Notes under the pieces: model-generated | Seen by the model: the letters and a program-made list of their open reading frames with translations, nothing else | What the model was told of the DNA's origin: nothing | Database searches by the model: none | Part shown: piece after piece, positions 1 to 46,077 of the stretch | How the letters are laid out: every line of letters begins with the position of its first letter | Position numbering within the stretch: the first letter of the stretch is position 1 | Translations under genes and position numbers: made by a program | NCBI GenBank assembly: GCA_036172245.1 | Contig: JAYWIR010000172.1 | Span: forward strand, 1 to 46,077 | Direction: 5' to 3' | DNA length: 46,077 nt | From: Raillietiella orientalis | Lineage: Eukaryota

Positions 1-47
1 TGGCAGAACTCCCAGACCCATTCCTTAAAAAGGTCCCAGTCCAGGAG
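1..47 (-). mobile_element. ORF2 fragment (EN-RT linker) of a minus-strand LINE that continues left out of the window; target of element A1
   Basis: Reverse complement reads (N)LLDWDLFKEWVWEFC, matching TLQDWDRFKRSIQEFC at 2601-2650. Confidence 0.8.
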
Positions 48-90
48 ATTCCGGAGCGTCGAGCGGACGTGTCTTTTCGTTGCTCCTGAG
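48..90 (+). promoter_or_regulatory. Conserved LINE 5'-terminal motif (ATTCCGG...GAGCGGACGTGTYTTT), putative internal promoter
   Basis: Same motif at the 5' ends of copies at ~7631-7661(-), ~9629-9655(-), ~34622-34655(+), ~42525-42560(+). Promoter function is inferred. Confidence 0.6.
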
Positions 91-141
91 TTCCATTTCC
101 GTTGGTGCTTGTGCGTGGTGTGGGTGGAGGATTAGGCAGAA

Positions 142-1800
142 GTGCCTGATACCACCATCGGTGAGGATCCGGGGGCGATGACCTCATTGCCCCCGGAGCA
201 GATGGAGGTGGGGGCTCCCGCATCAGTGGAGGCTCCCGCCAGCACGGATGGGGCCCCGGCCCTACCCAGGGCTTGGAACGCCGTGGCTGCGGCACCTACG
301 CCAGCGGCTATGGCGGAAATGCGCGCTTACCTAAAGGAGGGGTATAACCCACCCCTTCTATATAAGGTAGGCGGTCTATATTCTCCCGAGAACGCGCGCG
401 CCTTCTCACAGGCGATGCGCGTTCTCGGCGTACAGAAAGAGGAGCTTCTGGCTATGTCCGTCAGAAGCGGGGGTCAATTTGTGGAAGTTATCTGCAAGGA
501 GGCAACTCTTGCGCGGAGAATTCTGCGAACCCCCGTAATTATGGGCAGCCGGAGGCTTCTTTCAATTACTGAAGACCGGTCGTTGATCATTCACCTGACC
601 GGTATCACGTTCCGGATGACGAAGGAGGCCGTCCGGAACCAATTGGAAAAATTCGCAACTGTCCACGCGCTGTGGGGAAAGCCTACTCCTTTTGTCGATT
701 ACGACGGGGTGCTTGGCAGCCTGGGTGCAGCGCGAGTGACGGTTCGCGAAGGGTGTGAGTTTCCACACAAACTCACCGTTAACGGTAAATCCGTTGACGT
801 GTGGTGCGTTGGGAAACCCAAATTCTGCGGCTGCTGCAGCAGCTTTGGTCACCTTAAAATGAGGTGTCCGAGCGTGCAGTGCCAGCAATGCAAACAAGCG
901 GGGCACACCGGTCTGGTGTGCCCCCAAAACACAGTCCGCGTCGTGTCCGCAAAAAACGTAAGATTGCGCGCGGCTGAAAAGAGGAATAAGCTGGCAGCTC
1001 GTGCTGCTGCTAAGGAGGTCACTTCCGCCACCAAGGCGAAGGCCAGCCCCGAGACCCTGGCGAAAAACGCCGAAAAGGTCGAGGGCGAGGATCAAGAGCC
1101 AGGGTGGCAGAAGGTCGATCCCAAGAAAAACTCCCATAAGAAGGGAAAGAACGTGGCGAAACGGAGCGAAACCGCTCTGCGCCGCGAAAAAATTAAAAGC
1201 TGCTGCGTCGTTGTAGAGCGGATTCCCGCCATCGACGAATGCGGCGCTAAAGAACTCGCTGCTGCCCCTGCTGAACCCTCCGTTGACAAAGTCAACAAGG
1301 AGGGGAGCGAGGCGGCGGTGTCCGTCACCGAGCCCACGCTCGATGACGTCGCCTTCGAGCATGCCGCGGAGGAGCTGGCTGCCTCGTTGCAGCCGGTTGC
1401 CCCCAAGGGTGGCAATAAGGCCGTCAGGCGTCCGGCTACCCCTCAGGAGTCGGCCACTTCCGACCCGGAGGTGAAGGCCGGAAACACAGCATCCATCTCC
1501 GCGGCACCCCGCAAAAAGACAGGACGAAAGTTCACAATGCCCCGGAAGATCGTCTCCCCCGACGAAGGGGAAGAGATGGCTTCCGGTAGCGAGGGTGCCA
1601 TGAGCGTGGGAAACTCCCGGGACCCGTCGTCCGAGAGAATTCCACGTTTGGACACGGAGGGGATGGTGAGGATGGAGGCCGAACAGGTACCCCAGGCGCC
1701 TGAAGAGGCCTCCGTCCTCGTTCCGATGGTCCTCGTACCGATGGACCTTTCCTACACCTGCCCCGCGGCAGGTGCCGCGACGCCACTTTCCCAGTTATAA
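142..1800 (+). CDS. LINE ORF1, gag-like nucleic-acid-binding protein (RRM-like region, two zinc knuckles, basic/low-complexity C-terminus)
   Basis: 552-codon open frame with CGCCSSFGHLKMRC and CQQCKQAGHTGLVC knuckles. Position 142 is GTG where paralog A2 has ATG (34735); first in-frame ATG is 178. Confidence 0.88.
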   Translation: MPDTTIGEDPGAMTSLPPEQMEVGAPASVEAPASTDGAPALPRAWNAVAAAPTPAAMAEMRAYLKEGYNPPLLYKVGGLYSPENARAFSQAMRVLGVQKEELLAMSVRSGGQFVEVICKEATLARRILRTPVIMGSRRLLSITEDRSLIIHLTGITFRMTKEAVRNQLEKFATVHALWGKPTPFVDYDGVLGSLGAARVTVREGCEFPHKLTVNGKSVDVWCVGKPKFCGCCSSFGHLKMRCPSVQCQQCKQAGHTGLVCPQNTVRVVSAKNVRLRAAEKRNKLAARAAAKEVTSATKAKASPETLAKNAEKVEGEDQEPGWQKVDPKKNSHKKGKNVAKRSETALRREKIKSCCVVVERIPAIDECGAKELAAAPAEPSVDKVNKEGSEAAVSVTEPTLDDVAFEHAAEELAASLQPVAPKGGNKAVRRPATPQESATSDPEVKAGNTASISAAPRKKTGRKFTMPRKIVSPDEGEEMASGSEGAMSVGNSRDPSSERIPRLDTEGMVRMEAEQVPQAPEEASVLVPMVLVPMDLSYTCPAAGAATPLSQL

Positions 1801-4800
1801 TGCCGGGAATCGCCTCTCGCCGTCGTCTTCTGATCGCCTGTTGGAACGTGAACGGGCTAAGCGACGACGGCAAGAGACGTGACATGGCCGCCACTCTGGC
1901 ATCCTTCGACCTGGTGCTGCTGCAGGAGATCCACGTGATATCCGCAGATCAAGCCCGGGAGATCGAACGGATCTCGGGTGGGCGGCAGTTGTGGCGTTGC
2001 AGCACCGCGAAATCAAGCGGTGTCGCCTTCCTGCTTGGGCCAGTAATCAAGACCGCAATAAAGGACGTTCGGTTCGATGACGCAGGTCGCGTCGGTCAGC
2101 TGACTCTCAGCTGGTCCGACTCTATCGACCTGGTCGTCCCCAACCTATACGCTCCTAGCGGAAACAACGCGTTGAGGGCGAAGGCAAGAAGGGAATTCTA
2201 CCTTGCCCTGAGACGCGATTGGCTGACCGATGCAGGAGTTCGCAAAGCGCACCTGATCGCAGGTGATTTCAACCTGCGCCTGCTTTCACGTGCGCCGGAT
2301 TCACTGAACGACCGCGTCAACGAGTTGTGCGCAGAAATGAACACGCGCAACTTGTTGGCCGGGTACACGGCCATGGAAAGCAGCATCGATCACGTGTAAA
2401 TTGATCAGCACCTATGCTCTCGGGTGGGCAGGCGCGGCAAGGTAGCATCCGAGCTGTCGGACCATGGTCGGATCATGTTCGAAGTGCGTCCGCGCGACAA
2501 GGGCCCTTCCTCGTCAGCGTGGCATCTGCCAGGGTACTGGCTGAAGTTTCCCGACGCGGCGGAACACCTCCGCGCGTTTATTTGGAGCTTCAGGATGCAG
2601 ACACTTCAGGACTGGGACCGCTTCAAGCGGTCGATCCAGGAGTTCTGCGACCAGTTCCCTCTGCACCGCCTATCTACGGGTTTTGGGACCGGGGTCCGTA
2701 ACGAACGAGCCTACCTGCAGGCCCGTCGTTACGCAAGGACCCCTGACATCCGCAGGCTGGCGGAATACAAAGCGGGAGCCGAGAGGCAAGCCTGGCAGTC
2801 CGGATCGGCCAGCGTGCTGGACGATCAGGGCCAGGAGCATTCAGCAATCGCTCAAATCCGCGTCCTACTGCGGAGTTACTACTCCTCCCTGTATGCCAGG
2901 GCACCTCCGGAGAGGAACGTCTCACGACTCCTGCTTTCACAAGGCGCTCCAGCGATCGGGGAACAGGTGAGAAAGACCCTCGCCGAGCCTTTCACAATAG
3001 ACGAGATCCTCTCGACCATCGGAATGCTCAAGAGGCGCAAGACTGCAGCAGAGGACGGCCTGCCCGCGAAGTTCTACCAAACTTTCGCGGCTGAGCTTTC
3101 CCCCCTGGTACAACAACTCACCTTGCTGATACGCAAGACAGGTGACGTTCCCGCCTCGTTTCGTTCGGCAAAGGTGCGGCTCCTCCCTAAGGGAAGAGAT
3201 CTGAGGAGCATGAACAACTGGCGTCCCATCACAATAGAGAATGCGGACGTCAAGCTGATAGTTAAGGTTTCGGCAGAGTGATTGAGAAAAGTCGCCAACA
3301 TCTTGATCAGCCCGGAACAGACATATGCTGTTCCCGGGCGTAGCATGGAGGCGAAACTCTTCCACCCTTCCACCTGGCTAGAGCTCCAACAAGAAAATAG
3401 CTTGGTGCGCAGCTGAAACTCCGGTGCGTGCGCCGGCAAAGGGTCGGATGGTCGAATGGGGGAGGGAGCCCTTGCGGTCGCAATCGACTTGAGGAAAGCA
3501 GTTGATTGCGTCGACCAGAATGTGCTTGTGGAGCTTCTGGAACGCTTGGGCTTCCCGGACTAATTAGTAGCCTATCTGCGCTCCGGCTGGCGTGACGCGC
3601 TCATCAACGTTTCTTTCAGCGTGCAGACCGTGCACGGCGTGCAGGTGCGGCGTGGGATCCGAAAGGTAGACAGTCCTAGCTCGTTGCTCTTTAGCATCTT
3701 GTTTGAGTTGGTGCTGAGGGCGTACAGGCTAACGCAGGCGAACCTGCCGAGCTCTTGTCCAGGAACGCCGTCCTTGACGGCCTATGCTAACGACCTGCTT
3801 CTCGTTTTACCCATGAACACCTTGGCGTCCGGTCTCGAGGATTTCTTTGAACTGATTCGCCTGGGAGCGGGCATGAGTGTAAACCGGAGCAAGAGCGTGC
3901 TCCTACCTATTGGTGCGGCGTGGGGAAGCAGTCCGACTGGATCGGCCTGGGGATCCCGACCGCTCCGTCCACCCAATATCTGTCGTTACGCTGGGAAATA
4001 TCAGCCCAGAGGGAGTGTTGTCGGACTAACTACGGAAGGCGATGAGTGCTCTGAGCCCGTTCCACCATGACAGATTCGTCCTGCCGGAGCGGTCCGCGAT
4101 ATGGAACACCTTCCTTTCCCCTCTCTTGCGTCCATTGGTTTTAGTTTGCTTATCCCTACTCGGCCAAGCACCAGGCGCACAGCCTATTTAATAACGCTCT
4201 GTGGGGACCTGCCAGGTCCCGGATCCGTGTCAAGGACTTGTCGGCTGCGCGTCCAAATGCTGGCTTAGGCATCCTGACGCTGGAGAGAATGAAGTTGCAG
4301 GTGCAACTTGGGATGTTGGGTATGTGCGCCAACCTTTGGTCCACTCCGTAGTGCGCTCCCGCGCGCTTGCTTCTGCGGCGCTGCACAGGCAAAGATGGGC
4401 TTCTTCGCTGCGGCCGCACACGGAGCGCGTCACGAGAAGCTTCGGTTTCCCCTTGAAACCGCTCTACCTGCTCCTGGAAGCCCAGGAATGTATCTCCTGG
4501 CACCCAACGAACTTTGAAGAATGGCGGCAGGAACGGTTGCATGGCTGGGCAAAGCACCAGGATGTTTCCCTCCAGGAACTCCGTTGCGCTCACCTATTTC
4601 CGCACTGTACGGTGAATGAGGTGTGCAACAGGCAGGAGAAATGGACCCGCCTGGCCCTTACCTCCCTCCCCGATGCACTGTCAGCCCTCAGGGCAAGAGA
4701 TGACAGTTGCGAACCGGCGAGATGGGAGGTCGCCTGCACTATCGCAGGAACAACGCGACCTATTGGCGGCTGGAGGACTTGCGAGCTGGCAGACGCCGCC

Positions 4801-5348
4801 ACGCCGTTCCACGTTCCGAAGGGACTCCTTCGGTGGAGTAAACACTGGAGTGTGGTTCCGAAGAACTTGTGGTCCCTCCCTCCTGTTTGAACACTTCTGC
4901 GTTCCCTCTTTCATTGAAGCAGGACGGAATCATGATTGTGCATTGCGGTGTTCACTCCAACCAGCGCGCGAACCTTGTTTCCGGGGGAGTCGTCTCCCCA
5001 AACTTTAAGCTGTGCGGGGAAGTGGAAACGCTCCCGTATCTGCTGCTGGACTTTGGTGCCCTTCTAGGACTGTAGCGGCGGCTGGCCTTAGCTCTTCTGC
5101 ACCAGAGGGACACCGCAAGAGACTTGATGCGCCGCTTCTTCACGGCAGGCGGGCTGCCTTTGGCTGCTGTCGTTGCAGCCGTGTGTTTCACCCGCGCCAT
5201 CGACAAGTTCCACCGAGAGTTGGAGAAGCTGGCCATTCTTCGCCAGCCAACCGGATTAGGCAGGGCAAGCATGTCTTCGGCTCCCGAGTAGGACCACCTA
5301 CCAGATAGCGTGAGGAGAGAGATCGCCGGCATCCATCGTCGTTTCTGA
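1800..5348 (+). pseudogene. LINE ORF2 (APE endonuclease, reverse transcriptase, CCHC finger), disrupted
   Basis: WNVNGL, LQEIH, NLYAP, AGDFN, SIDHV, SDH (APE); EDGLPAKFY, WRPITIENAD, AIDLRKAVD, GIRKVD, YAND (for YADD) in RT; stops at 2397 and 3279 plus later stops and frameshifts. Confidence 0.92.
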
Positions 5349-5544
5349 AAGGAAGGAACGGACTCACCAAAGACCCCTGTCCCCTTCCCTCCGTGTTTTT
5401 CTTTTTATGTTTTATAGTAGTGTATTTGTGGTCCCCTCCCTCCCGTTCCGGACTTTTGGCATACAGTCCTGCGTGTCGGAGATCCCACCCCCTTCGTCTC
5501 TGGTTTTTCCCTTTGTGCAGGAACTGTGTTCCGGGATAGTTTTC

Positions 5545-5568
5545 AATAAACGCCCCGGCCCACCAGGT
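5545..5568 (+). terminator. LINE 3' terminus: AATAAA plus decayed GC hairpin, no poly(A)
   Basis: AATAAACGCCCCGGCCCACCAGGT; homologous termini at 34348-34372(+), 37257-37282(-), 40040-40064(-). Confidence 0.7.
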
Positions 5569-5762
5569 TGATAAACAACCGACCCTTCGCGATCGACTGG
5601 AACTTCTGGACTTCTGCCACGGTGAATACCTGGATTTCCTGCAGGAGGACCTGGTCGAGCTCACGCAGGGTGTCGTTGTATCTCGCCTGTTGCCGTCGTC
5701 GCCCAGCCCGTTGACATTCGAACAGGCCGCGTGAATCGGAAGGCGAGTGGCAGGCCCAGGTG

Positions 5763-7555
5763 TTATCTCTGGGAAAATGGTGTTGCGGCGTTCAACACCT
5801 GCTGGGGCGGGACGCTATGTGGTGGAGGAGGGTCAGGTGCTGAAGGTTCCTGGTTCCCCTCCTCCATGGGTAACGGCGCGCCTAGCGGCTCACCCGAAGG
5901 TGGGGTCGCGCCTACCTGTTAGCCCTCCTCCATGGGGGTGGGCTGTTTGGGGTCGGCGACTGCAGAGGGGACTTCACCCTCCTACTCAGCTTCTTCCGTG
6001 GGGGTGGCCTGCTCCAGGGCTTCCGAACGTGGGAATTCTTCCTCCGGAGTTCCCACGGCGTCGACGGCTTCCGTCTTCTCCTCCTGGCTGGTGGAGGGGA
6101 GACGCCTCCTGGGCTTCTGGGACTTGCGTGCCTATTTCCTGGGCGGTGCCTCCGAAGAGGAGGATGTACTTCCAGCCTTAATCGCACTCATCTGCGGGGG
6201 CGTTTTTTGCTGCAGCTGGCCTTCACACGGCCTTGCGTGAGGGGTTCTTACGTTCCGCCAGTGTGGCCGCGAGCTGCTCCGCCGCCTTTGCGAACGCGGC
6301 GTCCCCGGTATCGACCGGCGCGTCGCGCGGCTCACCCTCTGTTTGCACAGAGGGTTCGCCGTCGCGAGCTTCGGGCACGACGGAAACGGTGAGGGGAGGC
6401 TGGTCGCTCCGGGTGGCATCCTCGGGAACGCTGATGCGCCCCAGTGCTACCGTGCACTCGCGGACGGTTTTTGAGAGCGGAGCAAGTTTTTTCGCCTTCC
6501 CGTCCGTCGTTTTCTCCGCCTTTTTTTCCTTGCTTTTTCTAAGTTCCTTTTTGGGGTCTTTCCTTTGTTTAACCTGCTTCCATCACTACTCCACTTCTGC
6601 GTCCTTTGGAGTTTTTTCTTCCGACGCCTGTTTATTAAGAAGAGGAGATAGCGGCTGGATCCTGCCAGTTTTCCGTTGCGGTCTTTCGAACTTTGCTATT
6701 TTAGCCTGCGCTTTTTTGGTAGCATGCGGAACCGGTGTAAGGCGTTTACGGCACACACGACGAACGTGTCCCGTAAACACGCACAAGACGCCCACAATGT
6801 TCGGGCACCGCTTGCGCAATTGTCCTACTGCATTGCAGTATCCACAGTAACGGGGTTTGGTACGTGGGGAAACCCCGTTACTCTGGTACGTGAGCAGAGG
6901 TCAACGGGTTCATTTGCGACCTCTAATTTGTAAGGTAAGCCACCTCCCTCTTTTACCGTGACAGGCGTTGCAGCCTGGCCACCGAAAAGACCATAATAAC
7001 CTTCGAAAATTGTTGGCTTCGGCCACTACGCGAGCACTTCTCCATGTTTTTTAACTCATCACCAACTGGGAAGCGAGTCATTCCGCTGATAATTCCGGTG
7101 AGACGGACAGCTACGGAGCGGTCCATGGTCACCGACAAGTTCTTGCGTCTATCAACGATCAGGGGGTCGGTGATCAGGAGTTGGGTCAAGGTGGTGTCTT
7201 TGCATACAACCTCGACCCGCTGACCGCCGCTGAGGACGGAGAGCGCATCGAGATCTTGTTCTCTGACATTCGCGGTTTGCAGCGCCTTGGTAAATGCGCG
7301 TTCAGTAAGCCTATCAAACAATGGATCAAACAACCCTACCTGGTATACCAGCGAGGGTTTGTACAGTGCTGCCCGAAATGCCATCTGGTCTGCCAAGGCT
7401 TCGGCGCTGGGCGCTGCCACAATGGCACTCCAAGTCCTCGCCTGGATCGGCGGGGACGATTCCGGGGCGGATGCCCCTGATCCAGTAGGCTCTGTGGGTG
7501 AACTAGCCTACCCCACACCTACTCCCATTGCGATGTCCTCTGGCATCGTAGACAT
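5763..7555 (-). pseudogene. ORF1 of B1, frameshifted
   Basis: MSTMPEDIAM start, AAPSAEALADQMAFRAALYKPSLVYQVG, knuckle remnants; stop within TAACA at 5761-5765. Confidence 0.85.
6846..6882. repeat. 13-bp perfect inverted repeat created by a local templated inversion
   Basis: AGTAACGGGGTTT-(11 nt)-AAACCCCGTTACT; absent from paralog B3 at ~43270-43310. Confidence 0.85.
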
Positions 7556-7661
7556 CGGACACCGGCGATGTTAAAAATCACAAACACTCGTTAAGGAAAC
7601 TCTCCTCAAGCCTCGCTGTGGGAGCTACGGAAAAACACGTCCGCTCTTGACGAGCCGGAAT

Positions 7662-8390
7662 TGGGGTAGGTACTCGCAACGAAAAAGCGTATTCATACAC
7701 CTGTCGTTAAGCGAGGATCACCAACGTCCGTCGCTTGGCCGAGTATCGAGCCGGGGCTAAGCGCCAAGCCTAACAGTCTGGGCCTCAATCCTGCTGGACG
7801 ACTAGGACAGGGAACACTCGGTTTTGCCGCGATTCGACACATCGGGAAAAAATTTTATTCCTCCCTGTACGCCAGGGAGCTTTCGGAGCGAGACGCCTCG
7901 CGACTGCTGCTCTCTTCCTCTCCTATGGCCTGGGTTCTGCGGAGCCCCGGCCATAGGAGAGGAAGAGTAGGGAAGCCTCGTCGAGCCTTTGACTAGCAAT
8001 GAAATCTTCACCGCAATAAAAAAACTGGAGAGGCGGGAGGTACCAGAAGAGGACAGCCTGCCCGCGAAGTATTTTCAAAGCTTCGCTGCAGAGTTTACCC
8101 CCTTGGTGCATAAGTTGACACAGCTGATCCGGGATGTAGGCCATGTTGCCGCCTCGTTGCAGTCAGCTAGGATGAGGCTCCTTCCTAAGGAAGGATACCT
8201 CCCCAAGTTGAACAACTGACGTCCGATCACAGTCAAGAACACGGACGTCAAGTTGTTTGCGAAACTGTGGGCTGCGCGGCTAGGACAGGTAGCCGAATCC
8301 GTTCTTAGCCCGGAGCATACTTATGCTGTTTCTGGGTGAAGTACTGAGGCTAACCTTTTCTTCGCCAGAACATGATTTCATGTGCAAAGC
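7662..8390 (+). mobile_element. LINE ORF2 fragment (linker to RT N-terminus), target of B1
   Basis: GVGTRNEKAY...RRLAEYRAGA...EDSLPAKYFQSFAAE...RPITVKNTD; colinear with 45255-45965. Confidence 0.88.
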
Positions 8391-8399
8391 GAAGTCAAA

Positions 8400-9655
8400 G
8401 AGAATAAAAGATCACCGCGGCCTTTGTGGGACACGAACTTTCAGAGGCAATTCCGAGGGCGTCCATGCACAGTTTCCCATGTTTTCCCCTGGACGCGGAA
8501 ACGGACGCATACAATCCAGCAGCCTTCATTAAGTGCGTGGTCGCACTCTTGGGCTGCATCGAAGGGGACGATTTGCCCCCAGGGCTGCATGGTATTTTTA
8601 CCGTCTGCGCGGCTGTCTAGGATGGTGACTTCCCCGAAGCAACCGCGCTCTTTTTTGCGGGACTGCCACTCGATGAGAGCCCGCCCTTCGCGCAGGATTT
8701 CACCCGTGGCACAACGGGGGATCTTTTCGGTTCGAACGGGGTCAATTGTTAACAGTTTCTCGCCTGCCGTTTGCGCTTCAGCTCTGCTCACTCTTTAATG
8801 GAGTGGCCGAGCAGTTTGCCATAGCGGCAGTTGCGAGAAGGGCACGTCCACGGAAGGTGGCCCTCTGCGCCGCTAATGCCGCAAGCCGGTCGCTGACCGG
8901 CAAATTTAAGGTGGACGATCGCATCGCCCATCTTCAATTGCGTAGGCATGTCCCTCCGATCTGCTATGGTGACTCGCGCCATGGCAAGTCTGCTGTGGAG
9001 AGATGCAATCCTTATGATCGGATTGTCTGCTCTCCACAGCGCGTGCACCGTGGCGAATGCACTGAGTGCAGCGACGAGCACGCGATCGGGCGTGTCCACC
9101 TTGACTGCGGACAATCGAGCCACGAACGACTGGTCCATGGCCGACGGGTCCAACTCCTTCCCTCGTATGTTAAGCGGGGTGCGGAGAAGGCGCTGGACTA
9201 GGGATGCTTCTTTGAAGTGCACCTTTTAGAATCCTAGCGCGTTAACCGGCATGACGGCCAGGAGGTCGTCCTGCCGGGACCCGACGCGCAAAAGCTTGTC
9301 TTAGAGAATTTCTCCGACCACGTCGTAGATAGAAGCACTCATCGAATAGCAGAGAGCATTCTTGTGGCCATTAGATGCATATGCCTGCAGCTTCGCTTCG
9401 TCTTACGGTGCTCGGTTTGCTGCCGTCGCCTTGACGACGGTGGCGAGGCTTCTCTCCGGTTGCGAGACATAGGCATCAGAAACGGGATGAACATCCGGGG
9501 TAGAAACTCCGTTGCCCGCTGCAGTCTCCACATCCATCTTCTCCGACACGGGCGCCGTGAACATTCTAGCGAACGCACGTGGGCACACCACAAGCACAGA
9601 AGTCGTAAAGGAATCGAGCTCCTCGAGCAACACAGAACACGTCTGTCCAGCGTCT
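8400..9655 (-). mobile_element. Divergent LINE copy C, 5' half (5' motif plus decayed ORF1 starting ~9565)
   Basis: MFTAPVSEKMDVE...RSLATVVKA...AYASNGHKNALCY...QDDLLAV...KEASLVQRLLRTP...FATVHALW...CGISGAEGHLPWTC; 5' motif GACAGACGTGTTCTGTGTTGCTC. Confidence 0.82.
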
Positions 9656-9820
9656 TCTTTGAGCGGTTTCCCGCCATCAGCGTACGCGGCACAATGAAAC
9701 TCGCTTCTTCCACTGCTCAACCCTCTGTTGACAAAGTCAACAAGGAGAAGAGCGAGGCGGAGGCGTCCGTCATCCATCTTACGCTCGATGACGTCGCCAT
9801 TGAGCGCGCCGTGGCGGGAT
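9653..9820 (+). mobile_element. Subfamily A ORF1 internal fragment, target of copy C
   Basis: VFFERFPAI...PSVDKVNKEKSEAEASV...TLDDVAIERA matches 1207-1370. Confidence 0.85.
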
Positions 9821-12800
9821 AGTCGTTTTCGATTTCAAGGTAAGAACCTATCGGATATGTCAGCATACGTCCTTTTGAGTTAAGTAGTCTCCGATGGGTT
9901 CTCTCGTCATTCTCGAGTGGCGAGTGCAGCATAGTATTCGATGCTGTATGTGGTTTCACGCGAGGATGGCATCTTCTGCACACTGGTGAAGAAGAAACGG
10001 CGACCACCACTACGATACTACGCTTGAAAGAAGCGTCCATACACCCTGGTCGGGCGCTTGCTCTTAAAAGAACCGCTGCTTCAGCTAAAGTTGGAATTCC
10101 AAAGAGTCAACCCTTTTTGGTTTTGCTGTGTCGACGTCGATTCTCCGTTCAGTGTACGCTGGTACATTTGTGCGCCTTACAGCTTTCGCAATCGATCGGA
10201 TGAGTGCGCTCCTCCTAAGGGGAAGACTGCAGAGAACTTTTCCCCCAGAGAACATCCCTCTTAGCGGCATCTATCGTGAAGGTCGCCGCTCCGTAATCTG
10301 TGCATCGCGTTGAAATGGAGCCATCGTATTGAGTTTCCGTATCGCAGTATCCGATATTCTTGGGTTCCTTCAAAATGGATACGGAAGAAAAAAAAAAGCA
10401 GTAATGTGCACTCGTAGATGAAAGACACCGTAGCTCATCTAAAGCGGAAAAGTCTTCAGGTAAAGTGGAATTCGAGGGCGCAAGGAGACATCGGCATGCC
10501 GGTAATCGAGGACAAATCGCCATGCTTAAGGACTTGGAGTACGTGGCTCGTTACGTGAGGCAGCGGAGCGAATGGCCGTTAATATTCCATCGGGCGTCTG
10601 CTGCCTACGCAGGATCTTGACTGCATGCAGCCACGCTGTCGCTGTGTTTTCCACAAATCCACATTGGGAAATTGCTTGAATGAGAAACCGACGGACGCCG
10701 GAAAGAAGATCGCGATCCTTGCGAACGGAGCCCTCTGTTTTAATCAAAAACAGAAACACGCTTTCGTGCAGCAAGATAATTCTAGCCGCGAGGTAAGTTC
10801 ACAGGTTTGCACTGCCGAAGACAGGTGCATCTCGGGAAAAGGCATTAAAACGCGAACAACTGCACCAATCCTCGAAAGCATCTTTGAGAGCTTTTCACAA
10901 TAGGAAATCTTTGTGGAATGTTGAACGCCCCAAAGCGAGGATTTGCATTCTGTGTGGATCCAGCGGTTCCGCCGAAGACGTCTCCTGGAGGCACTTCTCT
11001 GCGTTGAAGATAGCAGCAACAGCAGCGGAGCTATTCCATCAACCGAATTCTGCAGGATATGCGTATGCAATGTTCCACACTCGAACGCTTTCTTGTATTT
11101 CCCTGAGAAGCGAAAACCGCGTACGGAAGAAGAAGAATAATTCCTAATTCACAATGTAGGCAGGATGACGTTCGTGGCTTACAGACTTGTGCAGATCACG
11201 GTTTCTTCAGAAACGCTTTCGTCACGAAGGGCCAAGAGAGAGAGTAGGTTCGTGATGAGAAAACACACGCTTACAAATTTTTGTTCTCTTGTGCTCCCTG
11301 TTTGCTATTTTCGGTTCTCATGTTTGCTAGAACTCGGTGCTATATTCGTGGATGGCATCAAATGCAACGTCCTCCGACGGTGTGTTCGTATTCTGTATGT
11401 CTCTGTAAAGAAGAGTGGAGCAAAACATTCTTTGCAATAGGAGCGCGCATTTCTTAGATCAATCGGAATGATTGTTGCCGCACACAGCCACGAATCTCTT
11501 AAAGCTCCGACGAAAGTCTTTTGTCCCCATCATGCTCACAGACATGTGGTAATCCGTTGCGAACAAGTTTTGGCACTTACCAAAGAAAGGGTCGCAGTGC
11601 CAGTCCCGTAGTCAGGGATAATATCGATAACAACGTCTACCGAACGCAGACGCACGATGTTTATCTTGAAGTTGTCTGTCAGACGTATCCCAAGCCTCAC
11701 GGGTGTAGCGAGGACCCTGACCTCTCCTCACGAGCTATGCGCGTACCCCTCCATCGCTGTCTCCTAGTCCTTGCACGATCCGCACATGTCGGGTATCAAG
11801 AGCGTTTGCCAACGGAGTCGTCTGTCTTCCTTTCACTGATCGTCCCATGCAGTCACAATTGGCTGCGAGCATTTTCACGGGATGACAAGATGGCCTCCGC
11901 CTATCAGACCATGGCTGGCGGCACGTGCAAGCTGCTCCCCGTGGACGTGTGTGCCAGTTCGCGCTGTTGCGCAACAACGCAGAAAAGATGGGCTGCGTTC
12001 TTCACAAACAAGATTCGCCGGTCACGGGTGTCTGCACTGCAGGCGCAAAGTGCGGGCGCGTTTGCCTGCCAGGTGTGCGAGGTGCGTGCGCACTCTGCAA
12101 AGCGAATCCATGAGGCAAATCGGTGATCCTTATCGCCTTCCGGAAGGCGACTGTCTCTATCAAGCTGGTGCGCAGCAGCACACACGTGCACGACCCTGCC
12201 AGCCAAATCACACGCGGGTGAAACGCCTTCCTGGCGCAATTATCAATTCGCCCCAACCCACAAGCTTGCCTTAGGAACGGACGGTTGCCTTCGCAACTCA
12301 CTCGGTCCCCGGGTTCTATGCGAAAAGACGCCTTTTTGTAAATTACGTCAGTGAATTCTCCTTGGGCTGCCTCGAAACAACGTATTTTTTTTCGAACCAC
12401 AGAGGTCCGTTTAGGTGAAGTTTGTATGCTTTTTGCGGTCCTTTGAAGGCTGAGATTTCGGATTACGCGGCTTCTTCGGCTAAACAGGACGAGCGAATTC
12501 CGTTTTCTCAACGTATGGAAAGAAGGAAAATCGCCTTCACGAAATGGTACCTCGCTCCTGCGAGGGTTCACGGCGCTTTTGCGGGGGCGGCTACTGCAGC
12601 CTTCTTGCGAAGGATCAGCAGGCGTACGAGACCGACGGGAAGAACCCTTCCGTACTGTGCAAGGTAGGCATCCCATATTCTTTCTCGCTTCTTCCTCTAG
12701 GGGCTCAGAAAGCGGAACATCTCCAAGGATGTGGTAGGTAGTCATTCTGTCTGCGGGAAGAGGGCTGCAGCTTGTAAAGTTGAACTGCAAAAGCGCCTGG

Positions 12801-13329
12801 GCTCTCTCGACAGCTTGCAATTGGCTTGCCGAAGGGCGTGTGACGTTGTTCTTCGTCACCAAAGAACAAAGGTGCCTCCTTCACACCTTTGACCGCAGTT
12901 CTTTTTAATTATTGGAGCTCAATGGCAGGTGAATTCTTTAGAAATGGGAGTGTTTCTGCTGCATCACTGGAGTGGGAGACGTCTTAGGCCGTAGCTTCAC
13001 GAAGGTACTCACAGACGTGTTCACGTTCTGCCTACAAGCGCAAGGGGCTGACCAGTGCTCTGAAACTTCAAGTGTGCTTCCGGATGTCTGTGTGTCTCTC
13101 GTGTTTGAAGGCTGCCATCATTCTTCCCAGCTGTCAACAAAACATGCTACTCTTTTGCATTTCGATCTTCTGTGAGTGATTCACGTGATCTTCACAGAGC
13201 ATATTAAGCAGATCCATATGATCGTATTGATGCGGCTGCTATGATGTCACTGCTCTCTCAGCACCTGCGAAGTCGCGTTGCCGGTAAAATTATTTGTCTA
13301 TGGTAGCCATGAAAGATGTGCGCTTCTGC

Positions 13330-14560
13330 TGTAAAGGTTTAGGTGTCTAGCTGATTTTCAAGTGCCGTGAGTGGATTTAGCTCGTCCTAAACGAATGATA
13401 CACTTCCGACGGCAAGAAACGCGAGTTACACAGAAGGTGTTTCGAAGGGCTGTGGAGCGGATAGTTGGCTGAGGCAGTTGTGCACAGAGCCAACCTAATA
13501 GGTGGGGATTTCAACCTTACGCTGTTGTCAGGCGCACCTTATGAGCAAAAGCACGTCACAACGAGCTTTTAGGGACAGTGGTCGCGCTTAACATGTTGAA
13601 GAGAGCATCGAAAATGGATGACAGTGTGGATCACACGTTCCTTGATCATGACTTGCTTCCAAGTCATTGTCAAGAAAGTAGTCAACAAAAAAGGGTAGAA
13701 TCCATCCTGTCTTAGCGTACCCGGCTTGAATTTGAAGTGCTTATGCGCAGGAGACCTCCGTCCAAGGAGCGGTATCTCCCAACGGACTGGTTAAATCTTC
13801 CAGTCTCGGAGAAAGATCTTCTCTAATTCCTGTAAGATTTCACCCACCATAATGTCGTTAGCAGATGCTGCAACCCAGATTGCGCCGCTTAATGGACTTG
13901 TGCGCTGGAGCGAGCTAATCGGAATACCGCTGGAGGAGGTGAAGTGGCCTCCAAAGCATTGGAAAAAGGGCATCCTCCTTTTGAATTGTCAGGAGACGGC
14001 GCTGCAAGTGCTGCATTGTGCTCCTTTGCAGAGCGCATCTCTCTCAGTGGGCGTCAGGGAACATGGATGCCAATTGTGCAGGGTGCGGGGAACGGGAAAA
14101 CTTACCTCACGTCCTCATCGAGTGTGTCGCCCTACGCCTAAGGAAGGATCGACACTCGTCAATTGTGAACACTTTTGTGGGGGACCGAGAAGACATTTTC
14201 CGTCGCCTCTAGATGCGAAATGCCCTGCCAGCTACTGCGTTTATTGCAGTTCTTCGTTGGATACGCAGAAACCTGGAGAAGTGGACTCCGTCGAGGAGAG
14301 AACACCAAAACCGGATGCAATTCATTGGGCAGTCATCTCCATGTAGAGGGTTTCCCGATGGCGTTGGCTAAGAAAACATTTAATGGCATTTGTCCTAATC
14401 CAAAATTGGATGCAGAGGCCTTCTCGCGGCGTACCTGATCTCTTTCTTTCCATCCCCACCTCACAAAACTTGTTTCCTCCCGGAGGTTTTCTCTCTTTCG
14501 TTCGTTTTTGGTTTTCCCGCCTCCTTCGTCGGTGTAGACGACCTCATCGGCTTGCAAGTC
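13330..14560 (+). mobile_element. Old, internally deleted LINE copy (EN C-terminus fused at ~13853 to ORF2 C-terminus and 3' UTR)
   Basis: NLIGGDFNLTLLSG and DDSVDHTF, then LADAATQIAPLNGLVRW and CAGCGERENLPHVLIEC; RT missing. Confidence 0.82.
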
Positions 14561-17500
14561 GGTATGGACAAGTGAAACAAGATAATCAGAACCTCATGTT
14601 ATGTCTGAACAAAACTACAAAAAAGACCGAATTTTATTCTCAAGTTTATTGTAAAATTTGAGTATTCTAATCCCTGGCTTATCCGGTTGGAAAATCATAA
14701 TCCGTGGAATGGGAGAGTTCCAAGCAATATTATCGATGGTCTGCGAGCAGCCGCTGCTGCTTAAAGCATGTGTGGGAAGAGCCTGTTTTGCAGTGTAACA
14801 CTCGCTCGTCCAACGGTACAAGAGCATCTCAGACGTCCTCCGGCTGGCTAAGCACTGACCTGGTGCGTAGAATAACACCTGACAGTCTGAATTGGCCATT
14901 TTATTGGGAGACCAGTGCCGGATTGCTACGGTACGATAGTCGTTTCATGCCAACGTACTATTGTTCCCTTGACTTCACACCTTTTCTGAAGGAAGATTTT
15001 CCTCACCTTTTGCTGCCGGTTGACGTCTAGGCGATAAGGGATATATACAGATTAGGTAGTCTCGACAAGCCTTTCGCGATCAGTGTCTTCATCACCGCTA
15101 TTGAAAATTGAAAGGGAGGGAAGGTACCAGGCGAGAACGACCTGCTTCTTTGCTGTGTCCGTGTTTCACAGCAGAGTTGACCACCCTGGAGCAGAAGTTC
15201 TCTTAGCTGATCCCCGACGAAAAGTGGGCGCTGTAGCTGCAATTGGTTTGCTAGTGCGTGCTGTTTGCGACACCTCCGCAGGAGCTGAGGTAGCTCACGT
15301 AGTCTTGGTACAGTGCCAAGCCCTTGATGACAGGAGTTGGCGTTACTGATGCTGCATTCGGAAGCAAAGCACGTTTCCATCATTTGACACGTGAAACTGC
15401 GGTTGCCAACAAGATCGATGCGAAGAAAAGGAAACGTTACTGAATTTCCTGTTAGGCTGTGTTGCACTCCCTTTCTCTGAGGATAGTTTCTCGGCGACTT
15501 CAGGAATCCCGGCTGGAGACTGAAGAGATATTTGCAAAACGCCTTTTCGCGCGTCCCGCACTACCTCCAGCTTTTTTCATCGCAGTAAGAATAATTATTT
15601 GTAGTAATGTACGTGAATTTTGGTTCCGAAGTATATAGTGGTGTTGGTTAGGTTGGTAGTTGTGAGTGTGGGTTTGTGAATTATTCGTTAGAATGGAGTA
15701 GCATTCATGGAATGATCGTCAATGGGGTTGGGGAGGAATGGAGTGATACGTATTTTGTTTTGCATAATAGGTGTTTTCTGTTTCTAAGATATGTAATGGT
15801 TGTTTCTTTTTTGATTATGGTGTATAAATAGAAATATGTGACCTTTTTGTATTTGCGGTGTGCTGGCAGCATGGTGCACAAACAGAAAAGATAGAAATGG
15901 TGAAGCATCCATCCACTTATCAGCAATCTTCTTGATCACTTTCTCGAAATGGTCCCAATTGTGAGTGATACGTAAACAACTAAGCCTAATATGAAGGATG
16001 CTGAGATCGTCTCTTGAGAAATGTGTGACCACTTTTACTGTCACCTCTCGCCCCCCGGTGAAACTTATTTCTCCATTTAGCATTTTGTTGGTTTCTTGGT
16101 TTCGGGTTTTTTCTTCCCTATTGCTCTAGAAATGAAGGTCATCCCTCTACGTGGCGGTCATGACAACTTGCGTGCACATGATGATGCAACCAACTGCTTC
16201 GCCTCAACTGAGCACTGAACATTACTGAAGAATATAGTGTCCCTGCAAAATCGTGTTCAACACTTCCAGATGAAGCTAACGTCTTTGCTGATGTCCCTGC
16301 TCTGGATTCTGACCTTTTCGTTCTTGTCCCTTCCAAAGCAAAGAGTGCGGGCTCGAGAGATGCTCCTGTTGCATACTCCACACAAACCGCTTTCTGGCTC
16401 GCGAGAGCTATCTTTATATAAGATCACTTGCCCTGTAGCGGTACTGATGAGGCAGAGCAATGCCACGACGTACACGCGGGGCATCGGGTGCGGTTTCTTC
16501 GGATACGGAGCGTTTTCCATACCAGTGGGTAATTCTCCCACAAGGCAGGAGTGCGTTGATGACGATCCGATTTCATCTGCACAAGGAACCATCGCACGAA
16601 AGCAGCCATTCTTCTCGCCACGAAGGCGACCGATGCGTACTCAGCCGAGGTGCCAGCCTGAATACAGCGTTTGTACGCATGATAATTACCTTCATAGCGG
16701 TTGCTTTCTCGCTACAAGAACTGGCAAAGGATATTGGAAGGGCTCAATATTCTGCTGATCCATCATTCTACTTAATACTTCCGGAACGACTTCCCTCTTT
16801 GCTGCCTGTCCGCCTGTCCCACCAGCCTACAGCACTGCTTGCTCGTCATCGCCTTCTCTCCTTCTCCAGTAACAGCGAGAAGAGAGCTCATCGTTGACCA
16901 ACGAGTGCTGAAGGAGCTGGAGCAGCCCTGCGGATCGGTCGCGACCTCTGCAAGCGCACTGCTGCGAACGTAATTCTCGTTCTTTGTCCAAGCGTCCGTT
17001 ATGTAATTCGTACATGTTCGCACACGATTTTTCACGTTGCTTCCACGTCTTCTCAATATCGATATATTGCTGGTAGCACTCTTTACAGTTCACGACATAC
17101 TTTTCGTTTCAATTGTAAATCGCCAAAAACTTAATTAAATCGAAAATTTCGAGCATCGCATTTTCTTGTGTCCTCCCTTCGTTTCGGGAGCCTTCTCTCC
17201 GATCTTCTGTTCCTGTTTTATGGGACCGATGTCCCCAAATTATCGGAATTTTTAAGAAATGTTTCAGGGCAACAGGGTGGGAAAGCACCGCATTTTGAAG
17301 TGAAATGTAAAGAAGGGAATTCCCTTTGTATACAGACGCTTCAGTCGTTACATTCCGACGCCATCATCATCTGTTTAGGATCTTTTATTTCTTCTTCATA
17401 AGGATTCTATGCTTTAAGACATCGTCTACTAAACAAACACCATAGAGTTCGCGTCTTTGCAAGTGATCTTGTTGGACGTGTCAGCGCATTCCACTTCTAC

Positions 17501-20199
17501 ATAGTCTTCGTATTTTCTTTTATTGCTTCTGTTGTTGTCTTGTGTTTCATTTGGCCAGGTTGTCGCGATATGAGGCACTTCTCTGCTTTCTCCAGACATT
17601 GCTATTCGGAGCAGATAGTGCACAGAATCTCAGACAGATATCTCCACTGTGTTTAGCATTTTAACGATTGCTCGTTTGGAAAGGTCTGTAGATTCTCGAT
17701 CACGAAATTCATCCTGCAATCTGACCTGCACACTCTGATGACGACCTAAGCACGGGTTGGTTTTCAAAACGTATTCAGCTTCGTGTACTTTGCGTGATGG
17801 CTGCTTCGAAATGATCTGCAAGACCATCTAAAAATTAAAAAGAGTATCAGACGACATTTCCTGGTGTTGCTCCAAGATTCCTTCTTTCAGAACTGTACGT
17901 CGCCTATAGCAGCTCAGGGCTGGAGTCCGACTAGAATGTTGACACGGTTTACAGATATGTAGGCGAAGGTGCTCAACCATGCGTAAACAGTTTTCTTGGT
18001 TATATATTCCTACGTTTAATTCAATTGACAGGTGAAGTCTATCCATGTGGAGTTTCAAAGAGCAATCAGCATGCAGCGCTACTGCAGCCTGGACACTATC
18101 ATTATCAAGAACACTGCAACGTTGTTCACTCGTCCCACGATGGCGGAGCTGCGCTTTTATTATCCTGAACATCTCAGGTGCATAAACGGAGAGCTTGAAG
18201 AGTGCTATCGCTGACTGATTTGGTCTACAGACTGGCAAGTTTCGAAACTGTGGATTGATGCGTTAAGTGCAAAGAGGAAGAGCTTCCAGCGCGTGAACTT
18301 TTGCATTAAAGACGAAGAAATTTCGGAAAAGAATTGCTAATGCACACTCTGAGGCTTATCGAAATATCACCTGCCAAACCGCTGGATGACCACGAATTCG
18401 GGCTTGGAAATCGCTCTGCAAGCACGTTCTTCCTCGGCGCAACACACGCATGCGCACCGGAACAAATCTGGCGAGTGGTCGGAGGCTGCTTTACAGTGAG
18501 CAAGGCAATGAACTCCCCGCGCGTTTCTCGTGCATTTGCAGCTGAGATGCACGCAAGTGGGGAGGAGAACCGGGGGAGACTTCTGCGGGAACATCGCTGC
18601 TCCTCCTACCGCACGCATATTGGACCCCTCCGTGGGAACGTGATGCCTCAAGGATTCAACTCATCCCGCATGCTGGACCAATTACGCCGTTAAACGCAAC
18701 ATTTTGCAGCCCAGGGCGAATTACAGAACGTCCAGCTCTCCTGAAAATCAGGCTTTAGTCCTAAAGCCGGATTTTAGCTGCTTAGTCTCCGTCGGTCTAG
18801 GATGAGCATGAAGGCCGTCTCCATGCCGTCTTTGCCGGCAAATATCATGTCATCAGCGTGCCCGGGTCAGTGCGCGCTTCTCATGAATTTCCATTTTCAG
18901 AGCGAGCGCCCAGGATGCAGAAGGCTGCGCTTCCTTTAATCGCGTTGCATGATCTAGGGCGGGGCTGGAAAGGTCTGCTTCAGGCGCATGATGCAGATAG
19001 GATTCCATGAGGGGTGCTGCTGTTGTGGAAAAGGATTGGGAAGCAGAAAAGGGCAATCGACAGAAGGAGGAACCAAGAGAGGTAGATAGAGGAGGACGGT
19101 GGGGAAGCAAGGAGAGAACGCAAGAATGAGGGGAGGAGGAGGACAAGACTAAAAGTAATTTAGGAGAAGTAATAGGGACCTAGGAGGACCCGCAGGAAAG
19201 AAACAGGAGAAGTTGAAAAAGAAAACGATAAAAGGAATGTACTGTGAAAACAAGGAACAGAAGAAGGGAATGAGGAAGAAAGGAAAATGGACGCTTCACG
19301 GGATTTCGTGCCCCAACTCGTTCTATTCCCTTTGCATGTTCTTCTATTTGTTTCGCAACACAGGCAGCATGAAGGCCACACAGCGAGGGTTTTAACTTGG
19401 ATGAGGGATGCGAATTTTAAAAGCGCCACTTGCCAGTCGACGCCGATCCAGACTGAGAAGGTCTCCTTCCAAGCACGCCAGCGACCAGGAAATAAAAGAA
19501 GGAAACATGTCTTTGGAAAAAAGATTCGAAAGTCCCTCCTTAGCAACGCGTGAGTGAAAATAACAGTGAGACAAAAGGGTAAAAAACAGGCTTTGCGAGT
19601 TCCTTTGTTTTTTATGATCTTCCCTTCAAGGAACGCACGGTTCTTGCACAGGGCTCTTGCCGTGCAGGCAGGGGTAGCTTTTACGTGTAGATGGAGGAAG
19701 GAAACACAAGAGCGAAGACGATTTGATTCCTTGGAAAACGAAGGAAGCGAAGGTAATAGCAGTCCATGGCAAGCCAGAAAGAATTTAAGACTACAAGTTC
19801 TGCGTTTAAGACCCACCAGCCGTCTCCACACCTCGAAAAGCGCATCCCTCGTTTAAACCTCTGTTTGTTTGCTGCGGCTGTTTTTTCATTTCAAAAGCAG
19901 CCTCCAAAAAATAAGAAGCATTCGCGGAAAAAAATATTTCTTCAAATTCTACCCACTTGTACACCTCCCTTTCCGTCCTCCTTAGCTGGTTGGATGAGTT
20001 AAGGCAAAAGGAGCAGTCTCAGCAGCAAAACGCATCCTCAGGAGCCTTCCCAGAATCTGCAGGTACCTCTATATTACCGTTGATCGACCTCTTCGGACTG
20101 GTCGCTGGCAGGAGAAGTGGACGTGGCGAACGCAGAAGCCGGATGCAATCACCTGACAGTCGTTGCGATCCAGGAAACGACGAGATCGACAAGACTTGC

Positions 20200-23100
20200 G
20201 AGTGGGCTGCAACTGATGGTTTCGTCGGCTGACCGCTCACGCACAGACAAATAGATGTCTCTATAGTCCGCGACATCCGCACCTCAGTCCATCAGTGGAG
20301 GACCAAAACGAGCACGAGAGAAGAGGGAAGGTTCCTTCATCCATTTTTGTCTGAACGTCTTCGAAATCGGGCACCAGTATACATAGAGAAGACAGCATCT
20401 TGTCGCCAGGACCAGGAAAAGTAACGTTGGCAGGTTTCTTAGAGCTTGTTGTTCGTAGCCTGGAGAAACTGATCTTGGCTTATCGACCTCAAAGATGCGC
20501 ATCCAATCTGCATCTTCTTGCTAAGGTCTCTGGGATGGACTGCTGGATCGCGACGTGTGGCTGGATCGTCTCAAATTGGGCAGCTCGATATCTATTCGGA
20601 GGAAATTGACATTCCCAAGCTTTTGTAGTGCGGGATGACTTCCTGAAGAAGAATGAGACCCTCGTATAGCTTGTAACGCAGTAACGTCGCTTTCTTAATC
20701 CCCTGGTGCTTCCTGCACGAAATCTTTAAGTAATATGGGAGCTGTGGAGAGCGCTGCGATGTCTTTCCCTGGGATCCAGTTCAACCTGCATTTTAGGTAT
20801 TCGTCCAACTTCTTCCCTGAAAACCACTAAAACAGAATCCTGAAACCAAAAAGTAACGAAAGAAGCACTGTTTCTTCATTGGGAGCGTACGCTTCTCCCT
20901 TATGGCAGGAACCTTTCATAATTGTTTTGACGTCTCATGTCCACCTACCATCTGATGTCTAAAGAGAAGCTTCTGCACTTTGCGCCTACTTAGAGGCGTT
21001 ATTCAACTTGAAGTCCCATTTGTCTCAACAGCCTCTTTCTTCGTTTCGATGTGCAGAATTCTATGAATTCTCATTCTTCATTTTCCCTCTTTGTCCAATT
21101 TCTGCTCCACCCTCTAGTCCTCCTTGTACGACAGCAATCCTTTTACTCCCTCTCTTCCTTTTAGTACGCTTCTTTTCCTTTTCCATACACTGTCCATCTC
21201 TTTCACTCTGCCAGATCTTCCCTATTTTTATTATCCTCTACATCCTCCACCTTCATCTTCTACTCCTCCTTTGCATTGCTGCCTTATCTAGTGATCGACA
21301 ACTGGAACTGCTTCTAACGTAATGGTTTTACCGGGAAGAGGAGGGTTACAACAAACAGCAACCGTCATCTTTTGGAGATTGCTGCACTTATCAATGCCCT
21401 GATTACCGGATTCTAGAATCCATGCGGGTGTATCCAACGTAAGAGCGTGTGCGAGCAGCTCTACATATTTTCCTTTTCTGCCTCGTCGTTCACAGTGATT
21501 CTATCTTTTCGTGTGTTGACGTTCGCAAGAGAATTATCTTGCATGCTGATTTTCCGGAGTGCCATGGGTATGGCTGAGCACTCATCGAATGCACGTTCAT
21601 CTTTCGTGATGCTCGCAACATGTGTCTCCCTAAATATAATTCCATCTATTTTTCCGCTTTCGTGACAACAGGAGAATTCGCATCACCTGTTTCCCATGAT
21701 CTTTCTGAGATCTCGGTTTGCAAGCAGAAACTCTGGTTCCAGCTGTCTGTGGCACTGACCGTTGATTTCGTAAGCATCCACGAGAAGCGCACGAACTTCG
21801 TTCTCGAGAATCCACCTGATGCACATTCCGATTTGTGCTTCCAAGCGCGCTCTTGTGCGCGCGTCGAAAACGTTGCGAAGTGTGAAAAACAAATGCAAGT
21901 TGACGGGTCACTTCGGAGAAGCGTGCGCTACTGAATTCAAAGTTTGCGAATGTATAAGGAAGGCAAGCAGCCCTCTTTCTTCATGGCGTGCGCGCACCTT
22001 TTTTTTTTCTCAGGATGCACGCTGCTCTGCGCGCTCGTACGCAACTCGCAATCTTCACTTTTACAGACATCCACAAGCCCGCATACCTCGGATCTTTTGG
22101 ATCTTATTCGGTGTAAGTTTGGGTAGAGTTCTCGGTGTTCCTTTTCTCTTTGAGTCCCCATCACCGTCATTTTACTTACTTCTACAGCCTCAGCATCCCT
22201 TCGCCGTCGTCCCACTCACTCTCCACAGCGGATTAGCTCATTCATGATCTTCCCCTCCCTTATGTCATGTTCATACCTTATTCCTTCCTTCCCTCACCCG
22301 ACTATCGTTATCGTTCCAAACACTGTCCTTTTTCTTGTGTTCACCTTTCCATTCCTTCTTCGTTCTCCTCCTGGCTTTCTTCCTTCTTCTTTTTTCCATT
22401 CCATTGTGCTGCTATACCCAAACCATTCTCACTCTCCATTTTGCCTCTTCCTCCGTCGCCCTTCCCATTAACCCTTAAGGATCCCGGTGTTGCGTCTTTC
22501 TGCTATTTTTCTACTCCGACTTCCGCTTCCCGCTCTCTTTCACTCGCTGCACGCGTTTCCAACACGGCGCTTTTTCATTCTTCGGTTCTCCTTCCCTCCG
22601 CTTCCCGCCCTCATGATGAGACTGCTTCTTGTCTGCGCAAGGATTCCGGATGAGGAAGATGCATAGGAACGTGTGCATATTTCCATGAACCATGAAACCG
22701 CGCACTGCATTTTCTATTCTTTGAAAAGACGTCCGCATAAATCTGCGTCACTGTCGGCGATCAAGGGGAACGCGCATTTCTACGACAACAGCATACTGAA
22801 AGGTCAATTTCCGTCTCACCAGAAGAGATCAAGAAGAGCAGCCGCTGACAGGCTGCAGGCACTTGACTGTGTAACAAAATTGGGATCACGTCGCACATCC
22901 TACTCTTTACCGCTACTGGATTTACCATTGTGGCTCTTCAATTGACACGCAAACGCTCGTAATGCTGATACCTATCCATGGAAGCACCTTGAAGCCTCCA
23001 ATTTTCTTTGTACATGTCCTTTCAAGTTCGGAGGTGATCGATTCGCTACCGTTGAAGAATTTCGTGTGCTTCGGAGCGAACTAAAGTTTCTTCTGGAACG

Positions 23101-25000
23101 AAGTCTTTACTTTGACGGAAAATAGGAACGTGCAGATCCCGTGAAAAACAAATAATATGTGTTCCCCCTCTTTGGTGTGCCAATGCATCTTTGCGCATCC
23201 GTCTAAGTATTCATTTCTTTGCGACTCCCAAATTGAAATTTTCCATGACTTTGAATGCTTTTTCTCGGAAGGCTTTATTTCGCCGTTTTCATCACAAACC
23301 ATTAAATTGGGAATCCCACCTTTAGGACATCCCATGATTCCGCCAATCGCGTCGGAACACTTTATAGGACTCTTCACGACTAGCATGCTGCGAAACACCG
23401 ATACGCGAATACAGGAATCTTTCACGAGCCATCCAATGACCACATGGATGATTTTCTTTGCTACCATTGGAATCTTGTATTCCTATGTGCTAACACTTAC
23501 GAGGGTGGATTCTGTTTACAGTACTTCTTGCGCGAGAATCACGGATACGTTTGCAAGTGAGCAAATGCAGCAAAAAGCGCACATTCGTCTTCAGAATGCA
23601 TACAGACCTACTTGTACGGGTTTCTTAAGAGATCATTCAAGAAATGCATTTCCAGGTGCACATTTCTGAGTAATGTTTCAGCAGAATCTGAATCGTGTAT
23701 TCCATGTTCCCTTTTGGGAAAGTGTTGATACGCACTGATGAGGGATTGATGCAGCGCCTCATGAAGTTTTCTCGGGCACTACCTCTTTGTTTCCAAGAAT
23801 CACAGCTTTTTAAATGAACCATCATCCGAAGCGTCTACTCAATTCAGCACTGCTGTGAAAACACCATATTATTTAATTTTTTCCCTCTGGTGTAATCATG
23901 CAAGCAAGACGAATTCCTGGATGCCGCAATTACAAAGCTGGGTTTTTGCGGTGTCCCCTTTATAATGCGGGGTAGATGGGGCTCGGGACTGCTTCTTGTA
24001 ACAAGTCCACTGTATAAAGTAGACTCAGGAGATGCTTAGAAGTGAACTGTGTGAACGGCAGCGCTCGGGTATGAGAGAAAGTGTTGGCGTTCGAATCGCA
24101 CACTTTGTACGTCTCAGTCGCAGACTTGCTGCGACATGGGCATACCATTCCGAGGAAGCCAGCCTTCTAGCTTTTCGTTGAGAAGCAGACGATGACCAGG
24201 AGAGAAAAATTCGTATGCTGCATTGAGTTTTGTGTTCTCTTTTGGAATGAAATGCAGTCCATCCTTAATGAAATCACGTTCAAATCTTCTGTTCACCCGC
24301 GTACCAGATGACTGGAACGAATTCTATTTTTGATGTACATAAATCTTTCCATGTACTTCGCAACTGTTCAATGTAACTCGAGGAAACAGCTGAATGGATA
24401 ACCTGATGATATACGCACCACTTCGTATTGATCTGAATGAGTCATCCAGAAAGGAGAGCCGAGTAGGCGCCAGAGAGCTGCGATCATCGCCCCATGCGCC
24501 CAGCCGCTGCCAATGAAGACGTCACTCTTCCCGCTTCGTGCAGTTTCTTTCTTCCTTAAAGGAGGCAGGCGACTTCTCACTTTGGTAGTTGAGTAGCACT
24601 GCGTGAGATTAGGGAGCGCAGCTCTGCAGCACGTGGTGTAAACGAGTTCTGCAGCTGCTTGCGTGGGCTGCTCATCCTATCTCCTGTGGCGGGTGTCGAC
24701 AGTGCCTCTTTTTCCGGAGCCAGGCGTACTCCGACCCGCTACAGCCATAAATCTTTTCGCACACTGAAACAGCTTCGTGGATCCTGGCAGTGCAGTTGGC
24801 CAAAATTAGTTAGATTCAGGTGTTCTCTTGAATCAAAGAAACCATTTGCTGCAGCTGATGGCCGCAAAACCTCAGGATAATCTCCTTCGTACGGGAATCG
24901 GCGAAAATACTTTGCATGAGGGCGCTCTTCCAGAGAGACACTTCTTACTGTGCTCACCAAGGCGTGTTCCATTACTTCACCACAAGGGCAAGCTCTCTAA
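20200..25000 (-). mobile_element. Highly degenerate Ty1/copia-like LTR retrotransposon gag-pol remnant
   Basis: Eroded motifs in copia order on the minus strand: knuckle-like CPCGEVMEH (~24980), VFIGSG protease-like (~24510), KLHEALH (~23760), GIPNLMVCDENGEI integrase core (~23300), CIRWILENEVRALLV (~21800), NSPVV, WIHPHGF (~21425), *VDM (~20945), GQPTK (~20225). No LTRs or PBS found. Confidence 0.6.
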
Positions 25001-28000
25001 ACTCTAGCTGAAGCTCCAATCTCTCCAGCGTAAGTATGCTGTGTCCACCATTACAGCGCGCAACACACAATTCTACAATTGGAACACGGGAACTCTATGT
25101 GCACCTAGTATTAATCCCCTGTAGGAGTCTTTAGCCCGCTTTTTGTTGCCTACTTAGCACTGAGCTCAGTGCGAAGTAGGCAGCAGAGTGAATTGTCAGT
25201 GTTAACGACTGAGATGTGAAGCGGAGGCTGCTCAAACAGTCCCGGGCGTTCTTTTTCGTAAACAGTGGAAAGCTGGCTGATGACTACGAGCCAGGTGTTT
25301 TGCCCGTCTCCCGATCCTTAGCGCCAATCTGTGTAAGCGAGTTCTGCTGCAAAGTGTTTCGCAAATTCTGCAGGAGCTCGTGCGCAAGGAAGGAAATTTC
25401 CCTGTCCACCTCCAAAGGCCGCTGCATTCGTTTGATGGGGAAGGGTGGCGCCAGCCGGCTAGAAGCCTCATCCAACGTCCGCGTGCGCATAGCTTCCTCC
25501 AGCTGCCCTATAGCTCATTCCTGATCAAGAGGCGCACTTGCACACAGTGCGGCCTTACCACGCGACCTGCGCGCCTCGTCGCACAACAGAATTGACAGTC
25601 AGGGTTCTGGAAGGCCTGCTGCATCGTCTGCCAGGGATGTTGTCTCGCCGGAGTCGTGCAGCATCGGGCTGCCCTCCAGAAACTGCAATGCTCTTGCAAA
25701 AAGTTTCCCTGACAGAATTCTTTCCCGCAGAACCGGTGAGTTATGCAGAGGATGCCATTGGGAAGGAATCATTGTGGTCGATTTCAATCGGTAACCGTAT
25801 CGATTGAAAAAACCTTCTGGATGGTTCGCAGTTCCTCTTACCTTTCCGATGGCTGATGAGGACTCCGGACATGTTGCGTGTCTTCTTTTTTGCATTTGCC
25901 TTATCAAATTTCATGCTGTTGTGATCTCACAAGGGTAGGCCTTGTTTGTTCTGGTCATCTCATTTCTGAACAGAGGTAAGCACCGGGGCATGATTGGTAA
26001 AAGGAGTCGGACCTTTGCCGCTTCCCTGTCCACGGAATAGTGACGTATACCTCCGCCCATATTTTATTGACTTTTTGGAGCAGACCTAGAAAGGACTTCG
26101 TCTGAATGCAGATAAAAGAAAAGGGATTTTCCCTGACGTGTGGGGTCATCCCAGAGTGCGTTGGTTGCAATGAATATTCATCTCAACCCCTCCAGAAATT
26201 GAAACTAGTTCTGATAGTATACACAGTAGAATGAAGCGTGGTCGCTTGTTATGATGTGGTTCATTGCGCGAGGTCTCTGGATGACCGTCGACTTGTCTGT
26301 CTTTCCTCGTCGAAGACAGCAAGCGGAATCATCCAACTCAGGTGAAGATCGGAAAGACGCATGCGACTCCAAAGATGTATGCAAAATCGCACTTTGCCTC
26401 AAAGGATTCCACATGAGGATTTTTCGACCTCGCTAATGATCTGCATGGAGAGAGGATGCACCTTCTGCAGGGGAACGAGTTGGGAATTCCGGAGGTGCCC
26501 CTCTTGATGTTACAACTTGGTGCACTTGCACGCAGGCCGCTGACGCTCAACGCATTCCCGAGAGTTGCGTTCAAGTTGGTTTATACCCGGGTTCGGCAGG
26601 CGTGAATATTCTTCCTTTTTTAAAAAGCAAGCGTACCAAAGTGTGGCAGCACGTTCGGTTTTGCCACGTTCATGGCATGCAAAGCCTACCGACATGTCGC
26701 GACGAAGAGCACACAAATTCACCTCGGCAGCATAGGAATAAAGGGCAAGAAAATGGAACAGAAGCAAGGAAAAAAATCCAAATAAGAACATCTCTGGATG
26801 GATAGGAAAGCGATAGTCAAAGATGAACACAGAGGCTGATCTTATCAGTGTGTCTGCAAAGAAGACTTCAAGTTGCACGCCTTTTCACGTGGGGTGGTAG
26901 GTTGCACAGCCGCTGGAGGAACAGTAGCAAGGGACTCATCTTCGAAGGAGGCAAGGCTGTGGCCGAACAGGATTGCTTGTGCGCTCCGTCAGATACTCGT
27001 ACGCTTCCCAACTCTTTATCACTGGAAACCATTCTTCCCCGAGGAGCCTTCGGGCACCCTCCGCGGTCCGTTCCAAGCGATTTTGTTGTTCTGAAATACT
27101 TCAATTCGGAGTCGCGCGAGTCTATTTGATGCTCCAGAGCCCGTGGCGACCTTTTCGAAGGGATGTTTCTCTCTTCGGCAGAACCAGCTCTCAGAACTTC
27201 GCGTGCAAGGACAAATATATCAGTAGTGTCGTTGTTTGTTTTCCTGCCTAGCCATCGTGTTGACCGTTTCTGCTCGCATTGCACGCAGTTCACTTTATTC
27301 CTTTGTCACCTTCGCAGCACCAATTTCTTCGTATGCAATGCTCTTTCTGGAAGGCTTCTGTATTTCAGAATTTGCTGCGTCACTTTCTTCAAGCAGTTCG
27401 CTTCCCGGAGTGTGTTTGGCTCCTAGGTAAGCCCGGAAGCCTCCGTTGCATATTCGATTCTTTAGTCGATGTGAGGGCGAGTCTCTTTTTTGTGCCCGCG
27501 TTCTTTTTGCGGAAAGTTGTGGCTGTACGTGTGCACCCTTTTCTCTTGCAAGAGTTTGCCTGCAAATGTTAGATTATCACAGACTCACCGCAGCGAGTAC
27601 GCCTGATGTTCGTTTCCCGTGACCCTGGAAAATGTACAACATTAGGCCTGATTACCTACCACGTCTCTCCGATTTCGTCATTGATGCCTACTTCTTTTAA
27701 GATGAAGGACCTATTTGCTATACGCGTACGTGTTCCTTCCAGCCCACTAAATGTGGTGAAAGGCTGGTACAGCACATGTTTTCCGCAAAACAGCATGAAC
27801 AGCAGCACACTTCGACAGTCCGCAACCTTGCGCACATCGGCAGCAAACCCCATTCGGATGGATCCACGCGGATTCGTTCTTAAGGATAGGATAGGTCACA
27901 TCTCACCTTTCTGGAACATTGGCTTCATTAGTAGCCGGTGGACCAACACTACATTTGCACTGCATAGCTCTCCCCAGATGCCGCTTGCAGGCGTTACCAG

Positions 28001-29099
28001 CATTCGTCGAGCGCACACGGAAACGTTGAATTTTCTGAAGGAACAAAATAAGAAAGGATTTAGAAATCATATCTACTTGTATTTATGGGCAACTGCTGCA
28101 CCCATGGACAAAAAACTTCTAATCAGCGAGCTTATGTTTTTATCCCTGCTCGGCGTAGCAACCTCTGCTCCTGGAGACGTCTCCGATACGATTTTTGCCA
28201 CAGGGAATCCGTCAGGCCCAACTGTTGAAATTTGCATCAGAGTCTATTCACGTTCAAGGGTCATCCGTAATGTAAAACCTCTTTTCGCTATCGTGGTCAC
28301 TCTTGGAATTAAAAGCCGTTGCTCACCCTGGGGGATCGGCCACAGGGAGGGCGAGAAACACGCTGGAGTCTCGGGCACAACCTGGTGAAAAGGCGCTTCT
28401 TATAGAGCACGACTCAACATTCCCAACCACCAGAGCGTATCCCATTGCCCGAGAATGTGGAGTTGCAGCGTTCTCCAGCTCCCCCGCTCCTCGGCTCTTA
28501 GCTGCTTCTGCACCTCCCTCCATTCGGAAGAACCACTACCCCACCGGCTGAACGTCTTTCTCTTAGCGCAGGCCGGACTGAGAAAAGCTTTTGCCTAAGT
28601 GGTGGAAGAAAAAACAAACAAACTCGAGTGGTCACTGGTCATCGAGAAGAATCAACAATCCATCGAGGAAGTCCCGACGGAGAAGCTATTTATCACTTCG
28701 GTCTGCGCAGCACTTGGTCTGCTCCTGTTCAAAGAAGACCTGGCTCAGCAAGAGCTGGAAGTACGAAGGACTGCTTTGAACGTAAGGCCTTACGGTAGAT
28801 TGACTTGCTTGTTACATTGTGTGTTTTGAAGAACATTTCGATGTCTCTGAAGTAACTGCATGTGGGCACAAAGGAAGCGGATCTCAATACAGGGTGATTC
28901 GCTTCTTTCCCCGCAATATCATTCAGCGAAGCAAATCTGCTAAAGTAATTCCGAAACAGTGGGATCTTCAAAATCTATGTGATGCACCACGAAATACGCA
29001 TATCTAAAACAGTCTAAAACCCCTTGAGAACTGGGATCACTTGATATTTCGGAATTTCACTGGAAACTGTGCAATGAGAATCCACGAAACACGAAATAA

Positions 29100-29400
29100 G
29101 TCTATGGATGCTTGCAGGCTACGTTGGGGACCTAATGTATGGAGGACATACCGTAACGAACAATGCTCGATCGATTTCACGGTAAGATGACAATACGCTC
29201 TGAGAAATGCCATATCGGATTTCTCAGACTGACGACGGATTCCCGCAGTATGTTGAAGTCTCCTTAATGGGAACTCCCTGTTACACTTCTTGCATATTCT
29301 CACCTAAAATTGGGTAAGAGACGTCTCCATTTCAGCATCGAAACATGGACTTTGCTTTACCCCATTTGCATTGATATTTCCTCACAAATACGAGATGCAA
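29100..29400 (-). pseudogene. Possible very old APE endonuclease remnant
   Basis: GDFNIL at ~29245-29262 and KSIEH (SIDH-like) at ~29161-29178. Confidence 0.3.
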
Positions 29401-30999
29401 TCCGAATAAGAACTTCTGTCCTGCGTCTGCATGCTATTTTCATCACAGGAGGAATGCGCAACTCAAAGCTTTCCATGTTCCGCATTTTGAAAGCCATTAA
29501 AGAATGTCGGTGATCAACGATGCTGTCTTTTCGTGATTTTTATATCACCTTTGATAAACTCGCAAAGCAATGGAGCCTCGCAACGATTATCAATCTGATT
29601 GCGTGACACGGGGTGGCAAACTGCACATTACGATTTTTCTCGATTTCAACATAGTTTCATAGATCCAAATGCTAAAGCCCAAATCCAAACTTCTCATGAG
29701 AATCATCCATTGCGTTCACAGAATTCACGGTATGAAAGCACCCAAACTACCATTTATAGAGAGCCTTCTCTTTCAAAGTTCATGTTTTTCATTATAACCC
29801 TAACTTTATTCATTTCAGTTCCCACATGGAGTTGGACGATCACATGTCAATATTAACTCCGTTCAGTGTAACGTGCAATTTCAATAAACACTCCTCATGC
29901 TGGCTGGAATTCACGCCAGGTTCTTCCTTTCGTGTCGACCTCGTAGAGTACGCTCCCGAAGAATACCATGCAAGCAACTGATAATGAGAGAAAGACTTAT
30001 CATTTTTTTCTTTGTAGTGAAGAAATAAACAGTTTTCCGTTCTCATTTATTCCCATTTCCTAAAATAGAGTAACCATCAAAGACGCCCATCAATCCGCAG
30101 AGCTTTCAAACGTAAGACCACCAGGTCCGTGTCTTTCGTTTCTTGTCCTCACGAATTGCAGTGCACACATTAAAGTCAGGTCGCAAGCGCGGTGCGTGCG
30201 AGTCAAATGTCATGTGATCATCTGACCTGTTCATGCACAGAAATCAGTACTGTTACTGAATGCTATGCATATGGGTTTAACAGATGGCTCCCTACAAGGA
30301 TATTCCTCTGCAGAAGCACAGCGCATTGCTCGATGAACGGGGAGCGAACTCCAGGCTTCGCCGTTGTAAAGCACACGCGGCGATGGGTGAGTTTCAAGAA
30401 TCTGCAACCTGAGGCAAGCAACTAACGAAGAATGAATGAATGGAAGGGAGAGAAACCGACAAACTAGAATAACATCCGCAATGCAGAAGCACTGAAGTCT
30501 CTCCACTGCTGCCGAGAATCTCCGAAATTAAGTGAACTGATAAGAGAAACGCCAATGTTGCAACTTGTGTCTCAGAAGTGTACTCTCAAACTTGTACTCT
30601 CAGAACTGTGGGTGAATATAAACTTCAGGAGGCGTCTCCAGTAATCTCATGTGTTCGGAGCCAGGTTTGAAAACAACACTTGGAAAATGACGACGACTGA
30701 GCCAGGCTACTGCAACAGGCACCTCAGTTCTTGCAATGATATGTTACCGAGGCGAGTTTTTATTTAAAACGTGCAAGCTTTTCTACAGATCATGCAGCTA
30801 AGACATTGCAAGCATGTCTGCTCGAGCTTCCACACTTCCTACAGATGATGCAACGTAGGCGTTTTCACGATGAATTGAGAGAATTCTCGAAACGAATGTG
30901 TTTCTAGAGGGAGTAGTTGGGAAAAATTTTGGTGGATTACGACGGCATAAACCCATTCCTTATCATCAAGTTATTGCCTTCTGAAAATGCTAGGGGCGA

Positions 31000-31450
31000 T
31001 GACAAGTTTTCGTGAGCCCTGCGTACACCACTCAGGTGAGCAGAGGCAATCTCTTAGCGATTCTTCTTTCCGATGACTTCTCTGAATTATCTCCCAATCT
31101 CTTCGTTGCTCTGTTTTTGACCCTCTTGTCTCCAGTCACCAGCACCATCAACATTCTCAGCACCTACTCTCCTCCCCGGACCTTTCTGATTCACCATCCC
31201 ATTGCGACCTTCCATACAACTATCTCCATCCATCACATTTCTTGAATCTGGCTAATCCAATGCACGCAACCTGGAAACGAAACACATCATTTCCTCTCCC
31301 TTCACTCATAGAAGCACAAATCTCGAAATTCAACCCACATGGTTACATCATCACCTCCACGGTAAAAATTCTCTCCTAGGCATTCTTAAATGGTCCCATC
31401 ATCCTCATATTCTAATTTCCACTTGATGCCATAGAAGTAACTGTAGGACT
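31000..31450 (+). pseudogene. Possible endonuclease remnant of an unrelated C-rich LINE
   Basis: INILSTYSPP resembles the APE N(I/V)YxP strand; strong strand skew; other motifs not securely readable. Confidence 0.25.
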
Positions 31451-32149
31451 TATTCAAGCTTACAGCTTTTCTACCCAAACCTCTTTATGTACAAAAATGC
31501 GTTTGATATCAATACACCAACTGTTCATTTTTCATCCTCGCAACCAGAACCAGGCCACCGGTAACTTCACTTACTTTCTCAGCACCACCGATACCCCTTT
31601 CACCAATCTTCACATAGACATGAACACGCTCCGCTGCAAAGTCAAAATTTTAGGTAGATTGATCCAGAAGAACACGAGTCTGAATTTCTGGGTATCCTTG
31701 TTTGAATAAAAATTGCTTTTCAACTTGAAATGTTCAAATCCATTCTGTAAAGAAAACTTTAATTTTTTCTTTCTTTTGTGCATTCTTTAATGCCAACTTT
31801 ACGGCAAAGTAAGAATTCCTTATTTTCTAGGGAAGATTTCGTCGGTGACGAAGCGACGTTCTTTGGGCACACCACTTTGGTATGACCCTTCTCGCCACAA
31901 GTGGGGCATAGTGCGTCCAGGCATCTTTTTTTGAGATGCCCGAATGTCTTTCGAATCCCGCAAAACTTTGGTTTACCAACTCACCTGACGTCGACGAACT
32001 CGCCTCCGAGCTGGAGTTTGTGGGGAAGTTGGGAACCATTGCGCGAAGTCACGCGTTTAGGGACACGCCCACTGAAAACGGCCCTGACCCCGAAACGGTT
32101 GGGTTTCCGCCACGACATATGAATCACGGCGCATTTTTCAATATCGCTT

Positions 32150-34372
32150 GTCTGACGAGGGTGAGAAAGCAGTGGAAAGAGATGGCGGAGCCGCGCTTGT
32201 AACTCTTGCTGTCGCAGTCGATCTGCGTAAAGCGTTCGTCTGCGTTGACCAGGAACACCCTTGGTGCTCCTGGAACGCTTGGGATTCCTGGCCGTCTTCA
32301 GGGCTTATCTGCGCTCCTGCTATCGCTTCGCTCTAATCAACATCACTTTCAGCGGGCGGTGAGAGTACGGCGTGCCGGTTCGGCGTGGCATAAAACTTGG
32401 TGACAGTCTGAAAACCTTGCTCTTTAGCATCTATATCGAGCTGGTGCCAAGGGCATACAGGCAGACTCTGGCAACCCTGGCGAGCTCGTGTGCCGGCACG
32501 ACTGCGAAGTCGGCCTGCGTCGACGACCTTCTGCTCCTGCTCCCCGGGTCCACCTCGGCGTCGGCGCTCGAAGATTGATTTGAGTTGCTGCGCCGCGGGA
32601 CGGGCCTCGAGGTGAACAGGGAAAAATCCATGATTGTTTCGACACCTTCGACTACGGCGTAAGCCGAGCGGTCGGAATGGTTCCGCTTGGGGATCCCCAT
32701 GGGTAAGTGCTTCAAGTAAATTGGCGTTTTGTTGAGCGTCCGATATCAAGCAGAAGCCTGGTCCGACCGTCTCGAAAAGGTAGTGTTGGCAATCGGCCCG
32801 TTCTGGAACTGCAAGTTTTAATTACAGGAGCAAGCTGCAGTGTGCAACGCGTTCGCGGCCCCCCTTCTTCGCCCCTTACTTTTTGTTTGGCCCGCACCTC
32901 CCATCATACAGAGAAGGACCAAAGCCCTCTTGAGGACTGCCCTTCGGGGCACAGCGAGGTCGCGTGTCCGATTGAAAGACTTGTGCGCTCCACGCAGGGA
33001 AGGTGGCTTGAGCCTCCTAACGTTGAAGCGCATCCAACTACAAACAACACTTCGAAAGTTAGCCCTTGCAGCTAGCTTATGGATGACGCCATGGTGCGAT
33101 CCGGCACGGCAACTCGCCAGAAGAGCGACCGGCTGCGAAGGATTGTGCTCGATCTTCGTGGCCTACCAGCGCAGCCTCTCCAACTGTGGCCCCGATTTGC
33201 GCCAGATGGTCGCCCTGATAAGGGAGAATACCTGGATCTCTTGCCTCCCCGCGAACTGCACTGCCTGGCTTCAGGACTCAGCCTCCGCGTGGGCTGAGAT
33301 CAACGGCACGAGCGAGGCGTTATACAACTGTCTACGACGAGGACCGTACGCTCGACAGCCGCTGCAGGAGATTATCAACACACCCAGGAAGTTTCTGTGG
33401 ACTTCTTTCAGCCCTCTTGCCACCATTCTGTCCTCCCTAGAAAACACTAGGAGCAGCAACGAGCTGGCATCGTGGGAAGTGTCCTGCCTCATCCGAGGCA
33501 GAAAAAAACCTGTAAAGGCGTGGACGACTCGGGAGCTCACGGACGCTGCTACTCCGAGCGTTTCGCCTCACGGACTTGCGCGCTGAGGAGTGCTGCTCGC
33601 AATACCTCCGGAGGAGGTGAAGTGGCCCCCAGCGTGTTGGGTTTGCTGCACACTTCCGTTGAAGTGGCACGAGACGGCGATGCTATTTCTGCACTGGGGA
33701 CTGTTAAGCAGAGCACGGCTGTTTCACCGGACACTAGGTAATGTGGATGCCCGCTGTGTCGAGTGCTGAAAAAGAGAAAGCTTCCCGCATCTCACCATCG
33801 AGTGTGTCGCCCTGGATGGACTCTGAAGTCGAATCGCCCCAATCCTCCTTTTTCCAGTAGGCGACCCTAAGAAATTTACCGTCGCCTCTTTCTGCGTGAC
33901 GGCCTGCGCACCGCTGCGTCTCTACCAGTCCTCTGCTGCGTGCGCGGCATTGTGCAAAGGTGGCACGCCAGATGAAGAGACTCAAGATGCAGGGATGCCA
34001 TCCACTGGACGACGATCTCTTTAGAGACGGCGACAAGGTGGCGTCTACCTTTCAGAGTTAAAACAGAACTTGACTGCATCCTGAACAGGATGCGGAGGAC
34101 CGACCCAGGCGCTCAGTGATCCCTTCCCTGCCTTCCCCCTCTCCCCATACAACTGTTTCCCTCCAGTTATTTTTCTTTTTCTTTGTTTTTGTTTCAGTAT
34201 TCCCTTCCCATGCGCCTCGGGAATGGACCTAACCGGTCTATGCACTGGCAACCGACACGTCAAGCAAGGTGGGAGAACCCAGTGTTTCTCCACAGAAAAC
34301 ATGTTTTTAAAGACTTTATTATATAATTTTTTGTGAAAAATCAGAATGATAAATGCCCCGGCATATCCGGGT
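32150..34372 (+). mobile_element. LINE 3' half (RT to 3' terminus), decayed
   Basis: AVAVDLRKAF, RRGIKLGDSL, CVDDLLL, PRREGGLSLL, ELTDAAT, CVEC...HLTIEC; terminus GATAAATGCCCCGGCATATCCGGGT. Left edge uncertain, may extend to ~31850. Confidence 0.88.
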
Positions 34373-34625
34373 GACACACTTCGGCTGCAGCCGAGCATTC
34401 CTGGCCAGCGTAATCGAGCAGACAATCCGCTCCAGACTGCCAAACCTGGCGCTCGGCCCTGGCCTTGTACTCCGCCAGACGCTGGACGTCCGTGCATCGG
34501 GAGAAGATACGCGCCAGCAGATAGGATCTCCTGTTCGCGACACCCACCCCGAAGTCTGGGGGTAGCAGGTGCAAGGAGTACCGGCAGCAGAACTCGCAGA
34601 GCGATCTTTTTAAATTGTCGCAGTC
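34373..34625 (-). mobile_element. ~250-bp ORF2 linker fragment trapped between two plus-strand insertions
   Basis: DCDNLKRSLCEFC...LPPDFGVGVANRRSYL...WQSGADCLLD...AAEVC, equivalent to A1 ~2607-2862. Confidence 0.88.
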
Positions 34626-37256
34626 CTCGAGCGAGAGCGGACGGGTTTTTGTTTCGCTCTTGAGCGTTTGTGGATTTCTTTTTTTTTCTTTTTATTCTTA
34701 GTGTGCCAGTGGATTCAATCGTGAATAAGCAGCAATGCCTGGGACCACCATTAATGTTAAGGAGGGGGCGACGTCTATGTCGCCTTCTGAATCAATGGAT
34801 GTGGGGGCAACCGCCCCCACAGAAGCGACTCCCGCTCTAGGGAGAAGCTGGAGTTCCGTGGCTGCGGCGCCAACGCAAGCGGCTGCGGCCGAGTTAAAAG
34901 CCTACCTAAAGGAGGGGTACAGTCCCCCTTAACTCTACAAGGTAGGCAACCTTTACTCTATTGAGAGTGCACGCGCTTTCTCGAAAGCGATGCACTCCTT
35001 TAAAGTACACCAGGAGGAGCTCTTGGCGATGACCATGAGGAGTAATGGACAGTACGTTGAGGTGATTTGCAAAGAAGCAAGTCTTGCCCAGCGTCTGCTT
35101 CGTACACCTGTTTCTTTGGGGAATCGCCGGCTCCTCTTCATCACGGAGGATATATCTATCGGAATCCATCTCCTCGGAATGACCTTCCGGATAGCCAAAG
35201 AGGCTGTCGGAGAATAATTAATTAAATTTAGAACCGTCCACGCGTTGTGGAAAAAGCCGACTTCATTTCGGGAGCACTATCTGCTAAATTGCGGCCAGGC
35301 TTCCGCGCGAATCACGTTCTGCGAGGGTTGCTCTTTACAGAAAAAGCTGGAGGTCAACGGCGTCCCCGTTGACATCTGGTAAGTTCGTAAGCCGCATTTC
35401 TGCGGGCATTCCAGCACTTCAGGTCACCTGAAAAAAAGGTGCCCCCACTTGCCGTGCAAGCAATGCAAGCAACCCGGGCACACTCTTCCGGTGTGCTTAA
35501 AAAATGAAGTCCGCGTCGCGTCCTCACGGAATGCGAAGAAGCGCGCGTCCGAAATATAAAGGGTTCAGGCATCGCAAGAGAGACCTGCTGCTAAAAAGAT
35601 AACTATCGTGCCCCAGGTGAAGGTCAGCTCCGAGATCCCGGAAAACTCGGAAAAGGTCGAGGAGAACGGCCAGGAACCTGGATGTAAGGTAGTAGAATCC
35701 AAGAGTCAGAGTAGCCTCAAGAAACCAAAAAAAAATGTAGCGAAACGCACCGAGAAATTGCCGCCTCGCGAAAACATCAAACGCTGCTATGTCGTCTTTA
35801 AGCGCATTCCTGCAGTCCAAAAGAGCGGCAAAATTGCACTCGTCGCTGCCGAGTCTCAGCCCTCCGGCAAATTAATAGCGGAGGCTATCGACCCGGCGGT
35901 GGCGTCCGTCGTCTAACGCATGCTCGAAGACGTCGCCATTGAGCGAGCGGCGGAGCAGCTAGCTGCGTCCTTGTACCGTCTCCCCAAATCCGCGAAGAAG
36001 GCTTTAAGGCGTTCGACCTCGATCAAGAAGTCTTAGATTCCGAGCTCTGTCGCAGAGGGGGAAAACACAGCCGGCGGCATCGCGACCTCCCGCCCGAAGG
36101 CCAGTCGCACGAAGAAGGCTACCTGCAAAATTATCCCGTTCGTGGAAAAGGCAGAGATAATCGAGGGAAGCGAGCGTGCAAAGAAAGTGGGGAACTCCGG
36201 GGACTCTCCTCGAGAGGTAACCCCACGCTGAGACCCCGGAGGGAGGGAAAGGGTAGAGTCTGTACCCCAGGAGATTCCAGTGCCTGAGATGGCCGCGGTT
36301 CTCTTACTCGTTTTTCTCACCTGTCCCTTGACAGGTGCTGCAACGCCACGTTCCCAGCTTTCATGCCGGGAATCGCCTCTTGCCGCCGTCTGCGAATTGT
36401 TTATTGGAACGTCAATGGGCTATGCAACGACGGCAAAAGACGAGACGTGGCCTTCACCCTGGCATCGTTCGACCTGGGGGTGCTGCAAGAGACACTCGTG
36501 ATCTCTGTGCACCAAGCAACGGAGATCGAGCGTATCTCGGGTGGACGGCTGATGTGGCGTTGCGGCATCTTTAAATCTTGCGGTGTTGCATTCCTGCTTC
36601 GGAATGCTGTGGAGGCTGCGGCAAAGGGCGTACGGTTCGATAGTGCCGGTCGCGTCGGGAAGTTGACCATCAGGTGGTCCGACTTCATCGATCTGGTCAT
36701 TACCAACGTGTACGCCCCAAGCGGCAGCGACGCGCTAAGGGCAAAGGCAAGGAGAGATTTCTTCCTTACTCTGAGGCGCAAATATCTGTACGAAGCAAGA
36801 GTGCACAAAGCGCACCTAATCGCAGGTGACTTTTACCTTCGCCTGCTGTCAGGTGCGTCCGACACACTTCGGCACCGCGTGAAGGAGCTGTGCGCAGAGA
36901 TGCACACGCGCAACTTATTCCCAGGAGATACGAAAATGGCCGACAGCATAGATCACGTGTTTTTTGACCAGCACCTATGTTGACGCGTGGGCAAACGCGG
37001 CAAGTTACCGTCGGAACTGTCGGACCATTACCGGATCTTATTCGAGGTGCGCCCACGCGATAGGGTTCGCCCGTCATCTGCGTGGCGCTTAGCGGGGGAC
37101 TGGCTTGAACTTCCGGAAGCCGCGGAGCATCTCTGCAGATTCATACGAGGTTTCAGCTTGCAGACGCTTCAGGACTGGGGCCGCTTCAAGCTCTTGGTCC
37201 GGGAGTTTTCCGACGAGTTCCCTATGAAACTCCTGCCTGCAGGGTTTGGTGTTGCC
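34622..37256 (+). mobile_element. LINE copy A2, 5' half (ORF1 34735-36363 with stops; endonuclease from ATG 36363)
   Basis: Colinear with A1 48-2695; WNVNGL, NVYAP, AGDFY, SIDHV, SDH; ends at LPAGFGVA. Confidence 0.92.
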
Positions 37257-37842
37257 ACCCGGGTAAGCCCGGGGCGTTTATTTAAAAAAGCTCTCTGTGA
37301 TTCGTGGTATAAGGCCCCACTGCTGCCTTAGACAACCGACCTGTCGGGACACCGGGACGCAGCCCGGAGTGGCACTACCCGACAGCGAAAGGGGATGGGG
37401 TCAAAACAAAAAGAAAAATAAAAGAGATAAACAAACAAAAAAAGTTTGGTGGGCAGGTAATGGATCACCGGAAGCTGTGAAAAGGGCCAATCTGTCGAAG
37501 GAAGCCCTCGAGGTCTGTCCGCATATTTCACAGATGGGGCCATCGAACAGCTCACCGCCAGCAGCGTACTGCGTGCTCGATGACTTCCTTCTCGTTCCAA
37601 CCTTCATCTTCGCTGTTGGCATCGCTCCAAGCCGACACGATGCGTCGAACGCAGCACATGACTGCGAGGGCTGTTGCTGGCTGCAGGGCGTCCCGCACGA
37701 AGAAGTGGCGGAAAAAGTCTCTGGGTGCAGTGCCCGTAGGGATTCCTAGGGTCGTCCCGAACCGTTCCCAAAGTGGCTGGAGGGCATCTCAATCCAATAT
37801 AAGGTATGGGAGCGACTTCCGCTCCCCGCACCTGGCACACTG
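37257..37842 (-). mobile_element. LINE 3' end fragment (CCHC finger, 3' UTR, terminus) inserted in A2
   Basis: CARCGERKSLPYLILD; terminus AATAAACGCCCCGGGCTTACCCGGGT. Confidence 0.88.
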
Positions 37843-40034
37843 ATGCCTCACACTTTCCCGCGTCCTCTGCGCCGACGGCGAGGAGTTGGAGTGCCGTCGT
37901 TGCTGCACCATCCCCGGCTGCAGTAGCGGAGCAGACTGCCTACAACGACAGCGGCTACAAACCGTCGCTGATCTACAAGTTAGGCAGTGTGTTCGATGAG
38001 AAAATTGCACGCTCCTTTGAAATGGAGCTGCAAAGACTGAATGTGAGGGAGGAAGACTTCGAGGGCCTCTCCGTCCTTAGTGGGGAGCAGCGAGTTGAGC
38101 TGACTCGCAGAGAAGCAAGTTTAGCGTAGCGCCTGCTAAACACCCCCATTACGGTGGACAGCCGCAGGATCTTCCCTGTGACGGAGGACCATTCCGTCGT
38201 GGGAAAGCTTAAATATTGTGGCCATTGCGATGCTACAGGGCACTTAAAAAAATGGTGCCCTAACATCCAAAGCTACTTATGTGGAAACAAGGGCCACATC
38301 CGCAAGGTGTGCCCGAGACGAGAAATCTTGGTTCCTCCCGCTGCGAAAAGGGCAAAGCGGAAACGGGCGGGAGAGACGCATACCATGAAGCAGGCCGTAA
38401 GGAGACAGATGCCAGTCCCTAAGCCATCCCAGCAAACGTCTGTTGAGAGCACTCCCGACGACGCTGGCGACGGCGAAGTCTGCAAGACGGTACAGCCCAG
38501 AAGAAAGCCCTGGAGTTCCGAACGAAGCGCGGGGAAAACAAAAACGCAGCGCGAAAAACCGTGCCGCGAGAGAGTTCGCGCTTGTTCGGTAAAATTAGAG
38601 CGTGTGGAGGCACTCGATGCCGCCATCGGGGGAGCAATCCCCCCACTCGCGTCCGCCGAAGCCGCGACGATCGATGGCGAACCCTCTGGAAAAACAGAGG
38701 GGAACAGAAGGGAAACAGAGGGGAACTGCGCGCCGCGCTCGACGCGATCGCAGGGGCCGCCTTCCAGCAGGCGGTGGAAGAACTCGAGGCAGAGCTGCAA
38801 GGCCGTGAGAAGAACTTCCGAAAAGGCTGACGAAGGCAGGCCGCGAGGAAGGTTCCGGATGCAGGTGAGGCCGAACCGGATGCCAGAATTGCGTCCTCAT
38901 CAACATAGGCGCCACCAAACAAGACAAGACGCAAGTCCCAGAATCCCAGAAGGCGCATAGGGATCAAGAAGGAGGAGCATAAACTGGCACTCGAGGGGGA
39001 AGCCGGCAGCGTAGGAGGCGAGAGTGGGAATCTCTCATTTCTCGACACCGTGCAGCTGGAGACCCCTGTGGAGGAGGAAGTACAGGTGGGTGAAACCCCG
39101 CTTCCTTTGCACGGCCCTGACGAAGACGCGGCCCCCATGGAGGAGAAAGAAGCGGTGCGCGACGCACCCCCTTCCCCTTGCGTCCCGCCCGACAAGGTGG
39201 CAGGAGCCCTATTGCCACTTTCTCAGGATTAACACCTGGACTCGCCTGTCGCCGTAGGATCCGCATAGCCTGCTGGAACGTCAACGGGCTTCGCGACGAC
39301 GGCAACAGGGGGGATACGGCCGACACCCTGCGCGACTCCGACCTGGCGCTTCTGCAGGAGATCCACGTGATCACCGCGGAGAACGCCCAGGAGATCGAGA
39401 GGATCGCAGAGGGTCGTCTGTTTTGGCAATGCGGCGCCCGTAACACCTTTGGCGTCGCCTTCTTTATGAAGCCAGCAGTGCCCGCCTTCGTCAAGAACGT
39501 GCACTTCGACAACGACAGTCGGGTTGGCCAGCTCATCCTTAGGTGGTCCGACTCGAGCGACCTTGTCGTGACCAATGTTTACGCTCCGAGGGGAGGATGA
39601 GGATACGGAGAACGTTCCCGGTTCTTGGAAACCCTGAAGCGCGACTGGCTGCCGGATACATACGTACGCAAAGTGCATCTGATCGGTGGGGATTTTAATA
39701 TCCGCCTGCTCTCAGGTGTGCTTTGCGGGCAAAAAGACGCAGCCAACGAGCTGTGCACTGCTATGCGCACGCACAACTTGTTGAGAGACATACCGGAAAT
39801 AATCCAAAGCGTAGACCACGTCTTCTTTGACGCCGACCTGTGCCCAAGGGTAGGCAAACCAGGGATACTTCCTTCGACGCTATCGAACCACTTCCGATTG
39901 ATATTCGAGGGTTTGCCTCGCGACAAAGGACCATCATCCAGGGCGTGGCGTCTGCCTGGGGACAGGACGCGCATCTCAGAAGCGGCGGAACATCTCCGCC
40001 AAGTACTGAGAGGCGTCATCCTCCAAAATCTCCA
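37843..40034 (+). mobile_element. LINE copy B2, 5' half lacking 5' UTR (ORF1 to TAA 39230-39232; endonuclease 39232-40034)
   Basis: RSWSAVVAAP...GYKPSLIYKLG, CGHCDATGHLKKWC, WNVNGL, LQEIH, NVYAP, GGDFN, SVDHV; ends at ILQNL. Confidence 0.9.
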
Positions 40035-42524
40035 TTGAAACCCGGGTGCGCCGGAACGTTTATTCTCACGAATAAACCTATACAATCTGTGACTGGACCA
40101 GTAGTCCAGCCACGCCCTGGAAAGATATAGCCTGCCGGGCTATCGGTGCGCAGACTGGCGCGGTCGACCTCGGCAGCAGAGGGGTGGGGGAACGAAACAA
40201 AAAAAAACAAAAAATGAACAAAAATCAGGGAGGGAGCGGGAAGGGATCACAGACTGCTGGGAGGGTCCGTCATCCTCTGGAGGATGCCGGCAAGCTGTTT
40301 CTGCGTTTGTGGTTCCAGATGGGGCCATCGCGTCGCCATCCTGAGAAAACGGGCGGCATACACGTTGGCATCCCTGTCGCTGGATCCTTCCGTCGCTTTG
40401 CTCCATGCCACGACGATCCCGCGTAGGCAGAACAGGGCTGCAAGCGAGGCCGCTGGAGGCAGGGCGTCACGCACGAAGAGGAAGCGCAAAGCGTCTCTGG
40501 GGTTGCCTTCGGGGATCCCCAGGGCTGCGGCAAAGCGTTCCCACAAGAAACGGAGGGCAACACAATCCACTAACAGGTGGGGGAGGTATTCCCTCTCCCC
40601 GCACCTGACACAATTAGGGTTGACACCCCCCCGGGTCCAGTGGTGTCGGCGGGCGTTGCAAGGAAGCCCCCAATGCAACACCAGCAGTGCCGACTGTTGC
40701 CACTTCATGAGGAGGGTGCGCGAGTCCATGAGCACCGGGGGCCACTCGAGATGTTCCTCTGGAACATCCAGTAGCTCTCCGCAGCGCAACAATCCATTTG
40801 GGGTGGTCCTCGGGGTCGCAGCGTTGGTGAGCTGACCCGTTCTCCAATCCCCGATCTTCTGTGCCCTGCTGGCGATCTTGACAGTCACCTCCCATTGTGC
40901 CGCGACGTCGCTGCCCAGATGTTCCCGGAGGGTAGGCAGTACCGCAGCAAGGGAGGTTCTTTGTGCCCACGCTCTCCTTCGGGTATTCTCGATGATTTCT
41001 CGGAGCGTGCGGTGGGCATGCGGCCCGAACAGAGCTATTCGCTCGTGTTGCGGGCTCTGCTCCTGAATCATCGCCCACGTGCGCACGGTTTCCTGCAACC
41101 AGGCAGGACCGTTCGCGGGGCGTACGAGGATCCGCTCCGAGTTGTTCTTCACGAGCTTGGCCGCCCTCCGAAGTTGGAGTCCGCAGTGGCAGATGGGGCT
41201 TCGGAGTGCAAAGTAGGACGAGAGTCCTGCATTGCCGGTGGCCTGCTCGACGAGGAGACGTGCACGGAGGCACCAAGGGGTGCACCAATTTTCTGCCATA
41301 AAGGCAACAACTCGGAACTGGAGCTGTAGCTCCAGCCGCTCCAACGTCAGGAGGCTCAGACCACCATCCCGACGAGGAGCAGCCGGGGTGGACATAGGCA
41401 GCAGCAGCAGAAGGTCTTCCGCGTACGCCGAAACCGCAGGCGTACCGGGACAATCGCACGGCAGGTGCGCCAGAGTCTCCCTGTACGCTCTCAGCACCGA
41501 TTCGAAATAGGCGCTGAAAAGCAAGGGGCTGAGGCTGTCTCCCTGCCGTATGCCGCGTCGCACCGGTACGCCGTACACGGTGGATCCACTAAAAAACACA
41601 TTAATAAGCGCGTCGCGCCAGCTGAAGCGCAGGTAGGCCAACAAAGAGGCCGGGAAGCCCAAGCGTTCCAGAAGTTCCAGCAGGAGATTCTGGTCGACGC
41701 AATCGAATGCTTTATGCACATCGACTGCGACCGCGAGGGCTCCTCTCCCCTCCCGACCATCCCGTCCTCCACCGACGGAAGCACCGGAATTCCGGTTGCT
41801 TATTATGCTCCTTCCTTGTTGGAGCTCTAACCATGTGGAAGCGTGGAACAGGTTCGCCTCCATACTTCGCCCGGGAACAGCAAATGTCTGTTCCGAGCTG
41901 ATGAAGATGTTGGCGACCCGTCCCAGGCGCTCTGCCCACAGCTTGGCTAGCAACTTGGCGTCCGCATTCACTATTGTGATGGAACGCCAGTGGTTCATGC
42001 TCCTAAGGTCTCCTCCCTTAGGGAGGAGCCGCACCTATGCTGAACGAAACGAGGTGGGAACGTCACCTGTTTCGCGGATCAGCAAGGTGAGTTGCTGTAC
42101 CAGGGGGGTAAGCTCAGCCGCGAAAGTTTGGTAAAACTCCGCGGGCAGGCCGTCCTCCCCTGGAGCCTTCCGCCTCTTGAGCTTTCCGATGGCCGAGATG
42201 ATCTCCCCTATCGTGAAAGGTTCGTCGAAGTTCCTTTTCTCCTCCTCCCCGATTGCTGGAGCACCTTCCGGAAGCAGGAGTCGTGAGACAGCCTGCTCCG
42301 GAGGCGCCCTGGCGTACAGGGAGTAGTAAAATTTCCTCACTATCCCGCGTATCTGAGCGGGAACCGAGTGCTCCCGGCCCTGGTCGTCCAGCAAGCTGGC
42401 CGACCCGGATTGCCAGGCTTTCCACTCGGCTCCCGCTCGATACCCTGCTAACCTGCGCATGTCGGGGGTTCTCGCGTAACGTCGGGCCTGAACATAGCAC
42501 CTTTCGTTACGCGGCCCCTCCCCA
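40035..42524 (-). mobile_element. LINE 3' half (linker, RT, CCHC finger, terminus) inserted in B2 and itself interrupted by B3
   Basis: KAPGEDGLPAEFY, VDVHKAFD, GIRQGDSLSPLLF, YAED, CVRCGEREYLPHLLVDC; terminus AATAAACGTTCCGGCGCACCCGGGT. Confidence 0.93.
40247..42524 (-). pseudogene. ORF2 RT and C-terminal portion, with one stop (~42035), YADD changed to YAED, and an in-frame deletion at ~41375
   Basis: ORF track 42035-42799 and 40247-42034 are the same frame separated by a TAG. Confidence 0.88.
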
Positions 42525-42629
42525 AATCCCTCTCCTCGAGAGCGGACTTGTTTTTCCGGCGCTCTGCGAACGAGCAGCGGAAAGCGGTTTTTTGGTTCAG
42601 TGTGTGCTTTTTCACATCGTTGGTGTCCG

Positions 42630-44377
42630 ATGGCATCGCTCCCAGAGGACACCACGATGGAGGTAGGCGTGAGGCAGGCTAGCCCCCCCCACGACCTACA
42701 GAATCTGGGGCACCCGCCCCGGATTCGCCCTCGTCGCCCAAGACGAGCAGCTGGAGCGCCATGGTCGCCGCGCCGAGCGCGGAAACCTTGGCTGAGCAAG
42801 CGGCCTACAGGGCCTCCGGATATAAACCATCGCTGGTTTATAAAGTAGGAAACCTGTTCGACGGTCGCACCGCGCGTACCTTTAGCAAGGCACTACATGA
42901 ATTCCCCGTGCGTGAGGAGGATCTTGACGGCCTCGCAGTACTCAGCGGGGGGCAACGCGTGGAGGTCGTCTGCAAAGACGTAGCCCTAGCGCAGCGCCTC
43001 ATCAACACCCCGCTGGATGTGGCTGGCCGAAAGATCCTACCCGTTAGCATGTACCGCTCCGTAGTGGTCCATCTAACGGGGATCACGAACCGCATGACCC
43101 GCTCTGCGGTGAACGCGGAATTGAAAAAACACGGAGATGTGCACGCGCTGTGGCCAAAGCCAACCATTTTTGACGGCTATAACAGCCTCTTTAATGGCCA
43201 GGCAGCAGCGCGCGTCACTGTGAACGAGGGTGCTGGGTTACCCCACAAACTGGAGGTCGGGAAGGAGCCCGTAGACCTCTGGTATGTGGGGAAACCCCGC
43301 TATTGTGGCTACTGCGATGCAGTAGGGCATGTGCGCAGGCGGTGCCCGAATATCGAGTGCCACTTGTGCGGGCAAAAGGAACACGTCCGTCGTGTGTGCC
43401 CTAAACGCCCCACCCCGGTGCCACCTGCTGCCAAAAAGGCACAGGCGAAAAAGGTGGATAAGGTCGAAAGACCTCATCGCGAAAATGGCCGGCCCCAGCA
43501 GCCTTCTGCTCCTCCTCCAACCCAGGCAGCGGCGGAAAAAACCGCGAAAGACGCGGGCGAGGAAGAAGGTTGGACGCTGGTAAAGGCCAGAAAAGAACCC
43601 AAAAAAGGTTCACAAGAGAAGGCGGAGAAAAAGCCGGTCGCGAAGGCGAAAAAACCTGGTCCGCGATCTAAAACTCTCCGCGAGTGCTCGGTAGCACTGG
43701 AGCGCATCAGCGTTCCCGAGGCTGCCACCCGAAGCGACGAGGCTCCCCTCGCCGTTTCCGCCGCGCCCGAGGTTCGCGACGGCGAACCCTGTTTGCACAG
43801 AGGGTGAGACGCGCGACGCGCTCGCCGCCGGCGAGGACGCCGCCTTCGCGAACGCGGCGGAGGAGCTCGCGGCCACGCTGGCTGAGCGTGAGAACCCCTC
43901 ACGCAAGGCCGTGCGAAGGCCGGCTCCGCCGAAGAAGGCCCCGCAGGTGAGTGCGCCCTGGGGTCCGGAAGTGCATCCTCCTCCTCGGAGGCACCCCCCC
44001 GGAAGACGGGACGCAAGTCCCAAAAGCCGAGGAAGCGCCTCCCCTCCACGAGCGAGGAGGAGAAGCAGGAAGTCGCCGGCAGCGTGGGAATCCCGGAGGG
44101 GGAGCTCCCACGCGCGGAAGCCGTCGAGCAGGACACCCCCATGGCGGAGGGTGAGCAGCGGGGCGAAATCCTTCCTGCCGTCGCGGACCACGAGGAGCCC
44201 ACCCCAATGGAGGAGGGCCAGCAGGTAGGCGCGACCCCACCTGAGGGTGAACCGCCCGACGCGCCGTCACCGATGGAAGAGGGTGGCTAGGTGCTAGAGG
44301 CACCTGTCCCTCCTCCTCCACCTAGCGTTCCGCCCCAACAGGTGGCGGACGCCGCACAGCCGATTTCCCAGGAATAA
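42630..44377 (+). pseudogene. ORF1 of B3 (frameshifts, one internal stop at ~44288)
   Basis: MASLPEDTTMEVG start; CGYCDAVGHVRRRC and CHLCGQKEHVRRVC; stop TAA 44375-44377. Confidence 0.88.
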
Positions 44378-46077
44378 CACCTGGGCTCGCCAGTCGCCGT
44401 CGGATTCGCGCCGCCTGTTGGAACGTGAACGGGCTGCGCGACGACGGTAACAGGCGAGATACGGCCGACACCCTGCGTGACTTCGACCTGGCCCTGCTGC
44501 AGGAGATCCACGTGATCACCTCGGCAGACGTCCAGGAGATCGAGGCGCTCGCGGAAAGTCGACTGTATTGGCGATGCGGCGCCCGCAACACCTGCGGGGT
44601 CGCGTTCTCCGTCAAGCCGACCATCGACGCTGCCGTGAAGGACGTACGCTTTGATGACGACGGTCGGGTCGGTCAGCTGATTCTCAGCTGGTCCGACTCG
44701 ATCGAATTGATCGTCACGAACTGTACGCCCTGAACGGAAAAGGTGGATACAGCGACCGTACCAGGCTGCTGGAAACCCTGAAGCGCGATTAGCTGGCCGA
44801 CACGAATGTGCGGAAGGCACACATGATAGCTGGAGACTTCAATCTCCGTCTGCTGTCAGGTGAGCACGAAGCACAAAAACGCACGGCCAACGAGTTGTGC
44901 GCTGCCATGCGCACGCGCAACTTGTTGGCAGACGCGGAGGGAATGGACCGCAGCATCGACCACTTCTCCGTGGATGTCGACCTGTGCTCACGGGTCGGCA
45001 AACGGGGAAAAGTTGCGTCGACGCTGTCGGACCATTCCAGGATCATCGCCGAGGTTTGCCCGCGCGACAAAGGACCCCCGTCCAGGGCGCGGCGGCTGCC
45101 TGGGGACTGGACGCTGCTCTCAAGGTGCGAAAGAACACCTTCGCGAATTCCTGAGAGGCGTCACCCTCCGCAGTCTCCAAGACTAGTACCTCTTCAAGGC
45201 CACGGTCCGCGAGTTCTGGGAGGAGTTTCCCCTGCACCGCCTGCCCCCCGGATTCGGGGAGGGAGCTCGGAACCATCGGGCTTATCTACAGGCCCGCCGG
45301 TGCGAGAGGACCCCGAATGTCCGTCGCCTAGCGGAATATCGAGCCGGGGCCGAACGCCAAGCCTGGCAATCCGGGTCGGCCAGCTTGCTGGACGACCAGG
45401 GCCGGGAGCGATCCGCCCCACCCGCGATCAGGCACCTCGTGCGACGTTACTACTCCTGCCTCTACGCTAGGGCACCCCCAGAGCGGAACGCATCGCGGCT
45501 CCTGCTCCCGGATGGAGCCCCGGCAATAGGGTAGGAGGAGAAGATCAGCCTCGATGAGCCTTTTTCTACCGGTGAAATTCTCGCCGGTATTAAAAGGCTC
45601 AAGAGGCGAAAGGTGCCAGGGGAGGACGGCCTGCCTGCGGAATTCTTTCAATGTTTTGCGGCAGAGCTGGCACCCCTGGTGTCTCAGTTGACCGGGCTGA
45701 TCCGAGACGAAGGCGACGTTCCCGCCTCGTTTCGGTCAGCCCGTGTGAGGCTCCTCCCGAAGGAAGGAGAGCTGAGATCCTTGGGCAATTCGCGTCCGAT
45801 CACAATCGTGAATACGGACGCCAAGCTGATCGCTGGACTGTGGGCTTTGCGTCTAGGACAGGTGGCAGACTTCATAATTTGCCCGGAGCAGACGTACGCT
45901 GTTCCCGGGCGAAGTTAGGATGCCAACCTGTTCTTCGCGAGCACATGGTTCCATGTGCAGCGCTGCCTGAACGACACAGGGGGAAAGATTGGCAACCCCA
46001 CTTTGGGACCGCCAGCTGGGCTAAGAATGGATACCCGGGCTGGGAAAGGAGCCCTAGCAATCGCGGTCGATCTCCAC
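44377..46077 (+). pseudogene. ORF2 of B3 (begins ACA, not ATG; several stops and frameshifts)
   Basis: TPGLASRRRIRAACWNVNGL, LQEIH, AGDFN, SIDH, SDH, RT N-terminal motifs. Confidence 0.88.

Follow-up and report, generated by a model that had tools for sequence, protein, structure and literature searches.

Within the window (the whole stretch of DNA analysed here, 46,077 nucleotides), new copies of one group of LINE retrotransposons have repeatedly landed in older relatives, an uncommon target for such elements, at two sub-sites, defined to the nucleotide, of the ORF2 linker that separates the endonuclease (EN) from the reverse transcriptase (RT). Seven independent insertions fall on these two sites, which are 85 bp apart, four of them at site 1 and three at site 2. 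We think it probable that this is a site-specific, self-targeting LINE group, whose lineages insert into each other at fixed positions of the ORF2 linker. All the counts given below come from one 46-kb window with 10 events.

Features of the element family

The Pfam search detected an APE endonuclease domain (PF03372, E 4.3e-10) in the frame at 1704-2396 and a reverse transcriptase (PF00078, RVT_1, E 5.5e-14) in the frame at 40250-42034, together with another PF03372 match at 36288-36980 that scored 24.0 bits, slightly below the 24.5 cut-off. Two frames of the ORF1 region gave zf-CCHC matches (E 0.002, 18.6 bits, at 42683-43804, and E 0.0096 at 31762-31980), both below the cut-off of 20.8. Of the features of APE-type LINEs, the endonuclease upstream of the RT, a target-site duplication (13-23 bp for copy M within copy K) and 5' truncation (copies M, D, and I) are found here. 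Among solved structures (PDB), the top match of the RT was human L1 ORF2p (E 5e-14), with R2-type chains at E 7.5e-10 or weaker, and the endonuclease matched L1 EN, while the Atlas clusters nearest to the RT carry RVT_1 and zf-RVT. Judged by these predicted domains, the family is an APE-endonuclease LINE group, probably L1/Tx1-like; placement in the Tx1 group is plausible. The CpG observed/expected ratio is about 1 across the whole window, unlike bulk vertebrate DNA, and vertebrates are the best-known home of Tx1.

Exact 5' heads (GAGCGGAC) were located at 61 (+), 7646 (-), 34635 (+), and 42540 (+), and a decayed one at about 9640 (-), in copy N. The motif alone is uninformative, because at one mismatch or fewer it has 49 matches in the window against 45.6 expected by chance (four of them exact); what counts is that the exact heads coincide with the start of LINE homology. 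The 3' end of the family is a short CCGG hairpin without poly(A), and tails of the form ATAAAYG..CCGG..CCGGGT terminate at 5568 (+), 34371 (+), 37258 (-), and 40035 (-). The LINE Zepp, to which we return below, carries a poly(A) tail.

Relatives outside the window are scarce. Protein searches with the RT frame found one close relative (P0008, 72% identity, on a 2.9-kb metagenome contig), the others having about 24-33% identity. An HMMER scan with the linker frame gave 4350 matches at E<=0.001, of which P0008 alone was close (66%). A further candidate, P0014, was discarded as an unrelated tandem-RT gene model. No match in that scan covered the first ~70 residues of the query, so that the hot-spot portion is without outside relatives for comparison. 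A metagenome scan with the alignment of the linker and RT start returned four loci with 26-29% identity, useless for junction analysis.

Two nests of mutually inserted copies

Copies were mapped by nhmmer with a DNA profile built from the copies themselves, and by tblastn; positions within the element are given in square brackets as coordinates of copy A1 (window position minus 48). The window holds two nests, in which several diverged lineages of one LINE group, whose copies differ by 20-45% in DNA, are inserted into each other. At its left edge, A1 (49..5568, +; nhmmer and Pfam) is a full-length 5.5-kb LINE with ORF1 as an open reading frame (136-1797, +), the APE endonuclease (1704-2396, +; Pfam) and the linker with the start of the RT (2400-3278, +), the later part of the RT showing frame breaks; both hot-spot sites are unbroken and the 3' tail ends at 5568. 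Against its 5' end lies F0 (1..48, -; nhmmer and alignment), a resident fragment [2600->2544] that ends at site 1, belongs to the G/D/Y-like lineage and probably continues Y. Y (5573..7661, -; nhmmer, tblastn) is an inverted copy represented by its 5' part [1943->1], interrupted at [1943] by the 3' end of A1 and with its own 5' end at 7646 plus ~10 extra nt. This 5' end cuts at site 2 the resident fragment Z (7655..8394, +; [2629-3348]; nhmmer, tblastn).

Further along, N (8795..9647, -; [860->1]; nhmmer, tblastn) is an inverted copy whose 5' head has decayed and whose 5' end adjoins the ORF1 fragment O (9648..9814, +; [1149-1315]; nhmmer), 80% identical to A1. K is an old, decayed copy (nhmmer), the left part of which (12275..13858, +; fragments [182-444] and [1869-2553]) runs from a 5' head at 12275 to a break at site 1, and the right part of which (14689..15585, +) goes from [2553] to [3092] and then covers [4776-5123]. 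Between both parts sits M (13859..14688, +; nhmmer), a 5'-truncated copy [4738->3' end]. An isolated RT fragment [4711->4154] (24542..25105, -; nhmmer) is found amid non-LINE DNA, and no host genes were detected in 8.3-32.3 kb (Pfam, 144 frames of at least 70 aa).

On the right side of the window, the ORF1 fragment J (31853..32141, -; [881->589]; nhmmer, tblastn) adjoins the truncated 5' end of I (32179..34371, +; [3397->3' end]; nhmmer), the tail of which adjoins H at [2818]. H (34372..34634, -; nhmmer, tblastn) is the middle portion [2818->2552] of a resident and stops at site 1, where the 5' end of B has cut it; the arrangement of J, I, and H is unexplained by simple nesting. From here on, all copies were mapped by nhmmer. 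At site 2, the 3' end of C (37258..37806, -) interrupts B (34622..37257, +; [1-2650]); C is an inverted 3' part [5513->about 4960] joined through palindromic microhomology of ~20 nt to the 5'-truncated D (37807..40034, +; [127-2560]). In D, the break is at site 1 and was made by the 3' end of E (40035..42531, -), which is inverted, spans [5513->2629] and has an RT frame of 595 aa. The innermost copy, G (42532..46077, +; [1->3445]), interrupts E at site 2 with its 5' end, continues past the window end and has its hot-spot sites unbroken at 45163-45184 and 45250-45268. Two junctions of 5'-truncated copies, C/D near 37807 and J/I near 32150, were absent from the list first made from the sequence, as were copy K and the direct insertion of M into it.

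Under the nesting model, the copies should have arrived in the orders B<C<D<E<G and Z<Y<A1, with the youngest copy at the end of each. Their GC content climbs in the same order, the youngest copy being the highest in each nest (0.544, 0.546, 0.584, 0.599, and 0.625 for B, C, D, E, and G; 0.538, 0.574, and 0.585 for Z, Y, and A1; background 0.465), in a comparison that mixes different parts of the element.

Junctions at two sites of the EN-RT linker

A sequence-only reading of this DNA had listed nine junctions that retain an element terminus, each flanked by another copy of the same LINE group on the opposite strand, and both nhmmer and tblastn recover all nine in that arrangement. The target positions that it had read by eye agree within about 10 bp with the re-mapped values (A1 coordinate + 48). 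Thus, the 5' flank of A1 aligns over 3-59 with [2600->2544] (nhmmer, E 1.9e-8) and the flank piece 34369-34635 with [2818->2552], while the remaining flanks start at 5573 ([1943]), 7655 ([2629]), 9648 ([1149]), 37261 ([2650]), 40034 ([2560]), and 42531 ([2629]). Overall, 10 of the 11 termini retained in the window abut LINE sequence, the exception being the 5' end of K, upstream of which (before 12275) the comparison with the LINE copies detected no LINE. A CCCCAA-like stretch upstream of the K head resembles the site-2 flank by eye only.

Site 1, unbroken in A1 at 2592..2613 (+; RMQTLQ/DW), is the interval duplicated or cut in four events, by A1 and B at their 5' junctions, by E at its 3' junction and by M at both ends. 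Site 2, unbroken in A1 at 2678..2697 (+; GFGTGV), was used in three, by Y and G (5' junctions) and C (3' junction). Mapping also confirmed that a 260-bp stretch takes in seven of the targets and a stretch of about 100 bp six, at TLQ/DW and GFG, and, as both sub-sites are in the linker, that the insertions separate the EN of the resident from its RT. Of the nine linker copies in the window, seven have their break precisely at one of the two sites, and the only unbroken ones are those of A1 and G, each of which is innermost in its nest. Insertions that hit the same nucleotide independently, by which target-specific LINEs are recognised, are found in this group. When the 12 mapped junction positions were placed uniformly 1,000,000 times on a 5520-bp element, at least four positions fell in one 22-bp interval in 144 placements, and at least four in one such interval plus at least three in a second in none, so the clustering previously perceived exceeds the random model within the window. 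A single fixed hotspot, as first proposed, is not supported by the mapping, since there are two sites and junctions also occur at [589], [1149], [1943], [2818], and about [4960]; these five positions outside sites 1 and 2 are all inverted.

At both sites, the flanks of the 5' junctions end 17-20 nt past the starts of the 3'-junction flanks, which would imply fixed nicks on both strands and a target-site duplication of 17-20 bp. For inverted events this duplication is pooled from different insertions and is not seen on both sides of one inverted copy, because the partner halves are outside the window. M, in direct orientation at site 1 of K, has its own complete duplication of 13-23 bp over the same interval. 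The antisense polarity described earlier as strict is in fact a strong bias, M being direct: nine of the ten events are inverted, a modest count (one-sided p = 0.011) drawn from ten events in one 46-kb window.

Comparing nick positions by eye, we found no convincing motif shared by site 1, site 2, [1943], and [2818]; a single sequence-specific nuclease would therefore need several dissimilar recognition sites. Single-strand folding of the hot-spot linker did not differ from that of shuffled sequences (z from -0.3 to -0.9). There were no Rfam RNA families in the window, and hence no hidden RNA-gene target, and the search for tandem repeats in it gave nothing relevant.

Proposed mechanism and alternative explanations

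The junction anatomy, read together with canonical target-primed reverse transcription, suggests the following mechanism. In a resident copy, the element nuclease would nick the sense strand at set places in the EN-RT linker, immediately 3' of the codons for TLQ(DW) at site 1 or for GFGxGx at site 2, and reverse transcription would be primed by the freed 3'-OH, starting at the ...CCGGGU terminus of the RNA. Priming from the sense strand would leave the new copy inverted relative to the resident. The target-site duplication would arise because the antisense strand is nicked too, at an equally fixed position 17-20 nt from the first, and this second nick may occasionally prime instead, giving a direct copy such as M in K. 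Occasionally the two ends may use different sites, with deletion of the intervening resident DNA, as A1 would illustrate, with its 3' end at [1943], its 5' end at site 1 and about 600 bp lost. The target would be common to different lineages because it is conserved coding sequence. The recurrent positions, their orientation, the independence of the events and one complete duplication are observed in the sequence, whereas which strand is nicked first, the nuclease as the seat of specificity and any benefit to the element are all things that we infer. The fuller proposal, about which our belief and doubt are evenly balanced, is that the integration machinery recognises two or more fixed, dissimilar sites in its own conserved ORF2-linker coding sequence and cuts both strands 17-20 nt apart, and that this mostly inverted homing inactivates relatives, acting both as a self-made safe harbour and as competition between lineages.

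The restriction to relatives and the inverted orientation would both be explained as well if targeting depended on homology or locality, with sense RNA, incoming or still nascent, pairing with the antisense DNA of the resident (as an R-loop or at the transcribed source locus) and the displaced sense strand being nicked and used as primer. The hot spots would then reflect local structure or weak nuclease preferences. In favour of this explanation, all five positions off the hot spots are inverted, no common motif was found among the four 3'-junction sites, and a 'local hopping' self-insertion has been proposed for Alu and L1 (bioRxiv 10.1101/2025.02.26.640385). Nevertheless, on both strands the seven events converge on two positions to a precision of a few nucleotides, both nick positions recur in the direct copy M, something not predicted by a model based on a displaced strand, the linker lacks an unusual single-strand fold, and copies as divergent as these are poor substrates for pairing; we consider this explanation unlikely. 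It is even less probable that there is no targeting at all, and that a repeat-rich region acquired a few nested insertions by chance, which segmental duplication and rearrangement then multiplied. In its favour, homology between Y/Z and G/E runs through the junction (a single BLAST alignment with 72% identity covers both sides), the flanks of A1 and B are homologous too, and the cluster edges are ragged, with deletions. However, differences at codon positions 1, 2, and 3 are 0.33, 0.33, and 0.49 between Y and G (about 505 sites each) and 0.30, 0.22, and 0.46 between Z and E (about 200 sites each), and this third-position excess shows that both pairs diverged under selection, as active lineages, before inserting, and not through neutral decay after a duplication. 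Moreover, E is far nearer to A1 (82.5% identity) than to Z (67%), the A1/F0 and B/H junctions retain different amounts of the duplicated interval in the alignment, and at these sites each 3' junction (three in all), like the insertion of M in K, is a unique event. Judged by these substitutions, the look-alike junctions come from different active lineages; duplication of a single composite does not account for them.

Twin priming that reaches the 5' end of the RNA leaves an inverted 5' segment ending at position 1 next to a direct segment that starts internally. Y/Z, and G/E on the other strand, have such an architecture, and J/I is also of this shape, so that some joins might be by-products of twin priming, or of template switching between two RNAs, in single insertions. 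For G/E, twin priming was ruled out, since over their overlap [2629-3445] both arms are 71.5% identical with a third-position excess and do not derive from one RNA. Furthermore, four 3' tails adjoin inverted internal sequence, which twin priming cannot produce, and K has both halves around M, with a duplication, making by-product joins a highly improbable account of the pattern.

Repeat clusters are also prone to misassembly, and only one public DNA run (X1) contains any of the sequence, with 7% of sampled words, apparently from a relative; no RNA runs containing it were listed. Against chimeric joins between repeat copies, the copies are practically unique sequence, being 20-45% different, and the joins lie exactly at element termini with a consistent duplication geometry. 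A 284-nt contig of X1 bridges the I/H junction (34328-34608, 26 differences), and an assembly artefact is in our opinion extremely improbable. The short contigs of X1, compared over 26078-46077, are mostly 90-95% alike to the window. One of them joins about 44540 to an E-like tail, the same break as A1/Y; it may be the counterpart of that junction, and we have left it out of the independent events.

Comparison with known systems

Self-targeting as such has a precedent in Zepp, fixed-site insertion has one in Tx1L into Tx1D and oriented self-insertion hotspots have one in Alu/L1. According to PMC4494074, LINEs of the Tx1 clade insert at set positions within other transposons, duplicate about 16 bp and owe their specificity to the nuclease (Tx1L into Tx1D, Tx1-Mar into Mariner-N4_AMi, and Tx1-8_Crp and Tx1-4_AMi into LTR retrotransposons). 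The group described here resembles them in its APE type, in its L1-like RT and in the fixed position inside a transposon, but its target is its own group, within ORF2 coding sequence and at two or more sites. Zepp and ZeppL, L1-type LINEs of green algae, are described in PMC8226300 as nesting into their own existing copies, as the copies in our nhmmer map do. Zepp clusters are there tandem arrays mostly of 5'-truncated 3' ends, a feature absent here, and those descriptions give no rule of orientation or site. In contrast to Zepp, full-length 5' ends are common in our window (A1, Y, B, G, and N; five nested), nine of ten events are inverted and the sites are nucleotide-precise within coding sequence.

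In humans, new Alu and L1 copies favour defined spots in older copies with a strand preference, ascribed in bioRxiv 10.1101/2025.02.26.640385 to a nuclease target motif on one strand. Those hot spots are A-rich tracts with insertions in sense orientation, whereas here they are GC-rich coding sequence with mostly inverted insertions. R1/R2-type rDNA LINEs also cut both strands of a conserved multicopy target at fixed positions (PMC1919474), although their target is a host gene and not the element itself, and the R2 nuclease is restriction-like. In the open-access full-text literature searched, we found no description of an inverted, site-specific, self-targeting LINE.

Implications for the element family

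Known site-specific LINEs land harmlessly in multicopy genes of the host, in microsatellites, or in other transposons. If the self-targeting reading is true, the target would be held constant by selection on the element's own protein and hence would be common to diverging lineages. Should the pattern fail genome-wide, the finding would be a local curiosity. If it holds, a fixed two-strand cleavage of APE type at GC-rich sites would be relevant to the study and engineering of LINE target specificity, and the same behaviour is a possible explanation for compact, GC-rich nests of LINEs in alternating orientation. Each insertion would also disable a relative, which would make competition and 'immunity' between lineages testable.

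Copies of the LINE and Type of Element

Self-comparison revealed many LINE copies in the window, all belonging to one group (pairwise identity 65–79%), which were mapped by sensitive BLASTN, tblastn with the frames of A1 and nhmmer with a DNA profile made from the copies. The reference copy A1 (49–5568, +, [1–5520]; square brackets give A1 coordinates, window position minus 48) is a full-length element of 5.5 kb. It lies in a left nest together with F0 (1–48, −, [→2544]), Y (5573–7661, −, [1943→1]), Z (7655–8394, +, [2629–3348]), N (8795–9647, −, [860→1]) and O (9648–9814, +, [1149–1315]). The right nest comprises J (31853–32141, −, [881→589]), I (32179–34371, +, [3397→end]), H (34372–34634, −, [2818→2552]), B (34622–37257, +, [1–2650]), C (37258–37806, −, [5513→about 4960]), D (37807–40034, +, [127–2560]), E (40035–42531, −, [5513→2629]) and G (42532–46077, +, [1–3445]). 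In the middle zone, the old copy K (+, from 12275, resuming at 14689) is broken at [2553] by M (13859–14688, +, [4738→3′ end]). Two GC-rich zones (1–9.8 kb and 31.9–46 kb, ~55–63% GC) flank this middle zone of ~46–50% GC. LINE signal is nearly absent from the inter-nest DNA (15586–24541 and 25106–31852, ~15.7 kb, 46.5% GC), where searches with Rfam and, on frames of ≥70 aa, Pfam found no match. A 400-bp stretch without assigned homology (8395–8794, from Z [3348] to N [860]) may be a poorly conserved ORF1 part of N.

Translated frames contain an APE-type endonuclease domain (1704–2396, E 4.3e-10) and a reverse transcriptase (RT) domain (40250–42034, E 5.5e-14), while the CCHC knuckle match in ORF1 is weak. 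The closest solved relative of the RT is human L1 ORF2p (E 5e-14), with R2 proteins ranking behind, and among solved structures the endonuclease resembles L1 EN and APE1-type enzymes. Heads (GAGCGGAC...) and tails (ATAAAYG..CCGG..CCGGGT, without poly(A)) line up across copies. The five retained 3′ ends (5545–5568, 14667–14688, 34347–34371, 37258–37282 and 40035–40064) all lack poly(A) and, downstream of ATAAAYG, close with a hairpin-like CCGG..CCGG(G)T of short length; at every junction the cDNA starts with the same bases (A, then CCNGG). Between resident sequence and the GAGCGGAC head there are 1–3 extra nt in A1 and B and 9–10 in Y (7647–7661) and G (42525–42539), these being subfamily-specific 5′ ends or else nucleotides added without a template. 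A metagenome scan yielded distant relatives only, and among 1.8 billion representative proteins there was a single close one, P0008 (66% identical; 66–72% identity against the RT). As it is encoded on a 2.9-kb contig from a metagenome, the family is not confined to the R. orientalis genome.

Positions and Orientation of the Insertions

All nine junctions named in the sequence-only reading are present, every flank is an inverted LINE copy, and the re-mapped target positions differ from those proposed by no more than ~10 bp. Out of 12 junction positions mapped, a window of 17 bp (site 1) contains four and one of 22 bp (site 2) contains three, both windows being in the EN–RT linker of ORF2; none of 1,000,000 uniform simulations placed at least four in one window plus at least three in another. 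In protein terms, site 1 lies between TLQ and DW (D stops at ...LQNLH, H begins SLEDCD) and site 2 at GFG (B stops at ...GFGVATR, E and Z begin GFG/GIG). Seven of the nine linker copies in the window are broken exactly at one of these sites, the linker remaining intact only in A1 and G, the two innermost copies. Counted as events, seven of 10 insertions are at site 1 or site 2. The idea of a fixed hotspot holds for these two sites but not for five further junction positions ([589], [1149], [1943], [2818] and about [4960]). Antisense polarity was likewise borne out in 9/10 events (p = 0.011), but not its strictness, as M sits in K in direct orientation.

The J–I–H arrangement departs from simple nesting. 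Profile and pairwise searches detected no LINE in the 5′ flank of K or in the DNA after it; the flank upstream of K's head (12245–12274) contains a CCCCAA stretch whose offset is about that seen in the flanks of Y and G at site 2. The C–D join (37807–37830) falls in a ~20-nt palindromic stretch aligning to both copies, suggesting that a truncated copy was joined at its 5′ end through microhomology.

Geometry of the Two Sites

Flanks were compared in the orientation of the insert. At site 1 the 3′-junction flank (E–D) starts ~17 nt ahead of the end of the 5′-junction flank (F0–A1), and at site 2 the C–B flank starts 15–20 nt ahead of the E–G and Z–Y flank ends, an overlap indicating recurring cut positions on both strands (window coordinates 2592–2613 and 2678–2697 in A1). 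For inverted events, whose partner halves are beyond the window ends, this duplication is pooled over separate insertions. The sole hot-spot insertion with both ends in view, M in K, carries a 13–23 bp duplication spanning the same site-1 interval, yet it is direct, which makes the two nick positions the constant feature. Reverse transcription would usually, not always, be primed from the sense-strand nick. We found neither a motif common to the nick sites nor an unusual DNA fold. Directly after site 1, A1 has a 7–8 bp perfect inverted repeat (2613–2629; GACCGCTT / AAGCGGTC) that is not conserved in G or B.

The 5′ end of A1 joins site 1 and its 3′ end joins [1943]. Within the site-1 interval F0 matches G at 13/17 positions vs 7/17 for A1 (counted by eye), and judging from its sequence F0 is of the same lineage as Y; with both ends so placed, the A1 insertion probably deleted ~600 bp of Y.

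Independence of the Events and Rival Explanations

Homology between Y–Z and G–E continues from one side of the join to the other, which raised the question of a duplicated composite. Differences at codon positions 1/2/3 are 0.33/0.33/0.49 for Y vs G and 0.30/0.22/0.46 for Z vs E, a third-position concentration implying that these pairs diverged as functioning lineages before insertion, and E is closer to A1 (82.5%) than to Z (only 67%); together these rule the composite out. The portion of the duplicated interval still present is also not the same at A1–F0 as at B–H. Under the nesting model every copy would be younger than the one it interrupts. From innermost outward, GC drops toward the background of 0.465 in both the right nest (G 0.625, E 0.599, D 0.584, C 0.546, B 0.544) and the left (A1 0.585, Y 0.574, Z 0.538), a rough clock only, since different element parts are compared. 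CpG observed/expected is ~0.8–1.2 in almost every segment, also in old copies and non-LINE DNA, with the short fragment 24542–25105 (0.70) as the one exception, giving no sign of methylation-driven CpG loss across the window; old copies have lost GC overall rather than CpG.

That the inverted joins are by-products of twin priming is very improbable, given that this process is unable to produce tail-to-internal joins; for G–E it is ruled out, the two arms overlapping and differing. Misassembly is unlikely too, as the copies are too different from each other to be readily misassembled and one contig of X1, a sequencing run from an apparent relative, spans the I–H join. Guidance to relatives by RNA or by locality would account for the off-site junctions also being inverted, but we consider it doubtful, for it leaves unexplained both the nucleotide precision and the use of the same nicks in direct orientation. 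Self-insertion, mostly inverted, at recurring positions of ORF2 is real within the window.

Comparison with Known Systems

Several precedents are described in the literature. Tx1-clade LINEs have fixed target sites, some in DNA transposons and others in LTR elements, and their insertions are flanked by ~16-bp duplications (PMC4494074); they hit other transposons, whereas the LINE described here hits its own ORF2. Zepp inserts into its own copies, but the clusters it builds are described as tandem arrays of 3′ ends (PMC8226300, PMC3446292). Self-insertion of human Alu and L1 is oriented, with hot spots in A-rich tracts (bioRxiv 10.1101/2025.02.26.640385). In the open-access full-text literature searched, we found no description of a LINE inserting mostly inverted at fixed positions of its own ORF2.

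Follow-up and report, generated by a model that had tools for sequence, protein, structure and literature searches.

What could stack pieces of LINE retrotransposons one inside another, on alternating strands, at a single locus? The question is raised by bases 1-9820 of a 46,077-nt stretch of Raillietiella orientalis DNA (GCA_036172245.1, contig JAYWIR010000172.1), which as a whole we call the window. We favour, with a probability of about 65%, the answer that 1-9820 is the centre and right arm of an antisense LINE nest, in which sibling lineages each nick a fixed coding position of their relatives. A second cluster occupies 32149-46077. The GC content of the nests is 58%, versus 47.5% between them; no Rfam match was found in the window, and no Pfam match at cut-off in the interval between the clusters, where 39 of 59 listed ORFs were scanned.

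The five layers that the original prediction described for 1-9820 are all pieces of L1-group LINEs, with alternating strands. The prediction had also called for a minus-strand ORF2 host to the left of the central element, A1, and had overlooked that bases 1-60 already show it. These bases form a minus-strand linker between endonuclease (EN) and reverse transcriptase (RT) that aligns to A1 2591-2650, constitutes the start of the predicted 3' half of the host ORF2 (H0), begins at a position that we call S1 and houses the 5' end of A1. The lineage of H0 cannot be told apart among four references, each identical to it at 32-33 of 46 positions. The 5' part of A1 (61-3633, plus strand) belongs to the A lineage and comprises the 5' terminus GAGCGGAC, a short 5' UTR, ORF1 with CCHC knuckles, an APE endonuclease (1800 to ~2500), the linker and the N-terminal half of the RT. 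Its ORF1 is open, as claimed, over 554 codons from stop to stop (136-1797); stops in this part lie at 2397, 3279, 3414 and 3561. It is sister to two copies of the second cluster, A2 (67.1% over 136-2690) and A3 (80.3% over 2677-3630). The 3' part of A1 (3634-5570, plus strand, with an approximate breakpoint) probably derives from another, older lineage, Z, and holds the C-terminal half of the RT, the C-terminal domain and a pyrimidine-rich 3' UTR, ending in AATAAA and a terminal hairpin without poly(A).

To the right of A1 lies the 5' half of B1 (5571-7646, minus strand), a B-lineage copy with its 5' terminus, ORF1 and the first ~65 endonuclease codons. B1 is 74.9% identical to Bc, the innermost copy of the second cluster, and the ORF1 tree joins the two at 99%. 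Its own 5' end lies at a position S2, and it is cut by the 3' end of A1 at a position S0. B1 stops at endonuclease codon ~65 (A1 coordinate 1993) and not close to the GFG motif, and because H0 starts at 2591, B1 and H0 are not two halves from one cut. The host of B1 is X (7647-8412, plus strand), an ORF2 3' half that starts at the GFG motif (S2) and reaches the variable RT loop. X is not of the A lineage: a tree splits A1 and A3 from Bc and X at 100%, and X is 63.6-70.1% identical to A1, A3 and Bc.

The outermost layers are the 5' half of C (8413-9650, minus strand) and the A-type ORF1 remainder Y (9650-9817, plus strand). C has a probable 5' terminus at ~9648-9651, a UTR of ~80 nt and a distant ORF1 with 26-28% amino-acid identity to A, B and K, a copy discussed below. 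Its 5' UTR aligns to the 5' ends of A1 and B1 (random controls 0.4% and 0.3%); it gave no alignment to A2 or Bc and was missed by a four-copy HMM. X and C are real pieces, as described, but X lacks a 3' terminus and C, broken at 8413, lacks an endonuclease. No terminus motif is present at their joint (8412/8413), and we therefore read it as a deletion joint. Y, identical to A1 1205-1372 at 134 of 168 positions and truncated on its right side, begins at A1 coordinate 1205 (S4). C meets Y inside ORF1, not ORF2. An early view of ours that C is not in Y was overturned when the 5' end of C was found at the boundary of Y, which bears out the claim that C sits in A.

The proteins place these copies among the L1-like LINEs. 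ORF2 has an N-terminal APE endonuclease followed by an RT (Pfam Exo_endo_phos, 4e-10; RVT_1, 5e-14), and the separate upstream ORF1 has knuckles that align across copies; the zf-CCHC match in Bc (E=0.002) falls short of the Pfam cut-off. Among solved structures, the RT of a close relative, P0026, is matched best by human L1 ORF2p (E 1e-39, vs 7e-17 for R2). In an RT tree (FastTree, 93 rows, no named Tx1 reference), a long-branch clade (support 1.0) unites P0026 with the window copies; within these 93 rows the placement of the clade is not fixed, and the window lineage lies apart from the fish and turtle proteins. A metagenome scan returned five loci, all 25-38% identical and none a close relative, and a search of sequencing runs returned one DNA run (share 0.09), possibly the window's own source, with no RNA run listed.

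The endonuclease has the fold of the human LINE-1 ORF2p endonuclease (PDB 1vyb; Z 16.8, rmsd 3.1, 181 aligned), a match tied with exonuclease III homologues. In L1, the betaB6-betaB5 hairpin (T192-S202) is described, in the available text, as important in target reading (PMC1950540). Unlike in L1, the segment that holds this hairpin is short here: 38 residues separate the GDFN anchor from the catalytic Asp in all three window copies measured, versus 52-72 residues in all 34 outside LINE proteins with both anchors, a difference of 14-34. Judged from its sequence, the endonuclease is missing the greater part of the hairpin segment with which L1 reads its targets. The AlphaFold model has pLDDT <50 at residues 185-197 and so neither shows nor excludes a hairpin. 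L1 also differs in its poly(A) tail, since none of the five 3' ends in the window is tailed; the small hairpin is terminal, and in four it follows an AATAAA-like motif. All lineages have in common the motif at the 5' end, the hairpin at the 3' end and the bias towards antisense insertion.

A1 had been called full length, which fits its size; its ancestry, by contrast, suggests that it is probably a mosaic of two layers fused by recombination. The flanks of A1 mismatch by 598 nt in host coordinates. MaxChi detects an ancestry switch at 3633 (p=0.002), with A1 and A3 agreeing at 34 of 47 informative sites to the left and 202 of 479 to the right. After 4240, A1 has 27-37% amino-acid identity to A3, E, F and P0026, whereas A3 has 43-51% to E, F and P0026. 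Disablements number 4 in 3.5 kb of the 5' part versus 10 in 1.7 kb of the 3' part (p=0.004). Among the 8 contig pieces listed out of 183, three in the 5' part differ from A1 by 2-6% and three in the 3' part by 11-14%; none of the 8 extends past the left edge of the window or bridges a nest joint, and one spans 3533-3728 at 88% identity. Since this last piece crosses the switch, the breakpoint could be at another place, or the mosaic could predate this copy. The same piece could favour A1 as one intact element with a ~600-nt target deletion, in which case A3 would be the mosaic, its 400-nt in-frame deletion joining two elements, or the C-terminal part of the A family would evolve fast; moreover, the triplet test cannot tell which partner recombined. 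We consider this unlikely. The switch lies ~190 nt upstream of the deletion in A3, and A3 stays steady against P0026 (73-84% over 2860-3830, then 51%, with E at 45%) while A1 drops to 29%. The heavier decay of the 3' part also speaks against an intact A1, as does the fact that the A-type ends agree on S1 only if the 3' end of A3 is A-type.

The second cluster (32149-46077, mixed strands) served as comparison. It contains E (plus, 3' end at S3), H (minus), A2 (plus, 5' end at S1), F (minus, 3' end at S2), B2 (plus), A3 (minus, 3' end at S1) and Bc (plus, 5' end at S2), with A3 inserted in B2 and Bc in A3. A3 carries the in-frame deletion mentioned above. Between the two clusters, an old decayed copy (13161-15586, plus strand) has at S1 a 5'-truncated insert (13857-14690) that shares the strand of its host. 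This is the only sense insertion, and we count it against the nest model. By its 3' end this insert is not A-type, and in a tree it is sister to E; it seems to have a 6-nt duplication, which taken by itself is not significant, scoring no better than 25% of random pairs. The proposal that 1-9820 mirrors the right-hand cluster holds for orientation and for the joint of a B 5' end with the GFG motif, and fails for the other joints.

Across the window, all ten intact ends adjoin related LINE coding sequence, nine of them antisense (one-sided binomial 0.011). Four lie in S1 and three in S2, two spots of 18-25 nt that are ~70 nt apart in the same linker. Such clustering of seven in ten arose in 0 of 2,000,000 simulations on 5.5 kb and at a frequency of 4.3e-5 on 1.7 kb, with windows chosen post hoc. 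S0, S3 and S4, 170-1460 nt from GFG, have one case each, and all are an element terminus joined to host sequence. The four intact ends in 1-9820 therefore lie at four coding positions: S1, S0 (endonuclease), S2 (GFG) and S4 (ORF1), of which A1 accounts for S1 with its 5' end and S0 with its 3' end. A-type ends occur at S1 three times (A1 5', A2 5' and A3 3'). B-type ends occur at S2, where the 5' ends of B1 and Bc lie at an identical nucleotide distance from GFG in two non-sister hosts; the 3' end of F is also at S2, and the lineage of F is assigned by its site alone. Thus each lineage appears to have its own site, A-type at S1 on three ends and B-type at S2 on two ends plus F, and in both cases of one lineage being present in both clusters the site goes with the lineage of the insert.

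The hosts are of other lineages wherever this can be judged: B1 holds the 3' end of A1, X holds B1, and an A-type ORF1 holds C. The claim of cross-subfamily targeting is upheld in so far as insertion is antisense into other lineages, and not in its reading as one old mode at one shared spot. Likewise, "A sits in B" applies to the 3' end of A1 only, which apparently belongs to another lineage than its 5' part. A strict reciprocity of A into B and B into A was abandoned as a reading, X not being A-type and H being a separate lineage. Where different copies are compared, their 5' and 3' joints share ~8-18 nt at S1 and 14-25 nt at S2, an overlap of the kind that duplications would give; no element in the window has both flanks at one site, so target-site duplication is shown for no layer of the nest.

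Decay had been described as increasing outward. Rough counts of stops plus frame changes per kb follow this order only as far as X and are not monotonic: 0.3 for A1 136-3278, 6.2 for A1 3279-5380, 6.1 for B1 (one change being the ORF1/ORF2 boundary), 10.7 for X, 4.4 for C and 0 for Y. In the right-hand cluster, the central Bc (3.1) is more decayed than its host A3 (0.4), which argues against a simple age order.

Based on these observations, we propose that the nest arose as members of a long-branch L1-group LINE lineage inserted again and again by target-primed reverse transcription. Y, an A-type ORF1, would have taken C at S4, and C would have taken X at a site since lost by deletion. X would then have received B1 at S2, B1 would have received Z at S0, Z would have received H0, and H0 would at S1 have received an A-type element. 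The RT genes of this A element and of Z lie on the same strand, and a later crossover or deletion between them may have removed the intervening layers and left the hybrid A1. The site would be set mainly by the ORF2 protein, via surfaces other than the missing hairpin, whose loss weakens a simple model in which the endonuclease reads the site. Priming would occur on the sense strand of the host, aided by short pairing with the tail-less RNA end. The conserved coding motifs of relatives may offer a multicopy, harmless target, and each insertion would also disable a competitor.

A site set by the protein seems to us roughly twice as probable as RNA guidance. It is possible, though unlikely, that the site is inherited through RNA, a read-through tail of antisense host flank pairing with the nicked sense strand of another LINE and priming there. 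Such a tail would cover the arbitrary lineage-specific sites, the fixed antisense orientation and hosts only 58-75% alike, as well as the missing poly(A) and the missing hairpin, and it has precedents in the available texts: retrotransposition increased when read-through R2Ol RNA annealed to its target (PMC6530143), and for L1, pairing has been put forward as an additional filter (PMC1950540). Against this, the last 12 nt of four hosts hold no detectable donor-derived bases (a comparison with little power), a tail of this kind would not lead one to expect the sense insertion at S1, and the published role of pairing, as described there, is to assist rather than replace the nuclease. That the LINEs form a guild living in one another's genes, having lost the hairpin since their own read-through RNA tail sets the site, is somewhat less likely still; if true, the site would be inherited in cis and reprogrammable via the 3' flank, amounting to a naturally RNA-guided LINE. 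We regard as improbable the original prediction of one old conserved mode for all subfamilies, antisense near GFG, with the other joints produced by later deletions. The proximity of S1 and S2 in one linker, with seven of ten ends, agrees with it, as do the shared termini and antisense bias, but S1 and S2 are discrete and sorted by insert lineage, and S0, S3 and S4 are terminus/host joints at a distance of 170-1460 nt from GFG.

Two further explanations concern the locus as a whole. An old inverted segmental duplication or rearrangement could produce the mirror pattern without independent targeted insertions, and BLAST alignments do run through the joints (5580-8360 vs 44561-41846, 72%; 281-2686 vs 34856-37249, 68%). 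The host trees largely refute it: hosts at matching joints are not sisters, and A3 groups with A1, not X (100%). In addition, H0 resembles H no more than it resembles A1, A2 or Bc, and the 5' joints of A1 and A2 differ by 10 nt. We rejected inverted duplication and give this reading very little credence. Alternatively, X (to 8412) and E (from ~32149) could belong to one element that a 23.7-kb segment divides in two, which would put both nests inside host H and remove C and Y from the layers of the 1-9820 nest. X ends in the very RT loop in which E begins, the residues that the two contribute add up, by eye, to ~28 versus 26-30 in intact copies, and their decay relative to P0026 is similar. The loop is poorly conserved, though, the two breaks show no duplication or terminal repeat, the segment-end pieces C and K are of different lineages (26%), and the 5' joint of C fits ordinary nesting; we doubt this reading accordingly. 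Targeted antisense nesting by sibling lineages remains our preferred explanation.

Known systems share parts of this arrangement. Zepp of Coccomyxa C-169 and ZeppL-1 of Chlamydomonas form L1 clusters by insertion into existing copies (PMC3446292, PMC8226300, PMC9940879) and, like the window, are L1-group LINEs in GC-rich nested clusters, a likeness of arrangement. As far as the available text describes them, those clusters are tandem arrays, mostly of 3' ends of 5'-truncated copies, one per chromosome at the centromere, and of a single ZeppL family in C. reinhardtii, whereas in the window nine of ten joints are antisense, five 5' termini are kept and several lineages occupy lineage-linked coding positions. 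Cnl1 of Cryptococcus, a non-LTR element that prefers insertion within itself, also builds nested arrays (PMC9942834); unlike those of the window, they are tandem, of its own family and subtelomeric, and the accessible text describes no fixed coding sites. In the literature consulted, as far as it was available, self-nesting LINEs form tandem arrays of one family, and sequence-specific LINEs target rRNA, snRNA, microsatellites, telomeres and other transposon classes; a search that lay outside most subscription journals and Repbase found no report of mutual antisense LINE-in-LINE targeting.

Another related system is the Tx1 clade, whose LINEs target transposons: Tx1 in Tx1D, Tx1-Mar in Mariner-N4_AMi, and Tx1-8_Crp and Tx1-4_AMi in LTR elements (PMC4494074). 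The available text of that study reports endonuclease-set targets and antisense insertion at fixed positions of another transposon; in one host, it describes different families as preferring different positions, one of them antisense and the other sense. The window shares such a target-sequence preference, with 7 of 10 termini (a small sample) in two spots. Tx1-clade hosts, as described there, are DNA transposons or LTR elements and not the coding sequence of sibling LINEs, so mutual nesting does not arise. If sibling lineages each take their own fixed antisense spot, they would provide, ready-made in nature, a series of integrases that are nearly identical and differ in target, making a change of specificity in APE-type LINEs testable, especially without the hairpin of L1. 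To this comparison, bases 1-9820 add four different sites in one nest and a nest that may have collapsed into a hybrid element, a possible route to new LINE families.

The analysis drew on the window sequence, a single sequencing run, proteins from outside and the literature. The repeat DNA of the window is of eukaryotic type and includes two GC-rich LINE clusters, at 1-9830 (57.6% GC) and 32148-46077 (58.4% GC), with 47.5% GC in the interval between them. ORF2 encodes an APE endonuclease and a reverse transcriptase (RT; Pfam). Outside the window, the nearest protein is the metagenomic P0026 (66% to A1, the leftmost long copy). Among solved structures, its intact RT matches human L1 ORF2p best (E 1e-39; R2, 7e-17). 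An RT tree of 93 rows groups P0026 with the window copies on a long branch, without resolving where that clade belongs. On the basis of this RT match and clade, we assign the elements to the L1 group. Four 5' ends (61+, 7646-, 34635+ and 42540+) start with GAGCGGAC, and a small hairpin without poly(A) closes five 3' ends, preceded by an AATAAA-like motif in four of them. ORF1 protein identity splits the lineages: 62% between A1 and A2, 46–47% between A and B, and 26–28% for C. The interval also holds a lone, decayed remnant of the ORF2 C-terminal part, from the same superfamily (24542-25105, minus strand), a weak 3'-UTR-like match (26584-26777, minus strand) and a plus-strand ORF of 271 codons without a Pfam match (27573-28388), whose minus strand resembles a decayed coding frame.

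The nest in 1-9820 is real. All five layers originally noted are present: A1 (61-5570, plus), B1 (5571-7646, minus), the ORF2 piece X (7647-8412, plus), C (8413 to about 9650, minus) and Y, an A-type ORF1 piece (9650-9817, plus). Bases 1-60, missing from that list, are a minus-strand ORF2 linker (H0), so the predicted left arm is represented by its first 60 nt. The proposal that C sits in A finds support in one joint, of moderate strength: a probable C 5' terminus lies at about 9650, exactly where the match of Y to A1 starts. The C 5' UTR aligns significantly with A1 (0.4% of controls) and B1 (0.3%), not with A2 or Bc, and an HMM built from the four other 5' ends gives no match to the C 5' end. 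X has no 3' terminus and C no endonuclease, and the junction between them looks like that of a deletion. The X break (8412) and the start of E (plus strand, 32149) fall in the same variable RT loop, the pattern expected if the intervening 23.7 kb had divided a single element. E is joined head-to-head, without a terminus, by K (31765-32148, minus strand), a middle part of ORF1 with 42–47% amino-acid identity to A and B.

Positions could be assigned to ten intact termini in the window. Related LINE coding sequence adjoins all ten, in antisense orientation in nine (binomial 0.011). Numbered by the A1 base that they align with, in window coordinates, two sites recur: S1 at 2591-2608 (5' ends of A1 and A2, 3' end of A3, and 3' end of an old insert at 13857-14690) and S2, the GFG motif, at 2669-2693 (5' ends of B1 and Bc, 3' end of F). 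Single cases are S0 at 1993, endonuclease codon ~65 (A1 3' end in B1), S3 at 2860 (E 3' end in the minus-strand piece H) and S4 at 1205, in ORF1 (C 5' end in Y). Uniform simulations on 5.5 kb never placed four termini within 25 nt and another three within 30 nt (0 of 2,000,000), and on 1.7 kb the frequency was 4.3e-5; these 25- and 30-nt spans were picked after the data were seen. The 5' joint positions are uncertain by 8–10 nt, as bases beside the 5' motif may be the element's own.

A duplicated joint could place B1 and Bc at an equal offset from GFG, as is observed. Their hosts, though, have no sister relation (the tree joins A3 to A1 at 100%, and X lies outside), so the two insertions are independent. 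Insert and host belong to different lineages wherever both could be judged (F is placed in lineage B by its site alone, X is about equidistant at 70.1% to Bc and 67.8% to A3, and the host at 1-60 lies outside the comparison). The proposed cross-lineage targeting is supported. The single shared target site is not: the four intact ends in 1-9820 occupy four sites, so what the layers have in common is a habit, antisense insertion into a relative's gene, and not an address. Recombination that removes same-strand neighbours could enlarge the antisense excess, but it cannot make fixed sites.

H (34375-34634, minus strand) has received two insertions, A2 at S1 and E at S3, with 260 nt between them; its S2 is empty and 86 codons run without a stop, making it a branched nest. 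At S1, both A-type copies have CTT, and CTC occurs in the hosts B2, H0 and H and the unoccupied centre Bc; at S2, TTC is found in Bc and H (S2 empty), and TTT in the hosts A2 and A3 and the unoccupied centre A1. Self-avoidance through these synonymous codons is possible, on very small numbers.

A1 had been taken for a full-length element, but an intact A1 is not supported: its 5' flank begins at 2591, which lies 598 nt from 1993, where its 3' flank ends; ancestry switches at about 3633; and the 3' part is more decayed. A3 is the sister of A1 across 2677-3630 (80.3%), and sites uniting the two make up 34 of 47 informative sites left of 3633 and 202 of 479 to the right (permutation p=0.002). Past 4240, protein identity to A3, E, F and P0026 is 27–37% for A1, against 43–51% between A3 and E, F and P0026. 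By a rough count, the first 3.5 kb holds 4 disablements and the final 1.7 kb about 10 (p=0.004). Among the 8 of 183 pieces listed from sequencing run X1, which may be the window's own source, three differ from the A1 5' part at 20/364, 12/225 and 10/411 positions and three from the 3' part at 24/196, 57/422 and 50/438. Against two layers, one listed piece spans 3633, the triplet test does not tell which copy is the recombinant, and a 400-nt deletion is present in A3 itself. A1 is nevertheless probably two layers, most simply if same-strand layers that lie two steps from each other crossed over, the older partner (Z) having inserted at S0 of B1 (probability about 0.7). A3 (40250-42529, minus strand) holds a single stop in 2.3 kb, and its in-frame deletion removes ~140 codons.

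The outward increase in decay holds as far as X and fails beyond it, with disablements per kb of 0.3 (A1, 136-3278), 6.2 (A1, 3279-5380), 6.1 (B1), 10.7 (X), 4.4 (C) and 0 (Y). In the right cluster the centre Bc is more decayed (3.1) than its host A3 (0.4). At 37800-37865, F (3' piece, minus) meets B2 (ORF1, plus), with the B2 5' UTR and most of F gone, a further collapse within a nest.

The endonuclease is shortened. In all three measurable window copies, 38 residues separate the GDFN anchor from the catalytic Asp, compared with 52–72 in 34 of 35 aligned outside proteins (one lacks the anchors). The missing part aligns with the TW...SR segment of relatives and, equated by position, would be the counterpart of the L1 T192-S202 hairpin, which is important for target reading (PMC1950540). 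Structure prediction gives the L1 endonuclease fold (Z 16.8), with an unreliable model in this segment. A few extra residues follow the YAP motif, where A and B2 differ, and are a candidate target-reading surface. By analogy with Tx1-type elements, for which this is stated (PMC4494074), our preferred reading is that the protein chiefly sets the site; that read-through RNA tails would guide site choice instead is a rival with a partial precedent in R2Ol (PMC6530143). Donor-derived bases did not show up in the last 12 nt of four hosts, at too little power to weigh against this rival. Between different copies, 5' joints overlap 3' joints by ~8–18 nt at S1 and 14–25 nt at S2, the pattern that target duplications would leave. 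The lone sense insertion, a 5'-truncated insert at S1 of an old, decayed plus-strand LINE (13161-15586; a weak ORF1 remnant lies at 12531-12865), is consistent with either end of a staggered cut being used, but the insertion is old, and its duplication by itself falls short of significance.

Our literature search, with little coverage of subscription journals and none of Repbase, found no account of mutual antisense targeting among LINE lineages, which may nonetheless have been published. As here, Zepp/ZeppL and Cnl1 nest within LINEs (PMC3446292, PMC8226300, PMC9940879, PMC9942834), and Tx1-Mar uses fixed positions of another transposon in set orientations (PMC4494074). The tandem arrays of Zepp and Cnl1 are absent here, and the window elements have no poly(A) and target the genes of sibling LINEs.

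Follow-up and report, generated by a model that had tools for sequence, protein, structure and literature searches.

LINE pieces at the right end of the window

The right-hand end of the window (the whole 46,077-nt stretch of Raillietiella orientalis contig JAYWIR010000172.1 that was analysed) is filled by pieces of LINEs. We mapped them by tblastn, using open reading frame pieces from the window itself, and by nucleotide alignments. Six pieces tile positions 34377–46077 without an unassigned gap and their strands strictly alternate (Table 1), which confirms the order C5(–), A2(+), C3(–), B2(+), M(–), B3(+) proposed in an earlier note on this DNA. The alternation extends leftwards through D and E, although tblastn places the E|D junction at odds with a simple nest. 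All five host-guest pairs of the six-piece region are antisense (P = 0.031), as are all seven when D and E are included (P = 0.008), and within the window's two dense blocks every adjacent pair, 12 of 12, alternates (P = 2.4e–4). Strand alternation is restricted to the two nests of the window: in its sparse middle four old fragments at 13303–15547 all lie on the plus strand, and pieces at 24819–25085 and 31858–32148 are both on the minus strand. The elements have a GC content of 54–63%, versus 44–50% for their surroundings.

Table 1. LINE pieces mapped in the window, grouped by nest
Piece	Position	Strand	Content	Setting
E	31858–32148	–	ORF1 fragment, aa 166–263	Adjoins broken left end of D
D	32178–34379	+	LINE 3' part, RT aa ~91 to tail ..ATAAATGCCCCGGCATATCCGGGTGACACA	Inserted antisense in C5 at linker aa ~145
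C5	34377 (34379±2) to 34630	–	ORF2 linker fragment, aa ~145 back to ~62 (A1 numbering)	Mapped by tblastn and alignments
A2	~34631–37249	+	A-type LINE: 5' terminus, ~100-nt UTR, ORF1, EN, linker to GFG	
C3	37250 to ~37866–37885	–	Last ~0.6 kb of a LINE: putative C-terminal CCHC region, 3' UTR, tail	
B2	~37868–37885 to 40034	+	B-type LINE, 5'-truncated: ORF1, EN, linker to QDW position	
M	40035–42530	–	A-type LINE: GFG codons, RT, putative CCHC region, 3' tail	
B3	42531–46077	+	B-type LINE: 5' terminus, ~225-nt UTR, ORF1, EN, linker, RT start	Runs off the window
H	1–57	–	Host piece broken at QDW	Adjoins 5' end of A1
A1	58–5570	+	Near full-length A-type LINE	Centre of second nest
B'	5571–7656	–	B-type 5' half: 5' terminus 7639–7650, ORF1, EN aa 1–62	
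X	7657–8459	+	LINE piece from GFG codons (GGAATTGGGG) into RT start	Host of B'

The outermost host within the six-piece region, C5, matches the A1 linker with 55% amino acid identity (34377–34634, tblastn) and has no stops or frameshifts across 258 bp; it is cut on the left by the 3' tail of D and on the right, in the QDW codons, by the 5' end of A2. A2 opens with the canonical 5' terminus GAGCGGAC (34635–34642), followed by ORF1 (34735–36360, seven stops) and ORF2 (one stop), in which the endonuclease (EN, 36363–36959) is 75% identical to that of A1 at the nucleotide level and the linker ends in ..GGGTTTGG at the GFG codons. There C3 is inserted antisense with its tail AATAAACGCCCCGGGCTTACCCGGGTGGCAACA. 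An earlier 'GFGVA' site motif turned out to be this GFG of A2 with the reading frame running on into the C3 tail. The right limit of C3 is ambiguous; its 3' end shows 62% nucleotide identity to M and ~50% to D and A1. A B-family assignment of C3 from its 3' end was dropped, as the window offers no B-type 3' end for comparison.

B2 spans approximately the start of ORF1 to a linker end, ..AATCTCCA, at the QDW position, with 75% nucleotide identity to B3 in EN and three disruptions in 2156 bp. It had been described as a 5' half, and ORF1, EN and linker are indeed present; its 5' UTR of ~215–235 nt is absent, so the copy is 5'-truncated. At the QDW position of B2 lies the antisense insertion of M, whose 3' tail ends ..AATAAACGTTCCGGCGCACCCGGGTTTCAA. 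M is 81% identical to A1 in nucleotide sequence and carries a single in-frame stop (42035–42037) in 2280 bp; the target duplication predicted for its GFG break would be about ..GGGATTTGG.., matching 42520–42530. B3, inserted antisense in M at GFG, has its 5' terminus TCGAGAGCGGAC at 42536–42547, ORF1 at 42761–43807 and EN from 44380, with four stops and two frameshifts in ORF2. In the alignment it runs uninterrupted across both QDW and GFG, so the insertion hotspot of B3 is empty, as the earlier note had it.

Domain content and element type

The pieces probably derive from related L1/Tx1-like non-LTR retrotransposons, the label Tx1 denoting likeness rather than a clade placement by RT phylogeny. 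APE endonuclease (PF03372) was detected in A1 (E = 2.7e–10, 40.8 bits versus a cutoff of 24.5) and in A2 (24.6 bits), and reverse transcriptase (RT, PF00078) in M (E = 5.5e–14, 52.8 bits). The best solved-structure matches are L1-EN (1vyb, E = 6e–6) for the endonuclease and L1 ORF2p (8c8j/8sxt, E = 5e–14) for the RT, with R2 behind at 7.5e–10. For the C-terminal region, zf-RVT (PF13966) scored 18.3 bits (E = 0.0037), under its cutoff of 27.5; the M translation contains a CX2CX7HX4C string, and zf-RVT occurs in 74% of first-cluster members among the atlas neighbours. Likewise, zf-CCHC in B3 ORF1 scored 18.9 bits, under the cutoff of 20.8, and two CX2CX4HX4C strings are found in ORF1 of both B3 and A1.

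The four 3' ends examined (A1, C3, M, D) all consist of AATAAA, a CCGG hairpin and a tail of 3–8 nt; a poly(A) or A-rich 3' tail, which marks the L1 clade proper, is absent from all four. An RT search returned three hits below 1e–30 among 9312, and the nearest named relative is a turtle protein with 38% identity. Of ten clusters looked up, three had names, none of them that of a clade, and EN searched against longer proteins gave no hits.

Insertion junctions recur at two codon sites

Each (+) piece of the six ends at the start of the canonical 3' tail of a (–) element, and two of the three (–) pieces end where the canonical 5' terminus of a (+) element starts. Guest 3' tails (AATAAACG, CCGG hairpin and short tail) adjoin host breaks at 37249/37250 and 40034/40035, and a third meets its host break at ~34379. 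Guest 5' termini (..TCGAGAGCGGAC..) adjoin host breaks at ~34631 and 42531–42536; 5' termini bearing GAGCGGAC are found at 34635, 42540, 61 and 7639–7646(–). Piece order and strands are those expected for a chain of antisense insertions, as had been proposed, and the anatomy of the junctions agrees.

Over the whole window the linker between endonuclease and RT has three junctions in its QDW codons and three in its GFG codons, all antisense, in what is a small sample. At GFG, C3 entered A2 with its 3' junction at 37249/50, while the insertions of B3 into M and of B' into X are seen as 5' junctions, each with 5–6 unassigned nt followed by host GG(G/A)ATT. At QDW, M entered B2 with its 3' junction at 40034/35, and the 5' junctions of A2 in C5 and of A1 in H lie 5 and 17 nt upstream of the putative M-into-B2 nick. 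No insertion in the window is seen with its two junctions at the same site. Two or three junctions are off-site. B2 entered C3 outside both hot sites and is 5'-truncated, and two further events occur once each, D in C5 (linker aa 145) and the 3' junction of A1 (EN aa 62).

The recurrent junctions appear to be independent events and not copies of one junction, because M and X are 65–66% identical in nucleotide sequence (39% at the amino acid level in the linker) while M holds a 2.28-kb frame with one stop. We considered whether the region could be an ordinary graveyard of randomly inserted LINEs in repeat-rich DNA, with alternation and shared breakpoints due to chance or to a diffuse preference for the linker. 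The two or three off-site junctions, the lack of alternation in the sparse middle with its four plus-strand fragments in a row, and the modest P-value of the five antisense pairs taken by themselves all fit this view. It is nevertheless unlikely, given six junction pairs no more than 20 nt apart among nine junctions (simulated mean 0.27 pairs, P = 2.5e–5), the alternation throughout both dense blocks, and the alignment of both B-type 5' junctions to identical nucleotide positions of hosts as diverged as M and X.

A second nest at the left end of the window

A1 lies at the centre of a second nest. Its 3' tail adjoins B'(–), which is broken in EN, and the two flanks of A1 are ~620 bp apart in host coordinates; thus, arms need no exact mirroring. 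B' is 71% identical to B3 in ORF1 nucleotide sequence, and the X|B' junction is of the same type as M|B3. A right arm of the type predicted by the earlier note, that is a (–) 5' half followed by a (+) piece resuming at GFG, is present at 5571–8459 as B' and X, and belongs to this second nest. X and D were also considered as halves of one element split by the 8.4–32.2 kb block and were rejected, as their ends have no common repeat and align poorly. D itself is heavily decayed, with 18 disruptions in 1.9 kb.

The stretch 5580–8360 is collinear with 44561–41846, the reverse of the sequence across the M|B3 junction, with 72% identity over 2.8 kb. Such collinearity would be expected if a unit of a (–) 3' part and a (+) 5' part had been copied by inverted or segmental duplication, or if the arms arose by recombination or inversion between copies; the flanks of A1 and its uneven decay do suggest inter-copy recombination in the window. 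We nonetheless regard rearrangement as an improbable source of the array. The collinear blocks are no closer to each other than unrelated family members are (70–75%). The M frame is almost intact, and therefore the divergence between M and X arose in active lineages, before insertion. Moreover, successive units differ in content and in breakpoints (QDW, GFG and the RT C-terminus), and every break lies at a canonical element terminus, which is unexpected for duplication breakpoints.

Twin priming of L1 yields an inverted 5' part beside a direct 3' part, and one pair on the minus strand resembles such products in topology. That every (–)/(+) pair arose from one retrotransposition event which inverted the 5' segment is, however, highly improbable. 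The ~700 bp by which B3 (45250–45950) and M (42529–41829) overlap are just 72% identical, therefore the inverted and direct parts come from different templates, and M terminates at its own tail inside B2.

Misjoining of repeats from several LINE families during assembly also merits little credence. The junctions are known from assembled sequence rather than from reads, and the contigs of one public run (X1) are short, with 250 of 386 pieces less than 90% alike; yet the junctions coincide exactly with element termini and are repeated at homologous positions of diverged host copies, whereas false joins arise within shared sequence and not at the termini of dissimilar sequences. In X1, 7% of sampled words were present, 11 of the 386 related short contig pieces were at least 99% alike, and 4 of 13 joints were opposite-strand, as antisense nesting would give; among the pieces listed from this run none bridged a junction of 34377–46077, so that it speaks neither for nor against the assembly. 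A pattern of 59 bases taken from the end of the window had no matches in viral_contigs, metagenome_contigs or genome_contigs, and an A1 linker pattern gave 262 matching stretches in metagenome_contigs, none of them confirmed.

Order and decay of the layers

Fewer disruptions towards the right had been taken as an age gradient. The fall from A2 to M is borne out: a reference-free minimum count gives 3.2 disruptions per kb for A2, 3.0 for C3, 1.4 for B2 and 0.44 for M. The gradient does not hold for B3, the innermost layer and by containment younger than M: at 2.4 disruptions per kb it is more damaged than M, also in a reference-based alignment of ORF2 only (6 disruptions in 1.7 kb versus 1 in 2.28 kb, P = 0.027).

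The GC asymmetry among copies of the same family tracks containment order, with B3 above B2 (94 versus 60 sites, p = 0.008; 129 versus 97, p = 0.039) and A1 above A2 (154 versus 106 sites, p = 0.0035). CpG decay gave no signal as a clock, CpG observed/expected being 0.89–1.13 across all layers. The proposal that the array is a chronological record of subfamily activity thus stands in part: containment gives the order of events, but layer decay is no clean clock. The copies represent lineages of 61–81% identity, therefore any subfamily chronology has to be taken from containment only, and the order of layers should be read from it and not from decay.

A model of directed antisense insertion

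Overall, we suggest that this region forms the left flank of a stack of nested elements, built by successive directed antisense insertions through target-primed reverse transcription (TPRT), a reading to which we assign a probability of roughly 0.75. The elements would share a plan of ORF1 with CCHC knuckles, ORF2 with APE endonuclease, RT and a C-terminal CCHC region, and a 3' end of AATAAA and hairpin in place of poly(A). The stack would grow by serial TPRT, in which the sense strand of the preceding copy is nicked to prime each new one, so that the newcomer lies antisense to the copy that hosts it. Containment would run from A2 in C5 through C3 in A2, then B2 inside C3 or at its end, and M in B2 to B3 in M.

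A-type copies (A2, M, A1) would target linker codons around L-Q-D-W, with a putative nick after ..ATCTCC(A/T), and B-type copies (B3, B') together with C3 would target G-F-G, 24 codons downstream, with a nick predicted after ..GGRTTTGG; target duplications would measure ~5–17 bp. Each insertion would split the host site and leave the newest copy as the only one in the stack with an intact site, which would account for every event hitting the latest layer. A right arm is predicted beyond the window, as is a central position of B3. C3 may be a 5'-truncated insertion of 0.6 kb, and that arm would then show no C3 5' half.

A more far-reaching version, which we regard as possible but put forward tentatively, is that at least two LINE lineages exist solely within each other's copies. 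In such a reciprocal, self-renewing 'safe haven' the A endonuclease would recognise ..ATCTCC(A/T)^GGACTG in non-A linkers and the B endonuclease ..GGRTTTGG^ in non-B copies. Each insertion would kill the host copy, escape self-targeting and provide the other lineage with its only fresh site, giving Russian dolls that alternate in both strand and family. At the A-lineage target position A copies read C(A/G)CTTCA; at the B-lineage target position B3 and C5 read TTCGGGG.

Relation to known site-specific and nested LINEs

Site-specific LINEs are known from rDNA, telomeres, small-RNA genes and a few DNA and LTR transposons, while human LINE-1 inserts at loose TT/AAAA sites. The elements described here resemble human LINE-1 in that ORF2p is the top solved-structure match for both EN and RT, but differ from it in lacking poly(A), in having putative CCHC knuckles in ORF1 and in inserting at particular sites and in one orientation. 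The closest known systems appear to be the target-specific LINEs of the Tx1 group and the Zepp nests.

According to PMC4494074, target-specific Tx1-clade LINEs include Tx1 in the piggyBac-type Tx1D, Tx1-Mar in Mariner-N4_AMi, and Tx1-8_Crp and Tx1-4_AMi in LTR retrotransposons. Different families occupy different positions in Mariner-N4_AMi, ~240 in the opposite and ~830 in the same direction (PMC4494074). Like these APE-type elements, which according to that text hold a fixed position and orientation inside other transposons and differ in site between families, the LINEs of our window show a fixed site and orientation in a repeated target, with the three QDW and three GFG junctions all antisense, again in a small sample. 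They differ in that their targets are coding sequences of related LINEs, whereas Tx1 targets are DNA transposons, LTR elements and small-RNA genes, and in that every insertion makes the next target, which leads to deep alternating nests.

Zepp, an L1-type LINE of green algae, has a GC content of 61% in a genome of 53% (PMC3446292), and a mechanism of nested insertion of Zepp/ZeppL is described in PMC8226300, where Zepp clusters are described as tandem arrays of mostly 5'-truncated 3' ends. The elements here likewise target existing copies and form GC-rich nested clusters, a likeness that concerns the nesting pattern. Compared with Zepp as so described, their layers are antisense, two of the three 5' ends visible in the six-piece region (A2, B3) are full-length, and the breaks are confined to two distinct codon positions apart from the off-site junctions. 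Arrays that keep one orientation and consist of 5'-truncated 3' ends, as described for Zepp in PMC8226300, were rejected as an account of the region, since the strands alternate and A2 and B3 begin at a full-length 5' terminus. Our literature search, as far as its partial texts extend, found no precedent for antisense targeting of LINEs by LINEs.

The immediate value of the finding is a testable prediction, namely the order and breakpoints of the right arm. If the model holds, these LINEs would be a source of natural endonucleases with defined targets of 10–20 bp. It would also account for the formation of deep nests: a guild of LINEs landing backwards at fixed codons of their relatives would represent a new route of persistence that spares host genes.

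Break positions and strand alternation in the nest

We mapped the window by tblastn with its own intact ORF pieces and then refined the junctions on nucleotide alignments. The interval 34377–46077 consists of six LINE pieces with no gap between them, which bears out the alternating minus/plus array described in the earlier note. Both hot sites are uninterrupted in B3, the rightmost piece, in line with the empty hotspot claimed for it. B2 had been called a 5' half; it does run from the ORF1 start to QDW (with GFG, one of two recurrent break sites in the endonuclease–reverse transcriptase linker) but lacks a 5' UTR and hence is 5'-truncated. The predicted resume point 'GFGVA' proved to be GFG followed by read-through into the tail of C3. 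C3 may be a 5'-truncated 0.6-kb insertion; if so, no C3 5' half is expected on the right.

LINE pieces of the nest, of its leftward extension and of the second nest, with disruptions (minimum stops plus frame changes) per layer
Piece	Positions	Strand	Description	Disruptions	Length (bp)	Per kb
H	1–57	-	left of A1; broken at QDW
A1	~58–5570	+	centre of second nest, whose right arm follows
B'	5571–7656	-	5' half; follows A1
X	from 7657 (block 5571–8459)	+	resumes at GFG codons; follows B'
E	31858–32148	-	extends strand alternation leftwards
D	32178–34379	+	extends strand alternation leftwards
C5	34377–34630	-	linker fragment	0	258	0
A2	34631–37249	+	5' end to GFG	8	2528	3.2
C3	37250 to ~37866	-	last 0.6 kb + tail	1	335	3.0
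B2	~37868–40034	+	ORF1 start to QDW	3	2156	1.4
M	40035–42530	-	GFG to tail	1	2280	0.44
B3	42531–46077	+	5' end to RT start	8	3317	2.4

All five pairs of host (broken older copy) and guest (inserted copy) are antisense (P = 0.031), as are 7 of 7 when D and E are included (P = 0.008). Within the two densely packed blocks, adjacent pairs alternate in strand without exception (12/12, P = 2.4e–4). Alternation fails in the sparse middle, where four old fragments at 13303–15547 are all on the plus strand and two others are both on the minus strand. The AT-richer interval 10000–31800 (GC 0.44–0.50) holds solely old LINE fragments (13303–15547, plus; 24819–25085, minus), without strand alternation, and no recognisable gene among ORFs of at least 130 aa.

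Break positions are a stronger non-chance signal than strand alternation. Nine junctions have a placeable host coordinate: three fall at the L-Q-D-W codons and three at G-F-G, 24 codons downstream in the linker. Both sites were defined solely from copies in the window. With host coordinates estimated from alignments, six junction pairs lie no more than 20 nt apart, against a simulated mean of 0.27 (P = 2.5e–5). At GFG, A2 ends in ..CAGGGTTTGG at 37249, followed by the tail of C3; M resumes at GGGATTTGGGG (42530–42520, minus strand), 5 nt from the 5' terminus of B3; and X resumes at GGAATTGGGG (7657), 6 nt from the 5' terminus of B'. At QDW, B2 ends in ..AATCTCCA at 40034, followed by the tail of M; C5 resumes 5 nt upstream of this break point, beside the 5' terminus of A2, and H resumes 17 nt upstream of it, beside that of A1. 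QDW guests are A-type (A2, M, A1; 75–81% alike); GFG guests are B-type (B3, B'), plus C3, which the alignments assign to no family. The struck sites read ..AATCTCC(A/T)GGACTG (QDW) and GG(G/A)(T/A)TT(T)GG (GFG). The A copies carry C(A/G)CTTCAGGACTG at their own QDW position, and B3 and C5 carry (A/C)TTCGGGG at their own GFG position. These differences, small in number, hint that each lineage may spare itself.

The X break (8400–8459, plus) and the start of D (32170–32185, plus) lie ~25 codons or less apart in the element, shortly before the RT codons A-V-D-L-x-K-A-F-D, and may mark a third insertion hot site. Where D lies in C5 (34380–34395) and C3 in A2 (37235–37249), both hosts read CTGCAG 6–8 nt before the junction, which may be chance; the D and C3 tails read ..GGGTG(A/G)CA(A)CA.

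Element anatomy and relatives

Non-LTR retrotransposons make up the GC-rich parts of the window (GC 0.52–0.63 at both ends versus 0.44–0.50 in the middle). Their ORF1 has two putative CCHC knuckles. ORF2 encodes an APE endonuclease (PF03372, E = 2.7e–10 in A1), a reverse transcriptase (PF00078, E = 5.5e–14) and, at the C terminus, a CX2CX7HX4C string whose match to zf-RVT is below threshold. Among solved structures, human L1 ORF2p is the top match of both enzymatic domains. A search of 1.8 billion representative proteins gave just three matches below 1e–30, and the best named match, an unnamed turtle protein, is 38% identical, so sampling of this lineage is poor. Each of the four 3' ends seen (A1, C3, M, D) carries AATAAA(C/T)G followed by a CCGG..CCGG hairpin and a 3–8 nt tail, and none of the four has poly(A). 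The string ..(T)CGAG(A)GCGGAC.. is common to four 5' ends.

Origin of the nest

A plus-strand host ending exactly at the 3' tail of a minus-strand guest is the signature of target-primed reverse transcription with a nick in the host sense strand; a minus-strand host ending at the intact 5' terminus of a plus-strand guest is the opposite side of such an event. The containment chain would then place A2 inside C5, C3 inside A2, B2 inside C3 or at its end, M inside B2 and B3 inside M. As the earlier note proposed, repeated antisense insertion would, judging from this anatomy, yield exactly the observed left arm. Insertion splits the site and leaves it intact solely in the newest copy, which would explain why every event falls in the latest layer. 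Nick positions and duplications of ~5–17 bp are inferred from different events, rather than from both sides of one. Junction anatomy and site recurrence together make the nest a well-supported interpretation.

Positions 5580–8360 are collinear with the reverse of 41846–44561 across the junction, at 72% identity, as a duplicated junction might be. This value does not exceed identities between family members elsewhere (A1/A2 75%, B2/B3 75%, B3/B' 71%, M/B3 70%), and the hosts M and X are 65–66% identical. The 2.28-kb frame of M has a single stop, and the M–X divergence therefore arose in active lineages, before insertion. On these alignments, we take the GFG junctions M|B3 and B'|X to be separate events, not duplicates of one junction. 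Twin priming was ruled out, since the same ~700 bp of the element are present in both M and B3, at 72% identity.

A mirror arm to the right of 46077, with B3 at or near the centre, is predicted. The window end had no match in three public collections, a protein-guided scan found no relatives, and the single public run with related sequence offered short contigs only. At the left end of the window, B'–X (5571–8459) is the right arm of the second nest and a mirror image of the M|B3 junction, so such arms do exist. In host coordinates the two A1 flanks are separated by ~620 bp (5' at QDW, 3' at endonuclease aa ~62 of B'), so arms need not mirror perfectly. The first 3.1 kb of A1 have one stop versus at least eight disruptions in the last 2.1 kb; A1 is possibly a chimera formed by recombination between two A-type insertions. 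In its ORF1, GTG replaces ATG at 142. Another, more distantly related LINE family is represented by a minus-strand ORF1 at 8800–9429 (28–30% aa identity to A1/B3 ORF1), followed by a plus-strand ORF1-tail fragment at 9592–9855.

Age of the layers

Damage had been expected to drop towards the right. This holds between A2 and M, but B3, the innermost layer, is more damaged than M (P = 0.027) and does not improve on B2. Reference-guided ORF2 disruptions number 1 in 900 bp (A2), 2 in 333 (C3), 1 in 798 (B2), 1 in 2280 (M) and 6 in 1698 (B3; 4 stops, 2 frameshifts). Of the B3 disruptions, three fall inside the B2-covered part of ORF2, and B2 has none of them. The sole in-frame stop of M (42035–42037) is private to it, since 42037 is T, not A, in 5/5 related contigs of public run X1. 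A clean age gradient is thus not supported, and the copy that gave rise to B3 probably carried damage already.

GC composition (A2 0.54–0.57, B2 0.58, M 0.61, B3 0.62–0.63) agrees with nest order, though it is an age signal solely if decay leads copies towards the AT-richer background. Comparison at aligned sites gives a higher GC in B3 than in B2 (p = 0.008 and 0.039) and in A1 than in A2 (p = 0.0035), with no difference between M and B3 (p = 0.29). No CpG decay was found across layers. We read the event order from containment; decay is a noisy guide to it and in part contradicts it.

Comparison with known systems

Tx1-clade LINEs are described as using fixed sites and orientations in other transposons, e.g. 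Tx1 in Tx1D; Tx1-Mar uses two sites in Mariner-N4_AMi and is inserted in the opposite direction at one of them, and two families of the clade target LTR retrotransposons (PMC4494074). Zepp LINEs use existing copies as targets and accumulate in nested, GC-rich clusters that have been described as tandem arrays of 3' ends with 5' truncations (PMC3446292, PMC8226300). Titles and summaries in the literature gave no report of LINEs targeting codons of related LINEs in antisense. Given these precedents and the lack of such a report, we rate antisense targeting of related LINEs' codons as a new form of known target-specific and nesting LINE behaviour.
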